From NCBI GenBank assembly GCA_051294905.1, contig CM119372.1, positions 9,364,001 to 9,428,000 of the forward strand: DNA of 64,000 nt, read 5' to 3'. Positions 1-64,000 of this stretch are shown here, one piece after another; positions within the stretch are counted from its first letter, which is position 1, and every line of letters starts with the position of its first letter. The position numbers were made by a program, and so were the translations under genes. The notes under the pieces are model-generated. The model had not been told where the DNA came from. It ran no database searches and saw nothing but the letters and a program-made list of their open reading frames with translations. The DNA is from Botryllus schlosseri. Lineage: Eukaryota.

Positions 1-393
1 TTGAGTGCTAAAACTAACTAGTATGACAATCTCTACTACTACCCCACCATGCAGCAAAAGAAAAATGAGAAGATTTAAAAAATACTCTGGAAAATAGGCG
101 TGAAAAGTGGTGTGGATTGACACAACACATAATTTAATGTTCTGGCATCAATATTTCGTGATGGAGGCTTCAATTTGACTGCAGCAGAAAAGTCAATTGC
201 TTTAAGATCCTTACGTATTTGTGTTATAAGCAAATGCATATTTCGGGCCTTCACATTAAATTGATATGTAACAACTTCATGGAAATTCTGTAGTTGCAAT
301 TACTCTCCTAGGAAATAGGAAAGCTGAGGAATTCAATTGGGTTCACTAGGATCCGCGTGTTAAAATCGCCTAAGCATTACAAAGTAATTTCAC

Positions 394-3300
394 CCTTTGC
401 AGTTCAACGAGGGACTTTGCCATTCTTTCCACCAATTTATTCCATCTCTCCAGCTCTTGCAACAGCACAACTGTCGTTGGTGAAATTTCGGTCCCGAAAT
501 TCTTTCGGATTTTGTCCAACTCGTACGGGGCGGGAATTTTATTCTGCATTGGCGATGTTAGGGTGATAAGAATACAAGAATATACAAAAACATAAAAGAA
601 ATAATAAGACATTGTATAAATAATAGAATTTTAAAAATAAAAATACATCAATATCACAAACAGAACATCTCAAGGCGTTTGGGGTTAGGCCTACTAACGG
701 GAACGAAACGAGGAGAAATACCTGGATATCCTTGGCGACATTGGCGATGAAGTCGTCTCGGCTTATGCCGCCTCCGGTATCTCCTGTTTGAGGTTGCAGG
801 TCCACTAGATGGTGCCACATGTCACGCGCGGCCTGAAAACACAGCGGCACTTTTTGCGGCGGACATTGCAGGAGGTGGAAGTGATTGTGAAAGAATGACG
901 CCAAATTGTTGACAAAATTTAAGTATTTCTGACTTACTGCTATATAACTATGTCAGTGAGAAATTATTCAAACGTTATTGTCAAGTAGCTTTTGGTTTTC
1001 TACATAACCGAATGGCAGCAGCGGGTTTTTCCGACAAATTTTGCTTCACTTTCCAAAACTGTAAAACACGGCCTCAATGGGATGCCAAACCAACAAGTAA
1101 TCCATTGTTGGATTCAGAACGTCAACGCCTAACCAACTACGCCACAAATCTAGACCAGCGCAGGTCAACCGCGCGTGTATATAATCGAGAAGACGAGAAA
1201 ACCTTGTAAAAATGTACATGTTTTGGTTACTTCCTTATAGAGTCCACAACGTACACCTCGTGCGAATAAGCAGGTGCTATTCACTGCGATAGAGATAACA
1301 TCTTTTGAACAAGCCATGAGTGACCGCTTTTGCGCAACTTGTTCGATTGACACTATCAAAATACTGCGAAGAGTTTCAACAAAAACCGCCGTCTGAATCA
1401 TGCGTTAGCCGGGTTTGTTGGTTTCGCATCCCATTGAGGTCGCGTTTTACAGTTTTGAAAAGTGAAGCTAAATTTTTCGGAAAAACCCGCCGGTGCCGAT
1501 CTGTTAACAGTTTTCCAAGCGAAACTACTTATTATTTACACCTCAGATTTTGTACAGTAGAAAGTTTGGGATATCTTCGAATCACTTTTTCATCAACTGG
1601 GTAAAATATCTCCTGTATCGCGGCAGCTGAATATATTATGGAGAATTATAGAGCCGTCATCTTGTGTTAGTCGTGAAGATGCAACCAGCAATTCCAAAAG
1701 TAGACACCCTCAATTAACATCGAAAAGGTTACGACTCCTCAACCAAATCTACTTTTGAAAAGAGTTACTCAGGTACCTTTAAACATTTCATTTTCTACTG
1801 CAATGACGTGTCTTGGAAATCACAACTTCTCTTGTGTAAGTAGAAATTTACGACATTGACTACTTTGACCGCCTGTGACTGAAGTAATATACCACTCTGA
1901 AGTTAAGACCCAATCGAATTACGGTGTGCATAAGGTTTACATAGATAACTACATGACGTTGTCAAGTATACAAGATTAAATACATGCCAAGGTTAGTGCT
2001 GAAGGAAAGAGCCTATCTCCACGACAAAGATAGTATCAGATCCGGAATTTTGAATAAAAAACACTACAGCTTACTGTCCCAGCATTTGAATTGAGCAATA
2101 TTAAGACTTTGAGATGCCAACCTGCGTGTAGTAACCAATTTCAGCATTCGGATGCAGTCCGAAAACCTCAGGCGTGTTAGCAAGCGGCAAAGATTCGATC
2201 AAGTCAACGTAGCAGTCCTTGTTTCCCTTATCGTCCGGAATGTAATAGTCGACGTCCGTGTTGTGATAGAAGTGGAACGGTTGGAAAGTGTCAAAGATGA
2301 AGTCACCAAAGTACTCGTCCATGTACGTTGTCAGCACGCGACGATCGAAATTATCGATGGCCCGCCCGCCGTACATTACCTGTTAATTGCGATTTTTGGT
2401 TGGTTCGATATATCATGTCATGGTGCCGACGAATAGTTACCTCGCCGATAAGATACTTCAGAGAGCCCCATGGTATTTTATCGTCTGACAGTTCGAAAGC
2501 CTTGGTGAGGTAGGTGTTGAGGATATCCATGCATACCTACGTAGAGAAACACCCAAAATAAGCGCCATGGTAGTTGTAACATATGCGTAAAATAACAAAT
2601 TAGTTTTTAATACGGGGTGGATTTCAGCAGTGTACTCAGGGGTGGGTATCATGACTCAGGAGAGTTGCATTTGCATTCTTGTCAACGCCGCAACCAAAGT
2701 AAAATTGTCTTCGTGTTGAAATCAATATGAATAAACTATGCAATTGTAAATTGAAGTTCTGCACTCTCAGAGAGTCTTAGGGATAATATAAATCATATCA
2801 AATCAACTGGGAGCGTACTTTTTTAGATATACACCCATTTTTTTAAATTTAAAGCAAAAGAAAATATAATTCCGAACTTATTCGTGTTGAAATTACTGTG
2901 TGACAACACGGATATTATGCAATTCGACGAAGAAATATCCAGTACCTGATTCCATTCCGTCGTATAAGATACGTTTAGTGATAGTAACAGCACATTATGA
3001 GCGCTTACACCTGTCACAGTGTCTCATCACAAAGCCTTTAAAGACACTATTCACGGCTGCCCATCAAGCCAATGAATCGCTGGCTTCAATCGCTTCTCAG
3101 GCATAACGTAGTCTTACACAAAAATTGAAAAGCACATACCGTGTGATCGGACTCGTTGAAGTCGTACGGAACGTTCCAGCCAATCTTCCCGTATTTACGC
3201 CTCTCTTGTACTACAGCATGGAAGAATCCCAACACAAACACCAACGACCTAACGATGAAACAGCTTACACTCCGGTCGTATTCCTAACTTACATTCGCCT

Positions 3301-6300
3301 ACCTGAAAGCAGGATGAGGGCATTCACCGAGCATGGTAGCGGTGATCTTGTGGTAGGTGCTGCGCAGGTTCAGCTTCAAGCCGTTTGGTGGTTCTGTGAC
3401 TACTTTGAGGGAACGCTGCAATATTCCGATTGGAAATTCAGGGATGGATTCTGTCGTCAGCCATAATCTGAAGGAAAGAACATTTCAAAATGTGAAATTC
3501 GCGGAGTGAGACGCGGCTGCGGGATCGCCTCCTTTGAAATTCGCGATTATGACATCACAAGAGCGCCAGCGCTTCATGCCGTACGGCTTTTCTCGATTTT
3601 ATGTTGGAAAAATGTAATATTTGAAGTCGGACCCAGAGGTGGTCAGTAACCAAGTACTTACTCTTTTCAAATCCTCGCCTACTTGTACTACTTACTCAAA
3701 CTGTTAGACTACTTTTACTTTTACTACACTTACTACTTACTACACTTTTGAATTTTGCAAAGAAGAAAGTAATTCTGAGATAAGTTTGCATCGCTGTAAT
3801 GATCCAATTCGTCGCGATAACTGGACGAAGTAGTCCCTATATCACGGCAACTGATGTATTCTCAGAATTGTACCTAATTGTGGTGTCATTTTGAGTTTGT
3901 GTTGATAAAGAACCGAGCGATTCAGGCAGTTGCCGCCACCGACTGATTGCTATAAGTATGCGATACAAGACCAAATCTACAATTGAATAGTATATTCATA
4001 TTGAAATGAACCCGAATATTTTCGGCTGACACTCGTCAGGGGTAATCGTCAGCAACTAGCATAGAATTGGAAAGAAGATTGTATATCAACAATCGTATCA
4101 CAAAATATGAGGTCACCAGCAGCAAGACCAAATCTACGTTTTAGAAACAACTCACTCGAGTATATTTCGGTCGTTCATTTTCTGCCTTGACATGTTTTGG
4201 AAATCTCTATTTCCACTCGTAATCGAGTAGAAACACTAAAGATTACTTCTACTTTTACTCAAGTACCAATGATGACTGCCGTCAAGCGAAAATTACAAGT
4301 TAAAAGCGATTATTCTCAAACCGCACCTAAAATCTGGATGCGGTTTCTGAATCCTTTCCAACGCTTTTTCCAAATCCTTGAGCCACTTCACGAGAAGATG
4401 GCAGTTTTGTAGCATGAGCCACTGTCCCCGGGCAATAGCAGTCTCTAGAAACTGCAGCGCCACCTTCTCCTGACCCTGACCCATGGCCAGAAACTTCAAA
4501 CGGTTACCGCCGAATCCAGACCTGCGAATTTGCAATGAAGGGCAATGTAATTTGGAGCCTCAAAGTACCATCAGCAGCGCCAACCTTTCCGCCAATTTCA
4601 GCAGGTCGGAAGCCGGGTCCGATCCGGGGCTCAGGATGAAGACGATGGGTGAAAACGGCGTGCTCTGCTCGTAGATGGACTCGAAGCTGATGATCGGGGG
4701 TTGGACGTAGATCTCGCCCACAGTCTTGATGACGTAGTTGGTGATGGCGCGAATCACGCGGTCCACGCGGAAACATCTGGATATGGAGATATTTTTTTTT
4801 AATACAGTAAAACACCTGTTTTTAATTCATTTTACATTTAAATATATATATCTTCAGAAATAGCAATAGTTTACCAAATATCATACCAATACTACGTCAA
4901 AGATTTCCCATTGATTATCTCTCATTGTGATATCATAGGAGTGTGGATGATTAGAAAATCTCAAATATGTACGGTACCTTTTATGTGACCACAAAGAATA
5001 TACTGCTAGTTGTCCACCACTGAAATGTCATTTACACAAACTTGCAAAGTTTTTTACCACAAATGTTTTGGTAGTAAGTAGCAAAAAGTAGCGAAACTAT
5101 AATTTTCTTACCGCAAAGGATCATATAATTTGAGTCCTCGAAAAATCTTCACTCACTACTCGACCCGAATTCCTATCCCACTTAAATACTTTATTCAGAT
5201 TCAAGCGCTTAAATGACTGTGCCCAGCCCCATCATTAAGCGATGGAGGGATGGAAGAGATCAGCTCTTCTTAAAAATACGAAGATTTACACAAAAACACA
5301 TACCGTAAAAGAATGAGTCGGTCGAAATCCTTCAGCTTTTCCTCATATTTTCCAGGGAACGAAATCGATTCCGGGCTGTCGTGATCGAACCACTCCTTCC
5401 AAACGCGTTCGTTACGCTCGATATCGTCCGGCAGAGACGAGAATATATCGGGGGACATGTTCGCCAATTCGATGACGTCCTGCCAGCCCTGGTCCGGAAT
5501 CCAATCGAAAGGCTTGCGGCGACTATAACGACATGATCGAAAAGCTATTAGTAAGGAATATCGATTTCACTTTGCACCAATGCTTGAGACTATATTCGGA
5601 ATATATCCTGATGACATTCGACGAAGTAATACCTCCATTTCAAGAGAATGTATTCCCAGCATCTGTATCAGTCAAATTAACATTCGATAGGACTATCATG
5701 ATAACACGTACTTGCAGTGAGAAATATGGAAAATTGAGTGTTACGTGGTTAACAGACTGGTATTTGCGTGAAGGATAAAAATAATATACACATTCGATTT
5801 TGTAAAAGGTTCAACATACACAATATGCCATGGGTGCGTTAAACAATAAAATCAGTCTGGACTTGGCATCTGTGTCTACGAGACGGGCCGCCATGGTATG
5901 TCGAGCTAACCAGGCAGTTCAGTAACTTGAAGCCCGGTTTGTTGAGGAAAATTATGCGGTGCAGCAGAACAGCATACACAAGGAATCTCCTGGAGTCAGA
6001 TTATAACAATTTCAGAAATATGGCAGCCGGCAACAGTCAAATGATCATCGACAACATCACGACGAGCAACCAATTGCGTACTAGATCATCATTCGACTGC
6101 ATGGATGCAGAATAGAAGAGAAATTGAGGAGACATATCAAAAGCACGCCATCACCTGCTCTTTTCGAGGGCGATATTTCCCTTGTAGAAGAAGTCCAATT
6201 CTTCCTGCTTGATCTGTCCCTGATCTTGAACCAGCTTGATTGTCATTTGGAACGAGAAGAGTAGCTTGTGCTTTTCAAAGAGACCTGACGTTCAGAACGG

Positions 6301-9300
6301 AATTAGCAATGTGAGTATCGGGTCTATCGAATCTGTCGGATCACCATGATAGACCAGATGCTGAATGATTATATATTGACAATAGGAGGTGGTTTGTAAT
6401 GAAGTAGTCCCATCTTTTTGGAAATGCATGTGAGTTTACCGACTGCAATGCTTACATGAGTGATACTGTTTTAGATTACTTCTACTATTACAGTAGCTCT
6501 TCAATTTTGTAAACTACAAAAAGCTATTGGATAGATTCTCAACGCTTTTGAGATTGAAATTGCTACTAGAAAATCAAACATCTGCATCACAATCGTGACA
6601 TATAACTTAAATATCACAATCTGACATATCGAACTCGCCTACCGACACATGCAGCATTCATTTTTATCGCTTCCTTCTATGTTATCCTTTCTCTTGTCCA
6701 GTGTGCATGCCACTTATTGTGGGTGTCTGATTAAAAGACTATTTTAAGTCATTTTCGCACCCTCCTATCTTTTCATTATATCGAAATCGTGAGGTGGATT
6801 GATTTGATGAAAATTTTACTGAAATGATAATGATAATTCATAAAAACGAAAGCTATTCAGCGTCAGTCACTGATTGTGTACTGCAAGTTGGCGTGGTTTA
6901 TTGCAAAATAAAAGTCCTACATCGCTGTTTCTTTACAAAAAAGCCCAGAGAATGACCCGATGAAAGACGAGTGCAAGGAAGAGAATGGAAAGAGCGAGGA
7001 AACGTCAAAAAGAGAGACAGCCGAAATATCAGGTTTGAAGACGGTTACATCAGGCATTAATTCGAGTGATACCAATAGGTTGAGGTGGATGTTAGATTGA
7101 TAGACTTTACTTAGCCGTTTCGACATCCTATCTGTTCGTTACATCGCATTGTGTCTCCCGTGTGACATCATAAATTGTATGTCTTAGGCAGATTAAAATC
7201 ATAGAACATCTGGTTTTGATCATGATTATGGAAGTCAGAATTAAGTTTTTTACGTCGGTTTACGTGAGTACTTAGAAAAATACGGTTGTCGGCTGCATTT
7301 CGACATACTTTCAGCCTGCCGATTACTCGACTGGCACTAGAACTTCGCAGGGTAGCTTCTACTTCAATAGCAGTGACGAATACATCGACTTTATCCAAAG
7401 CACTTATCAAGCCCACAGCAATCAACACCCGACCTGTGCAAGCGTAGTTGTAGATGTTGTGAGTCAGCGTGTCGATGATGTACTTCAGGCGCTTGTTGAG
7501 ATTCGCGTCCGGCAGGCTTTTACGCAACGAGAAGTCGAACACGTCCAGGAACGAAGCCAGCGAGAACTGGTACATGTTGTTGATGATGGCCATTTCCGAG
7601 AGGACGAAAAACAAAATGGCGCCGCGACGGGCCGCGGGACGGTATCTGAAGAAACGGGTCGTGATTGCATACAAGAGGAGGTCAAATTATCTCGCAATAT
7701 ATTACACAGCTTATACACTCACCCATCTCTGAGTTTATCGATGTCAACAGCGGTGACGGCAGCGAGTTTCAGCTTTTCCGTCACTTCTGTGGCCTTAGAT
7801 TTTGTCTCTTCCAGTGTTTCGATCAGCTCGGTGTTGTCCAACATGTTGCCTGTAACGCAAAGATGGCATATAGTATAAAATTTGTCGCAATATTCAGGAA
7901 AGTGGAACTGAAGAAAAACTAAGGTTCCATCACGTTCAGTGAGTTGTTATCAGCACTTTTAATCTGCCTGGAATCTGTTGTACCAAGTCGATTGGCTAAA
8001 ACGTGGCAAAGGCTGTTGAAGAAGTGCCAATTGTGCGTGGACAGGTGAAATGGGTTTCTCAGTGTGCTACATTTAAGAGCTAAGGTCAGGTGGACTAACA
8101 GAATGGCCAACAGAGCTGTAAAATCACAGAAACACGCATATACTGACTCTGCATGGAGGGTTTTGAGATAGAAAACGCACACGACACAACGCGCAATTTC
8201 CTGTCAGGCATTAAAGGTTGTTGTGCATGGACCGTTACCGAATTTTATAGATAAGTTTCGTCATGACATTTACCAATTCCTAATGACACAGTGGGTCTCA
8301 CCATTACTACTGGAAAGTATAAGAGCTACCCATTGCTTATGTATACCCGGTCTATTGCCAAAAAGGTTCCACAGCAATCCGGTGAGAGACAGCCTTTAGT
8401 TACAGTAACATTCACGAGCGTGAATCAAGTCATACGCGGACCAAAGCAGCACCTTTAGAAGTGGCAAGCTCTCTCAGGAGAGAATCTTCCAAGTCTTTTA
8501 GCAACTTTTTATTTTCTGACGTCTCCTGAATGAGACGCTCACGCTGCTCTTCCAGCTCTTTCCTCTCAAACTTGACAATAACGGAAAGCAACTGATCTGA
8601 AGTAGTTTGAAAGGGAATTTTTAAAAATTGATATCAACTCGATGGTTTATAATCGCAAATCGTAAACACCTCACCTTCCAGCCCTTTCAAGGTGACGGTA
8701 TAGTTAATGACCATGGCTTTGCCAAACACAGCTGGTGAATATCGTGGATTGGCCAGCTTGCTGGTCAAGTACAGCTTGAAATTCGAGTCGTAGTCCACCT
8801 CCTTGTCGCCTGTAGAATCAGCTCGATTAAGTCGAAGGAAAACTATGATTTAAGTCGATCTGAGCCAAGGTAAGTACACGCATGGGATGTTTAACGCACA
8901 TTTTCAATTTGAAATTAACGATACTCTGCTTTATAAGACAATCTTGGAGGTAGAGAACTTGAATATTCAGTTGAATAATATATGTTCATATTGATATAAA
9001 CCCAAATATTTTCGGCTGACACTCGTCAGGGGTAATCGTCAGCGACTAGTAGACAATTCAAAAACAATTTGTATATCAACACTCGTATCACCAAATATAA
9101 CTCTGATTTCTACTATTGTGTTGTAATTACAGTTCTGATATTACCGAGCATGACAAACTCGCGTCCCGCGTCGCCCTTGATGTTTTTCTCCAAAACATTG
9201 TCGATGACCGGGTCGATGTACTCGTCAACGTCCTTGAACAGGAAGGGAAACCCGTACTTGATGGCCAGTTCGAGTTGCTTCAAAAAGTCCGGGCTGTTGA

Positions 9301-12300
9301 ATGACGATTCCTGCACGACAGAACAGGGACGGTTACAGGTTCGAGCATGATAACGTGCATATTTTCACATTTAAAATTTGAGAATTTGAGAGAACGAGCA
9401 AGTAAACACGCTCATATCAATCGTTTTTCCGCAAACAAGACATAAAATAATACTTTGAGGTTATTCTTCTCTTCTTTCTTGCGAATCCAGTTCAAAGCCT
9501 GTTGCTGTGGGTCAATACAAAGTGGAAATCTGGAAGCCCTGGTGGTGAGGATGCCGTTTTCGATGGAAAGCTCGTCGGGCGGTAGACCTGTGGTAAAAGT
9601 TAAATGAGATTTTACAATTTACATGCATTTTTTCCCCCGTTGACGTAAGTAGTGAATTGTGAGTGTGTGTGACATAATTATTCCATGATGCTGTGAAAGA
9701 TATAACATGGACATATAAGTCTTATATTGACCCTAGGCGTGAGATTTTGTTGGAGTGTAACGGATCAGCTTAGGACGGTGGGTATTAGTTTCTATTAGTT
9801 AGTTTGAAACAGCGATTTGTAATAACAACATTAGTGGAATTGATTCCATTACCTTAAAATGGTTCCTAGTCAACACCCATGTAAATGGCACGAAGGATAC
9901 TAATAGATAATACATATTGTAGAAATAGCTTGCATATTGCACTATAGTAATCAGATATTACTTCCACAACCCATTAGCAATACGATATTATCTCATTATT
10001 GCTTGGCTATATAATCTCGCTGCTTTGTCACTAGAAAGACTCAATTAACACAAAACTGCAACAAAGTATCTAAATATATCTGTATTGACTGAATCTGAAT
10101 CTGCAGGAAGCAGGCTAAGCACTGGTACAGCTAAACCTATAATGTTCGGTTACCAGTAGCTACTTTACTACTTCAGGAACACCAAGTCCTATCTACGGCA
10201 CTACATATGCCAATTTCTAACGGTGACCATCTTGAAGCAGCAATCATTCAATCATTCTTTCTAGCGGAAACAAACCTTCAGATCCCCATTTGCTGATTTC
10301 GACGTCGTCTGTGAGCAGTTTTTCGATCCTAAACGGGCTTGAAAGAGGGATGTTGCGTTTATGAACGTCATTCACCCAATCGGTGTAGACCATGTTGTTA
10401 CGGAACTCCCAACTGAACGCGCCCTCATAGCAAAGAAAACCGGACGATACCAGACAGTCACCAATCAACCTGGAATATAGAGATAATAGTAGTAAAGAGC
10501 TGTTTACTGTTACGTTTTCTAGCGTAATTGTGTTGCTTATTCTAGGAATTTGTTTAAATGATGTCTCGAGATTATTGAAATTGTGATAGGAAAATCTGCC
10601 GGATTGTGACTAAGTGCCGATACTCCTGACGTACCGAACTCGGCGTCGTTTCAGTTCTTTCAAATCTTTGTCCCATCTCTCGTTTTCTGATCCCAAGCCT
10701 CCAATCAACTTATCGGCAGCGATAAGACGACGTTCCATAATTTCCGCTTCTTCTTTCAGTTGCATTTGCTCAGCGTTGGCCTGAAAAGTCATCAAAACGG
10801 GTGCCATCACAGCGTGTTCTAATTTGAAAATTTGAATAACGTCGGTAGATTCTATACTGACCAAACACCGACTCAACAATACACAATTTTATATGTTTTA
10901 CATAAGAGAGTGATGCTTTCGCTAATTTCAAGGCGATGGCACAATACACGTGGTCGAACGTGCTTATGACATGGTGAGCCATGGCCACGAACCCTACAGT
11001 AGATTTGTCGTTAATCTGAAGAATACACCAGACACAATACGCACCTGCTCATACTTTTGTCTCAAAACCTCCAATTGCTCATCGAGAGCCCCGACCTCCT
11101 TGTTGATTTTTTCCAAATCTCTCTTCGACTGATGGTAGTTCCGTTCAAGCTTGGCCACCTGCGATGCACGGCATCGGTTACAGTCTAGTATCGAGACTTT
11201 TAAAACATTATAAGGACAACGGTGAATCACTTATCACAGCGTACAATGGTTTTTGAAAGTCACAAAGACTTGACGGATCCGAAGAGGATTTTACCTTCGG
11301 TGATGAGAAATCCGAATGCATAAGAGATTTACCTTTTCTCTTTTGGGTTTGATCTCTCTCGCGACCTCGCAGTATCCCATGACGGCTTCGACGAACTTCA
11401 TCATTCCGAAACCGGCGTTGGAAATGCTTTTCATCTCGTGCACAGAAACGCCGAGACTTTTCAAGAAGCCTTTGACCGTACGAATCTAACAATCGAGATC
11501 ACAATTGTGACATCTCAAAGAATTCCGACTACAGTACTGATGGCGGGTAGTCTCAAATCATTGCGACGATTGTAATGCTTGGAACGAATCGTAATTAACT
11601 ATACTTAAATAATCGCGGAGAAACTTATCATATCAGAAGGAAATGGTTCCAGAATAAAATATCTGGTATTTAATCCACGATGAGCTGCCGCAGATAGAGA
11701 CAGTGGTGGTCAAAGTATTCAGCATTGCAACTCAACTAGAAGTAGAGGTAACAAGCTAAATTTATACTCAAGAACAATTTGCAAGACATGTCAAAATTAC
11801 TTCGAGCAGAAGTAGAAAATTAAAGGTGTGACAAGCGCTCAAGTATGTAGTTTCAAAAAGTAGCTTTGGTCGAGGGGTCATGTGTTTTTAGCAGTAAATA
11901 GGAGGTGGGTACTGAAATTGCAATATATATATTTGTGACTGACGCAAAAAGACTAATGAGACAATAAATAGGTGCAATCTTCAAAGATATATTATCAGTA
12001 GGGCGTTTTTTTTTTGACATGTCAAAATAAGTCAAAATTTTGTCAAAATTGTAGGGTTAGGTCAAAAAATTGTCAAAATTGTTTACAAAGTCAAAATTTC
12101 ATTGACCCCTGCATTTTGTTTGTGTCGTAGATTTTGCACTGTCGGTGAACTTATCATTTGATACTTTACAGCTTGTAGCTCACTTTATAGGCCTACCGTT
12201 GTAGACGGTCCATTGTCTGCTCATTGTGAATCATAAACGGTCAAATGAAACAAATAGGCTGACATCGTGTTATGGTCAACGTACCGCAATGTCCTAACTG

Positions 12301-15300
12301 AAGCAAGACTGCTTGGGCATTGCATGGTTCTTCCATCAAGAAGCGCATGATGAAAAATTGTGATGCAGACAACATTGTCAGAATGAAGCAACACGGTGTG
12401 TCACCAGCAGTGTGCGCACAACTTGAGTGTTGTCAGCCAACAACTGCTGCTGTTGAACGTTCTTTCCCCATTTTTGGCAAGCTACTTGATAAGTGTTTGC
12501 GATTGCGCATGTTCTTTTCTATCCTATATTTGATAACGTTGTTAGAGGAATCAGTTTGTCCTATTACTCCTTATTTGTATTACGTGTTTGTTCTAATTGT
12601 ATCCGTACGATTTTATTGATTTTATTGTTTGATTACTGTTTTAAATTATCTGTTTTCGCTTGTATAAATTGCCCTCGGTACCGTTCTCTCGTCCTCCATT
12701 CCATCGAGTAACGGACGAGCGAGCGCTATTGCGAATCACTCTCTTGTATTAGCATCTCAGTATTTTCAAAGCAATTCCGAAGTTCACATTGTTTAATCAT
12801 CAATTTGGGTTGCTTGATTCTGTTGGAATACAAGACTGATACGCAAGTTTAGTGAGTCCAAGAGCAGACACAGACAGACACAAGACCGACACTTTCTACC
12901 CAAGAATGTAGGAAAGTATCTTTCATTGTACGACAACAAATTTGAATTATTTCTACAATAATACGTGATGTAACTACTGGAATTCTTCATAGGGCCAGAT
13001 TTCGTTAAAATACAAGTTTTTTCATGTAAAAATTTGTCAGTTCGTAAGTCAAAAACGTTTTTTCAGGCCAAACTACTTCGTAAGGGCAGACAGTTCCAAA
13101 GAGAAATGAAGATTAGTGGTACAATTTCAACATTATGTGCGAAAACACCTAATTTGCATACGTGAGGTCAAAATTAAGTTTTTTTAAAGCCAAAAAATTT
13201 AAAAATTTGATTTTTTTAGTCAAAATCTTACGTTTTTAGGTAAAAAAAAATCGCCCTAATTATCAGTTATCATTTTACAGGGGCTATTTCGTAAGGTTTA
13301 TATGACAGCGTCATCCATATGAAAACTTATCTCAAAAATTTTCAACTTTTCAGTAAGAGTAAGTGGTGAAGTAGTTATAACCTACTTGAGTTCTCTGAAA
13401 AAGTAGGAGTACTCTGTAGCTGAAGACTGCCGTATATGGGTCTGACCATGGGCGGAACCATTGTGGCTACGGCAAGTATACAGCATAGTCGCTTCATACA
13501 AGTTGTTTGAAGTGAAACTTTGCATTTGAGTTTGACTTGAACCGTTCGGCCGACACAGTTGTATTAGACATTGAAATATAATTGAGCAGTCGTACTTGAT
13601 TATTGCCGATCGCGTCCACGTCCATCTCCATCAAGCTTTTCAAGAAGTTTGCCTCCGACATCATCGCCTTTGCTTGTTTCCACGACACTTCGCGGTACGC
13701 CTTCATCACGAGAATACATTCGCAAATCGTCTGCACAGCTTTGGGGGGTTTCGCAAACGATCTGAAATTGAATTTAAACAAGTTACCAAGACTTGAAACC
13801 TCGATTAGTCATAGCACAACATATGAACGTAGTGCACAGCTATTTACGTCGATGGGAACAACATATTTGAGAAGTAATAATAAACCCGCAGTCTTGTCAA
13901 GATCTTTGTGTTCGCACAAAAGGAGCATATTACAACTTATTGCATCATCCATACTGTTATGACCTAGTAATGACTAGCACTTGAATATCAAATTCAAAGC
14001 CTAAAAATTCTCGATTCAAAATCGAATCCCCGATTTTGTACAGGCCTAGTCACAACCCACAGTTTGAAAAGCCCTGGTGTGGAACGCATAAGCACGTACT
14101 AAATAATCGTAATGCGGACCTGATTTCGGTGACGTCGGACTTATCCAGGTCCTGCAAGGCAAAACGAGCGGCCTCCAATGCCGGCATGGCCTCCGCGAGG
14201 GATTCTTCGGCCTCCTTCTTCTCCACAGCAATCACCTGTTACAAGGCAACGGGTCTTGGCTTTTAGCATCAGTATGATTTTTATAATGGAAACATGAAAC
14301 TGATACATGAACTCAGCAATTTCTAGATTCCTGACTTCTTGTACGATTAGTAGCCTACATCAAATTATGTCGAAAGTGATTTGTTGGTTACACTAGGGGA
14401 GTCAAAAAAAACTATTTTCTTTAAATTTCATCGGCTCAGTTGTCAAATTGTCAGGTTACCTAAAAAAGACATAGTGATATTAAGGGCCGAGGCCAATTCT
14501 TCTACTCAGTAACAATTCTCTACTCAGCAACGAATTCGATACTCAACTCGCGTCAAAAAGTATACTCACACTCAAATGCGTTCGAATCGGGACTCAATTC
14601 CAAGTCAGCGCACCACCAGACTTGAGTGTCAATTTTCACGGTGGAGCAGCCAACTGCAGGCCACACCCGCCAAATACAGGAGTACCGGTACTGTCGTATA
14701 TAGGTAAAACGCTATTTTGTGATGTGGGGTTCTGCTGTGCGAATGAAATCAGTGACGCTTGGACGGATGTCGTGTTTATAATTGTACTTGTAATTATCTT
14801 GTGTACCCTTTCGACTTCTTCTCTTACGGCATGTCGGTATACCGGAATGTTGGGTGAAGGAGTGAGGTGACACTCGAATGGATTTTGTTCAATATAATTT
14901 TATTATACAGATTTCCCGTTAAATGCGTTTTGGAATTTATAGACACAGAAATGACGACATAGGATATTGCGATCGTCGAGCAAAACCGACAAGTTCAAAG
15001 GAGCTTCAATTCGAAAGAAATCCTGGAAATGCGTTAATTTTTCAATTTGTCACGATATTGATGGATTCTTTTGTTCTTTCAGGCCTGCACTTACGTGTTC
15101 GCCTGCCGTGAAACTTATCTTTATAAATTCGAATGGGTTTGTAGCGTCTTGCAAATATACTTCTATGGGGTATAGGAGCGTTCCGGGTATGTACAAGCAT
15201 TTATCTATTTCGATTGGGTCATCTTCAGAAAGCGTTGATCAGCTGAGGGCCTGAGGCTGTTCATTGCATTGAGATGAATCAGTGAGAGTTGCGTCTACTT

Positions 15301-18300
15301 TGTAGGTCAGTGACGAAAGCGTCGTGTTGTCATGACAAAATCGTTCACGCGTCTCCGGGTGAAGGCGAAAAAAATCTGGCAACGGTATTTCGGAAAATGA
15401 CGTCTGAAAATCGATACTCGACTAAGTGACAAGAATTGACGCGCACTTAAGGTTGAGCATCGATCTGCACTTAGTTGAGTAGAGAATCGCAGTTGAGTAC
15501 TACTTTGTTAAGGAGAAGAATTGGCCTCAGCCCTAAGATATCGTACTTTATTTGCAAATTATATTACCATCCTTTTAACGTGCACATTTCAATGAAGTAG
15601 ACTAATTTCCAGCTAATCCGTGTCATATCTTTTTTGTTAACTGGCGATGTCTTTATCCGAACTTTACCATGGGCCCTAGTGGAGATGGAAACGAGTGGAA
15701 CAAGCATCCCCGCCCCTTCCGGCGTTACTGGAATACGATTTTTGGCCATGTCGAGTGACGAAATTTGCCACCGTAAATGCTACTATTTCCAACTCGGCAT
15801 CTACTGGTTGGAATTTAGCCAAACGATTAGGTAACCTAACGATTTGACAACTAAGCCGATGAAATTTGAAAAACATGTTTTTTTTAACCTGATATCGTAG
15901 ATTTTGGAGTAGTCAAAGAGCGTTACTACCGGCAGCAGTCCAACACATAATGCAATATTGTAGCTTTGATTTGAATAAAGATAAATAGAGTATCAGTGGA
16001 ACCTAAAGTGGCAGGGAGAGTAAGGCAGCGGAACAGATCATACCGCTGCGACAATAGCTTTTTTAGCGGCGCTTGGGAGGTTTGAAGCATCAGCAACCAG
16101 GATGGAATGCGGATATCAAAGCAGCAACAAAACCAGTTATTTGAAGAGCTTCTTGGAGGTAAATTTTAGTGTATTCATTCTTAGTTACACAAAGATGAAC
16201 GAGATGAACCAAATATTATGACAAAATCCTACCTTGTTTTGCTCCTCAATTTCCAGAGCCTTGGCGGAAGCGAGTTCTTTCTTTTCCACGGCGACCACTC
16301 GCTTTGAGGTGATGTCTTCCAGGAGTTCTTCGCAAGCTTTCGTTTTTTCGGTAACAGCAACCTATTGCAAAATCACATTTGAACGAAGGGAGCATTTGAA
16401 ACGATATTCATTTAGTTTTAGTAGAAGATCAAAGTCGATCAAGGACTAATATAGAACGGCGGGTTGGTAATTCAGGCTCAGTCGGGCACACATACGGAGA
16501 AATATTGTCCAAGCTGCTATATTATGTCCCAAATTAGGCCTGACATGTCAGCACTTCGAACCTAGCATTCCAATTTCAGTTGAGTTGGAATTAAAATCAC
16601 GAATCAAATATATCTCATATACTCAAATATATTAAGACGCCTGTGGCTGTGAACTATGATCTCACAAAGTATGAGCGTCATCTCTGCTATTTTAATGCCA
16701 AACACACAGAACCTTTGGTCATGATGCTACTGTTTATTGAGGTATCGTTCATTATAGATTAAAACCAACATAAGTCAAGATATGCTTACCTTTTGCACAG
16801 CAAGCTTTTTATTCAGCTCCTCCAATTGCTCGGAAGCTTCCGATAGCTTCATGAGACCGCCCTCCAATCTCTCGCACATTTTTAAGATCTCCTGATCTTT
16901 CTTGTCGAGCAATCCGTTGTAGCTGGAACGATATCACGTATTTTACTGCTTGTGACAGTATATATGCTCTGCGGTTTTATGCAAAGTGCAGCTTACAAGT
17001 ACCGTACGTGAAATGTGCGATCAAATCATATTGCATACAATGCTTTAAATTTCACCTGGTAATGAAATCCAAATAATTCTTCGGCGTCACGTAGTTGTTT
17101 CTTCGGAGTTTTTGTGCAAAAAGAGTGCTGTAATTGCCCACCGACTGATGGACAAACACGATATGTGCTACCACCTAGCAAAATATTCACACAATAAAAC
17201 GATTGAAAAGTATATTCATATTGAAATGAACCCGAATATTTTCGGCTGACACTCGTCAGGGGTAATCGTCAGCAACTAGTAGAGAATTGGGAAGAACATT
17301 GTATATCAACAATCGTATCACAAAATATGACGTCACCAGCATGAAATTTCGAATGAGAGAGCGATAACGAAAGGAAGGACTCGAATTGACTTGGTGAAGT
17401 CAATCGATCAAACTCCCACCTTAGCCTACAAATATCATAACAAAAATAGATGAATCTGTTAAAAAGAAGCATGCACACTGCACAGTTGCACACTCCATGA
17501 GAAATAGTCAACAGAATATTTGAAAAATGGGCAGGCGTTGATGAGGCATGTTACACGCCGGGGTTCAGACTTCACGTGAGGTTGTTGCGTCTAAATCGAT
17601 CCGGCAATCTCAACACGCACACTGGCATTTATCCACCAGAAACCACCCCAAACTGCTGTATTCAACGCAATATCCTACCTGATCAACATGCTCTTCTGGG
17701 ACCATTTGATTTTCCGACAGGAACGAAGTGGCAACCGCGTACAAAGCCTGCTCGGGCCAGGGCATGAACCAGTCGATGACCGTATTGTTGACCATGCCAG
17801 GGAAGTTTCTACATCTGATCCTCAGCAAATCACCGACGGGCGACATGGCAAGCACGATGTGCAGGTTGTCTCGGCATTTGCTGACGAAAAACTGCCAGAT
17901 AGCCTCTTTCGCTGGGCCGAATCTGAAACGTAAACAGCCAATCACTGACGCGTACCTACCTATTTGTTGTCACATTATTCATTCTGCATCAGTCGTGAAG
18001 ATACATCTTGCTATTTCAAAAGTAGCCACCTTCAATGCTAAAAGTATGGGCCACCTCAACCTAATCTACTTTTAGAAACATATTACTGAAATACTATTCA
18101 TACCATCTATTTTCCAGTTCCACTTGAAGTAGCCTTGAGATGTCTTCTGAATCACTACAACTTTGAATTGAGTAGAGATCTATAGCATTACCTATACCTC
18201 TACCTGAGAAGCAACACCGACTAGTTCAACAACCTCAGGTTTAATCTCATCAATGGCAATGTCTTCTAAATGTCGCAAAGTCAACAAAACTTGAATTTTG

Positions 18301-21300
18301 CTCCAAGCATGTTGGCGTTGTAATGACTTAAGTCATGATTCGACTCCAGTCACGATTTTCTGATGACTCAACTTGACTTGAGTCATTTTCTAAAAATACG
18401 GAAATAGCTCGACTCAACTTGGACTCGAGTGATTGCGCATGACTCGAGACTCAGACGGCCAAGACCGACATTTCATTGTAATTCCAAAGAATAGTAAAGT
18501 AACCACACTATTGGGACTTGGTCTATTGGTACTGGTACTTGAAAATTTGAACAGGAACTGCTAAAAGTGAGGAAAATTAGTTTATTATAAATGCGAACCG
18601 TTCGATATCACCAAACAAAGTTATAAAGTGGATATAGCAAGACTTTAACTAGAAACTGATCAGTCAACACAGTTACTTAGACTCGGAATCGAGTCATAAT
18701 ACCATGACTCGGACTCGACCTTCTGCTCTCAGACCTGAACTCAGACTTGAGTCGGTGGTCAATTGAAAATGACTCAACTTGATTGGTTACAAACAGACAT
18801 GGGGTGATTACTTCATGATTGTAATCGATTGCGATTACGATTACTTCTGAATGACGCGATTACGATTTAGATTACGATTACAGCAAAATCAGGAAGTAGT
18901 CGATTACGATTACGATTACATTGGAAAAGTAATCACGATTACTCACGATTACATTTATTTCGCATCTTAGAAGCTATGTTGGAAGACAATATATGAATTG
19001 CGCTGAAGAGGCCTAATGAGATAACGAATTCCCTTTAAAATAGATGGGCCATTTGCTTGTTACGTCATAATGTACCCTTCGACCATTTTCATAGAAGTCA
19101 ATTTATCGCGCCCAATGATTTGCATTTTTGCCAGGGCCATAATTGCCGCACCACAAATTTCCCAATAGGGTGGGGAGCGAGCTCGAAGGGGACTCAAAAA
19201 GTATTTTGTAAACCAACATAAGTTACAGAGTATTTTAAAGAGATCTAATTAACTTGAAAATCCTCTCTAGATCAGTGATTCCCAACCGCGGCTCCCACTG
19301 ACGTTGGAAAACCCAACAAAAATATTATAAAATCAATTAGGAACAAACAAAAAAATTGATATTCCAAAATTACACTTGCTTGGCTTGGAATCTGGAGTTT
19401 ATAATTAAGGGTGGAGACCAATTCCTTTGCTGTCGACTAGCGATTCTCTACTCAGCAACGATTTCGTTACTCAACTCACGTCAAAAAGTATGCTCACACT
19501 CAAATGCGTTTGGATCGTCACTCAAATTTAAGTCTGCTCATCATCAGACTAAGTTTAGTGCAGGTGGTGTTGCAAAACGTTTTACAACGCTATCTTACCA
19601 TCAAACCAATGGATCATTGACTTGATTGTTAAGTCCAACGGCCGCATTGACGGAATGAATGCTTTTTTCCCCATGATGAAAATGTTTTCAAGTCCTATTG
19701 TAGTGAATGTGGCCACTGACCCTGGTAATTTACAACTTGAATTGCTAGACATGCAGTCAGATATAAAGACAAGACAATTTGTTTGTGCGTCTCACGAAAG
19801 TTTTTCTTCCAATCTGCTGCGCTTGAGTCACTACAATATCGTTTGTTTATATAACAAACCAGAGGTCACGAATTAACAACATACACTAAAGTAATTATAA
19901 CAAGATACCAGAGGTTATAATTATGAATTACGTGCCTCCAGTTCTACATGTAGGTGATTGTCTGGCGAGATAGCGCAGTGGTATAATCCACGGCTGCAAC
20001 GCCATTGGGTTGCGCGTTCGAGTCCGACCGAGGTCGACTTCAGAATTGCTTTGTAAGTGTTGGACGTTTATCTAGGCTCCTCCTCACCTCCTCACCGCCT
20101 CATCTGCGTAAGCGGTGTCTTGCAATTAGCCTAGAAGAGGGCCGTGCTACAAGTCGGCAGATACGGAATCAAAAATGCAGAAAATCGGCCTGGTGTAACT
20201 GACCGTTGTAGTCGACAAACACCAAGATTACCTCAAACAAATAAACTCTACAGGGAAATCTGACCATCGGGGGTTGAGAGAGGATTAAAAATCAATAGTA
20301 ATATAATGCATTTATTGACGAAATTCAGTCTTCGACTTGCGATTACCACCCTATGGGGGACGAATTGCTGTTTTGGTTCTGATTCCAGCTACAACCCATG
20401 CTAACATGATATATAAGCCCATGGCCATGGCGGCAGGTCCCTATGTTGAGTAAAGAATTGTGAAATAACGATTGGCGCCCGTTTCAAGTAGAGTCATATG
20501 AGAATAAGACGAAGGGAACCTAAAATTCTGCCTTCAACTTAATACAGATATTGTACTGCAAGCTGCCGTTACGAGAAACGGCTAAAAGGTCTCGGTTTTG
20601 ATATATATATATCACCAGCTGTTGATTTTTACTGCTTCGTTGTGGAAATCGCAATGTTTTATTTGACGAGTACAAAATTTCAAATCTTTGTCCGGTATAT
20701 GTACGTACTAGATAGGCCTACTGCTCACCAAGCAGCCACGGTCAAATTGCGTTTAGCTAAGCATATAAGCATAACCAAACATTACTATTTTAAACTAGGC
20801 AGAGCGGAGATAAATTATACTGCTGCGAGGAAGTGGCGTGTGGAACGTGTTGATAACCTGATATACAGCACGGCGGGTGTTCTTACAATGACACTAATGT
20901 TCGACGAACGTATATCGAATGATACCTCTTACGCAATGACGCGCAAAGCTAATTGGCTGCTTCTGACGTAACAATGAGCTGTGGCGTTTGAAAATCAGAC
21001 GCTTGTGCTGTCACGAGCCTGGTATAATATCTCTTCCTTGTTCACGAATGTTCAGTTTGTGTCATAGTCCTTGCAAAAATAAAAGGTAATCGTTCTTTCA
21101 CAGAGAAATCGATTAGATATGGGAAGTAGTCGATTACGATTACGATTACTTTGGAATTTTTTCGAATGTAATCGATTGCGATTACGATTACTTGAAAATG
21201 CTGTAACCGTCGTAATCGATTACGATTACTAATCGCGATTACCCCATGTCTGGTTACAAACCAGCGTTACGATAACCCATCAAAAAGAGAAAATACAGGA

Positions 21301-24300
21301 ATATAAATACATTTGAAATATAAGAAAAAGGAAAAATAACAAAATTTCTCTCTTACCCGTTCTTGGAGGCTTCATCTCTCATCTGTCCGATGATGGCTTC
21401 CTTCTCGTCATCAGCATAGAGCGCCGGCACCATGCCAGAGGTCAGCATGTTGTTGATCAGCTCGAGAAAACCTTCTTCGGCGACATGAGAGTCGGTGAAC
21501 AGGAACACGGTTCTTTTATTTTCGATGCCGAGCATGTTGTACAGCACCTGCATTCAGACGCCATGATTTACACAAACATATTGCTTACTCAGGTAATAGC
21601 GTGATTTCACGACGATTTATTCTGTGCAGGGCAGCATATTGGGCAATTGTAAGTAAAATGAAGCTGAAAAGAGTGACGGCAACTGTGTTGTGCCATAGGG
21701 TGCAACAAACAAGTTGAATTTTAAACTAAGATTTGCAGCCTCAGGCCAAGAGATGTGACATTGGCCTGTATAGATAGTTGTCTCCTTAAAATGGCTTGGA
21801 AATTTCAAATATGTATGTTTTTTGCGGCCACAGGGAAAATGACGCCAGCTACACGTCATCCAAAATAATTTTGTTCTTCTAGGCCATAAAAATTTCTCTT
21901 AGTGATCACAACAGAAATCGTCATTCTATCAATGGCGACCGATCAACCGTGGTTTTAAGGCTCCAAGTTGGAAATCGAGTATTGGAACTATATTTTCATC
22001 ATTGAACCGATTGTCTGGAATTGTCTGGAAACTTGTCTGGAATCATTACGATTGATACTCGACTCAACTTCTAGTACCCAAATGGTTGTGTCCAGCCTTA
22101 TTTATCATATGTTGCATCATTTGCATGAAACAATCTGGTGCGACAACCACAAGACCGATAGTAGGTGCGGTTGGAAACCTAGTATTATCTGAAATTTGTA
22201 TTGATATCTTGAAATCGGCTTGCAAGGCAAGGTGCCGTATGTACGGTTTGTAAACCCCTCTTCTCTTCAAAATAACTCAGGAGTAAAACAGAACAATCAA
22301 AACCTTGAGATCTTCTCTAAAGGCATTCTCGTCATAGCCCCGACTGAGCTGGATCTCGAAAATCGAGCAGCCGGCCGCGAACGAAGCCAATTTCGTCAGA
22401 CTCTGCTTCCCGCTGCCTCCGACACCGACAAGCAAGGCGTGCCCGTGCTCGAGTCGGATCACGCGATGTACTCGCGTGAGATGGTCTGAATTACGGAAAC
22501 GCGTGTTCGACAAAAAACTCCTCACAAAAAACAAATAAAATTTATGGAAAAGCACATACCTAAAGCGTCTTCAAACAGCACGAGATTCATTGGCGTATGG
22601 GACTCGTTGTATTCTTCGAGAATTTCTTGGAATAGCGCTTTGGCAGCGTCGAAATCTTGAATGTCCTCGTACAGTCTCGGTTCATTTTCCTGAATACAAA
22701 GGACAGGCATATTCGCAAAGACGCACAGACAGGAGTTGTATGACAATCTTTTCCCTGAAATGGTAGCCAACGATACGACAATTGGATCATCAAGCCAGCT
22801 GGTCACGGTCAGCAGTCGCGTTTGACTGTTATCATACCAAACATTGACAACTTGTGCTCACTTACTCACTTGCACATTTACGAGGTCACATCAACTTCTA
22901 CGCTGACTAATTTGACCACCACCGGTTTATATTTACCTGCAAAGCGGTCCTGTAGTCGCCATACAAGACCGGGTCTCTCATCACGAATTCTTCGTGCTTA
23001 GAATAATGCTCGGAGACCAGGTTACGAATCATCGTCTGAAAATCACATTCAAATTGAGAGAGGTTTCGAAAAATACACAAAACTAACCGCGCTAAACGTG
23101 AGATTTCACCTGCACTGCTTCTTTGTCTTTCTCATTGATGAGCCTGTCGTGGAAGACTCGCAAGCACTCGTTTCTCCAGACGCGAATCACGTGTTGCAAG
23201 GTGGAAAACCGCTCCGGCGTGGTGAGACACAGTCCCTGTCGACGCGGCGAAACACGATTACGGGCTCTGTTGTGAAAAAAATCCAGCATTTCAGCACTTA
23301 CCTGATAGACTCTGGACAGGTCCCGCAAGTTGAAAATGTAGTGGAATTTCGACGGCGTCGGCGGCAGGTCGTTGACTATGGTCTTGTAGAGATTGAGGGT
23401 GCACCTGAAAACGATTACAAATTACATTATCGTCGTCATCAGTTTACTACTAATTTTATCCTATCAAAAACACAACAAGATTGCGATACAATGTAGAGAT
23501 GACAGGGTGTCAAAACGACTTAAAGAACTGTTTGAAATCAGATACCCTCCTGATGCTACATGTTATAAAGACGCATGAACACTGAATGTAACAGCAGAAA
23601 TATAAAAGAAAAAGCGGTGAAAATGAAGAGGCATGTGTCGGGGTTGATATATCAGATCATGGCCATGTAATCTCCAGCGCTGACTAATATGGTAGACTAT
23701 TGAATAAATCCGAATATTTTCGGCTGACGCACGCCAGGGTTAGTCATCAGCAACTAGTAGAGATTTCGAAAGAACTTTTTACATCAACAGTCGTATCACC
23801 AAATATGAAGTCACAGGCATAAAAAATTCGGCAAGCAGATGGGTTCGTTTCAATCTACTATTTTTAGATTATACAGTGCAGCTAGAGTTAAACTACTACA
23901 ACTACTGCTAATACTACTAGACTAGTACAGTGATAACGGACGGCCCAATTCAGACCAGCAGTGGGTAAATTTCCATTTTCCCATGAACCAGCGTCTGTCG
24001 CTGAGAAACGGCAAATATTAGCATCCATTTGTTTTGTCGAGTGTCGATACCGTAAATAATAGAATGTTCCGTTAGCGATTGTGCCGCACCTCGTGATGAC
24101 TTCGACGCATCCTTGTACCTCCTCGGCAAACGGCTGCACGTGGCCCCGCAGAATGGACTCGTAGATGTTTTTCAGTGATTCCTCAGCTGGGAAGGTCATG
24201 TTGAACGTGCTAAACAGCGACAGGAACCTCGGATCGACCTGAAAAGCGTGTTGACATCGTAAATATTGGGATGTTTGATAAAATCCTCGACTTTTTGTCA

Positions 24301-27300
24301 ATTGGTGATATATAGAGGTGGTCAGTAACAAAGTACTTCTACTTTTTCACAGCACTCAAGTATGTCTTGCATACTTGCACTACTTAGGTGGTGATGTTTT
24401 TAGACTACTTTCGCTTCTACTTGTACAGTAGGGTTGTCCAAAATTTGGAAAATCTCAAAAAGTCTCCGTGATTGTGTCTCATTCTATAGATTATTGATAA
24501 AAAACAACAATTAGCCTGAAAGAAGCTTACAGGAAAGCCGTTAAGATTTCGACCAAAGCGTTTGAAAGTAGCTGCTCAAGAATGGGCGTGCCACTGACCA
24601 TAGAACGGCGAGAAGACTAGTAATCAAATAACCACGGCTCTTGATTGGCTATTCGGCTATGCTTCAATGACCACAGCAGCAGCAGCTTGCTTATTAGGTG
24701 TTCAAGAAGTCTGCTACCGGCGGGGATTCTGAGTGCGCATTGTTAGTAGTTTGGCAGGTGATGAGTTAAGATCAATTCAGGACATGTTGAGGTACGAAAT
24801 ACATGATGAACAAACAACACCTGCTTCACAGAAGCTTTTACAGCATGACTGCTCTATTGTGAAGGAAACGGCTGAAGCCTACATGTCGTGTTTTCTTCGA
24901 GAGAAAGCAAAGGCGCTTATGCAAGTGTTGAGCGAATTCACCGTTTCAGTACGGATCCACCATCAGGGAATACAAATATATAAAGCTTAACAATGACACT
25001 ATACTTTGTGTGATCTTATTGGGCTGAAGCTGTAGTATATAGGTGACGTTTTGAATGCTCTAGGGATCGGCGGAATCAGCCGGTTATGCTTGGTACTTAT
25101 CAGATGCCTACAACAAATTGAATGCACTTGTAGGCGTGGTTAAAGTCCTTAATGATAACGCAGAAAAGAGGTGGTAATGTACGACACTAGCACAGGCTGT
25201 GCTGGATATGGTATGTCAAAGTCCTTATTGATCCTGCAGAAAAGAGGTGTAAAGAAAAGCACAGACTATGCTGCATTTAGTATCCGGCATAGTTTGGATA
25301 TCATATTCAGCATAGCCTGTACTTACCTTACACCTCTTTTCTGCAGCATCATTAAGGACTTTGACAACTCTTATAAGTGAATTCAATTTGCTGTAAGTAT
25401 AACTGCCAAGCATAACTGGCCGATTCAGTCGATCCCTAGAACCTTTAATACTTCGACTATATACTACAACTTGGGTCCAATAAGATCACACAAAGTATAG
25501 TGTCATTGTTAAGCTTTATATATTTGTATTCACTGATGGTGGATCAGTACTGAAACGGTGAATTCGCTCAACACTTGCATAAGCGCCTTTGCTTTCTCTC
25601 GAAGAAAACACGAGATGTAGGCTTCAGCCGTTTCCTTCACAATAAAGCAGTCATGCTGTAAAAGCTTCTGTGAAGCAGGTGTTGTTTGTTCATCATGTAT
25701 TTCGTACCTCAACATGTCCTGAATTGATCTTAACTCATCACCTGCCAAACTACTAACAATGCGCACTCAGAATCCCCGCCGGTAGCAGACTTCTTGAACA
25801 CCTAATAAGCAAGCTGCTGCTGCCGTGGTCATTGAAGCATAGCCGAATAGCCAATCAAGAGCCGTGGTTATTTGATTACTAGTCTTCTCGCCGTTCTATG
25901 GTCAGTGGCACGCCCATTCTTGAGCAGCTACTTTCAAACGCTTTGGTCGAAATCTTAACGGCTTTCCTGTAAGCTTCTTTCAGGCTAATTGTTGTTTTTT
26001 ATCAATAATCTATAGAATGAGACACAATCACGGAGACTTTTTGAGATTTTCCAAATTTTGGACAACCCTATTGTACAGTCTTTTGACAAAACTATTTTCT
26101 TTACAAAATTTGGATTTTCAAAGGTAGAAAGTAGTTTTGGGATAAGTGTGCATCACTTTAAGAGTGAAATTGTCATAATAACCTCGTGAAATAGGTAAAC
26201 GAATATATTTTTGAAGATTCTACCTGTGTGTAGAGACATTAGTCATTTTGCGTTAGTCGCGAAGATACATCTTGAAATTTCAAAAGTATCAATCTCCGAT
26301 TAACTGCTAAATGTATGCGACAAGTCCTGGAAAGTGCTGCTTCCACTTGTAATCGAGTATAAATGTAAGGTGGAACTTCTACTGCTACTTCAGTACCAAC
26401 GTAGGCTATTTTGACCACCTCTGGCGATATAACAATTTATGACAAACCAACGCCCCGAGCGATCTAAACTAACACAAAACCGTCACGCTCATTCGTATAT
26501 TTAGAATTTTTATCAATTACGCCTTAGAACAGTGGTTCTCAACCGGGGGCCCGCGAAGCATTTTCAGGGGGTCCGCGAAGCTTCTGAATTTAAAAAATGG
26601 TTGAAAATATTTTATTTTTATTTTTTAACTTAAGGAAATGACTAGGCAGTTTCACTCATTGCTGTTACAACTTCATGACTGACATCAACAGAAAAACTGC
26701 GCAAAACTCATTTTAATTGCCCTAATTGCCGACTGATACAAACATATTTACGTTTAGAGATGTTTTGTATGAGTTTATGCAATATAATTGGAGAAGTAAG
26801 ATCAATCAGAGTGAATTCGAAGTGTTTGCAAAAATCCATTTTCTCTTGTGATATACAGAACCACTGTTCCAGAATAACTTCACGATGAGCTGCTAGATAG
26901 AAATGACAAGGCTGGACGTTATATGTTCATTAAAAGTGTGCTTCTTAATTTTGGTGCCATATATGTTGCGATCCTACCGAAAGGTGTCGTCAGAAGTTAT
27001 TATTACAGTCGCCGCCACCTATCTTTCTGGAATCGGATTTTAGGCACTCGTACATATCAAATCGACAATGCGAGTTTTCAAGACACGACCACGTATTTCT
27101 AGAAATGCAGCTATAGAATTCGTTTTGAAATATTAAAGGTCTACCCAATTTTTACATAATTGGTATGATGTTATTTTCAAGAAAGGTCATTTTGTTGCTG
27201 TTTATCACGAAACTACAGTTAATATTTGGACAAGACAGATGACGGTTGCATGGCAATGGCGCTAAATTTGAACTAAAACTTGTGTGTGTAGGGGGGGTAT

Positions 27301-30300
27301 ACGGGGGTTCATGATGGTGCAAAGGGGGTCCGCGAAGACAAAGAGGTTGAGAACCGCTGCCTTAGAACCTATAAATAAGAGACACGCACATTAAACAAGA
27401 CCGAATGAGACGCCCACCTCGTTTCGGCCACCCCCAGCTTTTCCCATGGCTGCCACATATCCCATGTCGCGCAGGTACTTATAATTCAGCTCTTTGCCTC
27501 GATCGTACATGCCGCCCTTTTCCAAGAGCAGCTTCAACAGAGCGATAGGCTGCTGCGTGCCGTACGTGTCGACTTGCGGCATGTTCATGTCGTCCATAAA
27601 CACGATGAGGCGCTTGCCGGGCGGTGGGCCGTAGGTGTCCTTGGTACGTTTCTCAACATTGGCTTCGAAGTTTCGCTGTACGTCCATGGAAGTCGTACGC
27701 GATGAGAAGTTGATGTGCAGTTGGAGGTAGGCGTCCGGATCCAGGTTGCGCAGGAAATTCTAGAATAATCGTAATAATCAGAATTAGCGACAAACCGATT
27801 ATATCGGTTTGCTGATAATATCGCCGTGACAGTACAGAACTTCCATGTCACAACAAACAATATATTCATGTTGCCAAATTTATTCCACTCCAAGCTTTTC
27901 GGCTGACCGACTGACTGACTGACCGAACATCCGTAAATTATATAGATAGAATTTTGCCGTTGTGACGTTAACGGCAAGTAAACAGACTCGCGAACAGCAT
28001 ACAACAGCGGAGAGGTAACGATATAACGCAGACAATATTCACAGAGTATAGAGATGTTCTTTCTGGCAGCAGAGGATTAGCTGTTGCAGCTCTGCTAGTC
28101 ATTATTATGCCAAAATTCTTTCTATATTTCTAAATTCTCTTGGTAAAGTCTGTATATACCTGAATAGTGGCGGTCTTGGATGTACCGGTTTCGCCGACGA
28201 GTACGACGGGACGTTTGATTTGCATCATCCTCTCCAAAAGCCACGTCGTCCGCGTGGTATCGATGGTAGGAACGAGAATTTGGTTGTAATTCAACGCAGG
28301 GTCGTGGACGTATCTGCGATTTCAAACGTTGTCCATGAGACTGTCCCAAATAGGTTGCAAAATACAGTGACAAGTGACGAGAGAGAGTGACAGAGAGTTG
28401 ATCCAGTATCAATACTGATTTTAATATATTAATTATTTCATATATATATTAAAATACAAAGCTTTTTGAGCTGACACTCTTCGGGTAATCCTCAGCGAAT
28501 GAGGAATTTCAAAAACTCGAGCTTGGCCAATTACGATGGCATAGTTACATCATAAATCACTACTGAATGTAACAACGTTAGCGATACAAGTCCTGTCTTG
28601 AACGAAATGTTTGTAAAGAGAGAGAAAGAGTTTTATTACTTTGTCGACCAGATATGAATAATATATATCATATTGAAATAAAGCCTACTATTTTCGGCCG
28701 ACACTCGTCAGGGGTAATCATCACAACTAGTAGATAATTGAGAAGAACAATGTATATTAACAACATATTTGGCGATACGTTTTTTTTTATACTAGGTTTT
28801 TCTCAATTCTCTACTAGTTGCTGACTGAGTCAGCCAAAATAATTCAACAAATAAAATAAATGTGTAAAAAAACAATAACACATATCTAGCTTGATCAGTA
28901 TTGCATGGTGCCGTGATAAGATCATGACCATCTTTGTGTCAATCGTAGCCGGGCTAATAGATTGATGAAACCAATGAAGTCATAATTTATAGAATATAGG
29001 AAGAAATGTGAATGACGCCAAAGTTTTTTGCCATAACACCTTTTCGTAATCAGGTACGGACAAGTAAAATTCATGCCCGACTGCTCTTTCGGCAACATGT
29101 TTTTGAAATTCATGGCAAGATGGCGGGGACATACTTTGGAACAATCTGGCTCCATGGAATCCAGGCCGATTGCTCGACATCGAAGTGATAGTCGTACAGC
29201 GTCTGGTATCTTGAGGGAAGATCGCCTGCTTTGGCAGGACTTTTGTCGTCATCCTGCATACAAAACGCAAACACGCTTATCTTTGTTCGTCGCGAAACAC
29301 GCTCAAACCCGTACCTGAACGGCCGTCATGGCGGACGCCTTTTTGACACATTCGTCAAACTTTTCTCTACCGTCTTCAAGAAGAGACGCGCCCACCGACC
29401 AATAGAGACATTCCAGGAACAAACACTCCAACACCTTGGATAAATTGGACACGATTTAGAAATAATCACCAAAATTTGTCACTCGGCATGCTCAATCCAC
29501 TTGTGTACAAAGACATCCAAGAGTACATGAGTGACATACAGTTTACGTTTCTTAGGCAAAACTAGATCTAAAATACTTAATTTTTTACTTACCTGGACAC
29601 CACTACTAGTAATTATAATCGAGTAAAGACATAGGACACTACCGCTGCTGCTTGAGTAACAAAGATGACTACTTTGACCACCTCTTATCACCATTCCCTG
29701 ATAAATGTAACCGTCACAAGGCGATAACCAATGCGGTAGTCAAGCCACCCCACAGATTGTAAACCATTATTAAAAAGCAATTGTCCAGCTTACATTGGGG
29801 TCGTGATTTTCCATCTTGAAGTCGGCCAGTACCGCGTTCAACATCATGCACAGCTGGGTGACCATATTCAGGTTGGTCTGATGGACGATTTTCTTGAGCG
29901 GTTTGCCTTGCCTGCCGTCCAGCACGCCCTCGACCACCTGCAAACGACCAGAATGTCATGACAGGCGAATTTAAAGTCCCGACGGTGATTTACGGAAATT
30001 TATGAAATACAAGAGACTGGAATGAGATCTTGTTGTGACCCTTCTATGATAACCTACTCATCGACAGAACGTTTTCTAGGTTTTTATGCACTAAAAGCGT
30101 AAAGTCCTACAACAAAAATAAACGTTAAACACAAGTAATTCAGGAAAACATGTGCTACTCCTGGAATACACTGCGATGAGTGATCAACTAACAGACGGAC
30201 AAACAGACAAAACGATTACATGCAGAAATGAAGCTAAGGTATATTGACGACGCAGTTATCGACCAACAAGGTATACATAAACGGTCACTTACGTAATCAA

Positions 30301-33300
30301 TCGTTATCGGGATGTATTTGTCGTAAAGTTTCTGCAGCAAGTCGTCTCCTTTTGAGCCGCGTATTTTCAGCCATTTATGCCAGTAAGGGTCAAAGTTCAG
30401 ATTTTTAGGATCAACAAACACCATACCTGAAATGGCAATACACATGCAACAACGGACGGTGGTAAAAGGTACCGTGACAGAAGAAACGTACCGGCTCTGG
30501 AGACAGTGGCGGGAGAGGCGTATTGCAAATCGCCGACTTCGAAAAGCAAAGCGCAGTGAGGTTGTAAGCGAATACGTTCGCCGTTGGCGAGAGTCAGTAG
30601 CCTGTTGTCATCCATGACTGAATTCATGTTTTCAACCCATAGCGCGTCAACATCGCTATCAAACAGGATGTATCTGCAACGAATGTCAGGATTTTATTCA
30701 CAGATACCAAAGCGATTGTGTTGGCGAATAGCTTTAAGATCTATTTTTATACACGCATGGGTTATATATCTGCGTAAGCGTGGAGCAGGGGTGCTCTTTG
30801 GGTCATTCACGATCTAATCACAGGGCGCAATAGCTGAAACGCACAATATCGGCACCAATTCATGGTGTTTATTGCGAAATATATCCCGATTTGATAGCAA
30901 CGAAGCTGAAATTACGGCAGGGTAAATAGTTCTCAGCAAGTTCTCAGCTGAGTAAAATTCAGGGTTGTAACCAAGTCACAAGGCTCCGAGTCACAAGTCA
31001 ATCTCACTTTTAGAGTTTTGACTCAAGTCAAGTCGAGTCATTTTCAATTCACCACCGAGTCAAGTCCAAGTCAGTGAGCAGAGGGTCGAGTCCGAGTCAT
31101 GGTATTATGACTCGAGTCCGAGTCCAAGTCATTGTGTTGACTGCTCAGTTTCCAGTTAAAGTCTTGTTAAGCCCACTTTTTATAACTCTGTTTGGTGATA
31201 TCGAATGGTTCGCATTTATATTATACTAATTTCCGTCACTTTTAGCAGTTTCTGGTCGCATTTTCAAGTACCAGTACCAATAGACGAAATTCCAACGGTG
31301 TGGTGACTTTATTATTCTTCGAAATTACAATGAAATGTCGGTCTTGGCCGTCTGAGTCTCAAGTCATATGACTTGGTTCGAGTCATGCGCAATGACTCGA
31401 GTACAAGTCGAGTCAAAACACAGATTGACTCATGCCGAGTCGAGTCTTTTCTGTATTTTTCGAAAATGACTCGAGTAAAGTCGAGTCAACAGAAAATCGT
31501 GACTCGAGTCATTACAACCCTGATAAAATTTCACAACCAGTGATTGGTGGATCACCGTAACGTCGATAACTGCAGAGAAATCGCACACTGACAAACTGTG
31601 AGTACCCCTGGTACTTGTGTACATACCCAGTATAGATATTACATTGACATTGACGACAATCCAAACGAGCACAATGACACCTCCGGTCGTCCACATAATT
31701 GCAAACCGATGATCAAACGATATTGACAAATACTGGTATTGGCCAAAAATGTAAAACACTAGCAGATGAAACGAAACCAGCTTATTCCGATGAGAATTTA
31801 CGTAGCGGCAATGTGTTTTATTAAACGGCTGGCCGCAGGTCGAGCTATAAACATGTATTCTTCAAGCTGAAGCCAACCCCTGAGATATTTGTGAATATTT
31901 ATGCCCTTGAGCACCCCAGTAGAATTGCACACAGTGTTTTTAGTTTCGACTAAAGGCACAGAATTACAAAACACCAATCAATGGTTTCGATCTTGAATCG
32001 CAATATGAAACTGCAGTCGCGGCATGCATGAATCTGTTCATATTTAAAAATTAAAATTTAACTTCCATACCGTCTTTCTTTTTTCTCCGTCGGCCTGTTA
32101 ATCTCACGGAAAATGTTTGAGAGCACGCCGTCCGTCCAATCTCTCGTGATCGGGTCCAGAATGCCGTACAATTCGATTACGGTCATGGCTTTTGAGTTGA
32201 TGATGTACAACTTGGTGGGAAGATTCAATCTGGGAAAATAAATCCGCACGATGATCGAACATTCGCCAATTTCATCAAAAGACATTCGGCGTTTCCAGAT
32301 AATCCAACAAAACACATCTTGGGGATCCGACATTGATATTACATTGCAGTAGGCCTACAACATTGAAACGAAACAAGGGTAGCACAGGAGGATCAAGTTG
32401 AAGAAAGTTAAGCTGTGATATTCACGTCAACACTTTAAAAAATTAACGAACTTGGTCTGCGATTGACACAGGGTGTTGATGACCACAGACTTTCCGCCGC
32501 CGGTCGGCCCGACGATCATTGTTGTGTGACGCGTCATCATTGTCTCATACAATTGGACAACCTGTAAATTATTTGACAATATCGTAAAATGAGCCGGTTG
32601 TCAAGTGAAGTTGGTCCTGACCTCTCATTGCTGCGACCAAGACGGGTGTTTATGGGCAATGCAATTCAAATAAAATTGATCCTAGATTAGGGGTTTTTCA
32701 AGTAGGTGATTTCGGTTCTTGGAGACAATTTCATAAGAAAAGGAGGCTTTTATATTCGGTTCCTTCCCAAGTTGAATTTGCAATCAATGGATATTGACGC
32801 TAAAGCGATAGGCTCCAATGCATTTTCACCTCGCCAAACGTTTTCTTCACGGTGAGAGATTTGCACCCTACAGCCTACCTGGGCGTAGGCCCAAGTTCTG
32901 ATTCAAACTGTCACAAGTCAAAAGTTTGTAAACATTAGCATTTCTGCATTGAAACTGTTGAAGTATAATACAAGCAGAACTACAAATGACCTCTGGCTTT
33001 TAAGGGGGGTGATAAATTCCTGCTTGATAAGGGAGCTATCGCTCAATTCAATTGAAACTGAGTCAATCCCAGATCAAATCAAGATTAACTTGACTCCTAG
33101 CTCAAGTATCGATTAAAATCTCACCTTATCCACTTGATTCTCGAGAAACACGTAGTTGTTGTCGACCAAGTTCTGCTCCACAGCGTCGTTGAAATTGGGG
33201 TACCGCACACGCGGGCAATCCAACCCCGGAAACAGATCGCTGATCAGCCCCAAGAACAAAGGCACATCCTCGAAAATGAACTTGGGCAAGTTCATGTCAC

Positions 33301-36300
33301 GCAAAGCTCTCATGAGCACGACCTCCTCGTGCAGGTCCGGGGAGCCGCGCTTCAGATCGCCGGCCATGACCAGGACGGCCTTGAGTGCGCGCAGACCGAA
33401 ATCGTAGTGATGCTGCTTGGACAGCTGTTCTTTTGCGAGTTTGTAAAGGACGGTCATCTTTTTCGCGAGGACTTTGGCGGTCAGGAAGCCCTCGGAGAAC
33501 AGCATGATTTCGCAGATTTGTTGGAGATCGGGAACGATGACGACCACGGGCCTGTGCGGGTAGAGAAAAACAATCAATCATTTGTTCAGCGGTTCTATTT
33601 TCTCATCCATCATGTGCAACGTAGGACAAAAGAAAAAATGTGGTTTAATGAATAGATTTTAATGGAATTACATATTCATTGATAGATGGTCTTCGGCTCC
33701 ATCACTAAATATTTGGTCTACTAAAGGAGGGCGATATTTTTTGGGTACTGAAGCAATTTTACTTCTTGTATGGCACGTGTCTCTTGATCAGTTACATTTA
33801 GTGTTCTTATACTGTCCAATTCTGTTAAGTCTCGGTCACCGATGCCGTGACGCTTACTATTTGTGCTGTAAGGAGGGGATTGAATGGATGACCATCCTGT
33901 CATGTCATCCTGTCCCCGCCCAGTGCCCATGTTGATTTGACAATATTGCTTTCATAGTTTGGTGATGAGATAAATTCAATACACGATCCACTTATCAGCC
34001 TGCGATCTATCTAAGCTGCGACTGGGCAGACGTGGCATAGGCCCTTAAAAACAGCGGGCATTGATGGATTTGAACCCCAATCTAGTGTTTACTTTCCGTC
34101 AAAACTAGAAGAGAATCTCAAACTCTATTGCGTTGTTCCGCATGAGATGATTGAAGACGATAATTTGGATTCGAACGCGGTCAATCGTCACATCTTCGTT
34201 AACACAAACAGCAACCCAAATTTCCTCAACATCACATCGAATTACCGGAACAGGGCCTTTACGCTTTCCGGCAATTCTGTACGGCCGGCGTAACCAGGAT
34301 TCATCGTAATGAAAATGCCCATCCTGTCGTCGAGGGCGATTTCAGTCCCTTCAAATTGGAATCGTTTCAAGTGATGCATCAGAGCGTTGCGTATCGTTTG
34401 AACCTGGAAGCGTCAGTGAATGGAAGTTAAATAGGATTTTACCGAAGAAACGATTGAACTGTACCTGAGAGGACACGACTGACAGGACAGACGCGTCGAT
34501 CCGGTTGAATTCATCGAAGCAACCCCAAGCTCCGCATTGCGCAAGACCAGAGAAGATTTTACCCACGGCCTGGAGATAAAACAAAGTAGTACTTATTACT
34601 GACCACCTCCGGAAGCTAAAACAATGACATAGCAAATCAAAAACGACCTACCTTGAAATCCATACCCTCCCCGCAGTTGGTAACGACACAGAGCAGGCCG
34701 AGAGCTTTCGCCAAATCCTTGGTGGTCTCTACAAACAGAAGAGTAATGGAAATCCGCTATCCAACGTTGCTTTGACGGCATATTTTACCGGTCTTTCCTG
34801 TTCCAGCCGGGCCGGCCGGTGCCCCTCCCAAGTACATCGACAAGGCTTGCGTCAGAGTCAGGTAGATACGATCCGTCAGGGGTGTGATGACGAGTCGACC
34901 GTTCAAACCCATGTATTCATAACTGTGGATTAAAAAGAGACATTATGACGTGAGTACATCTGATATTGTAAATAATTTGACTTGACTAGACTTTGAATCG
35001 GGGTTGGTAGTTGGAGACTGATTTGGGACGTTTGTCGATAGTTGGGAGCAAAGGCGGTCAGAATGGCCAGTGCTCATATTGGCAAATTTATTCCATTCGA
35101 AGCTTTTCGACTGACTCTCATCAGGAGCGAACGTCAGTAAATGCTATATTTCGAATTTGATGAACAGCATTTACTGACGTTCGCTCCTGATGAGAGTCAG
35201 CCGAAAAGCTGAGAGTGGAATAAATTTGCCAATATGAACGTATTGTTTGCTGGAAATGACTAATTGCGCAATTTTCGAAAATATATTCAATTGCCGTGAT
35301 ACGGGGCTGTTTGGCCTGCTTATTATGCCAATTTCAATGTTTTGAATAATTACGTGGGATAAATATTATTTTTGTACATTAACTCAAACTTCGCTACTGA
35401 CTGTATGTGGTTAGGATTTAGAGTTAGAGTCGCACTTTCCAATTCGTTCGAATAATGAGAACGAGTCTCGACAAAATGTTCCAGGAACTCAGTCAACTCA
35501 CCCATATCCGAAAGTGCCGGTACACTGCCTGATCATGAGCTGGTCCGGCTCGCGGTCCCAATAGAACCGCAGCTGCGATTCCCACTCGAATTCCTTGGCG
35601 TCCAAAATGGAGTCTCGCACAAAGTTGTCAATGATATCGCGAGCGTGAACATCGATAATAAGCACTGAAAATGGTGGATGAAACGATATTATCGACAAAA
35701 AAAATCGGGCACACATCGGAAATAACAAAACAAGGCCAGGATAGGATTTACGAGACATGATACGACTGCATTTGAGCGAATGAAAAAATTCCCGTATACT
35801 GTCTCCGCCATCGAGACTAGATAACTACGCTTGTGATTTCGGCAATAGCTATTCAAATAACTGGTTCATGGTACAGAACTTAAAAATTGCTTCATCAAAA
35901 CGTCCATCGCAATTATACATTTATTAATTACATCTGGACTTCTCAGGCGTCTCACATCAATCCTTATCGGTACACCAAAGTAATAACGACACGCGAATTT
36001 CATGGTCTTTAATTCAGATGGTCGCACCAGGAAAGAAAAGGACGTAGTGTATTTTGTCCTTGATGTTTTTTGCGGCATATACACCGACTCATGGACACAC
36101 ATACACACGATCTGCGCGTATGCATATCATGAGTGCATGATGTGCATATGCCGCTTGACAAGGAGGGTGCAGATATAGCCTTGTATGGCTTTCTAAGTCT
36201 TGCACCACCTCTCCCAGTCATGCATGAGCGCCAAGCAGGGAAGTCATGGATACCACTTTTATTAATCAGGTCTTTGGTCTGACCCGGCCGGGGATCGGAC

Positions 36301-39300
36301 CCACGACCTACCGATCAAGAAGCCGGACGCTACACCATTACGCTATCTTGTCGTACTTTTGCCATATTGGTTTTACTTCCGAATGCATTTGAGTCCCTTT
36401 AGTGTGCCTAACTAATGATAAGAGCAGAGTTAGTCGGGGCCAGTAATAAAGCACATCTGCTTTTTCTGAGTACTATTACTTAGTACTTACTCAAGTATAT
36501 ATGAGTCGCGGCTACTCCAACTCTTACTTGACAGTTTTCAGTTTTTCGGCAAAACCTGGCTTACTTTTTTACTTACGTGGAAATCGTTGCTACTACTGCT
36601 ACTTGAATAGAAATTGATGACGTTCTACTTCTGCTTAGTAGTAGTAACAATGATGACTAGTTTGATCACCTCTGCGTAAACCGCACTAGAACGTTCTTCG
36701 AGTTATGATAATAGCAACATTGTGATAGATGTTGTGATGAAAGAAAAATCACTCACCGGAATTGAATTTTTTCCTTTCATTTTTCCCCAGGGGTTGTTGA
36801 ATTTTCGTGACGAGCGCGTCAATCTGCCCGTGCATCTGGCCGGCGTACTTTTTCATCGCCAGCTTGTCGCCTTTTTTGACCTGGTAATACAGACCGTAGA
36901 AACTCGAAACATTTCCGAACGAACGCCGGACTTACCCGTCTGAACACGTCTTCCACTTCCCAAGTCCACCAGACTTGATTGCTGGCCAGGACAACCATAC
37001 CTTGGTACTGCAACATCCAGTCAACTCGATCGCTGTTGAAGAAATGCAAAAAATATCAGAAAACGCCGCACAAACAACGAAGCAATGGCTTTATTAGAGC
37101 ACTACAGTTGAACGGCTGAACATAAGCAGAGGCGGCTAAAGTAATTAGTATTGCTTCTCAAGTAGAAATAGAAGTAATGGCGTGGATTTCGATTAATTTA
37201 TTTGAAGAGCTTCTTGGAGGTACGGAACTTCAATATACCATTGAATAATATATTCATATTGAAATGAACCCGAATATTTTCAGCTGACAGTTGTCAGGGG
37301 TAATTGTCAGCAACTAATACAGAATTGGAAAGAACGTTATATATCAATATATAAATAGAAAATGAAAGGTCTGCAATGCACACAAGTAGGTAGTTATATA
37401 AAGTATATTTGGCTGATGCATCCTATACTTTTAGAAGTAATTCAGAGACGGGCGATTTTTAAAATTGCAACATGCATCTTCGCGACAACGCAAAGTGACT
37501 GATGACAGTACAAATAGAGCAACATTCCAAAATGTCGTCCACTACAAAGATACAGGTGCCAGGTCGTTATCATATTTTCACTCGCAAGAAGTGATAGAAG
37601 CCAAATCAACACTGCTAACTACTTCACAAAAGTAAAAAAGGGAATTTGCATCAAAATCTGTTTGGTGAAAGTGGAATCAGTATAAAAACATAGCCATGTA
37701 AGTAACAGTGCAAGTAGGCAAAGCGAGCTTGAGTATTCTGAAAAAGTAGAAGTTGATCATTATTCACCTCTACTAGGTAGAAGAGACAACGTGCTAAAAA
37801 AACAGGCTCACATATTATCGCAGTAACTGAAGATGGCTTCTTTTGTTATCCTTCGGTTTGTGCTTCTCATTTCGTTCAGCACCGCAGTCATCCAGTCTTC
37901 AACGCGGCCTTCAGCAGGGACAGGCTTGATGAAATCCATGACCTGAACAGGATACAATCATGAAATTGAGGACTGAAAAAGAGGTCGACCGACTCGGTAT
38001 GAAAGGGTTCGAGATTAAGACTGAAGACGGATTTTTTCAAAGAAATCTTGACTTGGATTCGGCTTGACAGTGAGAAATTCAATGAATTTAGAAGTACGGC
38101 CATCCACGGCAATTCGAGTATTGAATGTGAATATTTTATTTGTGACAAATATGGTTTTCATACTTTCTTCCCATTGTAGCATCCTCAAAAGTCCAAACAT
38201 ATTGCAGGGAGACCAGGTAGATTCACAGAAAAGAAATGTCTATTCACAATTAATCGAGTTGCGTTATAGTGACAAAGCGTCATGCAGAAGTGATGGTCCA
38301 AAATTGCCATATTTTGTGTATCTGATAGTGTTATAACTGTGGCCACAAAAAATATCCATACTTGAACTTAGTACGTGATTTTCCATGTATAATGCGCTAA
38401 ATTTTCACGATTTTTTGCCCTGAAATCGGGGGGTGCGTATTATACATGGGAACAACACGCTTGAAAAAAAATCTCCCTCGTTAAAAAATTTGAAATCACA
38501 CCTTTCTTCATGTTTGTTTCCAATCGTACATCACTTTCAGCCATCGCACCCAGCAATCCGTATTATCAGTGTAACGCGCTGCCAATTAGCGAGAAGCGTG
38601 TTGACAATTAACTAGAGTCGCCTGCACAGCAAGCGATCTCCTGTTGAGTTGGTTTGCCGTTTGCACGCGAACGAAATTAGGTCTTTCATTGATTGCTGCA
38701 CGCTAGGGTTGTCCATAATTTGGAAAATCTAACAAATCCTCAGTTGTAATGTCATATTCGATAGATTATTGATAAAAAACGACACTGAGCCTGAAAGAAG
38801 CTCACAGAAAGGCCGTTAAGATTTCGTGCAAAGCGTTTGAAAGTAGCTGCCGAAGAATGGGCGTGCCACCGACCATAGAATGGCGAGAAGACTAGTAATT
38901 AAGAAACCACGGCTCTTGATTGGATAATCGGCTATGCTTCAATGACCACGTCAGCAGCAGCTTGCTGATTAGGTGAACAAGGAGTCTGCTACTGGCGGCG
39001 ATTCTGAAAGCGCATTGTATGTAGGTTGACAGATAATGATTTAGGATTGATTCAAGGTATCTTGAGGTACGAAATACATGATGTACAAACAACAGCTGCT
39101 TCACAAAAACGTCTAAAGCATGACCGCTTCATTGTGAAGGAAACCGCTTAGCCTATATGCCTTGTTTTCAACGAGGGAAAGCATAGGCGCTTATGCAAGT
39201 GGCAATGGATTCCTAGTTTCAGAAATAATATATCATTATTGAATACAAAGATAAAGCTTAACAATGACACTATAAGTTAGGTGATCTTATTGGGCTCAGG

Positions 39301-42300
39301 TTGCAGTACATAGTTGAAGTTTTGAATGCTCTAGCGATCGGCTGAATCAGACGGTTAGGCTTAGCACTCATCAGATGTTTGCAGCAAATTGAATTCACTT
39401 GTAAATGTTTTCAAAGTCCCTAATGATGTCGCAGAAACGTGGTTTAAATGCAAGCATAGGCCCTGCTTGATATGATATGCAATCTATGTTGGATACTATC
39501 CACTATGCAGCATTGTCTGTGTTTACCTTTACACCCCTTTTCTGCGCGATTATTAAGGAATTTGACATATCATATCCAGCATATTATGTGCTTACTTTTA
39601 CGCCTCTTTTCTGCGTCATCATCAAGGACTCTGACAACACTTGCAAGTGAATACAGTTTGATGCAAGCATCTGACAAGTGCCAAGCATAACCCGCTGATT
39701 CAGCCGACCTTTAGAGGTTTCAAAACTTCAACTATGTACTACAGCCTGAGCGCAATGAGATCACACAAACTATAGTGTCATTGTTAAGCTTTATCTTTGT
39801 ATTCAATAATGATATATTATTTCTGAAACTAGGAATCCGTCGCCACTTGCATAAGCGCCTATGCTTTCCCTCGTTGAAAACAAAGCATATAGGCTATGGC
39901 GGTTTCTTTCACAATAAAGCAGTCATGCTTTAGACGTTTTTGTGAAGCAGCTGTTGTTTGTTCATCATGTATTTCGTACCTCAACATACCCTTAATCAAT
40001 CCTAAATCATTATCTGTCAACCTACATACAATGCGCTTTCAGAATCTCCGCCAGTAGCAGACTCCTTGTTCACCTAATCAGCAAGCTGCTGCTGACGTGG
40101 TCATTGAAGCATAGCCGATTATCCAATCAAGAGCCGTGGTTTCTTGATTACTAGTCTTCTCGCCGTTCTATGGTCGGTGGCACGCCCATTCTTCGGCAGC
40201 TACTTTCAAACGCTTTGCACGAAATCTTAACGGCCATTCTGTGAGCTTCTTTCAGGCTCAGTGTCGTTTTTTATCAATAATCTATCGAATAAGACATTAC
40301 AACCGAGGATTTGTAAGATTTTCCAAATTATGGACAACCCTACTACACGCGCGCGCGGCAATCCTCGCTAATTCATGGCTTCAACAACAGGCCATGTGCC
40401 CAAAATATAATCGCTTGCGTAATCAGTCGCATCACCAACAGGCGTGGTGTGCACGACATAACCGTTGGCCTGAGCAATTGCATCTGACCTCGTGCGTAAG
40501 ATGTTGCGTCGACGGCCTCGCAGGCTTTGGCTGCTATCTACTATCGTATAGAGGCAATGCCGTTACTTGTAAAATGATTAGCAATCGTATCTGTAATAGG
40601 CCTCGTACGCACGATGTCGTGTCGCTGGCCCGAAGTATCGCGTCACCAGCCTCGCAGGCTTTGGCTGCTCTCTACTATCGTTTATAGACAATGCATAATG
40701 ATTAGCGATCGTTATGTCATGATTGTTGAACAGTGACATCGCAAAACAGACAACATCGTATACTAAAACATAGCTATTCATGCACTGCGAATGCAGGGTG
40801 CGTACTATACATGGGTACAGGCTTTTTCCCAGAATTTGCATGCCATTTAGGGGTGCGTATTATACATGGGGGCGTACTACACTTGGAAAATTACAGTAAG
40901 TCACCAAGAATAGTATGACATCATGGATGATAGGTGATACTCGGATTCTCGACCCAAATCAGAGCAAAATGATTGATTCTGAATCGAATTATCCAGTTAC
41001 TCAATTATAATCGGTCCGGTTTAGAAGTCGACCCAATTTACACTCGGGACTGACATTCCGTATTTTAGACCTGTCATCAGTCCGATACAACGTATATTTT
41101 AAAAAGTATTTACCTCTTTTTCGGCGGAGACCATGGCGGCGGCCATAGTTTCGTTGTTCATGCCGTCTTGGAAACGTAGGCTGGCGATGTTGTCGTACAT
41201 TTTGATCATGTGCTCCTGCACGCAGCTGGGATCGCTGGACCCGAGGATACTCAACAATTCGTCGTCGGATATGAAGAAAAATCTGCGAGACAGTTCCAAG
41301 TTTGAAAAAAATATAGCTACTTAATCAACACCTATAATATACAGACAAAAATACTTGAAATTAGCGACAATACGCAGAGGAGGTCAAAGTCAATTGCAAT
41401 CAGTAGGCGAAACCTATTCGAGTGCTCCCGAAAAGTACAAGTTCTTAGTCGGTGACAGTGACCACTCTTGCGATGATACTCTATTCCATATCTAACCTTG
41501 GGAAAGCGTTTCGTTTCGAATCGAGATAGTCGTTGAGAGATTTTTGGCAACGTTCCAGACCGTCGCTTAAGCTTTGCAAGTCTTGCAACCGATTTGCCGT
41601 GTGGCAGCATTCTTTGATTTTCGGGTTCTTCACCGTTTCCTGCATGATCTTCTTGAATATTTTGTCGATGTTATCAAATTTTTTCGCCTCTTCGGGCAGC
41701 TGAGATCTGGAATATAAAGATAGTGTCAGTATGACATGATGTAATATTGTAAGGTGTTGTTGTATTCATGATGGAGTATCCGATATCTCTCGAACAATAT
41801 TAATATTTCTCAAAACTTATCGCTAGCCTGATAGTAACTAGCCTGGAATATACGGCAGGGAAATCTATTTGAAGCAATTTGTCCACCACCAAACTTCTTT
41901 GGTAGAAGCTAGTTTAATTTTCTCAGAGGAACGTAGCTATGCGACCAAAGTGAGACATGATAGCACTGTGTCAAACAAAATAATTCAGTATCATTACTAG
42001 TATATATTAACAACGGCAATGAAACTCCAGAAATCAGCCTTAAGCTCGGCATAATAACCGACCTGATATCGCCGCCGATGAAGATAGATTCGAGATACAT
42101 CCACTTCCGTTGAACCACCATCCAGACGTCGCAGACCTGCATTGAAATACAACAATCTTGACGACGCATTTCAACTGGAGACCAGAGGTGGTTACTAACT
42201 TAGTATTTCTACTGTTTAATGTACTGATGTGGGTTTTTCCTACGATATCACGGTTTTTCCTAGGTTTTTCCTTTCTCAAGCGATTATCTTTGTATACTAC

Positions 42301-45300
42301 TCAATTTATTTCCGAAGATTGTACCTATTTGTAGCTTCATTAGTAATTTTGCATCAATCGAGAGGATACATCATGCAATTTTAGAAGTAACCGCCGCGAA
42401 TTAAGTGCTAAAAGCACAAAACCCCTCAAGAAAATATAACTACTTGAATACTTCTCAGAGCTTTCCTTTTCTACATCCCCTTGCGGTAATTTTGACACGT
42501 TTTGGAAACAGCTTCTTCTACTTGTAATTGAGGATCAATTTACAACACTACTACTTGAATAGCAGCGCAGGCTATTTTGACCGGGCAGACATGGGCAGAA
42601 CTGATCCCGCACAAATCTAACACAAAAGCAAACAAACCTCGGCGATCAGAGACAATCCCTTCTCCCAATTTTGCACGGAAGCCAGGAAAGGCCCGACGAA
42701 TCTGGAAGCCGACATTGACTGCAGATTCATTGCGTTGTCGTCCAGGATTTGCAGGACTTCATCGATGGCGCCTGATGACAATGAAAGCGTCTTATAAATG
42801 TCAATAATTTTACACTATCAGCGACAAACCGTACCGAGAACATATCCTCTCTCTTGAGTCCCTTTGAAGTATTTCAAAACCGTAAATTTCATCGATTCCC
42901 ACGTGTCGACGACCTGGAAATTATCGAAAACGTATAGCAGATCGTCGCATAATTAATGTAGACTCGAGCGTACCTCCTTGAGACCCTTTTCTATGCTCAA
43001 TTCCTTCACGGCCGACGTTACTATTTCGTTGATCGTGTCGGCAAAGTTGTGCAGCTGCATCGTGAACAGGTTGTCCAGAGTGAACGTGTCCGGGTTCATG
43101 TCGAAGTCTTTGCCGGTTTTCGCCATCAATTCCTTCCAATGCCTGGAAAACGTTAGTGGAAAGGTCAAAGGGGAATATATATATGGCAATGCGACAATTT
43201 AATAGTGTGGTTTCCCCTGAAGAGTTTGATCCTTGATCATTCAAATTACAATAGTCAAACATGGGAACACATTTCTCATGGTTAACACCGGTGTGTCCAG
43301 CACAAAGCACACATTACTAATTCTAGTAATAGTGTACCTTATGTTCTGCATATTGATTCTTTTTCGGATAACATGATATATATCACACAAGCTTCACGAT
43401 AATCATAATCGCTTAGCTTATCTCTGTATTCTGTCATATTCACTATATACGAATCTAAAATCTAAAATGAAAAACTGCAACACCAGCAAGTTGGGAGCAT
43501 TGGTACAACTCGGCCTATGATATTTTGTTCGCTACCATAATACTTCAGGCGCAGGAACAGTCCTAGTGCCGTGCATCAAATAATATCGAAAACTTATTTG
43601 TTACCTGTCCCTCAAAGCTTCATTTTTCAAATCCAAAAACAGCGGAATCGATTCTTTGAATTCCTTCATTTTGGCTTCCAGATATTGAGCGGGCGGCAGA
43701 AGCTTGACAGGTTTCGGCATTTTACGTAGCTTTTTCATGAAGCCGTCGATGCCCTCCATCAACTGATAAAACCAACCAATTACTTGACAAATACACACAA
43801 ATAAGATATTTCCCAACCAATTCCTGAGACTAATCAATCCATGTTGCACTTCAGTGCAAAATTAATAAACAGTAATCAACCCGTACCTGATTGACGTTCA
43901 AGTTTGCCCAGAGTGTCTGGGACCATTCCTCCCTGGCGTTGGCCTGTTCCTCGTACAGCTGATACACCATATCCAGCCCCTTCATGTCGTTTTGGACTTT
44001 GAAAAGGTCGGGGTACGCCGTGATCGAAAGATCGAATAGTTTTTCGGCATTCGTCAGCTCTTGTCTGGAATAAACAAATGAAATATAATATAATTTATCA
44101 AAAATCAAACTTGATTGATAAGTTCGGTCATCCGTATCAACGAAAATCTGGAAAATTCTTATGAAAAATATTCCCACTCACAATAAGGATTATTGCTAAT
44201 GTGTCTACTGAAGTTCTGTGCATACAAGAGTCTCTTCGAATAAGGATTATATTAGTATTTCTTGATGTGTCTGACCGTGAAAATATGAGCCGCACCTTTC
44301 GCTTTCATATTCGGCGAGTTCCTTTTTGAAGTCTTTCAATATCTTGAAGCCCTTTTCTAAATCGGAACCGACGGCGCCCGGGCCCTCCTCGCGAAATTTT
44401 TCCGAAAACTTTTCGAGCTGCGTCTGGAAATCGGAAATCTGCTCCTTGGTGATGGCGGTGAACTTCAGTTTCACTCCGGTCAAGTTGACGTCGGTGATCT
44501 GAAATGGCGCAAAAACACAGCTTAAACCCAGTGGTAAATCGATAGTTTTCACAATACCGAGTGATATCACGACTTGGGTCAAAAATTAAGGACGGCCAAA
44601 CACTCTTAAGTAGAAAGGAAGCGAATTTCGTGAGCTGATGACTAGAAAAAGGTCAACACTTTCGCCCCCAGTCTTTTGCAGTCATTTTGGTGAGGTAATG
44701 ACTAAAAAGACAATTTCACCTCGTCCTAATCACCGCCTCATTGCCGAAAATATGGACATTCTTGCTGAAAATAAAGACAAATTTGAGAAATAAGGGCATT
44801 GTAGTTTCATAGACAACCGATCTTCAAAATAAGGACAAAGGACGGTATGGTAACCCTGGGTATAGATTTTTTTGAGAGTATATAACATGTAATTCGCGGC
44901 ATTTACAAAAATCTGAAGAGCTTCTTTGAGCTACTAAACTTCAATATACAATTGAAAGGTATATTCATATTGAAATGAACCTTAATATTCAAAAATTCAG
45001 GCCGGGGATGTCATATTTGGTGATACGATTGTTGATATACAACGTTCTTTCCAATTCTCTACTAGTTGCTGATGATTACCTCTGACGAGTGTCAGCCGAC
45101 AATATTCGGGCTCATTTTAATATGAATATAGTTTTCAATATACAAAAATGGTTTCACGAAATAGAATACAAATACCTTCGGTAACATACCTTTGCGTTTA
45201 GGAACAGGTCATCCCACATCTGTTTTATATTCCCCTCCAACTCCAATTCCTCTTCCGACACTGCGATGTTATACATTTGAATCGTGCGGTATCTAGTGAA

Positions 45301-48300
45301 ATGAGAAAATGTTAAAAATCATAAAGAGACACGCAGTTGAATATTGCAATATCGTCGCAAAATAGCTCGAATCGAACCTTTCTTGAATGTCGGCGATTTG
45401 CATTTCCACATCCAACGACATGAGTTTGATGTTGGCGATTACGCCGAGCACAAATTTCAAGTCTTCCAAAGTGTCGGGAGATCTTTGCAAATCTTTTGTC
45501 ATTTGATCCTGAAACACCCGACAACTACGTAAGTCTCTACCTATAGAGCCCAAAAACCTATACGTGTGCATGTATGTATTTTATTTAACGGTTGAAAGAG
45601 ATGAACAAAATAATAAAGATAACGATAACGTATATATAACAAAAACAAAAAACACTGAGTAAGACGGCTACTAATACCCCAGAGAAATCTAACCAGATTT
45701 ACATCCATTATAATTTTCTTTACCAAAAAGTGGCAAATTTTATAATGTAGAGTATTCCCAATATTCACCAGAAGTACAGTAAGCAATGTATGAGTGCACA
45801 ATACTCGATAGACAGCTAGCACCCACAACAAATTTCCACTTGGTCATATAAACCCGGTGAGTTCCATATATACTAGCGGGCATTGCAAGCAAATCCCAAT
45901 ACTTGGGGAATGACAAATAGTTTTCTTTCGAAATCATAACTGTATACCAAAACGATAAGGTCACATTATTATATATTATAACAGTTGGATCCAAGTGACT
46001 CAACACATGTCATGACTCAATTTGTTGTGTGGTCTCCAGACTACAACCTGAGACAAATACCCGTTGCTAAGTTATTTACCTTCCTGTACACAAAGACCAT
46101 GAATATTATACATCTGCAAATACAGGATCACATACCAATCACAAGCAGATAGGAGGAATCATAAACTCGTGCTAGCAAAGATTTGATCTTACCAAATTCT
46201 CTTTCAGCTGATACAAGGATTCCATGGCAGACTCTTTAAGCAATTTTCCGAGCTCCTCCACCCATTTACCTGCGTGATCTTTCACGGTGATAGCCAACGG
46301 TTGCAGGTTCAATCTGATGCACATTTCGTCCTGGCATTCAAATACACGGATTAAAATCGAGTAAAACATATCCAAAACACTCCTAATCCGCTCTTTGAAA
46401 GAATGTATTCACTAACGCTACTCGAAGTCACATACCTTTATCATGGGCTGCTGGGTGACCTCGTCCATAATTCTCGAGTAAAACTGTAACTTGTCGTCAT
46501 AGGCGACACACGAAGGACTTTTGGCGGCGAATTTCTCCATGACAATGGTTTTGTCCAGTTTCCACAACGGCCTGTATCGCTTCCACTTTGCTAAAAATGG
46601 GAACGTGCAAATGCAGTATTACTAGATAGAATGACCTATCAATACAAGTAGACTTAGATAATGAGAGGTGATTAAAGTAGTGAGCATTGCTACTCAAGAA
46701 GCAGTAGAAGTAAAGCCATTAATTACTACGCAACTACACGAGCACCTCTGTCACTGATAAATATTGCTCCGAGCAGTGCACTCGCGGCTCGTAATTATCT
46801 GGGTTGGGGTCCTCCCACTAAAAGGCGGATGGAGAAAAATACTCACCCATGCTTCTCGTGAGACTCGTCAGCAGTCTTTGTACGTTGCTGCGAATGCTGC
46901 TGATAACCTCTCCGATTCGCGGAATATGACGCACATCGTCGAAGAAAGTCAACATGACTGGCTCGTCATCAGTGTCCAATTGCTGGGGCGGCGTCTCAAT
47001 GCACGTTCCTAGAATAAAGTCAGTGAAGCGTTAATCGCGCAAAAGTTTATAGCGTGATTTACGCCAAACGTCAAGTATACAAATCCAATATAATCTCGCG
47101 AGACCTACATGCAAGGATGCAATTCAGACAATGACAGGGTTTTCCTGCCAGCAAAGATAAAATTCACTGTGTAGGTTGTCATATCTGAGAGCATCACAAT
47201 ATTAGGTCAAGTTGGTTAATGAATCTTAGCGACTAACGCAAAATGATTAATGACATTATGCACAGGCAGAATCTTCGGAAATATCTTCAGTTACCATGAT
47301 ACAGCAGCTATTTTTCCAGATGTTCTCACAATTTTATTCATAAAATCGATGCAAACGTATACCCAAACTACTACCAACGTTACAAAATAAAAATCGCTAT
47401 AAATGGGTAGTCAGGTATTCAGTATTTAGGTACTACGAGCATGTACTTTGATACTGACCAACTCTGGTATTGTGCATACAATAATTATATATTGCCTATC
47501 TGGGGTCATGAAAGGGTCTGGGGTGGCAGACAAAAAGATTTCGTAAATCCTTGGTTTAAACGAGCAGGTGATGTAGTCAGATGGTCGAAATAATTTGACT
47601 TTGAAATCCAGCTGTTTATACATCCACTCCCGGAAGGTGTTTACTTGATATATTCGGCGATAATCTCGGCATGCAACAGTACTTACCATTCATCCACCGT
47701 ACAAAGTACTTCGACGACATCACGCAGTCGCGTAACGACTGCTCCAACAATTTGTATACTTCGGTAGCTGACGGGTGCAGCACAATCTCCGGCGATGACA
47801 AAATGGCCTCCATTTGAAAGCAGGCTTTGTTGGTAGCAAGAACTGAAATTGTAAAAGTACTCATGACCGGATATCGACACTGGTGATACATTTCCAGCCT
47901 GAAGAATACAGAAGTAATTTTCATTGTTTTCAATAGCAAATTCCTTACTTCGATTAAAATCCGAAAGGTTCCGAACGACCATGTTGCCCAGACTGTCGAA
48001 AATTCTTTGCTCCCAGTATTCGTAATACTTTGCGAGCTGCTTGGACCGGCCCGAGTTGGTGTGCGCGACGAGCCCCTCCATTTTCGTGAGAAGGGGTCCG
48101 ATGGCCCGATATTTTCTCGACAAAATATCCAAATCTTTGATACGCTCGCTTTCCACGAATTCAAGATAGTCCTGTTGGTAATTATAGTTGAGATAAGAGT
48201 GGAGCGAGTTGCAAAATTGATTTGAGATATAGCAAAAATGGACGCGAATTATTACTTTCATTTGTCGATTAGGAATGAAAAATGTTCCAGAAGTCGCAAA

Positions 48301-51300
48301 TCTCTACACTCTCAGGACTTACCTTGACGCTGGGTAAGTATCCACCAACTTTAGGAGGATAAGGCTTGAAAAGGTTTAGATTTTCAATGAGCTGAATCCT
48401 GCTATCGATATCCCTGGCGTTCTTCTGAATCTGATTGACGAGCGATTCGAATTTGCCAATTGCTGTTTCGCATCGGCTGATATAATCCTGCAAAAGACAG
48501 GAAACGTAGCATTGAGTGCCACGAATCAAAGGTGTAAACTCTGGTAAATTCCCTTACCGGGGTACCCAATGAATTCCAATTCAGTCGCCTGTATCCTGGT
48601 CGCAAAACTCTCTTGAGCTCGAGTATATGATCCCCCAAAAGTTGCATCTGTGGGGAAATATAATGTTAAAATCATGCTAGAGAGGTCACTGTAATGAGTG
48701 TTTCAAAGCTTTTTGCTGAGGATTTTCCAGACATAGATTCATCTACAAACATTTCAATTAGGTAGTTACATATCACGATCAATGTGTAAATGAGTCACAA
48801 TTGCAATTGTAATATGACATTTTGATGGTGAAGCTGGTCAAGACGTAAGTACAGGCTTTGGAAGTAAAATCACACAAACAAACAAAAATTGAACATTGGC
48901 AATGTTGGTATATCTAATCGTTGAAGTTCTTAGCCCTACCTCTGCGGGCTCCAGTGTGTCGAGAAGTGTGTGGTATCTGTTGAGCATGTGTTTCAGTCCG
49001 TTGATGTATTTGAAGTATTTGTCCTCCTGTGGAATGATGCGGCAAAAATTAGTAAGCAAATTTGCAGCTGACATTCTACAGAGCCGCAGAAGTGACAGAA
49101 CGTTGCGTTCATCCATATATAGCAATTTGTCTTCAAGAGCACTGGATAATATCAATTCTACGAGACGCAAAGTTACTTGGCAATCTCTTATCAACCTTTG
49201 CACTGCCTAGTATGCTGGATAAAAACCAGGCCCATCTCCAAATTATTGATTATAATGGCCAAGATATGGCCGAAAGAAACTGAAAACTTTACAAAAACTT
49301 GATTATCTCAAAATGTGTAAAATGAACATAAGCAACTTTGATTCCATAGCGACTCAATAATTCCTGTCTTATCAGTACGTGGCGGCGGCCATTCTGCTCA
49401 TTTTCAAAAATAAAAGTAAAGTCGCAAGCGATCAATCGTACTTGAAGAGCCACGTTTCTCGCACTATCAGGAACCATGAAGCCGAGTTGCTCCATGTATT
49501 TCGTCTCGCTCGTAATCTCTTGGGCTTCGGGAGCATAGTTTACGACGTACTCTTCAGTTCTGCCTTCAACTGAGAAAAAAGAATTATATAGCATCGCTGT
49601 ATAATTCATCGTATTACTGACGTTCACTACTGATGAGAGTCAGTCAAACATATTTTAGTGAATGAATTAACGGATTAACAGAAATCAACTCTTAGAGGTA
49701 CAGAACTTATATATATACAATTGAATAATATATTCATATTGAAATATGACCCGAATCTTTTTGCCTGATTGTCAGGGTTAATCATCAGCAACAAGTAGAG
49801 AACTGAAAATAACATTGCATATCAACAACCGTATCGTCAAATACAATGTAACCGGCATGAAAATTGAAGTAATCGAGGCGAAAAGATGGCTGAAGCTCAA
49901 TGTACTATTTATCGATTAAATACAAACTCCTTCTGTTGGGGCAAACTGGGTTGGCAAATTTCGATGAAAATCGACTCCAAGGCGTAGAAATAAAAGAATG
50001 TGACGCGAAATATGCCGTCTCGATTATTAAATGCTTGCCAATGGCCGGTGACGTCATATTTTGTTATATGATTTTCGACATAGAATATTCTTTTCAATTC
50101 TCAACTAGCTACTGACGATTAGCCCACACGAATGTCAGCCGAAAATATTAGGGTTTATTTCAATATGCATACCGTATATTATTAAATAACAATATGAAGG
50201 TGATGTTTCGTGTGGTCCTACCTTTGTTCGGTGACGACCGACTTTCTTCGATCGTCTCGACATGTTCCGACGAATGATTTTGTGTCGCAGACCCGGAACT
50301 GCTCAAGTCTGAAATAAGAGAGAGAGACAGAGATTAGAAAGACCCATTTTTTGCCAATTTTGCGAGCGTGCGTTTCCACGCGCGTGGCCTGCCTTGAATA
50401 ACGTTGGACGCCGTCGGCAACGCCAGCAGGTTGCGCTTCATATACCCCGGCAGCGACGATTCCACGGCTTCGTTCCAAAGTTTGTACTTTTGGTCTTCGT
50501 AGTCCTTCATGGCTTTCGCCAGGTTCAAGTACGCCGTCTTGGCCTGCGTGTACCGGTGACTAATTTTATTTCAGGAAATTGCACCTATTTGCAGCATCGT
50601 TTGTCGTTTTGCGTTACTTGCAAAGAGGCATCCATCACCCCCGAATAACTGCTAAAAGTATGTCACTAACTCAAGCAATTTTGAGACCTTCATTTCCTAC
50701 TTCTACTCGAAGCAATTTTGACATGCCTTGAATATCCTTACTTCTATCTACATTTGAGTAGAACTTTACAACGTTGCTTCTACTTTTGCTAACAATAACG
50801 TCCCCTGTATAACTCATATTGCCAGACATTTACAACGTCGCGATGTATGACTGTCGTACAGATTGATAAACGGGCAAACAATTCGACTCACGCTTTTGCC
50901 TGCCTCCGTGTTGAGCATCTCCTCGGCCGACTGAAATCTTATGATGGTGTGCTTGATACGTTGGAACAACGATCTCTCCCACGCGATAGCCCCTGCGGTA
51001 GGGGGCTGATTTTTAGCCAGAGGCGGGTCGTCTTTTCCGCTTTCGAAAAGCGAACGTATGATTTCGACCTGAACGTGAAGGAAAAATATTCAGATGGAGA
51101 GACAGAATTGTTTTAGATCGACAAAACATATGTTGTTAGTGATATTCACTGTGCTTTTCGACTGCACTGGTCATTTACACCAGGCCGATTTTCTTTATTT
51201 TGATTCCGTAACTGCTGACGAGCAGCATAGCTCACTTCTAGGCTTTTTCAAGACACCGCTTGCTCGTATCAGATGGCAATAAGAAGTCTAGATAAACCTC

Positions 51301-54300
51301 CAATACTCAGCTAGGAATATTGTAGTCAACCTCGGTTGGACTCGAACCCATAACCCATTGGTGTTGCAGCTGTGGATCATACCACTACGCAATCTCGCCA
51401 CTCAGATATTATGAATACAAGTTAGGCCAAAGTGTATACCAATGCAGAACAACGTTGTAGCAAAAGGATCGGGACATGATTAAGTCTGCCACATCCTGAA
51501 TGAAGTATTGTTGCATTATATGCGACAGTGCTCACATTAGACTAACATGAAAATTCATGATAGAAACTCAGAATAAGACAACACTAGTCAAATACCGTAA
51601 TAAAGAAGAAATTAGTAAGGGAACTAGAAAACCTTTAACAGCACCCAGTAACAGGTCAAAAGGCACGTGATATAAAGGCAAGACAAAGGATTAAGTTGAA
51701 TTCAATCAATTTCAGTCAGATTTTTTCGGTCGCGCTTTAGTGAGCTCGGTGTGTGCCTAAAAAAACGTTCAAATATCTGCCCGCCTCTTTCATGTACTGC
51801 GCCAGGATGTCGTTGAACTTCTGCATCATTTGAGCGTTGATCGATTCTCGCGAGCGGATGTGCTTGAACTTCAAGAGCATGTCGAAAGCGCCTTCGGCGG
51901 ACCGTAGCGTTTTGAAAGACTCGTCGATGAAGCGTTTCGCTTCGCCTGAAAAATCGGCGCGCTTGTAGACTCGTAGTAATGGGAAACGGCGAACAATAAA
52001 TCTAAATTTTTTAATATTTAAACGAATATTTAATTTCAGACAGTTGAGGTAAGTCGCGATCGGCAAATCGAGAAAAATCTTTGTCACAGTGGAACACGGA
52101 TAAGATCTTCGCATCGCAAAACTATTTTCCTAAGCAATCGTTACCTGTTTTGTACCCCAACCATATCGAGCCGGATATGCGACAACTGATATCACATCGT
52201 ACAGCACACTCTTACGGCTGGGTTTTTAGACTACTTCTACTTCTAACAGTTTTACTCACTTTTTACAATTCGGATTTTAAAAGCAGAAAGTAGGCTACTT
52301 GTGGGATAGGTTTGCATACTTTTCATCAGTGAAACTGTCATAAGAACAGCGTTGAAACAGCCACAGCATCATGGCAACTGAATATATTTTAGAAGATCCC
52401 GAGTAGTATCATCAGTCATGTTGCGTTGGTCCCAAAGATATATGTCGAAATTTCGAAAGTAGCCACCTCCGTTCGTGTAACTACTATACAACCCCTCGAC
52501 CAAATCTACGTTTTTAAACTACGTATTCCTTCCATTCCGGCCATTCATTATCTACTTCCACTTGAAATAGTTTTCAAATGTCTCAGAAATAGCAATTTCT
52601 TGTTGTACGGTACATTGACCAACTCTACATGTGACTTATCATATTTCCATGGATCGTAGTCAGGAGAAAATAGCCGCTACGTACCTTCAATAGCCTGGAC
52701 TTCCCGTTCGAACCATTGCATGACGGATTTCCACATGCTCAGCGATTTCAGATCGAACGGATCGACGGTGATGTTCTCGATGGGCTTCACTAAACCGTCA
52801 ACGCGCACCAGCACGTCTTCGATACGTTTCGGATCGCCAGTAACAGCTTTCAATTCGGGACCGAAAATGTTGTAGAACTCTTGCAAGACCTAAATTTGGA
52901 ATGATGATAAATTTTGAATCGAGCGATGCGGCAGAAGTAGGGAATGTCTGGTTGTTTCTGGACGGATGTCGGATATCATCATGCTGATACACCCAACAGG
53001 CCTGGAAATGCCCGCATATTCAATGATAGCCCCCCATGGTGCCTTTGCGCTTATCGACATACAACCTTTAATGGATTTTCAGTAGTATTCCTCTATTAAC
53101 ACCAAATTTTCACCACCTGACATGTAGCGTTGGGTAAAGTTTTGAGATATGAGCAAAGATTTGAGTCGAGTATTCGACTATCAATCATTAGGCTATCATA
53201 TCGTAGTGCTATGGGTGATTCAGAAAATGCAAATAAATATGTATCCTTATGTGACCATAAAATACGACGGCCATTTATACACCGCATTAAAGGTGATTTG
53301 GTATTTTTTCGGTCAATTTCATAGATCTTTGAAACAAAATACTGGTTAACCACTGCTTCAGAAAAGGGTGGTTTGTGCTAAATGTTTTGTATGCTGTAAT
53401 ACAGCTGATAATGGTTTAAAATAGGGGTAACTAACTCAAAATTGGCCAATTTTCCAAGAGGGCCAGAGGGCCAATTCGCCAAATTGGTAGGCGCCGCCGG
53501 CTATGACATAGTTGTATCGAAAGGCAGCACGAGACTGCAAAGTCACTCAATACACCGTTTCCACATCCTGCTTTCATCCAGTATATATCCCGACGGTCTA
53601 CATGCGGGCCACAAGTTAGTGTTCCCTGCTCTAAAGGCTACCACGGTGATAAGAAAGTATTGTAATGGTAATTTCAGGACTTGACAATATTGTCTCTCAC
53701 TACCAGATTGGAAGTGAATAGTATATTCATATTGAAATGAACTCGAATATTTTCGGCTGACACTCACCAGGGGCAATCGTCAGCGACTAGTAGATAATTG
53801 GAAAGAATATTGTATATCAGCAATCTTATCACAAAATATGCCGTCACCGGCATGAAAAATCCTACTTTGCGATTCTTGCGTTAGAACACTAGGGCAAATT
53901 TTAGCTGTCACTTCTAAGTATCTGGCATAACCGATCAGCTTCGTAGCAGCTGGAAAACCAGGATCTTGGAATCCAAATTCCAACCAGCTTCAATCAAAAA
54001 TCTACAAACCTGAGCCACGTCGGTCAAGTCCTGGCAGATTTGAGCCATATAGTCGGTGCGGTCGAACAACCTCTTCCTGTCGAATTCCCATCTCGCATCT
54101 CTGCCGGAGGCTTCGATTTTCGCGCGCACCTCAAAATAAGTGCTCTTCCACAGTAGAAGCATGTGCTTGGCCTCTTGCGTCAATGCCTTGATCTGAACGA
54201 AAACAAAGATTAAGATTGGCTGGTGGTAGCATAACCACAACACGTGGGCATTGTTAATACTTGATAACAATCCGACAAAGTACAGAGTCAGAAGCCTAAT

Positions 54301-57300
54301 GTTGGATGTAAAAGGGGCATACGGCACAACTACAAACCCGGAAGGGAGTGTTCGAAATCGACAGCTATGCCGATAAGTAATTTTGACAATCACTCATTTG
54401 CCATTTGCAGCACAAAAACTCATAATTACATCAAACAAGAACCCTTCGTAGGGTAATATTTATTAACTAAAACCTTTTCAACTGACTCTCATCAATTGTA
54501 AAGGTCAGTGATATGTCAATTCAAATTTGTATTGTAGCAAAGAATTTGACTCATGGTTCTTTATTTACTATTGCTACATCGCAAAGATTAAATTCTTACT
54601 ATGCTACATCGCAATTCAAGAAGCTTTTTGTCAACATCTTGTACAATATCAAGTTATTGTCATGATATCCTTTTATCGGTTCACATATATTTCCTACTAA
54701 GGAGTATTGAAGCCTGCTGTAAGTAGCATTACATGATCAGGTGTTTCGTGGAAAATTGTTCGGACGTTGATGACTCTGGTAACGCGCTCCGCCAATTCCC
54801 AAGCAATTCTCTCCATAAGAGGCACCATCCTTTCGTCCTTATTGTAATGCCTGCAATGACAAAATGCGACATCTCTCAATTTCAATTTAGTCTCTTCAAA
54901 TAAGATGTGCGTGTGATGATGTTAATTACCTGTACGGCACAGGTTAATTTCATGATCAGACTTGGATAGTAGTACCATATACGACTAAACAAATAATTGT
55001 CGCAAAACTATAATTGCACATTCAATCCGAAGGGGCTGTAGTACAAAACGATACCGATAAGTACTTCAGAATCAGGACAGCATAGGTTCAGAGACCCAAC
55101 CCAAAGCGAGATAATCCAATCTCCTGAAATTAGATACGTAGATTATATTCTGCGTTCGTATTAAGTTTCCGCGATGCTTTCCGTCACACTATCCTGCTCC
55201 CTCTACAATGGTCACTAACACATCCCCAGCTCCATTAAAGAGACAATGCCCGGTCTTACCGCGAAATAATCCACACCATCCTCAAAGCATTCATCATCGA
55301 CGGTATCGTTTCGACGACAACATTGAAATTCGATCCGTGAGCCAGATTCTGAATTCAGACAGTAACGAACTTTGAAACATGATAAGCCGAGTCTTGTAGA
55401 AGATTTTGTAACAAAATAAAGCAAAACCTGTGGAATGTAAAGCTACTCGGCACCTAATACGGTGATGATACGATCAGTCAACGTCATAACTTAAATAAGT
55501 ACAGCATACAGCGCATGTAAGGAATGGCATCTGTGACATGAAAAATTGTTCTATGGTTGCTTTGTGTCATTTATGATTGAATCATACTGTTGCCCAACAT
55601 ATAAATAGATTTATAACACATTACTATTTCTATGTAGCCGAACAATAATAAAACACTCAGATATGATAAATAATAACTTATCTGTAATCAATTTTCCCAA
55701 TTTGCGGATTTGTTATGTTGACACGTTTTGTTAGCATGCGTACCTGCGAACTTGGATGTGAGCGGGTGGATTAGATACCAAGCAATTTTGAGTCATCGTT
55801 ATGGAAATCGCTCGTACTAATGAACACGAGCCACTGATTGTAACTCCTTTAGTAAAGAATTTAATCAATCTCTCTAAATAACGCATGTCAAACTCAATCT
55901 GGCTGGATTCAAACCCTTGATCTCTTGGCTTGGCCGGACCAGTTTTCCTTTCAGTGAGACTCTTAATTATTATGCATGTACATTGTACATACTATGTGAT
56001 ATTACAGATGGCTGGGGCTCAATTCTAACGGCACCGTTATTCGCATACAATATACAATGATCGGCCGATTAAAGACAGTCATAATCCACCAAAACAGGAA
56101 CCAATAACTACGACAATATTAGTTACCATATTTCTATTACGTCTTCGTTTCGTTCCTATTAGCGCTGCATACGCGGAATAGAAGAGATTAGATTAAAATG
56201 GCGGTGACTAGTGTGAAGACGCGACATTGCCGCCAGACGATTATAATGAGGCGTTTTCGACATTTGCGGAGCGATTATTACCTCAAAAGAGTATTTCTTA
56301 TTAAAGATTTTAACTTTAAAAGAAATGTGTTGGATGATACTAGCACGTAGCACTTTTTGATTTATCAAGTATTACGTTTGTTTGTGTCGATTATTATCGA
56401 TTATCACGTCGGATGCTTACCTTGAAATGTCGCTCGAGAGTGGTGAGAAACCTGACGTTGTCTTTCGCTTCTGTGTAATACTTGGTTAGCTCGTCGCGTG
56501 CCATTTTGAAATTGGCCAATGCGGTCGCGTCGGTCTTTTCCCCGAGAATGTCGAGCATTTTGACGACTTGCGGAAGCTTCAATTGTTCGCTCAGCGCGCT
56601 CAGTGCGGCGTTTCTTTCCCTCCAAAAGTCGATTTCGGCCAACGGCCCGTTGCCCTGGAGCGTTACGAGATAAGATAACGGCGTTCGAAATGTAATAGCA
56701 AACTACGTAGGTAGGTAGGAGTAGCAATCAGAAAGTTTGAAATTCCACTGTCAAGTTGAAGTAGCCTTAGAAGTTTGATATGGCACATCACGAAATTTGT
56801 TTTTCTGGTATGCAATAGCTTTCGAGCAAGATATTTCACCAAGGATATTGGAGAGTGACTGATAGTGTTACGAATAGAACTAAATTCAAACCTATATTCA
56901 ATGGTAATGATTCAAGGCCAATTTTATATATTTGTTATATATTTCAGGTGTTACAAATGATGCTAACCTATCCGAATACGATTTTCTAAATGAATAAAGT
57001 TAGAAAATGAAGAAAAATGAAGTTAAGGCTGTGGTCCACAAACGAAGCCTACTTCCAGAATGCCTAGCAAATCAGATTGTGGACATACCTGTGGCTTCTT
57101 TTTCAACTGCTGGTCGATCGCGGTAGCGATCTGTTGCTGCCAATTGCCGCTGACTTGCTTTATGCGGTCGACAAGTTCTTTATTCTTGGCTAGTTCAGCG
57201 ACTTCTCCTTCCAAAGGTAATTCCGGGACATCCAGACGTATCTCACCTGAATGGTGCCATACCCATTGTTAGTAAGAATGCGTGGCATTAACCTTCAAAA

Positions 57301-60300
57301 ATGCTTTATCCACCTGGAGCACGTTTGTGAATTGGTAAGAGATGTTTGGGATAAATGCTACTAGAAGATAGACGTGTGTACTGTGTATGCATGTGCACAG
57401 TGCACACCGTACAGGTGCAGGAAAACATATTACAAATGCACAATGATAGCTTGTTTCAATTTTATTTCCAATTTCATAGCATATTTATGTGGCTGCTCAG
57501 AGGATAGGGAAAATCGGACTGCAAGGTATGCTGTCAGTAAACATAAATTTCATTTCTGTGTTGCGCTGAACTTAAACGTCGAAGCCAAGCATCCAATCGG
57601 GCAGACTTGCAAGGATTTTGGATAAATGGGATGTTATCTAGAAAGTTACACTCCATTACGACTTCTTATTATGAGATCTTCACACCTTCAATCTGTTGCA
57701 TCGTTCTTTGCATACTCTTCACAAACTTCGAAAGAGTGATCAGAAATTCGTCCCTCATCACATTTTTGTTTTGGTCATCCAATCTCGACGGCGCGTCACT
57801 ACTGCAGAAAAATCAGAATTAGTCGCCACGATCGTGCACTGTTTTTTTGTGAAAACTTTGATTCCTTGGACGAAAGAGGGCATCGAGAAAAAGAGACATT
57901 AAGTTTTGGTAGTCTTGTTTGACTCAAACGTATCAGACTAAGCAAACTTCGAAATCTATTTTGCAGGCCGCACACCATTCAAAATAGCCAATTTTTGTCT
58001 GCAAGCCGTACATTGCACACTCATGACTGACCATCAACATTTGGAATTTCCTTCGGTTCATAGAACAATTCTGCAGAGAGCCTCAATAAAACTAGTATAT
58101 TTGTTTAAGGCTGTTAATGCAGTGGGATAAATGTGTGTGCACATTAGGGCTCTTCAAAAATGACTTTTTTTCTCAAATCGTACTGGCTACTTGATAAAAT
58201 TGGTAGGTTACCTAATTTAAGCCTACACAGAAAATTTGGTTCAATTCCAGCCAGTAACCGCTTTGCTACAGGAGAAGTAAGTTTCTATTTATTATATAAA
58301 AATAAATATTAAAAAATTTGAAAATTTTCTGTTCACCCCATGAAAGTGTTAGGCTGTCTATAGAAACGATGCTCACCAAATTTGGTTCAATTCTTACCAA
58401 TGGATACGGAGTTATTGCCGTCGAAAAATTTGGATTTGAATAAAATAGTATTTACGGTGAGCACAATTATAATAAATAAACAAAGAATCGGTCACCGTAA
58501 ATACTATTTTATTCAAATCCAAATTTTTCGACGGCAATAACTCCGCTTCCACTGGTTGGAATTGAACCAAATTAGGTGAGCATCGTTTCTATAGACAGCC
58601 TAACACTTTCATGGGGTGAACAGAAAATTTTCAAATTTTTTATTATTTATTTTTATATAATAAATAGAAACTTTCTTCTCCTGTAGCAAAGCGGTTACTG
58701 GCTGGAATTGAACCAAATTTTGTGTGTAGGCTTAAATTAGGTGACCTAACAATTTTATCAAGTAGCCAGTACGATTTGAGAAAAAAAGTCATTTTTGAAG
58801 AGCCCTAGTGCACATATATCGAAAATCTCATCACCGTCAGCTCATAAATACCTTCGGCTCGTGGATTCTGCAGCAGGTGTCAAGGCCATGGTACTCGAGT
58901 ATTCGCCAGGCTTATGTTGACCAAACGACAGTAGAGGCATGTAAACCTGTAAAACGGAACATCGTCAATCAAAGATATACCGTCACAGTACGTTCTGAAA
59001 GTCCGAATTCCATACTTGACTTATGAGCTGTTCCAACATTAGCAGAGCTTGTCCGTTAAGCAAGCCGGTTTCCACGTAATCCGACATCATTCTGTTGGCT
59101 TCCGCCAAATCGTTTGGAACGGCGATAATGGTGTTGGTGTTGCGGAGGAAATACATACACTCCTGGGGAGAGGATTACATTCAAATATTTGTAAAAGGTG
59201 CAGGAAGACATGACAAATTGACAAGGCGAAGCGTGGAATATTCAGGATGATGTTCATTAAACTCAGAGGAGGTCAGTGTTTGAGTCACTTTCGCAGGTAA
59301 AATTGCGATAAAAATTAGGCGAAATAGCACGGCTGCTTCATGCTGACTGACTATAACTATGAAGTTATATATCTATTGGCAGTTTCATTAGTAATTTTGC
59401 ATGACAACGATAAACTCCGACGTATATGGTATTACAAAAGCGAGATTTGTAAGTTACACAGAAAATCTTTTCGTTTATATCAACTGGATTTGGTTGACTG
59501 AATAATTGTCGATCTGATCTTATCAGATTATCCGACTCAGACTCCCAGTTTTCAAGCATAAAACCAAAACCGTTTTATGCATTTATTCCATTCGTGCATG
59601 TATCTCGACCACAGTGGAGTTCATTCTTTCTCCACAACTATGCACTCGTTTTTACACTTTTTATATCTTATTTCCCTTGTGAACAGCGCTCTAGTGTAGG
59701 AATAATATATTGTTGTATACGGCATTCTATAAAATATTACGTTAATATTATCATTACTTTCAAATGAAGCAAGGATCTATCTCTCTCAGTGACAGTGAAC
59801 AGTTTATCATTATAGTTTTGTGATGGCAGCAATGGCTAAGATTGCGGTGAAGTTGAAAATCACTCCACGATTGCGATTGCACGGTACGGCTCATGATAGA
59901 GAATCAGGATCGTCCACAAACCTGGTCGATGTGCTCCGGTGCAAGTTGATTCTCGCACAAGAACAGAACCTCCTTCTCCACCAGTTGCATCACCATTTTC
60001 TACAACGCACAAACAGAGTTGGAAACATAAATGGGCGAATTGACAATAAACAAACCGTGTACACGGGCTTCTCGACTGGTTCATCGTCATTTTCGTTCTC
60101 TGAAGCCGCTGCGGCATCCCCTGATTCACCGCCCTGTTCGCCTTCGTTATTATTGGCATCTGCCGCAGTTTCTGACTCTGTTGAACATAGTTGGCTGATT
60201 GAAATAGGCATCTGCTCTACTTCACTATCGTTAATTATGAAGGGATTTCTAGAAGTGTGTGGAACTGGAAACAAGACTTGCTTCTATCTAAATACATGTT

Positions 60301-61940
60301 TACGGCCATAGGTGGCTAGTAATAAAGCGCTATTTAGTCTTGACATTGCATCCAATTTTATACGCTTGCTACTATTTTTTCAACATATTTTATCAGGGTT
60401 GTAGCCAAGTCACAAGGTTCTAAGTCACAATTCAATCTCACTTTTATAGTTTTGACTCGAGTCAAGTCGAGTGATTTTCAATTCCCCGCCGAGTCAAGTC
60501 CGAGTCCAAGTCACGGAATAGAATAGAGTGTCGAGTCCGAGTCATAGTATTTGGACAAGTCCGAATCATTGTGTTGACTGTTGAGTTCCGAGTTAATGTC
60601 ATGTGGAACCAACTTTTCAGAACTCTGCTTGGTGATATCGAATGCTTCAATTTCATAATATACTAATTTTCCTCCCTTTTAACAGTTTCTGGTAGCTTTT
60701 CCAAGTACCAGTACTGATAGACGAATTATTAATAGTGTGATAACTTTACTATTCTTCGGAATTACAATGAAATGCCTGTCTTGGTAGACCCAGTCACGAG
60801 TCATATGACTTGGTTCGAGTCTTGCGCAATGACTCGAGTCAAGTCATTTTTCAGTTTTAAGAAAATGAGTCACGTCATTACAACCCTGTATTTTACAACC
60901 ATATCAGGTATAGACAGTGTATTTGTTTGATGCAGGTGTCAGCCTACTAGTTGGCCTCCAAGGTTGCATCGATCATCCCTATCTAATACCAAAGACTGTG
61001 TAACGTGTATGCATTGTTCTGTATCATCAATGATGATGATGTTGTTTGTTATAGATTTCAGCTAATCACACTTCTATTCGAAGAGTTTTTTAGGCAAAAT
61101 GACACGAATTTTACAATTTGAAATTGAAAAGTAGAAAGAAGTCTAGGGATCAGTTTGCATTGCTATGCTGAGTGAAACTGTTGGAAGAGCCGTGAGAAAT
61201 AGCCCCAGTATCACCTTAAACAAATATATTTTCGAACATTCTATGTATTTGTAGTTTCATTTGACATTATGCGTTAGTCGCGAAGATACATATTGGCTTT
61301 TCGAAAGCAGCCACCTCAGACTAACAGCTAAAAGTAGTGTGCGACCCCTTGATCAAATCCCCATTTTGAAAGAACTTACATGAGCACTTTTCAGACCTTG
61401 GATTTTCTACTTCTACTTGAACTAGATTTGACACATCTTGGAAGTCATTACTTTACCAAGAAAATGAGTATAAATTCACGGCATTTCTTTTACTTCTACT
61501 TGAGTAGTAACGCTAAGTAGGCTACTTTAACCTCCTCTGGTAACGGCGAGATATTCCAACGTTCAATGTTGTTTCATCTTCGAAAATGGCGGGCCGACGA
61601 CCAAATTCGTGTTAATTTCGCGTTTTGTTCAATGAGAATCATGTAATGACCAAATGATAATAGTTTTGAAATGAGATATCTTCGGTTCAATGAGAATTTC
61701 GTACATCTAATCACCTAACGCTTGAACTTTGCAGATAATTCAATGCCGAAAGATCACTGATTTTAATATAACGGCCAAAGATGGCCAGATGTCGTAGGTC
61801 AGGTTATTTAGGAATATCACCTTGATTTGCATCTTCAGGCTGATTCTCATCGCCTTCGGCAGGGGGCTCAGCCGATCCGGGCTTGTCTCCATCTTCCCCA
61901 CCCTCCGTCAGTGATTCTTCTGCTTCTGGCTCATCTGGAA
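394..61940 (-). CDS. DNAH10: Axonemal dynein heavy chain, DNAH10-like (inner arm I1/f alpha type), 87 exons in window, truncated at both ends
   Basis: Spliced translation gives dynein motifs [74 protein letters not shown] and [13 protein letters not shown]. GxxGTSKT in AAA3 and EIxFWRERNA match DNAH10 from memory. Exons (plus coordinates, read right to left): 61821-61940, 60056-60177, 59922-59999, 59016-59162, 58852-58946, 57686-57801, 57089-57246, 56421-56654, 55260-55348, 54733-54850, 54010-54192, 52685-52889, 51785-51945, 50892-51068, 50393-50543, 50222-50308, 49442-49569, 48940-49026, 48558-48647, 48323-48487, 47949-48171, 47687-47842, 46847-47008, 46436-46590, 46193-46330, 45378-45508, 45190-45292, 44296-44498, 43887-44064, 43605-43762, 42974-43142, 42835-42913, 42638-42771, 42063-42136, 41497-41706, 41114-41282, 37812-37942, 36936-37032, 36757-36880, 35502-35664, 34789-34922, 34652-34728, 34465-34569, 34246-34403, 33125-33551, 32452-32561, 32071-32229, 30492-30673, 30293-30426, 29794-29937, 29315-29434, 29135-29253, 28160-28313, 27418-27759, 24090-24238, 23302-23404, 23110-23235, 22937-23035, 22560-22689, 22304-22485, 21357-21547, 17679-17922, 17056-17174, 16790-16922, 16233-16361, 14120-14235, 13596-13761, 11333-11485, 11045-11158, 10635-10780, 10276-10469, 9454-9587, 9145-9310, 8675-8809, 8453-8596, 7723-7849, 7434-7645, 6155-6284, 5304-5522, 4585-4776, 4327-4521, 3303-3467, 3140-3248, 2441-2536, 2122-2379, 722-832, 394-543. 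Phases are consistent throughout (sum 13,070 nt = 2 + 4,356 codons). Confidence 0.95.
2122..2379 (-). CDS. DNAH10: DNAH10 exon, AAA6 lid / start of C-terminal domain
   Basis: [16 protein letters not shown]...[17 protein letters not shown], bounded by AG and GT. Confidence 0.93.
3981..4122 (-). mobile_element. Hammerhead-bearing short repeat (Penelope-like/retrozyme-like, non-autonomous) with 15-bp TSD
   Basis: Flanked by direct repeat CAAGACCAAATCTAC at 3966-3980 and 4123-4137. Inserted within a CAGAGGTGGTCA-type MITE. Confidence 0.8.
4010..4053 (-). ncRNA. Minimal type I hammerhead ribozyme, structurally intact
   Basis: Minus strand reads GCUGAC gauu ACCC CUGACGA G UGUCAGC C GAA AAUAUU C GGGU. 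It has the conserved core CUGANGA/GAAA/UH, stem I ACCC:GGGU, palindromic stem III AAUAUU, and 5' GCUGAC complementary to loop II GUCAGC. Confidence 0.8.
4327..4521 (-). CDS. DNAH10: DNAH10 exon, AAA6
   Basis: [12 protein letters not shown]...[12 protein letters not shown]...PHPDFR, bounded by AG and GT. Confidence 0.93.
8940..9099 (-). repeat. Hammerhead-bearing repeat copy
   Basis: Aligns by eye to 3981-4122, plus the adjacent cttggaggta..gaactt segment. Confidence 0.8.
9000..9043 (-). ncRNA. Minimal type I hammerhead ribozyme (N17=U variant)
   Basis: Same as 4010-4053 except that the cleavage triplet is UUU. Confidence 0.7.
9145..9310 (-). CDS. DNAH10: DNAH10 exon, AAA5
   Basis: [34 protein letters not shown]. 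Confidence 0.93.
11999..13258 (+). mobile_element. Non-autonomous hAT transposon (deletion derivative) with transposase C-terminal remnant
   Basis: TIRs TAGGGCG-T-tract / A-tract-TCGCCCTA, perfect 8-bp TSD ATTATCAG (11991-11998, 13259-13266), subterminal GTCAAAA repeats, and internal [12 protein letters not shown] resembling the hAT dimerisation motif. Confidence 0.88.
12320..12520 (+). pseudogene. hAT transposase dimerisation-domain remnant
   Basis: [29 protein letters not shown] resembles hAT P.tsa.vERsFS..g.ll. Confidence 0.65.
13596..13761 (-). CDS. DNAH10: DNAH10 exon, microtubule-binding domain of stalk
   Basis: [19 protein letters not shown]...[18 protein letters not shown], following the CC1 exon [15 protein letters not shown]. 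Confidence 0.92.
14484..15533. mobile_element. PIF/Harbinger-type non-autonomous element
   Basis: TIRs GGGCCGAGGCCAATTCTTCT / AGAAGAATTGGCCTCAGCCC, flanked by TAA on both sides (14481-14483, 15534-15536). A related left-end fragment lies at about 19408-19570. Confidence 0.82.
17202..17349 (-). repeat. Hammerhead-bearing repeat copy
   Basis: Near-identical to 3981-4122. Confidence 0.85.
17230..17273 (-). ncRNA. Minimal type I hammerhead ribozyme, structurally intact
   Basis: Motif identical to 4010-4053. Confidence 0.8.
19660..19830 (+). pseudogene. Buster/Charlie (GTF2IRD2/SCAND3-like) hAT transposase fragment
   Basis: [23 protein letters not shown] resembles the F..PF..d......lQ.ELidLQ.d motif of this clade. 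Confidence 0.55.
19964..20245 (+). mobile_element. tRNA-derived SINE, family 1
   Basis: A box TAGCGCAGTGG, B box GTTCGAGTCC, CTGCAA anticodon-like loop. The ~200-bp body is shared with the copy at 51150-51399. Confidence 0.8.
22304..22485 (-). CDS. DNAH10: DNAH10 exon, AAA4 P-loop
   Basis: [20 protein letters not shown]. Confidence 0.94.
23697..23826 (-). repeat. Hammerhead-bearing repeat copy, core decayed
   Basis: cgaatattttcggctgacgcacgccagggt...cgtatcaccaaatatga. Confidence 0.75.
24313..26423. mobile_element. CAGAGGTGGTCA-family hAT MITE hosting the foldback element
   Basis: TIRs tAGAGGTGGTCA / TGACCACCTCTG, with 8-bp TSD GTGATATA/GCGATATA (one mismatch). Confidence 0.75.
24429..26070. 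mobile_element. Foldback (near-fully palindromic) hAT element, 1642 bp, copy A
   Basis: TAGGGTTGTCCA termini, perfect 8-bp TSD TTGTACAG (24421-24428, 26071-26078), and inverted arms over 700 bp. Confidence 0.92.
26530..27359 (+). mobile_element. Charlie/Buster-type hAT non-autonomous element
   Basis: TIRs CAGTGGTTCTCAACC / GGTTGAGAACCGCTG, perfect 8-bp TSD CCTTAGAA, and an internal remnant [16 protein letters not shown] resembling TYLCExGFSxL..IK. Confidence 0.88.
27418..27759 (-). CDS. DNAH10: DNAH10 exon, AAA3 Walker B region
   Basis: [13 protein letters not shown]...[27 protein letters not shown]. Confidence 0.94.
27858..27907 (-). repeat. Partial copy of second hammerhead subfamily (3' half), followed by a ctga microsatellite
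   Basis: aaatttattccactccaagcttttcggctgac matches the arms of 35074-35237. Confidence 0.65.
28160..28313 (-). CDS. DNAH10: DNAH10 exon, AAA3 P-loop
   Basis: [15 protein letters not shown]...[17 protein letters not shown], translated by hand (frame not in ORF track). Confidence 0.93.
28655..28845. repeat. Divergent inverted pair of hammerhead repeat (decayed)
   Basis: tattttcggccgacactcgtcaggggtaatca..actagtagataattgagaa, followed by reverse-complement ttctcaattctctactagttgctgac..gtcagcc. Confidence 0.65.
30960..31522 (+). mobile_element. hAT MITE with GAGTC/GACTC subterminal repeats
   Basis: TIRs CAGGGTTGTAA / TTACAACCCTG, TSD GTAAAATT/ATAAAATT, three copies in window. Confidence 0.85.
32452..32561 (-). 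CDS. DNAH10: DNAH10 exon, AAA2 P-loop
   Basis: [28 protein letters not shown]. Confidence 0.93.
33125..33551 (-). CDS. DNAH10: DNAH10 exon, AAA1 lid (largest exon, 427 nt)
   Basis: [20 protein letters not shown]...RDMNLPKF. Confidence 0.95.
34789..34922 (-). CDS. DNAH10: DNAH10 exon, AAA1 P-loop
   Basis: [27 protein letters not shown]...[13 protein letters not shown]. Confidence 0.95.
35074..35237. repeat. 164-bp palindrome whose two arms each carry a hammerhead motif (second subfamily)
   Basis: tcatattggcaaatttattcca...agtaaatgct / agcatttact...tggaataaatttgccaatatga. Confidence 0.85.
35094..35138 (-). ncRNA. Minimal type I hammerhead ribozyme, second subfamily
   Basis: Minus strand reads ACUGAC guu CGCUC CUGAUGA G AGUCAGU C GAA AAGCUU C GAAUG gAAUAAA. 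Core is intact, the palindrome is AAGCUU, and stem I has one mismatch. Confidence 0.72.
36030..36352 (-). mobile_element. tRNA-derived SINE, family 2 (Meta-domain-like centre)
   Basis: Minus strand has A box TAGCGTAATGG and B box GGTCCGATCCC, then GGGTCAGACCAAAGAC..AAAAGTGGTATCCATGACTTCCCTGCTTGGCGCTCA. Confidence 0.75.
37202..37348 (-). repeat. Hammerhead-bearing repeat copy, core decayed, inside a MITE
   Basis: ttgaagagcttcttggaggtacggaacttcaa...acccgaatattttcagctgacagttgtcaggggt. Confidence 0.75.
38374..40896 (+). mobile_element. pogo/Tc2-like MITE interrupted by foldback copy B
   Basis: Colinear with the uninterrupted copy at 62361-63049, and TA-flanked. Confidence 0.82.
38704..40342. 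mobile_element. Foldback hAT element, 1639 bp, copy B
   Basis: TAGGGTTGTCCA termini, TSD CTGCACGC/CTACACGC, homologous to 24429-26070. Confidence 0.92.
41114..41282 (-). CDS. DNAH10: DNAH10 exon, linker (DHC_N2)
   Basis: [18 protein letters not shown]. Confidence 0.93.
44575..44858 (-). mobile_element. hAT-like MITE fragment
   Basis: One terminus TATGGTAACCCTG with AAGGAC subterminal repeats; the other end is not recognised. Confidence 0.4.
44913..45140. repeat. Divergent inverted pair of hammerhead repeat (left arm truncated at the AATATT palindrome)
   Basis: The left fragment ends at about 44989. A full opposite-orientation copy spans about 44995-45140 with ctgacgagtgtcagccgacaatattcggg. 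Confidence 0.75.
49614..49660 (+). repeat. Third hammerhead subfamily variant (decayed GAAA)
   Basis: ACTGAC gtt CACTA CTGATGA G AGTCAGT C aaacatattt TAGTG, with stem I CACTA:TAGTG. Confidence 0.6.
49690..50185. repeat. Divergent inverted pair of hammerhead repeat with ~175-bp spacer (decayed cores)
   Basis: Left arm at about 49720-49865; right arm at about 50040-50185 is its reverse complement. Confidence 0.75.
51150..51399 (-). mobile_element. tRNA-derived SINE, family 1, second copy
   Basis: Reverse complement ggcgagattgcgtagtggtatgatccacagctgcaacaccaatgggttatgggttcgagtcc, with matching body. Confidence 0.8.
53715..53857 (-). repeat. Hammerhead-bearing repeat copy, core mutated (CUGGUGA)
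   Basis: actcgaatattttcggctgacactcaccaggggc...ccgtcaccggcatgaaa. Confidence 0.8.
56421..56654 (-). CDS. DNAH10: DNAH10 exon, tail (DHC_N1)
   Basis: [21 protein letters not shown]...[17 protein letters not shown]. Confidence 0.94.
58145..58807. mobile_element. Palindromic hAT MITE, 663 bp (arms ~316 bp, 31-nt loop)
   Basis: TAGGGCTCTTCAAAAA termini and perfect 8-bp TSD GTGCACAT (58137-58144, 58808-58815). Confidence 0.92.
60394..60888 (+). mobile_element. hAT MITE with GAGTC repeats, another copy
   Basis: CAGGGTTGTA / TACAACCCTG termini, TSD TATTTTAT/TATTTTAC. Confidence 0.83.
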
Positions 61941-62149
61941 CTGGTGAAGCATGAAACTAAAATTTGCTCCCAAGATACAGTTTGATAGGTGTGTTCTCTT
62001 GAATTTCTCGCGTCGCTGTTCTTACGGCGATAAAATAAGACCAGAAAAAGACACAATGAAAGAGGGCACTTACAAGGAATGGAAAGATCTAGAAAGAGCC
62101 GCTGAATAGAGAATAACACCGAAAAAAGTAACTTTGAAATCAGGCACTA

Positions 62150-62335
62150 AAAGGAAAGGACGTAGTTCATTTTGGTACATGATGTTTTTGCGGCATATAC
62201 ACCGACTCATGATATACATACACACGTTCTGCACATATGCATACCATGAGTGCATGACGTGCATATGCCGCTGGACAAGGGAAGGTGCAGATATAGCCTT
62301 GTAGGGCTTTCTAAGTCTTGCACCACCTCTCCATG
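62150..62335 (-). mobile_element. SINE family 2, 5'-truncated copy
   Basis: Matches 36030-36215 (gatgttttt..gcggcatatacaccgactcatg...gtcttgcaccacctctcc). Confidence 0.75.
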
Positions 62336-62360
62336 CTATCCCACTAATGCATGATATGTA

Positions 62361-63049
62361 CCGTAATTTTCCATGTATAATGCGCAATATTTTCACGACT
62401 TTTTGCCCTAAAATAGGGGGGTGCGTATTATACATGGGAACAGCAGGCCTTGAAAAAAATCTCCCTCCATAAAAAACTTGAAATCACACCTATCTTCATG
62501 TTTGTTTCCAAACGCGCATCACTTTCAGCCATCGCGCGTAGTAATTTGTATTATAGAGTGTAACGCGCTGCCAATTAACGAGAGTCGTGTGCACAAGCAC
62601 GCGATCTCCTGCTGAGTTGGTTTGCCGTTTGTACGCGAGCGCAATTAGGTCACTAATGGACACTCGCGCGCGGCAATTCTCGCCAATTCATCGCTTCAAC
62701 GACAGGCCCGAACAATCGCATATGCAATTTATACGTATACAAGAGGCCATGTGCGCAAGATATAATCGCTTGCGTAATCAGTCTCATCTCCAACAGACCT
62801 GTTGCGCATGACATAACCGTTGGCCTATGCGCAATCGCATCTGTAATAGGCATCGTGCGCAAGATGTCGGTTCGTTGTCGCTACCCTGAACTATCGCGCA
62901 GAATGACATCGTATACGAAATCGGAACTATTCATGTACTGAAATGCAGGGTGCGTACTATACATGGGTACAGGCTTTTTCCCAGAATTTACATGCTATTT
63001 TAGGGGTGCGTATTATATATGGGGGCGTACTATACTTGGAAAATTACAG
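62361..63049 (+). mobile_element. pogo/Tc2-like (Tc1/mariner superfamily) MITE, uninterrupted
   Basis: TIRs CCGTAATTTTCCATGTATA / TATACTTGGAAAATTACAG, TA on both sides, GGGTGCGTATTATA subterminal repeats. Confidence 0.85.
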
Positions 63050-63272
63050 TATATGTGTACAAGCCTCGCTCAACAGCTCATGGCTAGAGTTACATGTGGA
63101 TGTGACTACTGCCAATACAAGTTGGGGTCTTCACTCCCATCATTCCCTAGACACATCTTCTTTACCCATTACGTGAGAAACCATGCATCATCAATGGTCA
63201 CGGGGAGCTCTTCTCGGCGCGGTGCGTGTATCAAAGAATTGCCAAATCTTTATCAGGTTTGATATCCTAGAA

Positions 63273-63906
63273 CAGTGGTTCCCAACCTTTTTTCACCCAC
63301 GTACCATTTCGAGGTTTTATGCAGTGCTCGCGTACCACCTACATAAGTTACGCGCGCCGAAGGCGGCCAAAAATTTTGCTGTAATTTATGACGTCATAAT
63401 CACGTATTTGACCTATGCGAAGCGTAATAGCAAATGCTATTAAACTAGGCATTATCAGCCAGGGTTGATGGGACGCATGGAATTGTTTTTTCACCACCAG
63501 TCACAAGAAGAACAACATAATAATAATAATGAAAAAACAGCAAACTACAAACGTTAATTTATTTAATGCGATGGCTGCATTTGTTTATTTTCCACTAGCT
63601 CAGCGATTCTTCAACATTTTTAGACACGCCCCCTTTTACGATAGAGAAAAACACCCCCCCCCCCCCTTATCTTCACATCACAAAATGCAACCAGAATGCT
63701 AGCAATCACAGCGAATAATGGTGGGTTATGATAGTTAATAAGATGTTCTCAAACATGCAATTAGGACTATACAGAAGGCAAAAACAATGAGATGGAGGTA
63801 AATCGCGCCGAGCGCGAAAAATTTTTTCAGTTGGCCGCAGCTTCGCGCCCCCTTCCGATGCTTTCATGCCCCCCAAGGGGAGGGAGGGGCAGTTGGAGAA
63901 ACACTG
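63273..63906. mobile_element. Charlie-type hAT element end(s)
   Basis: CAGTGGTTCCCAACC at 63273 and a reverse CAGTGTTTCTCCAAC ending at 63906. The flanks do not form a TSD, so this may be two elements. Confidence 0.5.
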
Positions 63907-64000
63907 CACTAGCTGGTCAATGCGTGGCATATGTTTGCTCAAAGCGCATCGAAAGTCATGCATTGGCGCAACAAGTCGGTTTCGTTTCTTCGACTTGGTA

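What the first reader, a model, noticed from the sequence alone, without database searches (positions are those of the whole stretch)
3981..54510. Dispersed non-coding repeat family encoding minimal type I hammerhead ribozymes, ~15 copies inside one dynein gene
Seen: a ~140-200 bp repeat occurs at about 3981, 8940, 17202, 23697, 27858, 28460, 28655, 35074 (x2), 37202, 44913, 49614, 49690 (x2), 53715 and 54465. One strand reads stemI-CUGANGA-G(loop)C-GAA-palindrome-H-stemI'. Three subfamilies keep the pairing with different bases: stem I ACCC:GGGU, CGCUC:GAGUG or CACUA:UAGUG, and stem III palindrome AAUAUU or AAGCUU. Established: CUGANGA/GAAA/UH is the hammerhead core, and minimal type I hammerheads with a tiny palindromic stem III are characteristic of Penelope-like retroelements and retrozymes and cleave as dimers. 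Inference: this is a non-autonomous ribozyme-bearing retroelement family. No RT/GIY-YIG ORF is present in the window. I cannot tell whether this family is already catalogued.
Basis: partly seen in the sequence, partly recalled or inferred. Interest (0 to 1): 0.9.

Follow-up and report, generated by a model that had tools for sequence, protein, structure and literature searches.

The report
Penelope retroelement ends with pseudoknot hammerhead
The repeats scattered through this dynein gene are cut-short tail ends of an abundant Penelope-like jumping gene, and their hammerhead-ribozyme motif appears to replace one of its usual hairpins with a pairing to a short upstream stretch.

Summary
The CUGANGA...GAAA...H motif with covarying stem I and palindromic stem III is real.

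These are not a separate non-autonomous or retrozyme family. They are 5'-truncated 3' ends of an autonomous Penelope-like element (PLE). That element has an 860-codon RT plus C-terminal endonuclease frame and forms 2,692-bp tandem units. A first-look search of this 495-Mb genome gave at least 9,841 candidates. The copies show the PLE insertion signature: variable 5' ends, head-to-head inverted pairs, an optional ~30-nt tail at one end, and target duplications of 8-15 bp.

Six of its loop bases pair with a box 3-5 nt upstream of stem I. This pairing covaries across eight sequence variants in this genome and four metagenomic lineages. It replaces the 6-8-bp hairpin helix II found in more distant PLEs. 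The closest known form is the solved pseudoknot hammerhead, but this one lacks helix IV and keeps the PLE dimer-type stem III.

Cleavage is untested. No Rfam hammerhead model matches, and RNA-seq shows no pile-up of ends at the predicted cut. I found no published description, but two key papers could not be read.

The parts
3981..4122 (-). 5'-truncated 3' end of the PLE (unit positions about 24-171). It is flanked by the 15-bp target duplication CAAGACCAAATCTAC (3966-3980 and 4123-4137).
4010..4053 (-). Intact hammerhead-like motif. Read in the sense direction: upstream box GCUGAC (4053-4048), linker GAUU, stem I ACCC (4043-4040), CUGACGA (4039-4033), G10.1 (4032), U (4031), GUCAGC (4030-4025), C11.1 (4024), GAAA (4023-4020), AUAUU (4019-4015), C17 (4014), GGGU (4013-4010). 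Predicted cut is 4014|4013.
8942..9101 (-). PLE 3'-end fragment with part of the tail. Both core boxes are intact (9010-9029).
17199..17363 (-). PLE 3'-end fragment, 97% identical to the unit. Core intact (17240-17259).
23698..23875 (-). PLE fragment that reaches about 25 nt into the coding end. Core mutated.
27858..27935 (-). Decayed fragment of the AAGCUU subfamily, with a short tandem expansion inside the loop region.
28460..28500 (-). Decayed fragment.
28657..28825 (.). Head-to-head inverted pair of truncated ends (28657-28763 sense minus, 28764-28825 sense plus).
35060..35240 (.). Inverted pair of the CGCUC/AAGCUU subfamily, with motifs at 35088-35144 (minus) and 35167-35223 (plus). Upstream box ACUGAC, loop GUCAGU or GUCAGC.
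37199..37347 (-). Fragment that carries the ~30-nt tail. Core mutated.
44907..45139 (.). Inverted pair: a tail-bearing short arm (44907-44989) and a longer arm (44987-45139). A 9-bp shared flank TACAAAAAT is present.
49610..49666 (+). Fragment of the CACUA/UAGUG subfamily. GAAA reads AAAC.
49690..50171 (.). Inverted pair of a more diverged subfamily. The left arm runs into the coding end, and an endonuclease remnant is found by tblastn at about 49900-50100.
53717..53857 (-). PLE 3'-end fragment. Core has CUGGUGA.
54459..54515 (-). Decayed fragment (UUGAUGA core, upstream box ACUGAC, loop GUCAGU).
27394..54393 (-). Context: exons of an axonemal dynein heavy-chain gene on the minus strand (27394-27759, 33116-33577, 51740-52129, 53938-54393). 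The gene probably continues below 27394.

Best explanation
The repeats are dead-on-arrival, 5'-truncated 3' ends of an autonomous, recently active Penelope-like element (PLE) with a C-terminal GIY-YIG-type endonuclease. They entered introns of the dynein gene by target-primed reverse transcription. That part is shown (about 0.95).

Each fragment carries the element's junction region. In tandem copies this region lies between the stop codon of one frame and the start codon of the next.

The region encodes a type I hammerhead-like RNA. It has a conserved core, a 4-6-bp stem I, a single G10.1-C11.1 pair and a 6-8-nt palindrome in place of stem III. The 7-nt 'loop II' forms a 6-bp pseudoknot with a box 3-5 nt 5' of stem I, reached by a 1-nt crossing. 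This pseudoknot takes the place of helix II. The fold is inferred from covariation (about 0.7).

The likely mechanism is inferred and not shown (about 0.5). In multimeric or paired transcripts, two motifs join through the palindrome and each cuts after H17. In the main family the cut is UUC^GGGU, 14 nt before the ORF's AUG. That would release unit-length RNA.

Reverse transcription starts further 3', at two alternative sites about 35 and 68 nt beyond the cut. This gives the two observed 3' ends, without and with the tail.

Most copies in the window have since lost core bases and are inert.
For: PLE identity.
- A head-to-head pair of 357-codon frames, ending in an endonuclease-like motif, sits directly upstream of the repeat.
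- Identical 860-codon frames lie in 2,692-bp tandem units.
- RVT_1 matches at E 7.8e-9.
- 843 homologous proteins were found, with precomputed PF00078 and, in two clusters, PF01541.
- The genome search with the 357-aa piece gave 9,841 first-look candidates. 114 were scored, giving 121 matches at up to 99% identity (100% to itself), most of them over 303 residues at 94-97%.
- The 147-nt end alone gave 949 candidates.

Insertion signature.
- 5' ends are variable.
- Of 8 inverted pairs examined, one arm carries a ~30-nt extension. At least 5 of the 8 have flanking duplications of 8-13 bp, judged by eye.
- Exact shared flanks occur in 2 of 9 window units.
- This matches the published PLE pattern of an inverted 5'-truncated copy plus a 30-40-bp tail at one end (PMC8557442 and PMC11167929, passages).
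- RNA-seq loose ends cluster at about 2970-2975 and 3008-3018 of L063, which are the two 3' ends.

Hammerhead.
- In 19 aligned motifs, U4, G5, A6, G8, A9, G10.1, A13 and A14 are invariant. A15.1 is kept in at least 90%.
- G10.1-C11.1 forms a standard pair in 18 of 19 sequences.
- Overall, 85.3% of cells are paired, against 68.3 +/- 1.8 in shuffles (0 of 500 reach it) and 24-38% with slid partners.
- The covariation score is 0.400, against 0.161 in shuffles (0 of 500) and 0.02-0.10 slid.
- Stem I has 4 of 5 pairs with changes on both sides. The pseudoknot has 5 of 6.

Pseudoknot variants (upstream box / loop).
- GCUGAC/GUCAGC, ACUGAC/GUCAGU, ACUGGC/GCCAGU, UCUGGC/GCCAGA and ACUGGU/ACCAGU.
- UCCGAC/GUCGGA, UCUGAC/GUCAGA, UGACGC/GCGUCA and GCAUU/AAUGC.

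Enrichment. Genome-wide, the motif with N7 = A or G occurs 437 times against 9 for the reversed pattern. One subfamily, read with its downstream part, occurs 197 times against 0.

Distribution. All 9 metagenome loci whose matched coding end has at least 38% identity to this PLE over the last 130 residues, and more than 200 nt downstream, carry the short pseudoknot form. Loci with 44% or lower best-segment identity carry the classical hairpin form: 26 hits, of which 18 are C3-G8 and 8 are U3-A8.

Precedent. The solved pseudoknot hammerhead has helix II replaced by a 6-bp pseudoknot closed by G10.1-C11.1, and it is fast (PMC11300833, passages). Linking the distal ends of stems I and II by about 3 nt is compatible with activity (PMC10085705, passages).
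Against: No Rfam hammerhead family matches, neither at gathering scores nor at E<=10, even on an 81-nt stretch.

Nested minimum-energy folds are no better than shuffles (z -0.8, -1.5, -0.8, +0.06). For the main family, the minimum-energy fold pairs CUGAC of the core with GUCAG of the loop, which is an inactive alternative.

Bulk and single-cell RNA reads cross the predicted cut (L063 2942|2943) with no drop in depth, and no place shows a pile-up of ends (tables 2 and 6). Ordinary libraries capture such ends poorly, and 96% of the bulk reads come from fragments embedded in other transcripts.

One sister lineage has U at core position 3 opposite G8 in all 10 copies seen with an intact G8. This could weaken catalysis.

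Published PLE hammerheads cleave poorly in vitro (PMC4209133, whole main text read). Catalytic mutants did not affect insertion in vitro (PMC11167929, passages).

L079 and L098 fit the pseudoknot only after a shift of register, which I judged by eye. In one search they count as unpaired.

The sequences are related, so the shuffle control overstates significance. The slid control is the fairer one.
Confidence: 0.7

Rival explanations
1. The motif is a conserved RNA structure of the PLE 3' end or junction, for example a binding or positioning site for the element's reverse transcriptase. It keeps hammerhead-like bases but no longer self-cleaves to any useful degree.
For: No read ends at the predicted cut. 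U3 opposite G8 in a whole sister lineage. No Rfam match. Helix II reduced to one base pair. In vitro insertion of another PLE did not need the ribozyme, and RNA-seq there showed no cleavage ends either (PMC11167929, passages). Naiad PLEs thrive without canonical hammerheads (PMC8557442, passages).
Against: The invariant positions are exactly the catalytic ones. H17 is never G in intact copies. Positions 3 and 8 vary as a pair: C-G, U.G and U-A. The same architecture, with helix II as a pseudoknot, is catalytically fast in a solved hammerhead.
Confidence: 0.22
2. One reading: an independent non-autonomous, retrozyme-like family of about 140-200 bp that is mobilised in trans.
For: Many copies are short and non-coding. 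The window has no RT frame. Animal retrozymes have been proposed to derive from PLE pLTRs (bioRxiv 10.64898/2026.07.22.740005, abstract only).
Against: 5' ends are variable, not fixed. Two window copies and many genomic copies run on into the coding end. The sequence is 95-97% identical to the junction of intact 860-codon elements. No head-to-tail arrays of the short unit were seen in the window.
Confidence: 0.05
3. A foldback or MITE-type DNA transposon with ~147-bp terminal inverted repeats.
For: Inverted pairs of 374-594 bp with flanking duplications.
Against: The ends are asymmetric, with the tail on one arm only. Duplication length varies from 8 to 15 bp. The inner ends of the arms vary. 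Arms can be hundreds of codons of PLE coding sequence. Solo arms with their own duplications exist.
Confidence: 0.02

Closest known systems
[quoted passage not shown]
   Same: Location at the unit junction or pLTR of a PLE. Type I topology. Short stem I (4-6 bp). G10.1-C11.1. Stem III reduced to a palindrome, which implies dimers. Many solo copies, and pairs on opposite strands 100-700 bp apart.
   Different: Their consensus has a 6-8-bp hairpin helix II preceded by one unpaired base. All 56 motifs in their supplementary figure S3 are of that form, and the supplement text holds 'pseudoknot' 0 times. Here helix II is one base pair plus a 7-nt loop that pairs with a box upstream of stem I.
Pseudoknot-containing (PK) hammerhead (Weinberg et al. 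2015, not readable here; crystal structure Zhan et al. 2024, PMC11300833)
   Same: Helix II is replaced by a 6-bp pseudoknot formed by the loop closed by G10.1-C11.1. The partner strand is joined to helix I by a short linker. The core is unchanged.
   Different: In the solved form the partner is the loop of an extra hairpin (helix IV), whose stem binds the AUA linker, and stem III is a full helix. Here the partner is a plain single strand 3-5 nt from stem I, there is no room for helix IV, stem III is the dimer-type palindrome, and the host is a retrotransposon.
Non-circular hammerhead permutations, types SGC and CSG (PMC10085705)
   Same: Pseudoknotted hammerhead cores. The distal ends of stems I and II are joined by about 3 nt.
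   Different: Those types keep the block stem I 5' strand, CUGAnGA, stem II 5' strand uninterrupted. Here the 5' strand of the helix II equivalent lies upstream of stem I, so that block is split. This order is not among their six.
5'-truncated PLE insertions with an inverted copy and optional 30-40-bp tail (Craig et al. 2021, PMC8557442; Frangieh et al. 2024, PMC11167929)
   Same: Inverted 5'-truncated copy, tail at one end only, tandem units, two alternative 3' ends, and an ORF start next to the ribozyme.
   Different: Nothing essential. This is a new family of that kind.

Membership tests
Penelope-like element, endonuclease-positive with C-terminal endonuclease | Reverse transcriptase domain in a single long frame | tested here: met
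   860-codon frame. RVT_1 at E 7.8e-9, 36 bits, above the 29.6 cutoff. 843 homologues found, and nearly all of the 120 listed carry PF00078.
Penelope-like element, endonuclease-positive with C-terminal endonuclease | GIY-YIG endonuclease at the C-terminus | tested here: inconclusive
   Pfam GIY-YIG did not match our protein at E<=0.1. A ..YxYxCxC..YVGRT..H.. motif is seen by eye, and its Y, C, C, Y, G, T and H columns are invariant in 24 relatives. Two homologue clusters carry precomputed PF01541.
Penelope-like element, endonuclease-positive with C-terminal endonuclease | Partial tandems (pLTR), inverted 5'-truncated copies, and a 30-40-bp tail at one end | tested here: met
   2,692-bp tandem units. 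Head-to-head pairs. ~30-nt extension on one arm in 8 of 8 pairs examined.
Hammerhead ribozyme, type I | Core CUGANGA ... GAAA ... H in the right order, with conserved catalytic bases | tested here: met
   Invariant U4, G5, A6, G8, A9, A13 and A14 in 19 sequences. Position 3 is C, or U in one lineage.
Hammerhead ribozyme, type I | Stems I and III supported by covariation | tested here: met
   Stem I has 4 of 5 pairs with changes on both sides. The palindrome has 2 of 3.
Hammerhead ribozyme, type I | Local hairpin helix II (as in Rfam models and the PLE min-HHR consensus) | tested here: not met
   Only G10.1-C11.1 plus 7 nt. No Rfam hammerhead hit.
Hammerhead ribozyme, type I | Site-specific self-cleavage after H17 | not testable with these tools
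   RNA reads show no ends at the site. This is weak evidence either way.
PK hammerhead (Weinberg 2015 / Zhan 2024) | The loop closed by G10.1-C11.1 forms a ~6-bp pseudoknot that stands in for helix II | tested here: met
   6 pairs, 5 with changes on both sides, 86.8% of cells paired. Further variants.
PK hammerhead (Weinberg 2015 / Zhan 2024) | The pseudoknot partner is the loop of an extra hairpin (helix IV) joined to helix I | tested here: not met
   Only 3-5 nt lie between the box and stem I, and the flanks do not pair.
Animal retrozyme / non-autonomous hammerhead element | Discrete non-coding unit with fixed ends, usually in tandem, with no continuity to a coding element | tested here: not met
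   Variable 5' ends and continuity into the PLE coding end.

The most novel reading that the evidence does not exclude
An active clade of animal Penelope-like elements uses a hammerhead architecture that I could not find in the literature searched. In it, helix II is made by a pseudoknot between 'loop II' and a plain single strand just 5' of stem I, with no helix IV. This is combined with the dimer-type palindromic stem III. It would be a further natural re-wiring of the hammerhead, with the CUGANGA block split, present in thousands of genomic copies. Many of those copies lie in host introns in the sense orientation.
Probability: 0.45. Interest if true: 0.6.

Novelty: new variant of a known kind. 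Interest (0 to 1): 0.45.

Why it matters
Hammerheads in Penelope-like elements are well known, so the repeat family itself is an ordinary new member.

What may matter is the architecture. A whole clade of these elements seems to have swapped the hairpin helix II for a pseudoknot with an upstream strand. Descriptor searches and Rfam models that demand a hairpin helix II would then miss these ribozymes. Some PLEs reported as having only a 'hammerhead core' or no hammerhead might carry such forms.

It also gives a small natural system, about 45 nt, in which to test how much of the PK-hammerhead fold is needed. This genome offers many natural variants.

Tried and rejected
- Rfam at gathering scores, at E<=10 on the whole window, and on 81 nt gave no hammerhead family. 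The only hits were chance-level: mir-1270 at E 2.5 and two snoRNA fragments.
- A Pfam GIY-YIG search of the genome gave one hit only, a 298-codon frame, probably a host gene. It did not help find the element.
- A 2.3-kb stretch between two AAGCUU-subfamily arms (L064) held no PLE frame.
- I first took the 'fixed inner end' at query position 147 for a unit boundary. It was an artefact of the query's length.
- I considered and rejected a hammerhead built on the upstream CUGACGA box, because there is no G10.1-C11.1 and no stem.
None of the 12 window arms does; the nearest starts 7 nt upstream.
- Sequencing runs: no holder is on record as RNA. Raw RNA runs of the same species label were laid instead.
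- Host taxon: the dynein exon is 88-90% identical to both frog and coral proteins, so it does not resolve the host.
- Lunse et al. 2017 and Weinberg et al. 2015 are not held.
- No protein-complex or structure prediction was needed.

Full report
THE OBSERVATION

The window is G000:C2:9364001-9428000 of a 495.5-Mb eukaryotic assembly. A ~140-nt repeat is dispersed through it.
- blastn of 3941-4140 finds 14 rows on both strands, the self-match included.
- The repeat finder groups the copies in families D1-D3, D9 and D17.
In all there are 16 arms in 14 insertion units, plus three tail-only scraps.
- On one strand each well-kept copy reads: stem I, CUGANGA, G, 7 nt, C, GAAA, palindrome, H, stem I'.
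- The box pattern occurs 13 times against 3.8 +/- 2.0 expected (0 of 100 shuffles reach 13). Six of the 13 lie in the family, so most window copies have lost a box.

WHAT THE REPEAT IS

In the genome the 147-nt end has at least 949 first-look candidates. The 40 candidates scored gave 43 matches, of which 40 are near-full-length at 94-100% identity.

Many copies form head-to-head inverted pairs.
- In the 8 pairs examined, one arm carries an extra ~30 nt.
- At least 5 of the 8 have flanking duplications of 8-13 bp around the whole pair (by eye).

One pair, 1.9 kb apart, proved to be two inverted 357-codon frames. Each ends with an endonuclease-like motif 24 nt before the repeat.

Searching the genome with that frame gave 9,841 first-look candidates.
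- 114 were scored, giving 121 matches.
- Open frames reach 860 codons.
- Head-to-tail arrays have a spacing of 2,692 bp.

A 6-kb piece of such an array (L063) holds identical 860-codon frames separated by about 110 nt.
- The frame matches RVT_1.
- It has 843 homologues, the best at 64% identity. The few source names given are 'hypothetical protein' or 'reverse transcriptase', and one names an octocoral.

The repeat is the junction of this element. It comprises the 3' UTR, the hammerhead-like motif, the ORF's start codon 14 nt after the predicted cut, and the first ~10-17 codons. The start codon is confirmed by the aligned N-termini of 24 relatives.

Laid against the unit, the window copies begin at positions 2, 11, 19, 24, 25, 34, 36, 53, 56 and 125, and two reach into the coding end. 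A 72-residue endonuclease remnant lies near 49900-50100.

These features are the published signature of Penelope-like elements (PMC8557442 and PMC11167929, passages):
- tandem units;
- inverted 5'-truncated copies;
- a 30-40-bp tail at one end;
- variable duplications;
- a ribozyme beside the ORF start.

The copy at 3981-4122 has a perfect 15-bp duplication.

A MITE reading fails on the same evidence.

THE MOTIF

No Rfam hammerhead model matches, even at E<=10 on 81 nt. The reason is helix II: only G10.1-C11.1 and a 7-nt loop.

I fetched relatives of the protein from metagenome contigs (80 loci) and from genome records that hold eukaryotic contigs (27 loci). I then looked downstream of the coding end without assuming a motif.

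The close relatives carry the same short form.
- These are all 9 loci with at least 38% identity over the last 130 residues and more than 200 nt of downstream sequence.
- They fall into four lineages: L065/L069, L079, L098, and a group of L066, L067, L068, L071, L085 and L128. L084 and L087, found by the motif scans, belong to the same group.
- The rest of their UTRs is not alignable to ours.

Distant relatives (best-segment identity 44% or less) carry the classical PLE min-HHR. That form has one unpaired base, a 4-7-bp hairpin helix II, GAAA, a CGU-type palindrome and H. There are 26 such hits, of which 18 have C3-G8 and 8 have U3-A8. This matches Cervera and de la Pena 2014, whose main text I read in full and whose supplement I searched.

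THE PSEUDOKNOT

In every lineage of the short form, six loop bases are complementary to a box 3-5 nt upstream of stem I, and the sequences differ between lineages.

| Lineage | Upstream box / loop |
|---|---|
| Main family | GCUGAC/GUCAGC |
| Window subfamilies 2-4 | ACUGAC/GUCAGU |
| L065 | UCCGAC/GUCGGA |
| L066 group | UCUGAC/GUCAGA |
| L079 | UGACGC/GCGUCA |
| L098 | GCAUU/AAUGC |

A genome-wide pattern for motifs with A or G at N7 gave 437 matches against 9 for the reversed control. It revealed further subfamilies: ACUGGC/GCCAGU, UCUGGC/GCCAGA and ACUGGU/ACCAGU. Their stems I are CACUG/CAGUG or CACUC/GAGUG (197 matches against 0).

I tested the full structure on an alignment of 19 motifs, with results.

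| Measure | Observed | Shuffled | Slid partners |
|---|---|---|---|
| Cells paired | 85.3% | 68.3 +/- 1.8 (0 of 500 reach it) | 24-38% |
| Covariation score | 0.400 | 0.161 (0 of 500) | 0.02-0.10 |

- The pseudoknot has 5 of 6 pairs with changes on both sides.
- Stem I has 4 of 5.
- The palindrome has 2 of 3.
- L079 and L098 are out of register in that alignment and count against the structure.
- The sequences are related, so the slid control is the fairer one.

The invariant columns are U4, G5, A6, G8, A9, G10.1, A13 and A14.

Positions 3 and 8 vary as a pair. They are C-G in most sequences, U.G in the L066 group, and U-A in one copy of that group and in 8 distant hairpin-type motifs.

HOW IT WOULD FOLD

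The loop strand runs straight into C11.1, so the 6-bp helix stacks on G10.1-C11.1 where helix II should be.

G10.1 is joined to the far end of that helix by one base (U, A or G). From general knowledge of H-type pseudoknots, this is the usual length for crossing the deep groove of 6-7 bp; I did not compute it.

The box's 3' end lies at the distal end of the helix. It reaches the distal end of stem I through 3-5 nt.

This is the wiring of the solved PK hammerhead. [quoted passage not shown]

That form differs in two ways. Its partner strand is the loop of an extra hairpin (helix IV), and its stem III is long.

Joining the distal ends of stems I and II by about 3 nt is also seen in the active SGC permutation (PMC10085705, passages). 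The order found here splits that paper's 'block C' and is not among its six types.

WHAT IS NOT SHOWN

Cleavage is not shown.
- Nested energy folds are unremarkable. For the main family they prefer an alternative in which the core pairs with the loop.
- RNA reads from one bulk and two single-cell runs of the same species label cover the terminal piece at 100-600x. They show almost nothing of the 5' part of the ORF.
- 96% of the bulk reads run on into unrelated flanks, so they come mostly from embedded fragments.
- No place shows a pile-up of ends, the predicted cut included.
- Loose ends at about 2970-2975 and 3008-3018 mark the two 3' ends of insertions.
- Published PLE hammerheads are weak in vitro and were not needed for insertion in vitro.

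NOVELTY

PLE hammerheads and PLE end fragments are known. Earlier notes of this scan describe like cases in other genomes.

I did not find a PLE hammerhead with a pseudoknot in place of helix II in any of these:
- the full-text searches;
- the Cervera supplement;
- passages of the reviews.

Lunse et al. 2017 and Weinberg et al. 2015, the most likely places for it, could not be read. I rate it a new variant of a known kind, of moderate interest.

Noticed in passing
window 3974-54515: Of 10 solo fragments, 9 have their sense strand (the hammerhead strand) on the minus strand, the same as the dynein gene. Only 49610-49666 is on the plus strand. The two-sided binomial is about 0.02, which is modest, and it was not tested genome-wide. 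The dynein pre-mRNA would thus carry several sense motifs in its introns, three of them with intact boxes.
   Followed up: partly
L066, L067, L068, L071, L085, L087, L128 (metagenome loci); L084: A sister PLE lineage has U at hammerhead position 3 opposite G8 in all 10 copies seen with an intact G8. One further copy (L084) reads U3-A8. This looks like a wobble intermediate between C3-G8 and the published U3-A8 core variant.
   Followed up: partly
L089, L099, L100, L114, L158, L162, L164: Distant PLE loci carry hairpin-type hammerheads with the U3-A8 core (UUGANAA). My first scan, which required G8, had missed them.
   Followed up: partly
window 24422-25871 vs 38697-40143: Several collinear repeat blocks (D4, D6, D10, D15), 82-87% identical and 14.27 kb apart. 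This is a ~1.4-kb duplicated segment or another transposon inside the gene.
   Followed up: no
window 30959-31402 vs 60393-60839; 38374-38566 vs 62362-62554; 40384-40471 vs 62739-62826: Further two-copy repeats at 82-90% identity, unrelated to the PLE ends.
   Followed up: no
window 17932-18051, 26196-26315, 42297-42416, 61217-61336 (also 1644, 52403): Another dispersed repeat family (D5/D8) of about 66-120 nt, at 61-80% identity.
   Followed up: no
window 18863-21229: Runs of a CGATTA-type hexamer repeat in three places.
   Followed up: no
window 27895-27925: In one decayed fragment, the loop region of the motif has expanded into a short (CTGA/GTCA)n tandem run.
   Followed up: no
L063 2500-3300 (RNA reads): In the bulk RNA run, the 5' part of the element's ORF (3040-3300) has zero depth, while its 3' part has 5-25x and the terminal piece about 200x. 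Most signal therefore comes from truncated copies embedded in other transcripts.
   Followed up: partly
one search hit list: Many of the best protein relatives sit on assembled contigs of 2.6-3.1 kb, about one element unit. This is as expected if tandem PLE units collapse in assemblies.
   Followed up: no

Follow-up and report, generated by a model that had tools for sequence, protein, structure and literature searches.

The window, a stretch of 64,000 nucleotides from Botryllus schlosseri, contains at positions 3974–4121 on the minus strand the 5′-truncated 3′ end of a family-A Penelope-like element (PLE), made up of a 3′ UTR, a predicted hammerhead and a “tail”. The fragment is 95.9% identical over 148 nt to the family-A PLE 3′ end in locus L002, and the intron that hosts it belongs to a dynein heavy chain gene whose AAA_6 and AAA_7 exons are likewise encoded on the minus strand. 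As read out from the sequence, the complete hammerhead motif runs from the 5′ strand of a pseudoknot to the 3′ strand of helix I and occupies positions 4010–4053 on the minus strand, a strand that the original prediction had left unstated.

Anatomy of the motif

All parts of the motif lie on the minus strand. It opens with the pseudoknot 5′ strand GCUGAC (4048–4053), assigned from sequence and covariation (alignment columns 3–8), and a linker GAUU (4044–4047), which in other subfamilies is mostly part of a 7-bp helix I, the linker there being 1 nt. The 5′ strand of helix I, ACCC (4040–4043, positions 2.4–2.1), covaries with 4010–4013 and leads into the core box CUGACGA (4033–4039, C3–A9); 8 nt (4047–4040) separate GCUGAC from CUGACGA. 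Stem II is reduced to one base pair (4024–4032), in which G10.1 (4032) and C11.1 (4024) close a 7-nt loop II (4031–4025) consisting of U and GUCAGC, the same G-N7-C as in the RF03152 consensus. Loop positions 2–7, GUCAGC (4025–4030), constitute the pseudoknot 3′ strand on the basis of covariation (alignment columns 27–32). The core box GAA (G12, A13, A14; 4021–4023) is read directly from the sequence and is followed by the palindrome AAUAUU (4015–4020, 15.1–16.1), which hexamer counts in 130 copies identify as helix III and which could form only between two copies. Hammerhead numbering places the predicted cleavage site between C17 (4014) and G1.1 (4013), and the motif ends with the 3′ strand of helix I, GGGU (4010–4013, 1.1–1.4), which is defined by covariation. 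The order of the blocks, CUGANGA, GAAA and then the UH cut site, is that of a type I hammerhead. The minus-strand sequence bears out two elements of the original prediction, namely that a lone G-C pair closes the 7-nt loop as stem II (4032–4024) and that GUCAGC is exactly complementary to a GCUGAC ending 8 nt before the core. Two other ways of reading the boxes were rejected: an alternative register that takes an upstream CUGACGA of family A as the core, where other subfamilies have CUGACGU, and an intramolecular helix III between AUAUUC and a downstream GAAUAU, with which the cut site and helix I then misfit.

The motif is repeated in the window. A search with CTGANGAG-N7-CGAAA allowing at most one mismatch gives 8 matches compared to 0.25 expected, a number reached in 0 of 100 shuffles. 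On the minus strand, family-A copies lie at 9000–9043 (core intact, U at position 17), at 17230–17273 (identical to the 4010–4053 motif over the aligned 54-nt stretch), at 28682–28725 (decayed, with 4/6 pseudoknot pairs) and at 53741–53784 (core mutated to CUGGUGA), and on the plus strand a family-A copy at 45068–45111 has a broken GAAA box (CGACA). A family-D copy at 35092–35138 (minus) combines ACUGAC/GUCAGU with the palindrome AAGCUU and a 7-position helix I containing one mismatch. Its inverted partner at 35173–35219 (plus) pairs ACUGAC with GUCAGC at 5/6 pseudoknot positions and has a broken helix III palindrome (AAGCUG) and a perfect 7-bp helix I. The copy at 49616–49662 (plus), earlier called subfamily 3, has ACUGAC/GUCAGU and a helix I of UAGUGAA/UUCACUA; where the GAAA box is expected it reads CAAAC, the box being lost. 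The predicted occurrence of ACUGAC/GUCAGU at equal spacing in subfamilies 2 and 3 is thereby confirmed at 35092–35138 and 49616–49662, respectively.

Location in Penelope-like elements

Longer copies elsewhere in the genome reveal the context of the motif. In locus L001, PLE units recur in tandem every 2,778 bp, and the two ORFs, of 853 aa each, are identical. PLE ORFs of three subfamilies match RVT_1 with E values of 7e-10 to 2e-15, and the C-terminal GIY-YIG match is below the Pfam cut-off (18.1 vs 22.6 bits). The motif lies in the pseudo-LTR region, ~105 nt past the stop codon of the RT/GIY-YIG ORF, with the PLE start codon and first codons downstream of it; in tandem units the predicted cut site is ~19–20 nt ahead of the ATG of the next ORF. 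Family A occurs as head-to-head pairs of 5′-truncated copies in which the motif reads outward. Such inverted pairs could suggest a DNA transposon with terminal inverted repeats, a reading that we reject: what the internal ORFs encode is RT/GIY-YIG, and the pairs consist of truncated PLE copies placed head to head. The PLE identity, like the palindromic stem III and the prior knowledge of the design, was absent from the original prediction.

The motif belongs to the 3′ end of PLEs and is probably a hammerhead in a variant build. The core, A15.1...U16.1, the helix I that covaries and the predominance of bases other than G at position 17 are those of the hammerhead class. The position flanking a PLE ORF, the type I order and the palindromic helix III agree with the minimal hammerheads of PLEs; the local stem II hairpin of that group is replaced by G, 7 nt and C. 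Between A9 and G12 there is only one local pair, plus a 6-bp covarying pseudoknot that, by analogy with a solved structure (PMC11300833), is a plausible substitute for helix II.

Abundance and covariation

The exact core pattern CTGANGAG-N7-CGAAA has 9,085 matches in the ~495 Mb genome compared to 24 for a reversed-pattern control. The G10.1-C11.1 pair, CUGANGA and GAAA are all fixed by the search pattern and hence invariant in the collected copies. A version of the one-pair stem II with U...U gives 132 matches vs 25 in the control, and these are heterogeneous and without a loop/flank complement. A repeat with the loop GUGGACU (e.g. C1:1478475) also fits the core pattern without a pseudoknot complement (3–4/6 pairs) and contributes 3 rows to the alignment described below. 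A metagenome scan for core plus loop gave 2 matches, neither with the upstream complement, in a collection that is poor in animal DNA and has no bearing on the distribution.

We aligned 130 core-intact copies, 105 of them distinct. Double-sided changes occur at each of the six pseudoknot pairs, and pairing holds in 85.1% of cells, compared to 9–37% in controls with slid partners. The covariation score of 0.315 exceeds those of the slid partners (≤0.100) and is reached by 0 of 500 shuffles. Six of six pairs form in 77 of the 130 copies and five of six in another 26. The multi-copy subfamilies carry GCUGAC/GUCAGC, ACUGAC/GUCAGU, ACUAAC/GUUAGU, ACUGGC/GCCAGU and UCUGGC/GCCAGA, with compensatory changes at four pair positions across different subfamilies. 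Because of the shared descent of the copies, cell counts give too high a figure for independent events, and about five distinct multi-copy pseudoknot variants are counted. PLE subfamilies that keep the loop/flank pairing have protein identities of 57% (260/457) and 75% (471/631). The 8-nt spacing between hexamer and core is constant in nearly all copies among the matches listed. The covariation thus supports the predicted replacement of a stable stem II by a 6-bp pseudoknot, a structure that is derived here from comparison of sequences.

Helix I shows double-sided changes at 6/7 pairs and a score of 0.343 vs ≤0.168 for slid partners, and it brackets the core exactly; it is 4 bp long in family A and 7 bp in the other families. 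The stem III hexamer is AATATT in 43, AAGCTT in 48 and AACGTT in 3 of the 130 copies, and 96/130 hexamers are fully self-complementary, representing three palindrome types whose centre pair is G-C in 47, U-A in 45 and C-G in 2 distinct rows. At position 17, C is the most frequent base (73 copies), followed by U (45), A (8) and G (4), a base other than G being present in 126/130.

Transcription and predicted folding

Copies of the motif are transcribed, as seen in the bulk RNA-seq run X23. In that run no read ends at the predicted cleavage site, although bulk RNA-seq is a weak assay for this purpose and monomers are expected to be inactive. Read depth is continuous over the site (453/519 in the preceding bin and 419/461 in the bin with the site), and no molecule start or end points are reported in X23 for motif copies. 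Ninety-eight percent of the X23 reads on the motif continue into unlike flanks, with the two orientations about equal, as would be expected if scattered copies were read through passively.

Nearest-neighbour folding of family A favours an inactive nested fold at -10.5 kcal/mol, in which CUGAC of the core pairs with GUCAG of the loop and CCGAA/UUCGG forms a hairpin. The competing elements have predicted energies of -7.4 kcal/mol for the pseudoknot helix alone and +0.1 kcal/mol for helix I plus the G-C pair. On its own, the 6-bp pairing folds as a nested hairpin at -3.5 to -7.9 kcal/mol.

Discussion

The closest relatives in setting are the minimal hammerheads found in PLE pseudo-LTRs, where an animal genome has thousands of them (Cervera & de la Pena 2014, PMC4209133). 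They follow type I order, their helix I measures 4–5 bp and G10.1-C11.1 is conserved; helix III is either palindromic or missing, which implies dimers, and dual motifs are seen on opposite strands at a distance of a few hundred bp (PMC4209133). The B. schlosseri motif resembles them in its PLE pseudo-LTR location, type I order, short helix I, G10.1-C11.1 and palindromic helix III. It differs in helix II: the stem II hairpin is absent, and the same 7-bp length is reached by adding 6 bp with the 5′ flank to one G-C pair. By comparison, the supplement of PMC8557442 lists 38 canonical hammerhead rows for PLEs of Chlamys and of the Hydra clade, and every one of them has a local stem II of at least 3 bp.

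Replacement of helix II by a pseudoknot is itself already known. In the RAGATH-1 or PK hammerhead (RF03152), crystallised in 2024 (Zhan et al., PMC11300833), a PK helix takes the place of helix II, and this ribozyme shares with our motif the type I order, G-N7-C and a loop that pairs over 6 bp, as a pseudoknot, with the region 5′ of helix I. There, however, the loop of an extra hairpin (helix IV) serves as the partner, this hairpin is connected to helix I through an A-rich linker that makes a minor-groove triplex, and a hairpin also provides helix III, whereas here the partner is a plain single strand at a distance of 1–4 nt from helix I and a palindrome is all there is of helix III. Inspection by eye reveals no helix IV shared by the subfamilies upstream of the motif. 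The other precedent, a type II hammerhead from metagenomes with a one-bp stem II, was tested in 2011: disruption of the pseudoknot drastically cut cleavage, and compensatory mutation restored activity (Perreault 2011, PMC3088659). In that ribozyme, too, a 6-bp pseudoknot offsets the one-bp stem II; our motif differs from it in that the earlier ribozyme is of type II, metagenomic and monomeric, with loop I paired to a 3′ tail past stem II. The SGC/CSG/GCS hammerheads (Eckert et al. 2023, PMC10085705) also have core helices made by pseudoknots and a short linker between stems I and II, but their non-circularly permuted forms reorder the three conserved blocks, while the motif keeps the classical C-G-S order and falls outside that group. 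The Pistol ribozyme, whose connectivity is close to that of PK hammerheads (PMC11300833), uses other core nucleotides and another general acid, whereas the motif has a full hammerhead core. What is new here is the animal PLE setting, the absence of helix IV and the palindromic helix III.

This combination is poorly captured by existing models. The window has no match to the hammerhead families RF00163, RF00008 and RF02275-7 at E values up to 10. In the genome, RF00163 stays below threshold (best 22.8 vs 34 bits among 73 of 70,463 candidates scored), and RF03152 gives 20 to 27.6 bits vs a gathering score of 56.3, with 0 matches over the cut-off; sub-cut-off RF03152 matches also occur in 9/14 control genomes. 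The RF03152 model aligns to the motif with helix III deleted. In published RNAmotif searches, PLE hammerheads are described with a stem II hairpin, an element absent from the motif.

In the architecture that we propose, helix II would be built from the local G10.1-C11.1 pair and the six 3′ loop bases paired with the upstream hexamer. The pseudoknot would stack on the G-C pair and give a 7-bp helix of the same length as the helix II hairpin of ordinary PLE hammerheads, with one loop nucleotide bridging the helix and the 1–4 nt linker holding helices I and II next to each other. Helix III, only a 6-nt palindrome, would be completed by pairing of two copies, so that two copies would be needed for the active fold and cleavage would be expected mainly where copies meet in transcripts or complexes, e.g. 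in tandem PLEs. Self-cleavage would then trim the PLE RNA. The coaxial stacking, the dimer dependence and this trimming are inferred.

The pairing could also be explained without a ribozyme, as a plain hairpin with a 6-bp stem and a 17-nt loop, located close to the 3′ end of PLE RNA for RT recognition or priming, with hammerhead boxes that are vestigial or non-catalytic. We consider this unlikely. It agrees with the nested hairpin predicted for the pairing alone, with the lack of cleavage ends in X23 and with PMC11167929, which describes an internal start of PLE reverse transcription near this region and, in another PLE, hammerhead mutants without effect on insertion in vitro. However, CUGANGA, G...C, GAAA and A15.1...U16.1 are all kept at 57% protein identity, together with the covarying helix I and, in 126/130 copies, a base other than G at position 17, and these features are superfluous for a priming hairpin; priming and ribozyme roles are moreover not mutually exclusive. 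Slightly less probable still is that loop II and the flank pair in trans between the molecules of a dimer, as a domain-swapped second dimerisation contact. The motif dimerises anyway through the helix III palindrome, and covariation looks the same for cis and trans pairing, but the 8-nt spacing fixed in nearly all copies among the matches listed and the 1–4 nt linker to helix I suit an intramolecular clamp, and the pseudoknot of the solved PK hammerhead forms in cis (PMC11300833). It is very improbable that the complementarity and its apparent covariation are a by-product of repeat history, through chance or shared descent, or of the inverted-repeat DNA structure of a DNA transposon. Copies are frequently in inverted pairs and related sequences can exceed column shuffles without any structure, yet the slid-partner controls retain this relatedness and stay at low pairing and scores, four pair positions are compensatory in different subfamilies, both pairing strands lie inside one arm, and the elements encode RT and no DNA transposase, the inverted pairs being head-to-head 5′-truncated PLE copies.

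A cis pseudoknot in place of a stable stem II, the reading that we prefer, extends a design known from the metagenome-derived type II hammerhead and the RAGATH-1/PK form to animal retrotransposons, with ~9,000 copies in one genome. It combines a pseudoknot helix II with the dimer-dependent helix III of PLEs and dispenses with the helix IV of the solved structure. With a linker of 1–4 nt joining the pseudoknot strand directly to helix I, it provides a natural minimal test case for ribozyme structure. Since Rfam models miss the motif and searches have relied on a stem II hairpin, counts of animal hammerheads may be too low, and claims that some PLEs lack them may err on the low side. More tentatively, hammerheads with a pseudoknot helix II and no helix IV might be widespread and unannotated in animal PLEs, systematically missed by Rfam and by searches that require stem II. 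If so, this could explain some of the PLE lineages reported without canonical hammerheads or with “HHR_core” only (PMC8557442). Since such a ribozyme would need a pseudoknot as well as a partner copy, its cleavage would depend on transcripts that are tandem or paired, and this would provide a built-in switch that tells element RNA from the thousands of dead copies in host introns.

Structure of the motif and its copies in the window

The motif is a hammerhead variant on the minus strand at 4010–4053. Read 5′ to 3′ from 4053 to 4010, it consists of the flank hexamer GCUGAC, the 8-nt spacer GAUU ACCC, the core box CUGACGA followed by G, the 7-nt loop U GUCAGC followed by C, the GAA box, the palindrome AAUAUU, and the cytosine at position 17 followed by GGGU. 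This confirms the original prediction that the loop hexamer is an exact complement of a flank hexamer ending 8 nt before the core. That prediction described stem II but left out helix I and the helix III palindrome, which complete the hammerhead. The GGGU after C17 pairs with the ACCC preceding CUGA to form helix I, which gives the motif a type I order. There is no hairpin between GAA and position 17 at 4010–4053, where the palindrome stands alone. In other subfamilies helix I has 7 bp (e.g. UAGCGAA/UUCGCUA or CAGUGGA/UUCACUG), accompanied by the palindrome AAGCUU or AACGUU. The hexamer is fully self-complementary in 96 of 130 copies.

The prediction also named two further copies in which the pair is ACUGAC/GUCAGU with unchanged spacing; both were found, at 35092–35138 (minus) and 49616–49662 (plus), and the latter lacks the GAAA box. 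The core pattern with at most one mismatch has 8 matches in the window compared to 0.25 expected, a number reached by none of 100 shuffles. Genome-wide (~495 Mb) there are 9,085 exact core matches versus 24 for the reversed pattern. A cytosine at position 7, the mark of family A among the Penelope-like element (PLE) subfamilies carrying the motif, is present in ~84% of core matches (7,267/8,660).

A minus-strand gene for a dynein heavy chain encloses the window, with coding matches at 7168–7686, 27391–27759 and 33113–33577, all minus (AAA_6, E = 1.7e-54; AAA_7, E = 1.5e-45); the window contains no ORF of at least 200 aa. BLAST of three PLE queries against the window gave 24 alignments at ~13 places, and those to family A span only the last few hundred nucleotides of the element. 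A weak mir-1270 match at 25238–25340 (minus) scores 23 bits where the gathering score is 90 (E = 2.5) and is most likely due to chance.

Covariation of the pseudoknot and helix I

The alignment comprised every core-intact instance in the window, in 100 listed places with a non-C at position 7 and in selected family-A pairs (130 sequences, 105 distinct, no rows dropped); family A is therein under-represented relative to the genome, and three rows belong to an unrelated repeat with a GUGGACU loop. In the six loop/flank pairs 85.1% of cells are paired, compared to 8.6–36.7% when the partner is slid by 1–3 columns. All six pairs have both-sided changes, and the covariation score is 0.315 versus at most 0.100 for slid partners, with none of 500 shuffles reaching 0.315. 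The variants include GCUGAC/GUCAGC (27 copies), ACUAAC/GUUAGU (14), ACUGGC/GCCAGU (11), ACUGAC/GUCAGU (6), UCUGGC/GCCAGA (2, at both ends of one element) and ACUGGU/ACCAGU (a single copy). Helix I behaves similarly, with both-sided changes in 6 of 7 pairs and a score of 0.343 versus at most 0.168. Covariation thus supports the structural reading, proposed in the original prediction, of a 6-bp pseudoknot in place of a stable stem II. Since protein identity between the compared subfamilies is only 57% and 75%, the loop/flank pairing has persisted while the elements diverged substantially. In most cases a departure from pairing confined to a single copy has no compensating change, as would be expected if such insertions are dead.

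Two other repeats resemble the core. One, CUGAUGAG with the GUGGACU loop and CGAAA (L011, L026 and L083, at positions 1478475, 7163095 and 40180352 of contig G000:C1), has no loop/flank complement in these loci (3–4 of 6 pairs), and the AUGUAC that follows its GAA is not palindromic. The other is a small repeat, CTGATGAT-CATTGCC-TGAAA, with U...U replacing G...C (G000:C1:4106611, 4318959, 4558425 and others), in which the loop has no upstream complement.

The carrier element

Locus L001 holds a tandem array with a period of 2,778 bp and two identical 853-aa ORFs. In L002 (family A) two 5′-truncated ORFs lie head to head and the motif reads outward at both ends; L005 (family C) is similarly arranged. 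The ORFs of all three loci match RVT_1, and there is a GIY-YIG match below cut-off at the ORF C-terminus. The motif lies ~105 nt past the ORF stop codon, and in tandem units the cut site, predicted after position 17, is ~19–20 nt ahead of the next ATG. Tandem pseudo-LTRs, inverted 5′-truncated partners and a short tail past the hammerhead are likewise described for PLEs in the literature (PMC8557442, PMC11167929).

A TGACGTCA-like box (ACGTCA) ~40–60 nt upstream of the motif and GAAGTTCTGTAC ~30–55 nt downstream of the cut site are common to all subfamilies (L001 4240–4420; window 3974–4010, minus). In L001 GAAGTTCTGTAC falls inside codons 1–12 of the ORF, and the "tail" of truncated copies therefore contains the next unit's start codon. 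At L002 3604–3681, coverage by RNA and contigs, together with loose ends, shows that element 3′ ends fall into two or more classes, ~45 nt and ~72 nt past the cut site, as would fit variable PLE tails. The tandem array is adjoined by an open frame of C2H2 zinc-finger repeats (L001 2–463, minus).

Proposed fold and activity

Because GUCAGC runs directly into C11.1, stacking of the 6-bp helix on G10.1–C11.1 is possible. We infer that this would produce a 7-bp helix where helix II normally lies, bridged by the one leftover loop nucleotide; its length would equal that of the hairpin forming helix II in ordinary PLE hammerheads, 7–8 bp (PMC4209133). From its 3′ end, the flank strand reaches the outer end of helix I through a linker of 1 nt when helix I has 7 bp and 4 nt when it has 4 bp; flank and core are 8 nt apart in nearly all the copies listed. 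Such a short linker would keep helix I alongside helix II, the role of tertiary contacts in other natural hammerheads.

A 6-nt palindrome is unable to fold on itself, so that helix III is possible only between two copies. Cleavage should accordingly require a pair of motifs, since a second copy would be the sole source of helix III. A palindromic helix III is described as the hallmark of dimer-dependent PLE hammerheads (PMC4209133, PMC6765202). The minus strand holds 6 of the 8 core-pattern matches in the window; these are therefore sense in the dynein host pre-mRNA, which thus carries several potential dimer partners. Another locus, L020, carries at 235–398 (plus) one family-B and one family-C motif in the same orientation, separated by 110 nt; the two could dimerise, since they share the palindrome AAGCUU.

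Expression data argue against visible activity. In the ~6% of bulk RNA-seq run X23 that was read, the last ~170 nt of the element are covered ~420–520-fold in each orientation, no coverage dip was found at the predicted cut site and no place of molecule starts or ends was reported. Together with the 98% of reads that run on into unrelated flanks, this indicates that copies are mostly transcribed passively in host RNAs, without visible cutting. The same negative outcome is reported for another PLE (PMC11167929). The fold preferred for family A in nearest-neighbour folding is nested and inactive (–10.5 kcal/mol): the core CUGAC, complementary to the loop GUCAG because of the C at position 7, pairs with the loop, and a CCGAA/UUCGG hairpin spans the GAAA box and cut site (4010–4040, minus, and family A generally). 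This predicted fold could be an off-state, or could simply lower activity.

Comparison with known hammerheads

A pseudoknot replacing helix II is already known from three clear precedents. Perreault et al. found that pseudoknot disruption drastically reduced cleavage and that compensatory mutation restored it, and estimated the share of hammerheads with a pseudoknot at ~40% (PMC3088659). The Rfam consensus of RAGATH-1, the PK hammerhead (RF03152), has the same G-N7-C element as the B. schlosseri motif. However, its upstream partner is the loop of an extra hairpin, whereas here, as judged by eye, it is a plain strand adjoining helix I, and its helix III is a hairpin instead of a palindrome. The RAGATH-1 covariance model scores the motif at only 20–27.6 bits versus 56.3. 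The motif is not among the block-permuted hammerhead forms (PMC10085705).

Published PLE hammerheads have a stem II hairpin (38 of 38 canonical rows in the PMC8557442 supplement), unlike the motif described here. In the passages of the literature covered by our search, no description of a pseudoknot in a PLE hammerhead was found. A possible lead comes from supplementary data on Naiad PLEs reported to be without canonical hammerheads: in some of their consensuses the CUGANGA and GAAA boxes appear with complements at long range or in a different order. The kind of design is known; the variant and its setting appear to be new.

Follow-up and report, generated by a model that had tools for sequence, protein, structure and literature searches.

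The 142-bp ribozyme-bearing unit at 3981-4122 was found between two copies of a target-site duplication (TSD), and we regard it, with a probability of about three in four, as a solo pseudo-LTR (pLTR) piece of a high-copy Penelope-like element (PLE) family, inserted by a PLE reverse transcriptase (RT)/GIY-YIG endonuclease in a target-primed manner. On the best reading, the insertion represents known behaviour of Penelope-like retroelements and not a new self-moving ribozyme. The assignment to the PLEs draws on non-coding marks in the DNA, namely a minimal type I hammerhead with a palindromic stem III (motif and covariation), an optional one-sided tail, inverted truncated copies adjacent on the 5' side, and some TSDs. 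All positions refer to the window, the whole stretch of 64,000 nt of Botryllus schlosseri DNA (CM119372.1:9364001-9428000) that was analysed, and the features are listed in Table 1.

Table 1. Positions of the insertion, its host and related copies in the window
Feature	Position	Strand	Remarks
Left TSD copy	3966..3980	+	12-15 bp; final 3 bases ambiguous with element sequence
Right TSD copy	4123..4137	+	Inferred empty-allele piece in run X5 begins at 4123
Inserted unit, probably a tail-less, 5'-truncated piece of a Penelope-type pLTR family	3981..4122	-	Ribozyme sense is the dynein pre-mRNA sense
Conserved ATG (3999-3997) and first six codons, MNILFN	3981..3999	-	Frame extends through the tail where one is present
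Minimal type I hammerhead motif	4010..4053	-	Drawn from sequence; predicted cut between 4014 and 4013
Intron of the dynein heavy-chain gene, ends approximate; contains host repeat and unit	3468..4333	-	Predicted from flanking exon frames and GT/AG
Host repeat: old, non-coding, MITE-like, split by the unit	3635..4290	+	Right end approximate, degenerate
Single target motif GACCAAATCTACGTTTT in a paralogous host repeat	52498..52514	+
Longest copy towards the ribozyme 5' end, about 165 nt	17199..17367	-
Copy that carries the whole optional tail (about 37198-37238)	37198..37347	-	Within another host-family copy; no duplication
Compound head-to-head insertion	44904..45149 (copy 44913-45139)	.	Inverted piece with tail (about 44911-44989) meets a piece of 153 nt (44987-45139)
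Second-family head-to-head pair	35074..35252	.	Compensatory changes
Second-family tail-bearing piece	27832..27954	-	13-residue ATG frame

Target-site duplication at the insertion

The 15-mer CAAGACCAAATCTAC occurred exactly at both 3966-3980 and 4123-4137, enclosing 142 bp (3981-4122), and the bases beyond the two copies were unlike on either side. As the closing TAC of the repeat equals the element's own next bases too, the length of the duplication is 12 to 15 bp. In a boundary-aware search, in which the unit boundaries were fixed with a few bases of slack, the score of 15 at 3966/4123 was matched by none of 1483 random position pairs (best, 10) and by none of 132 mismatched flank pairs (best, 7). 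A looser geometry gave a score of at least 15 in 14 of 3000 random placements, and the window contained four exact repeats of at least 15 at a spacing of 100-300, including the 3966/4123 pair. These results supported the repeat as a true target-site duplication, and the original prediction of a 15-bp duplication on both sides of the unit was borne out by two exact copies whose score neither null set reached.

The unit had no terminal inverted repeats (TIRs). At its left junction, the plus-strand 3' end ...AATCTAC matched the element RNA at six of seven positions, and the base at 4122 was an extra one that departed from the family. The earlier deduction that a long TSD without TIRs points to target-primed reverse transcription was upheld, as target-primed insertion from an RNA template accounts best for the TIR-less unit.

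TSDs of LINEs usually span a range that includes 15 bp. A SINE-like RNA moved by a LINE protein (with an AP- or REL-endonuclease) would also share with the present family a fixed 3' end and a variable 5' end. Neither end of the unit, however, carried a poly(A) or simple-repeat tail, and the optional 30-40-nt tail is described, in the available text of PMC8557442, as not seen in non-LTR target-primed reverse transcription, which makes such an origin barely credible.

The microhomology at the left junction and the extra base at 4122 could be traces of double-strand-break repair, in which an existing repeat, copied as DNA or cDNA, would have been patched into a staggered break via the 6-of-7 match and a short CA/GCA overlap; so abundant a family would supply many donors. 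Random capture would not, however, favour the shared 3' boundary of the family, which is where the left end of the unit lies (within 3 nt of most window copies and at a main cluster of loose ends), and we consider this repair event highly improbable.

Host repeat and paralogous sites

Pfam AAA_6 and AAA_7 domains of dynein were detected in two of the nine ORFs scanned (25 ORFs of at least 120 aa in the window), and these predicted domains, together with the exon frames and splice signals flanking the site, place the window within a minus-strand dynein heavy-chain gene. The host repeat, which the unit splits, had imperfect inverted repeats of about 11-13 bp at the termini of several copies, degenerate at the right end of the 3635-4290 copy, and no superfamily-type TSD was obvious when its flanks were judged by eye.

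The filled copy was compared in an alignment with ten host-repeat paralogues. The target motif was present once in six of them, diverged in two, deleted in one and unaligned in one; none carried it twice, and the host consensus likewise held it once, so that a 15-mer already doubled in the host, a concern raised at the outset, was not what we found. Furthermore, the duplicated 15-mer starts with letters private to the host copy at 3635-4290, indicating that the duplication arose at this very copy. A related MITE near 52495-52515 had been put forward as the visible empty site. It did contain the motif only once, at 52498-52514, but with merely 58% identity to the host copy it is a paralogue and not an allelic empty site.

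Three ribozyme insertions (3981-4122, 37198-37347 and 35074-35240) sat within the same TIR-bearing host family, and at the latter two host sequence was lost in place of a duplication. Other repeats in the window included a 1.6-kb foldback element in two copies with long inverted arms (24422-26077 and 38696-40344; arms of 679 nt with 97% complementarity in the former), a near-perfect palindrome at 58142-58810 (319-nt arms at 96%, 31-nt spacer), and an unclassified two-copy repeat starting with TTAAGGG (14476-14622 and 19404-19550).

An empty allele in public runs

Four of the 24 public runs listed were analysed on the window; X1, X5, X17 and the cDNA run X23 were among the runs used. In X5, the variants at 3911, 3915, 3935, 4158 and 4186 all lay at a single depth of 52.4, and the variant-to-end distances gave two pieces, 3862-3965 and 4123-4217, which met the neighbouring contigs with 30-base overlaps, the second beginning exactly at the right 15-mer. 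A like pattern was seen in X17 at a depth of 2.99, with a left piece of 3888-3965 and a right piece ending at 4181. This is the pattern expected of a single contig without the unit and without one of the 15-mers. From the depth and end tables, X5 and X17 very probably carry the orthologous empty allele; we infer the allele, because the 15 joints listed of 203 did not include this one and a bubble from 3935 would also close at 3965. The insertion is hence very probably polymorphic and derived.

No contig of the second X5 haplotype crossed the insertion site. In X1, contigs free of differences spanned both junctions (3544-4003 and 4087-4388) at a depth of about 15, close to the sum of the nearby haplotype contigs (10 + 6.7), and the insertion thus appears to be present on both chromosomes; X1 is perhaps the source of the window and gives no independent support. 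The proposed check for presence and absence between individuals gave an apparently filled site in X1 and a very probable absence in the other two runs. X17, although labelled as another organism, contained the interval 3400-4600 at a depth of 2-4, and many variants in this interval were common to X17 and one X5 haplotype.

Extent of the repeat family and its compound copies

Pieces of the family were found at 13 places in the window, 11 by BLAST and two as further tail pieces, and all of them were short. The family extended over about 165 nt plus an optional tail of 28-42 nt, and the copy at 3981-4122 had no tail and was about 20 nt short at the ribozyme-5' side. Most copies had a common 3' end (in the ribozyme sense) at most 3 nt from 3981, and a tail of 15-42 nt was common to seven pieces of the first family and absent elsewhere. 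Measured from the main end, the 5' ends of the ten other pieces fell at 108-153 nt, with six in the range 139-153, and the longest piece reached about 165. Loose contig ends in all four runs showed that the family goes on to the left of 3974, into the tail, and to the right of 4121, where the loose-end consensus followed the longest copy (17199-17367) for about 22 bases and then varied among the runs.

About 25,000 contigs from X1 and as many from X5 matched the window, with nearly all of the depth on the unit. Such contig counts show a very high copy number of the family without measuring it. The letters at 4060, 4062, 4077 and 4111 set the present copy apart from the family majority, and up to 2-9% of the depth at these positions was without the majority letter, leaving room for a minor subfamily.

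TSDs were clear at two, weak at one and absent at nine of the 12 insertions tested. Besides the unit at 3981-4122, the compound at 44913-45139 was flanked by the 9-bp exact repeat TACAAAAAT (44904 and 45141; 11 of 12 when extended), which was equalled by five of 1483 random pairs; support for this duplication is moderate, because the boundaries were set by eye after the repeat had been seen and 12 sites were tested. The copy at 8936-9100 had a weak flanking repeat (9/10). The earlier statement that no clear TSDs exist at the other copies thus described nine of the insertions correctly but overlooked the compound, and the family is not one in which other copies never show a duplication. A 10-bp repeat at 50023/50178 was rejected as a TSD, as it lay 10 nt outside the boundary, overlapped the end of the element and was not recovered in the boundary-aware search.

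Head-to-head pairs occurred at 28655-28846 and 44913-45139 and, in the second family described below, at 35074-35240, and eight of the 15 joints listed (of 203) were between opposite strands. In the 44913-45139 compound, the tail was on the inverted piece only. The inverted half of one compound copy, at 28764-28850, had an internal deletion between the two CTGAC repeats and seemed to end at about the ribozyme cut position.

No long pLTR-ORF-pLTR copy was present in the window. A full PLE of this structure could have been inserted with a duplication and could then have lost its body by recombination between direct repeats, leaving a solo pLTR; this would account for the bounded length of the unit and for the intact duplication, as described for solo LTRs in the accessible part of PMC8969392, and recombination or deletion has been proposed for rotifer solo pLTRs without TSDs (PMC3846280, in part). 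As all 13 places in the window were short, however, each would have needed a full insertion and a subsequent loss. Moreover, the insertion site appears to be still polymorphic, and short inverted compounds with a duplication of their own, such as 44913-45139, are more simply made directly. We therefore regard recombination as unlikely and prefer direct target-primed copying.

A pseudoknotted hammerhead motif in the unit

A hammerhead motif with covariation was shown to be present in the family, and cleavage is predicted from it. In the predicted structure, the 5' strand at 4053-4047 pairs with the stem II loop at 4031-4025 to form a 7-bp pseudoknot. Stem I consists of 4 bp (4043-4040 with 4013-4010), the core of CUGACGA (4039-4033) and GAAA (4023-4020), stem II of a single G-C pair (4032 with 4024) closing a 7-nt loop, and stem III is palindromic (4020-4015). 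Pairing was found in 86% of cells over 13 rows, compared with 23-36% in slid-partner controls, and the covariation score was reached in one of 500 shuffles. A second family showed the same layout with two-sided changes in the pseudoknot, stem I and stem III; as the covarying changes largely separate the two families and the structure was drawn from the same sequences, they count as few events. An extra pair at the end of stem I was dropped because it failed in 10 of the 13 rows. Pieces of this second pseudoknotted family, which has a similar ATG frame, lay at 27832-27954, 35074-35252, 49612-49670 and 54447-54520.

Rfam gave no match at the gathering score over the window and two chance-level matches at 3900-4200. 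Single-strand folding gave z values of -1.39 for the unit and -0.38 to -1.37 for three core pieces, so that stability did not speak for the motif, and in the predicted minimum-energy fold the core was hidden; the folding program cannot draw pseudoknots. The loop strand (within 4053-4025, minus strand) can pair either with the upstream CUGAC, giving the active fold, or with the core's own CUGAC, giving an inactive hairpin, which makes an on/off switch possible.

The ribozyme was in the sense of the dynein pre-mRNA in eight of the ten full-core copies (3981, 8969, 17201, 23680, 28652, 37239, 49719 and 53712) and in the opposite sense in two (45140 and 50183). This bias hints that single copies cut the host transcript inefficiently, on numbers too small for significance. 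In the cDNA run X23, of which about 6 in 100 was read, 2650 of 12.9 million reads were aligned and 99% of them ran on into unlike sequence. No sharp molecule ends were seen in this library, of a kind that can lose short or circular RNA, and the two strands were similarly represented.

The predicted cut site lies 33 nt inside the 3' end of the unit and coincides with neither boundary. The insertion would thus have been copied from uncut RNA, or else the ribozyme did not bound it at the RNA level. This bears on the explanation closest to the original wording, a non-LTR retrozyme monomer, that is, a small ribozyme-processed and possibly circular RNA that was reverse-transcribed and inserted alone. 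The type I hammerhead, a length of 150-200 nt, low GC and TSDs of more than 4 bp fit the description of retrozymes in the available text of PMC7229834, a relationship of retrozymes to pLTRs has been reported (bioRxiv 10.64898/2026.07.22.740005, in part), and one X5 contig contained a joint leading back 138 bases (4115 to 3978), possibly a tandem. The six rows returned by Tandem Repeats Finder for the window, however, included no tandem array of the unit, and no window copy had the family's ends connected in the permuted order expected of a circle. The one-sided tail and the inverted pairs are marks of PLEs, and the helices are minimal (4-bp stem I, and 1-bp stem II with a pseudoknot) rather than canonical (about 6 bp in helix I and 4 bp in helix II). 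A retrozyme monomer is accordingly very unlikely.

The ATG frame next to the ribozyme

A nearly invariant ATG was located 14 nt past the predicted cut site. Its frame continued through the tail for 19 residues in one copy, and for 13 residues in a tail-bearing piece of the second family in spite of a spacer 7 nt longer; the ATG frame is thus kept between the two families. Of the four pieces containing the tail up to its far end, three had TAA at codon 20, and ATAA occurred nearby in a fifth piece, which is diverged. This TAA could be element sequence or could reflect a target preference. If it is element sequence, the frame would not be the start of a long ORF, and the master would be non-coding at this point.

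No ORF for an RT or a GIY-YIG endonuclease could be linked to the family in the window; of the nine ORFs scanned out of 25, seven had no Pfam match and the other two were those of dynein. A search by DNA pattern for the parent or its relatives gave no match in metagenome, genome and viral contig collections, a result that says little because these collections are mainly microbial.

A Penelope-like route of insertion

On the preferred PLE reading, the endonuclease would cut the AT-rich target with a stagger of 12-15 nt, and the plus-strand 3' end ...AATCTAC would prime cDNA synthesis within a minus-sense RNA that had not been cleaved, using the nearer of two start sites and perhaps aided by the 6-of-7 match; initiation at the farther site would yield the tail. 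The cDNA would reach a length of about 141 nt, ending roughly 20 nt before the 5' limit usual in the family, and repair would fill in the duplication. The ribozyme would be a passenger of the pLTR, without setting the ends of the unit. A general role of primer microhomology was rejected, as the match was found at only one of six tail-less ends and the accessible text of an in vitro PLE study reports no homology at initiation (PMC11167929).

The bounded 5' ends suggest that copying ran off the RNA at its 5' end and was not the random truncation of an element of 3 kb. As the template, we slightly favour the 5' end of a full PLE mRNA, giving run-off from an internal start site, over a short non-autonomous master. 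The original prediction had the ribozyme unit moving through RNA as an independent element. The RNA route was supported, but independence was not, because the unit is a truncated piece of a longer family, its ends lie off the cut site, and the Penelope pLTR anatomy requires a PLE protein; a short non-autonomous master may be the weaker form in which the idea survives. Observations that speak against the PLE reading include the lack of a linked RT or GIY-YIG ORF among those scanned, the TAA at codon 20 should it be element sequence, the nine of 12 insertions without a duplication and the TSD of 12-15 bp, which is longer than the 8-10 bp given for rotifer PLEs in the available part of PMC3846280.

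More tentatively, the family as a whole might be a dedicated non-autonomous mini-Penelope of about 200 nt, comprising a pLTR with the pseudoknotted hammerhead and the tail and with a frame closed at codon 20. It would be transcribed and copied alone by a PLE protein acting in trans, and would exist as dispersed monomers, not tandem retrozymes, at very high copy number and still segregating. If this doubtful proposal were true, the family would be a PLE-dependent analogue of SINEs, and its two fixed 3' ends would record internal initiation in vivo.

The single case adds one more PLE-type insertion, and its value is as material. Given a very abundant family that is polymorphic in part and whose empty sites can be recovered, thousands of events could be tabulated for TSD length, both start sites and the 5' limit. 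Such a table would test within genomes the internal-initiation model, which comes from one in vitro study, and would show whether solo pLTRs arise from direct run-off copying rather than recombination.

Comparison with known systems

The cited sources are represented here by the parts of their text that were available. Searches found no literature on such a Penelope/hammerhead family in tunicates or ascidians, and titles and opening lines of abstracts revealed none on a run-off origin of solo pLTRs. PLE pLTRs with an adjacent inverted truncated copy and a one-sided tail of 30-40 bp were described by Craig et al. (PMC8557442). Arkhipova et al. (PMC3846280) reported first codons lying inside the pLTR, found TSDs of 8-10 bp as well as solo pLTRs, and verified an empty site. 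Cervera and De la Pena (PMC4209133) described widespread single-copy minimal hammerheads, which they attributed to PLEs in truncated form, and dimeric PLE hammerheads were reported by Lunse et al., as cited in PMC6765202. Schostak et al. described an internal promoter at the transcript start and mentioned a 34-37-bp repeat (PMC2377424).

The present family resembles the pLTRs of endonuclease-positive (EN+) PLEs in its type I core, short stem I, palindromic minimal stem III and widespread single copies (PMC4209133, PMC8557442, PMC3846280). It shares with them, as far as those texts describe it, the optional one-sided tail of 30-40 bp, the adjacent inverted truncated copy, the TSD and an ATG near the ribozyme. 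It differs from the EN+ PLEs in that the TSD is 12-15 instead of 8-10 bp, no ORF was seen, and the ATG frame is possibly closed at codon 20. Helix II is also different, with one base pair and a 7-bp upstream pseudoknot in place of the 7-8-bp hairpin of the PLE hammerheads described in these sources.

Frangieh et al. observed in vitro that RT initiates at two internal positions which delimit the tail, and that uncleaved RNA serves as the substrate (PMC11167929). The element of that work, PAc (Poseidon of Anolis), is like the present family in having two 3' ends about a tail length apart downstream of the ribozyme, in the copying of uncleaved RNA and, in the text available, in the lack of RNA-seq reads ending at the cut site (PMC11167929). 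In the present family the start sites would follow the ATG by about 19 and 60 nt, whereas they lie 111-118 nt into the ORF in PAc (PMC11167929). The 6-of-7 primer match at this insertion is likewise unlike PAc, for which initiation is known in vitro, while it is deduced from the DNA in the present case.

The non-LTR retrozymes of animals are likewise non-coding, short and related to pLTRs, with a type I hammerhead and TSDs of more than 4 bp, according to the portions available (PMC7229834; bioRxiv 10.64898/2026.07.22.740005). Retrozymes are, however, defined by tandem units and circular RNAs, whereas the present family consists of dispersed monomers and inverted pairs with a one-sided tail. 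As for the ribozyme itself, pseudoknots and a one-pair stem II are already in print for other hammerheads (PMC3088659). The one-pair case there, in the text available, is a metagenomic type II motif, while the motif described here is predicted to be a type I hammerhead, has a stem III of the dimer type and belongs to a retroelement of an animal, and its pseudoknotted one-pair stem II makes it a small structural variant of interest.
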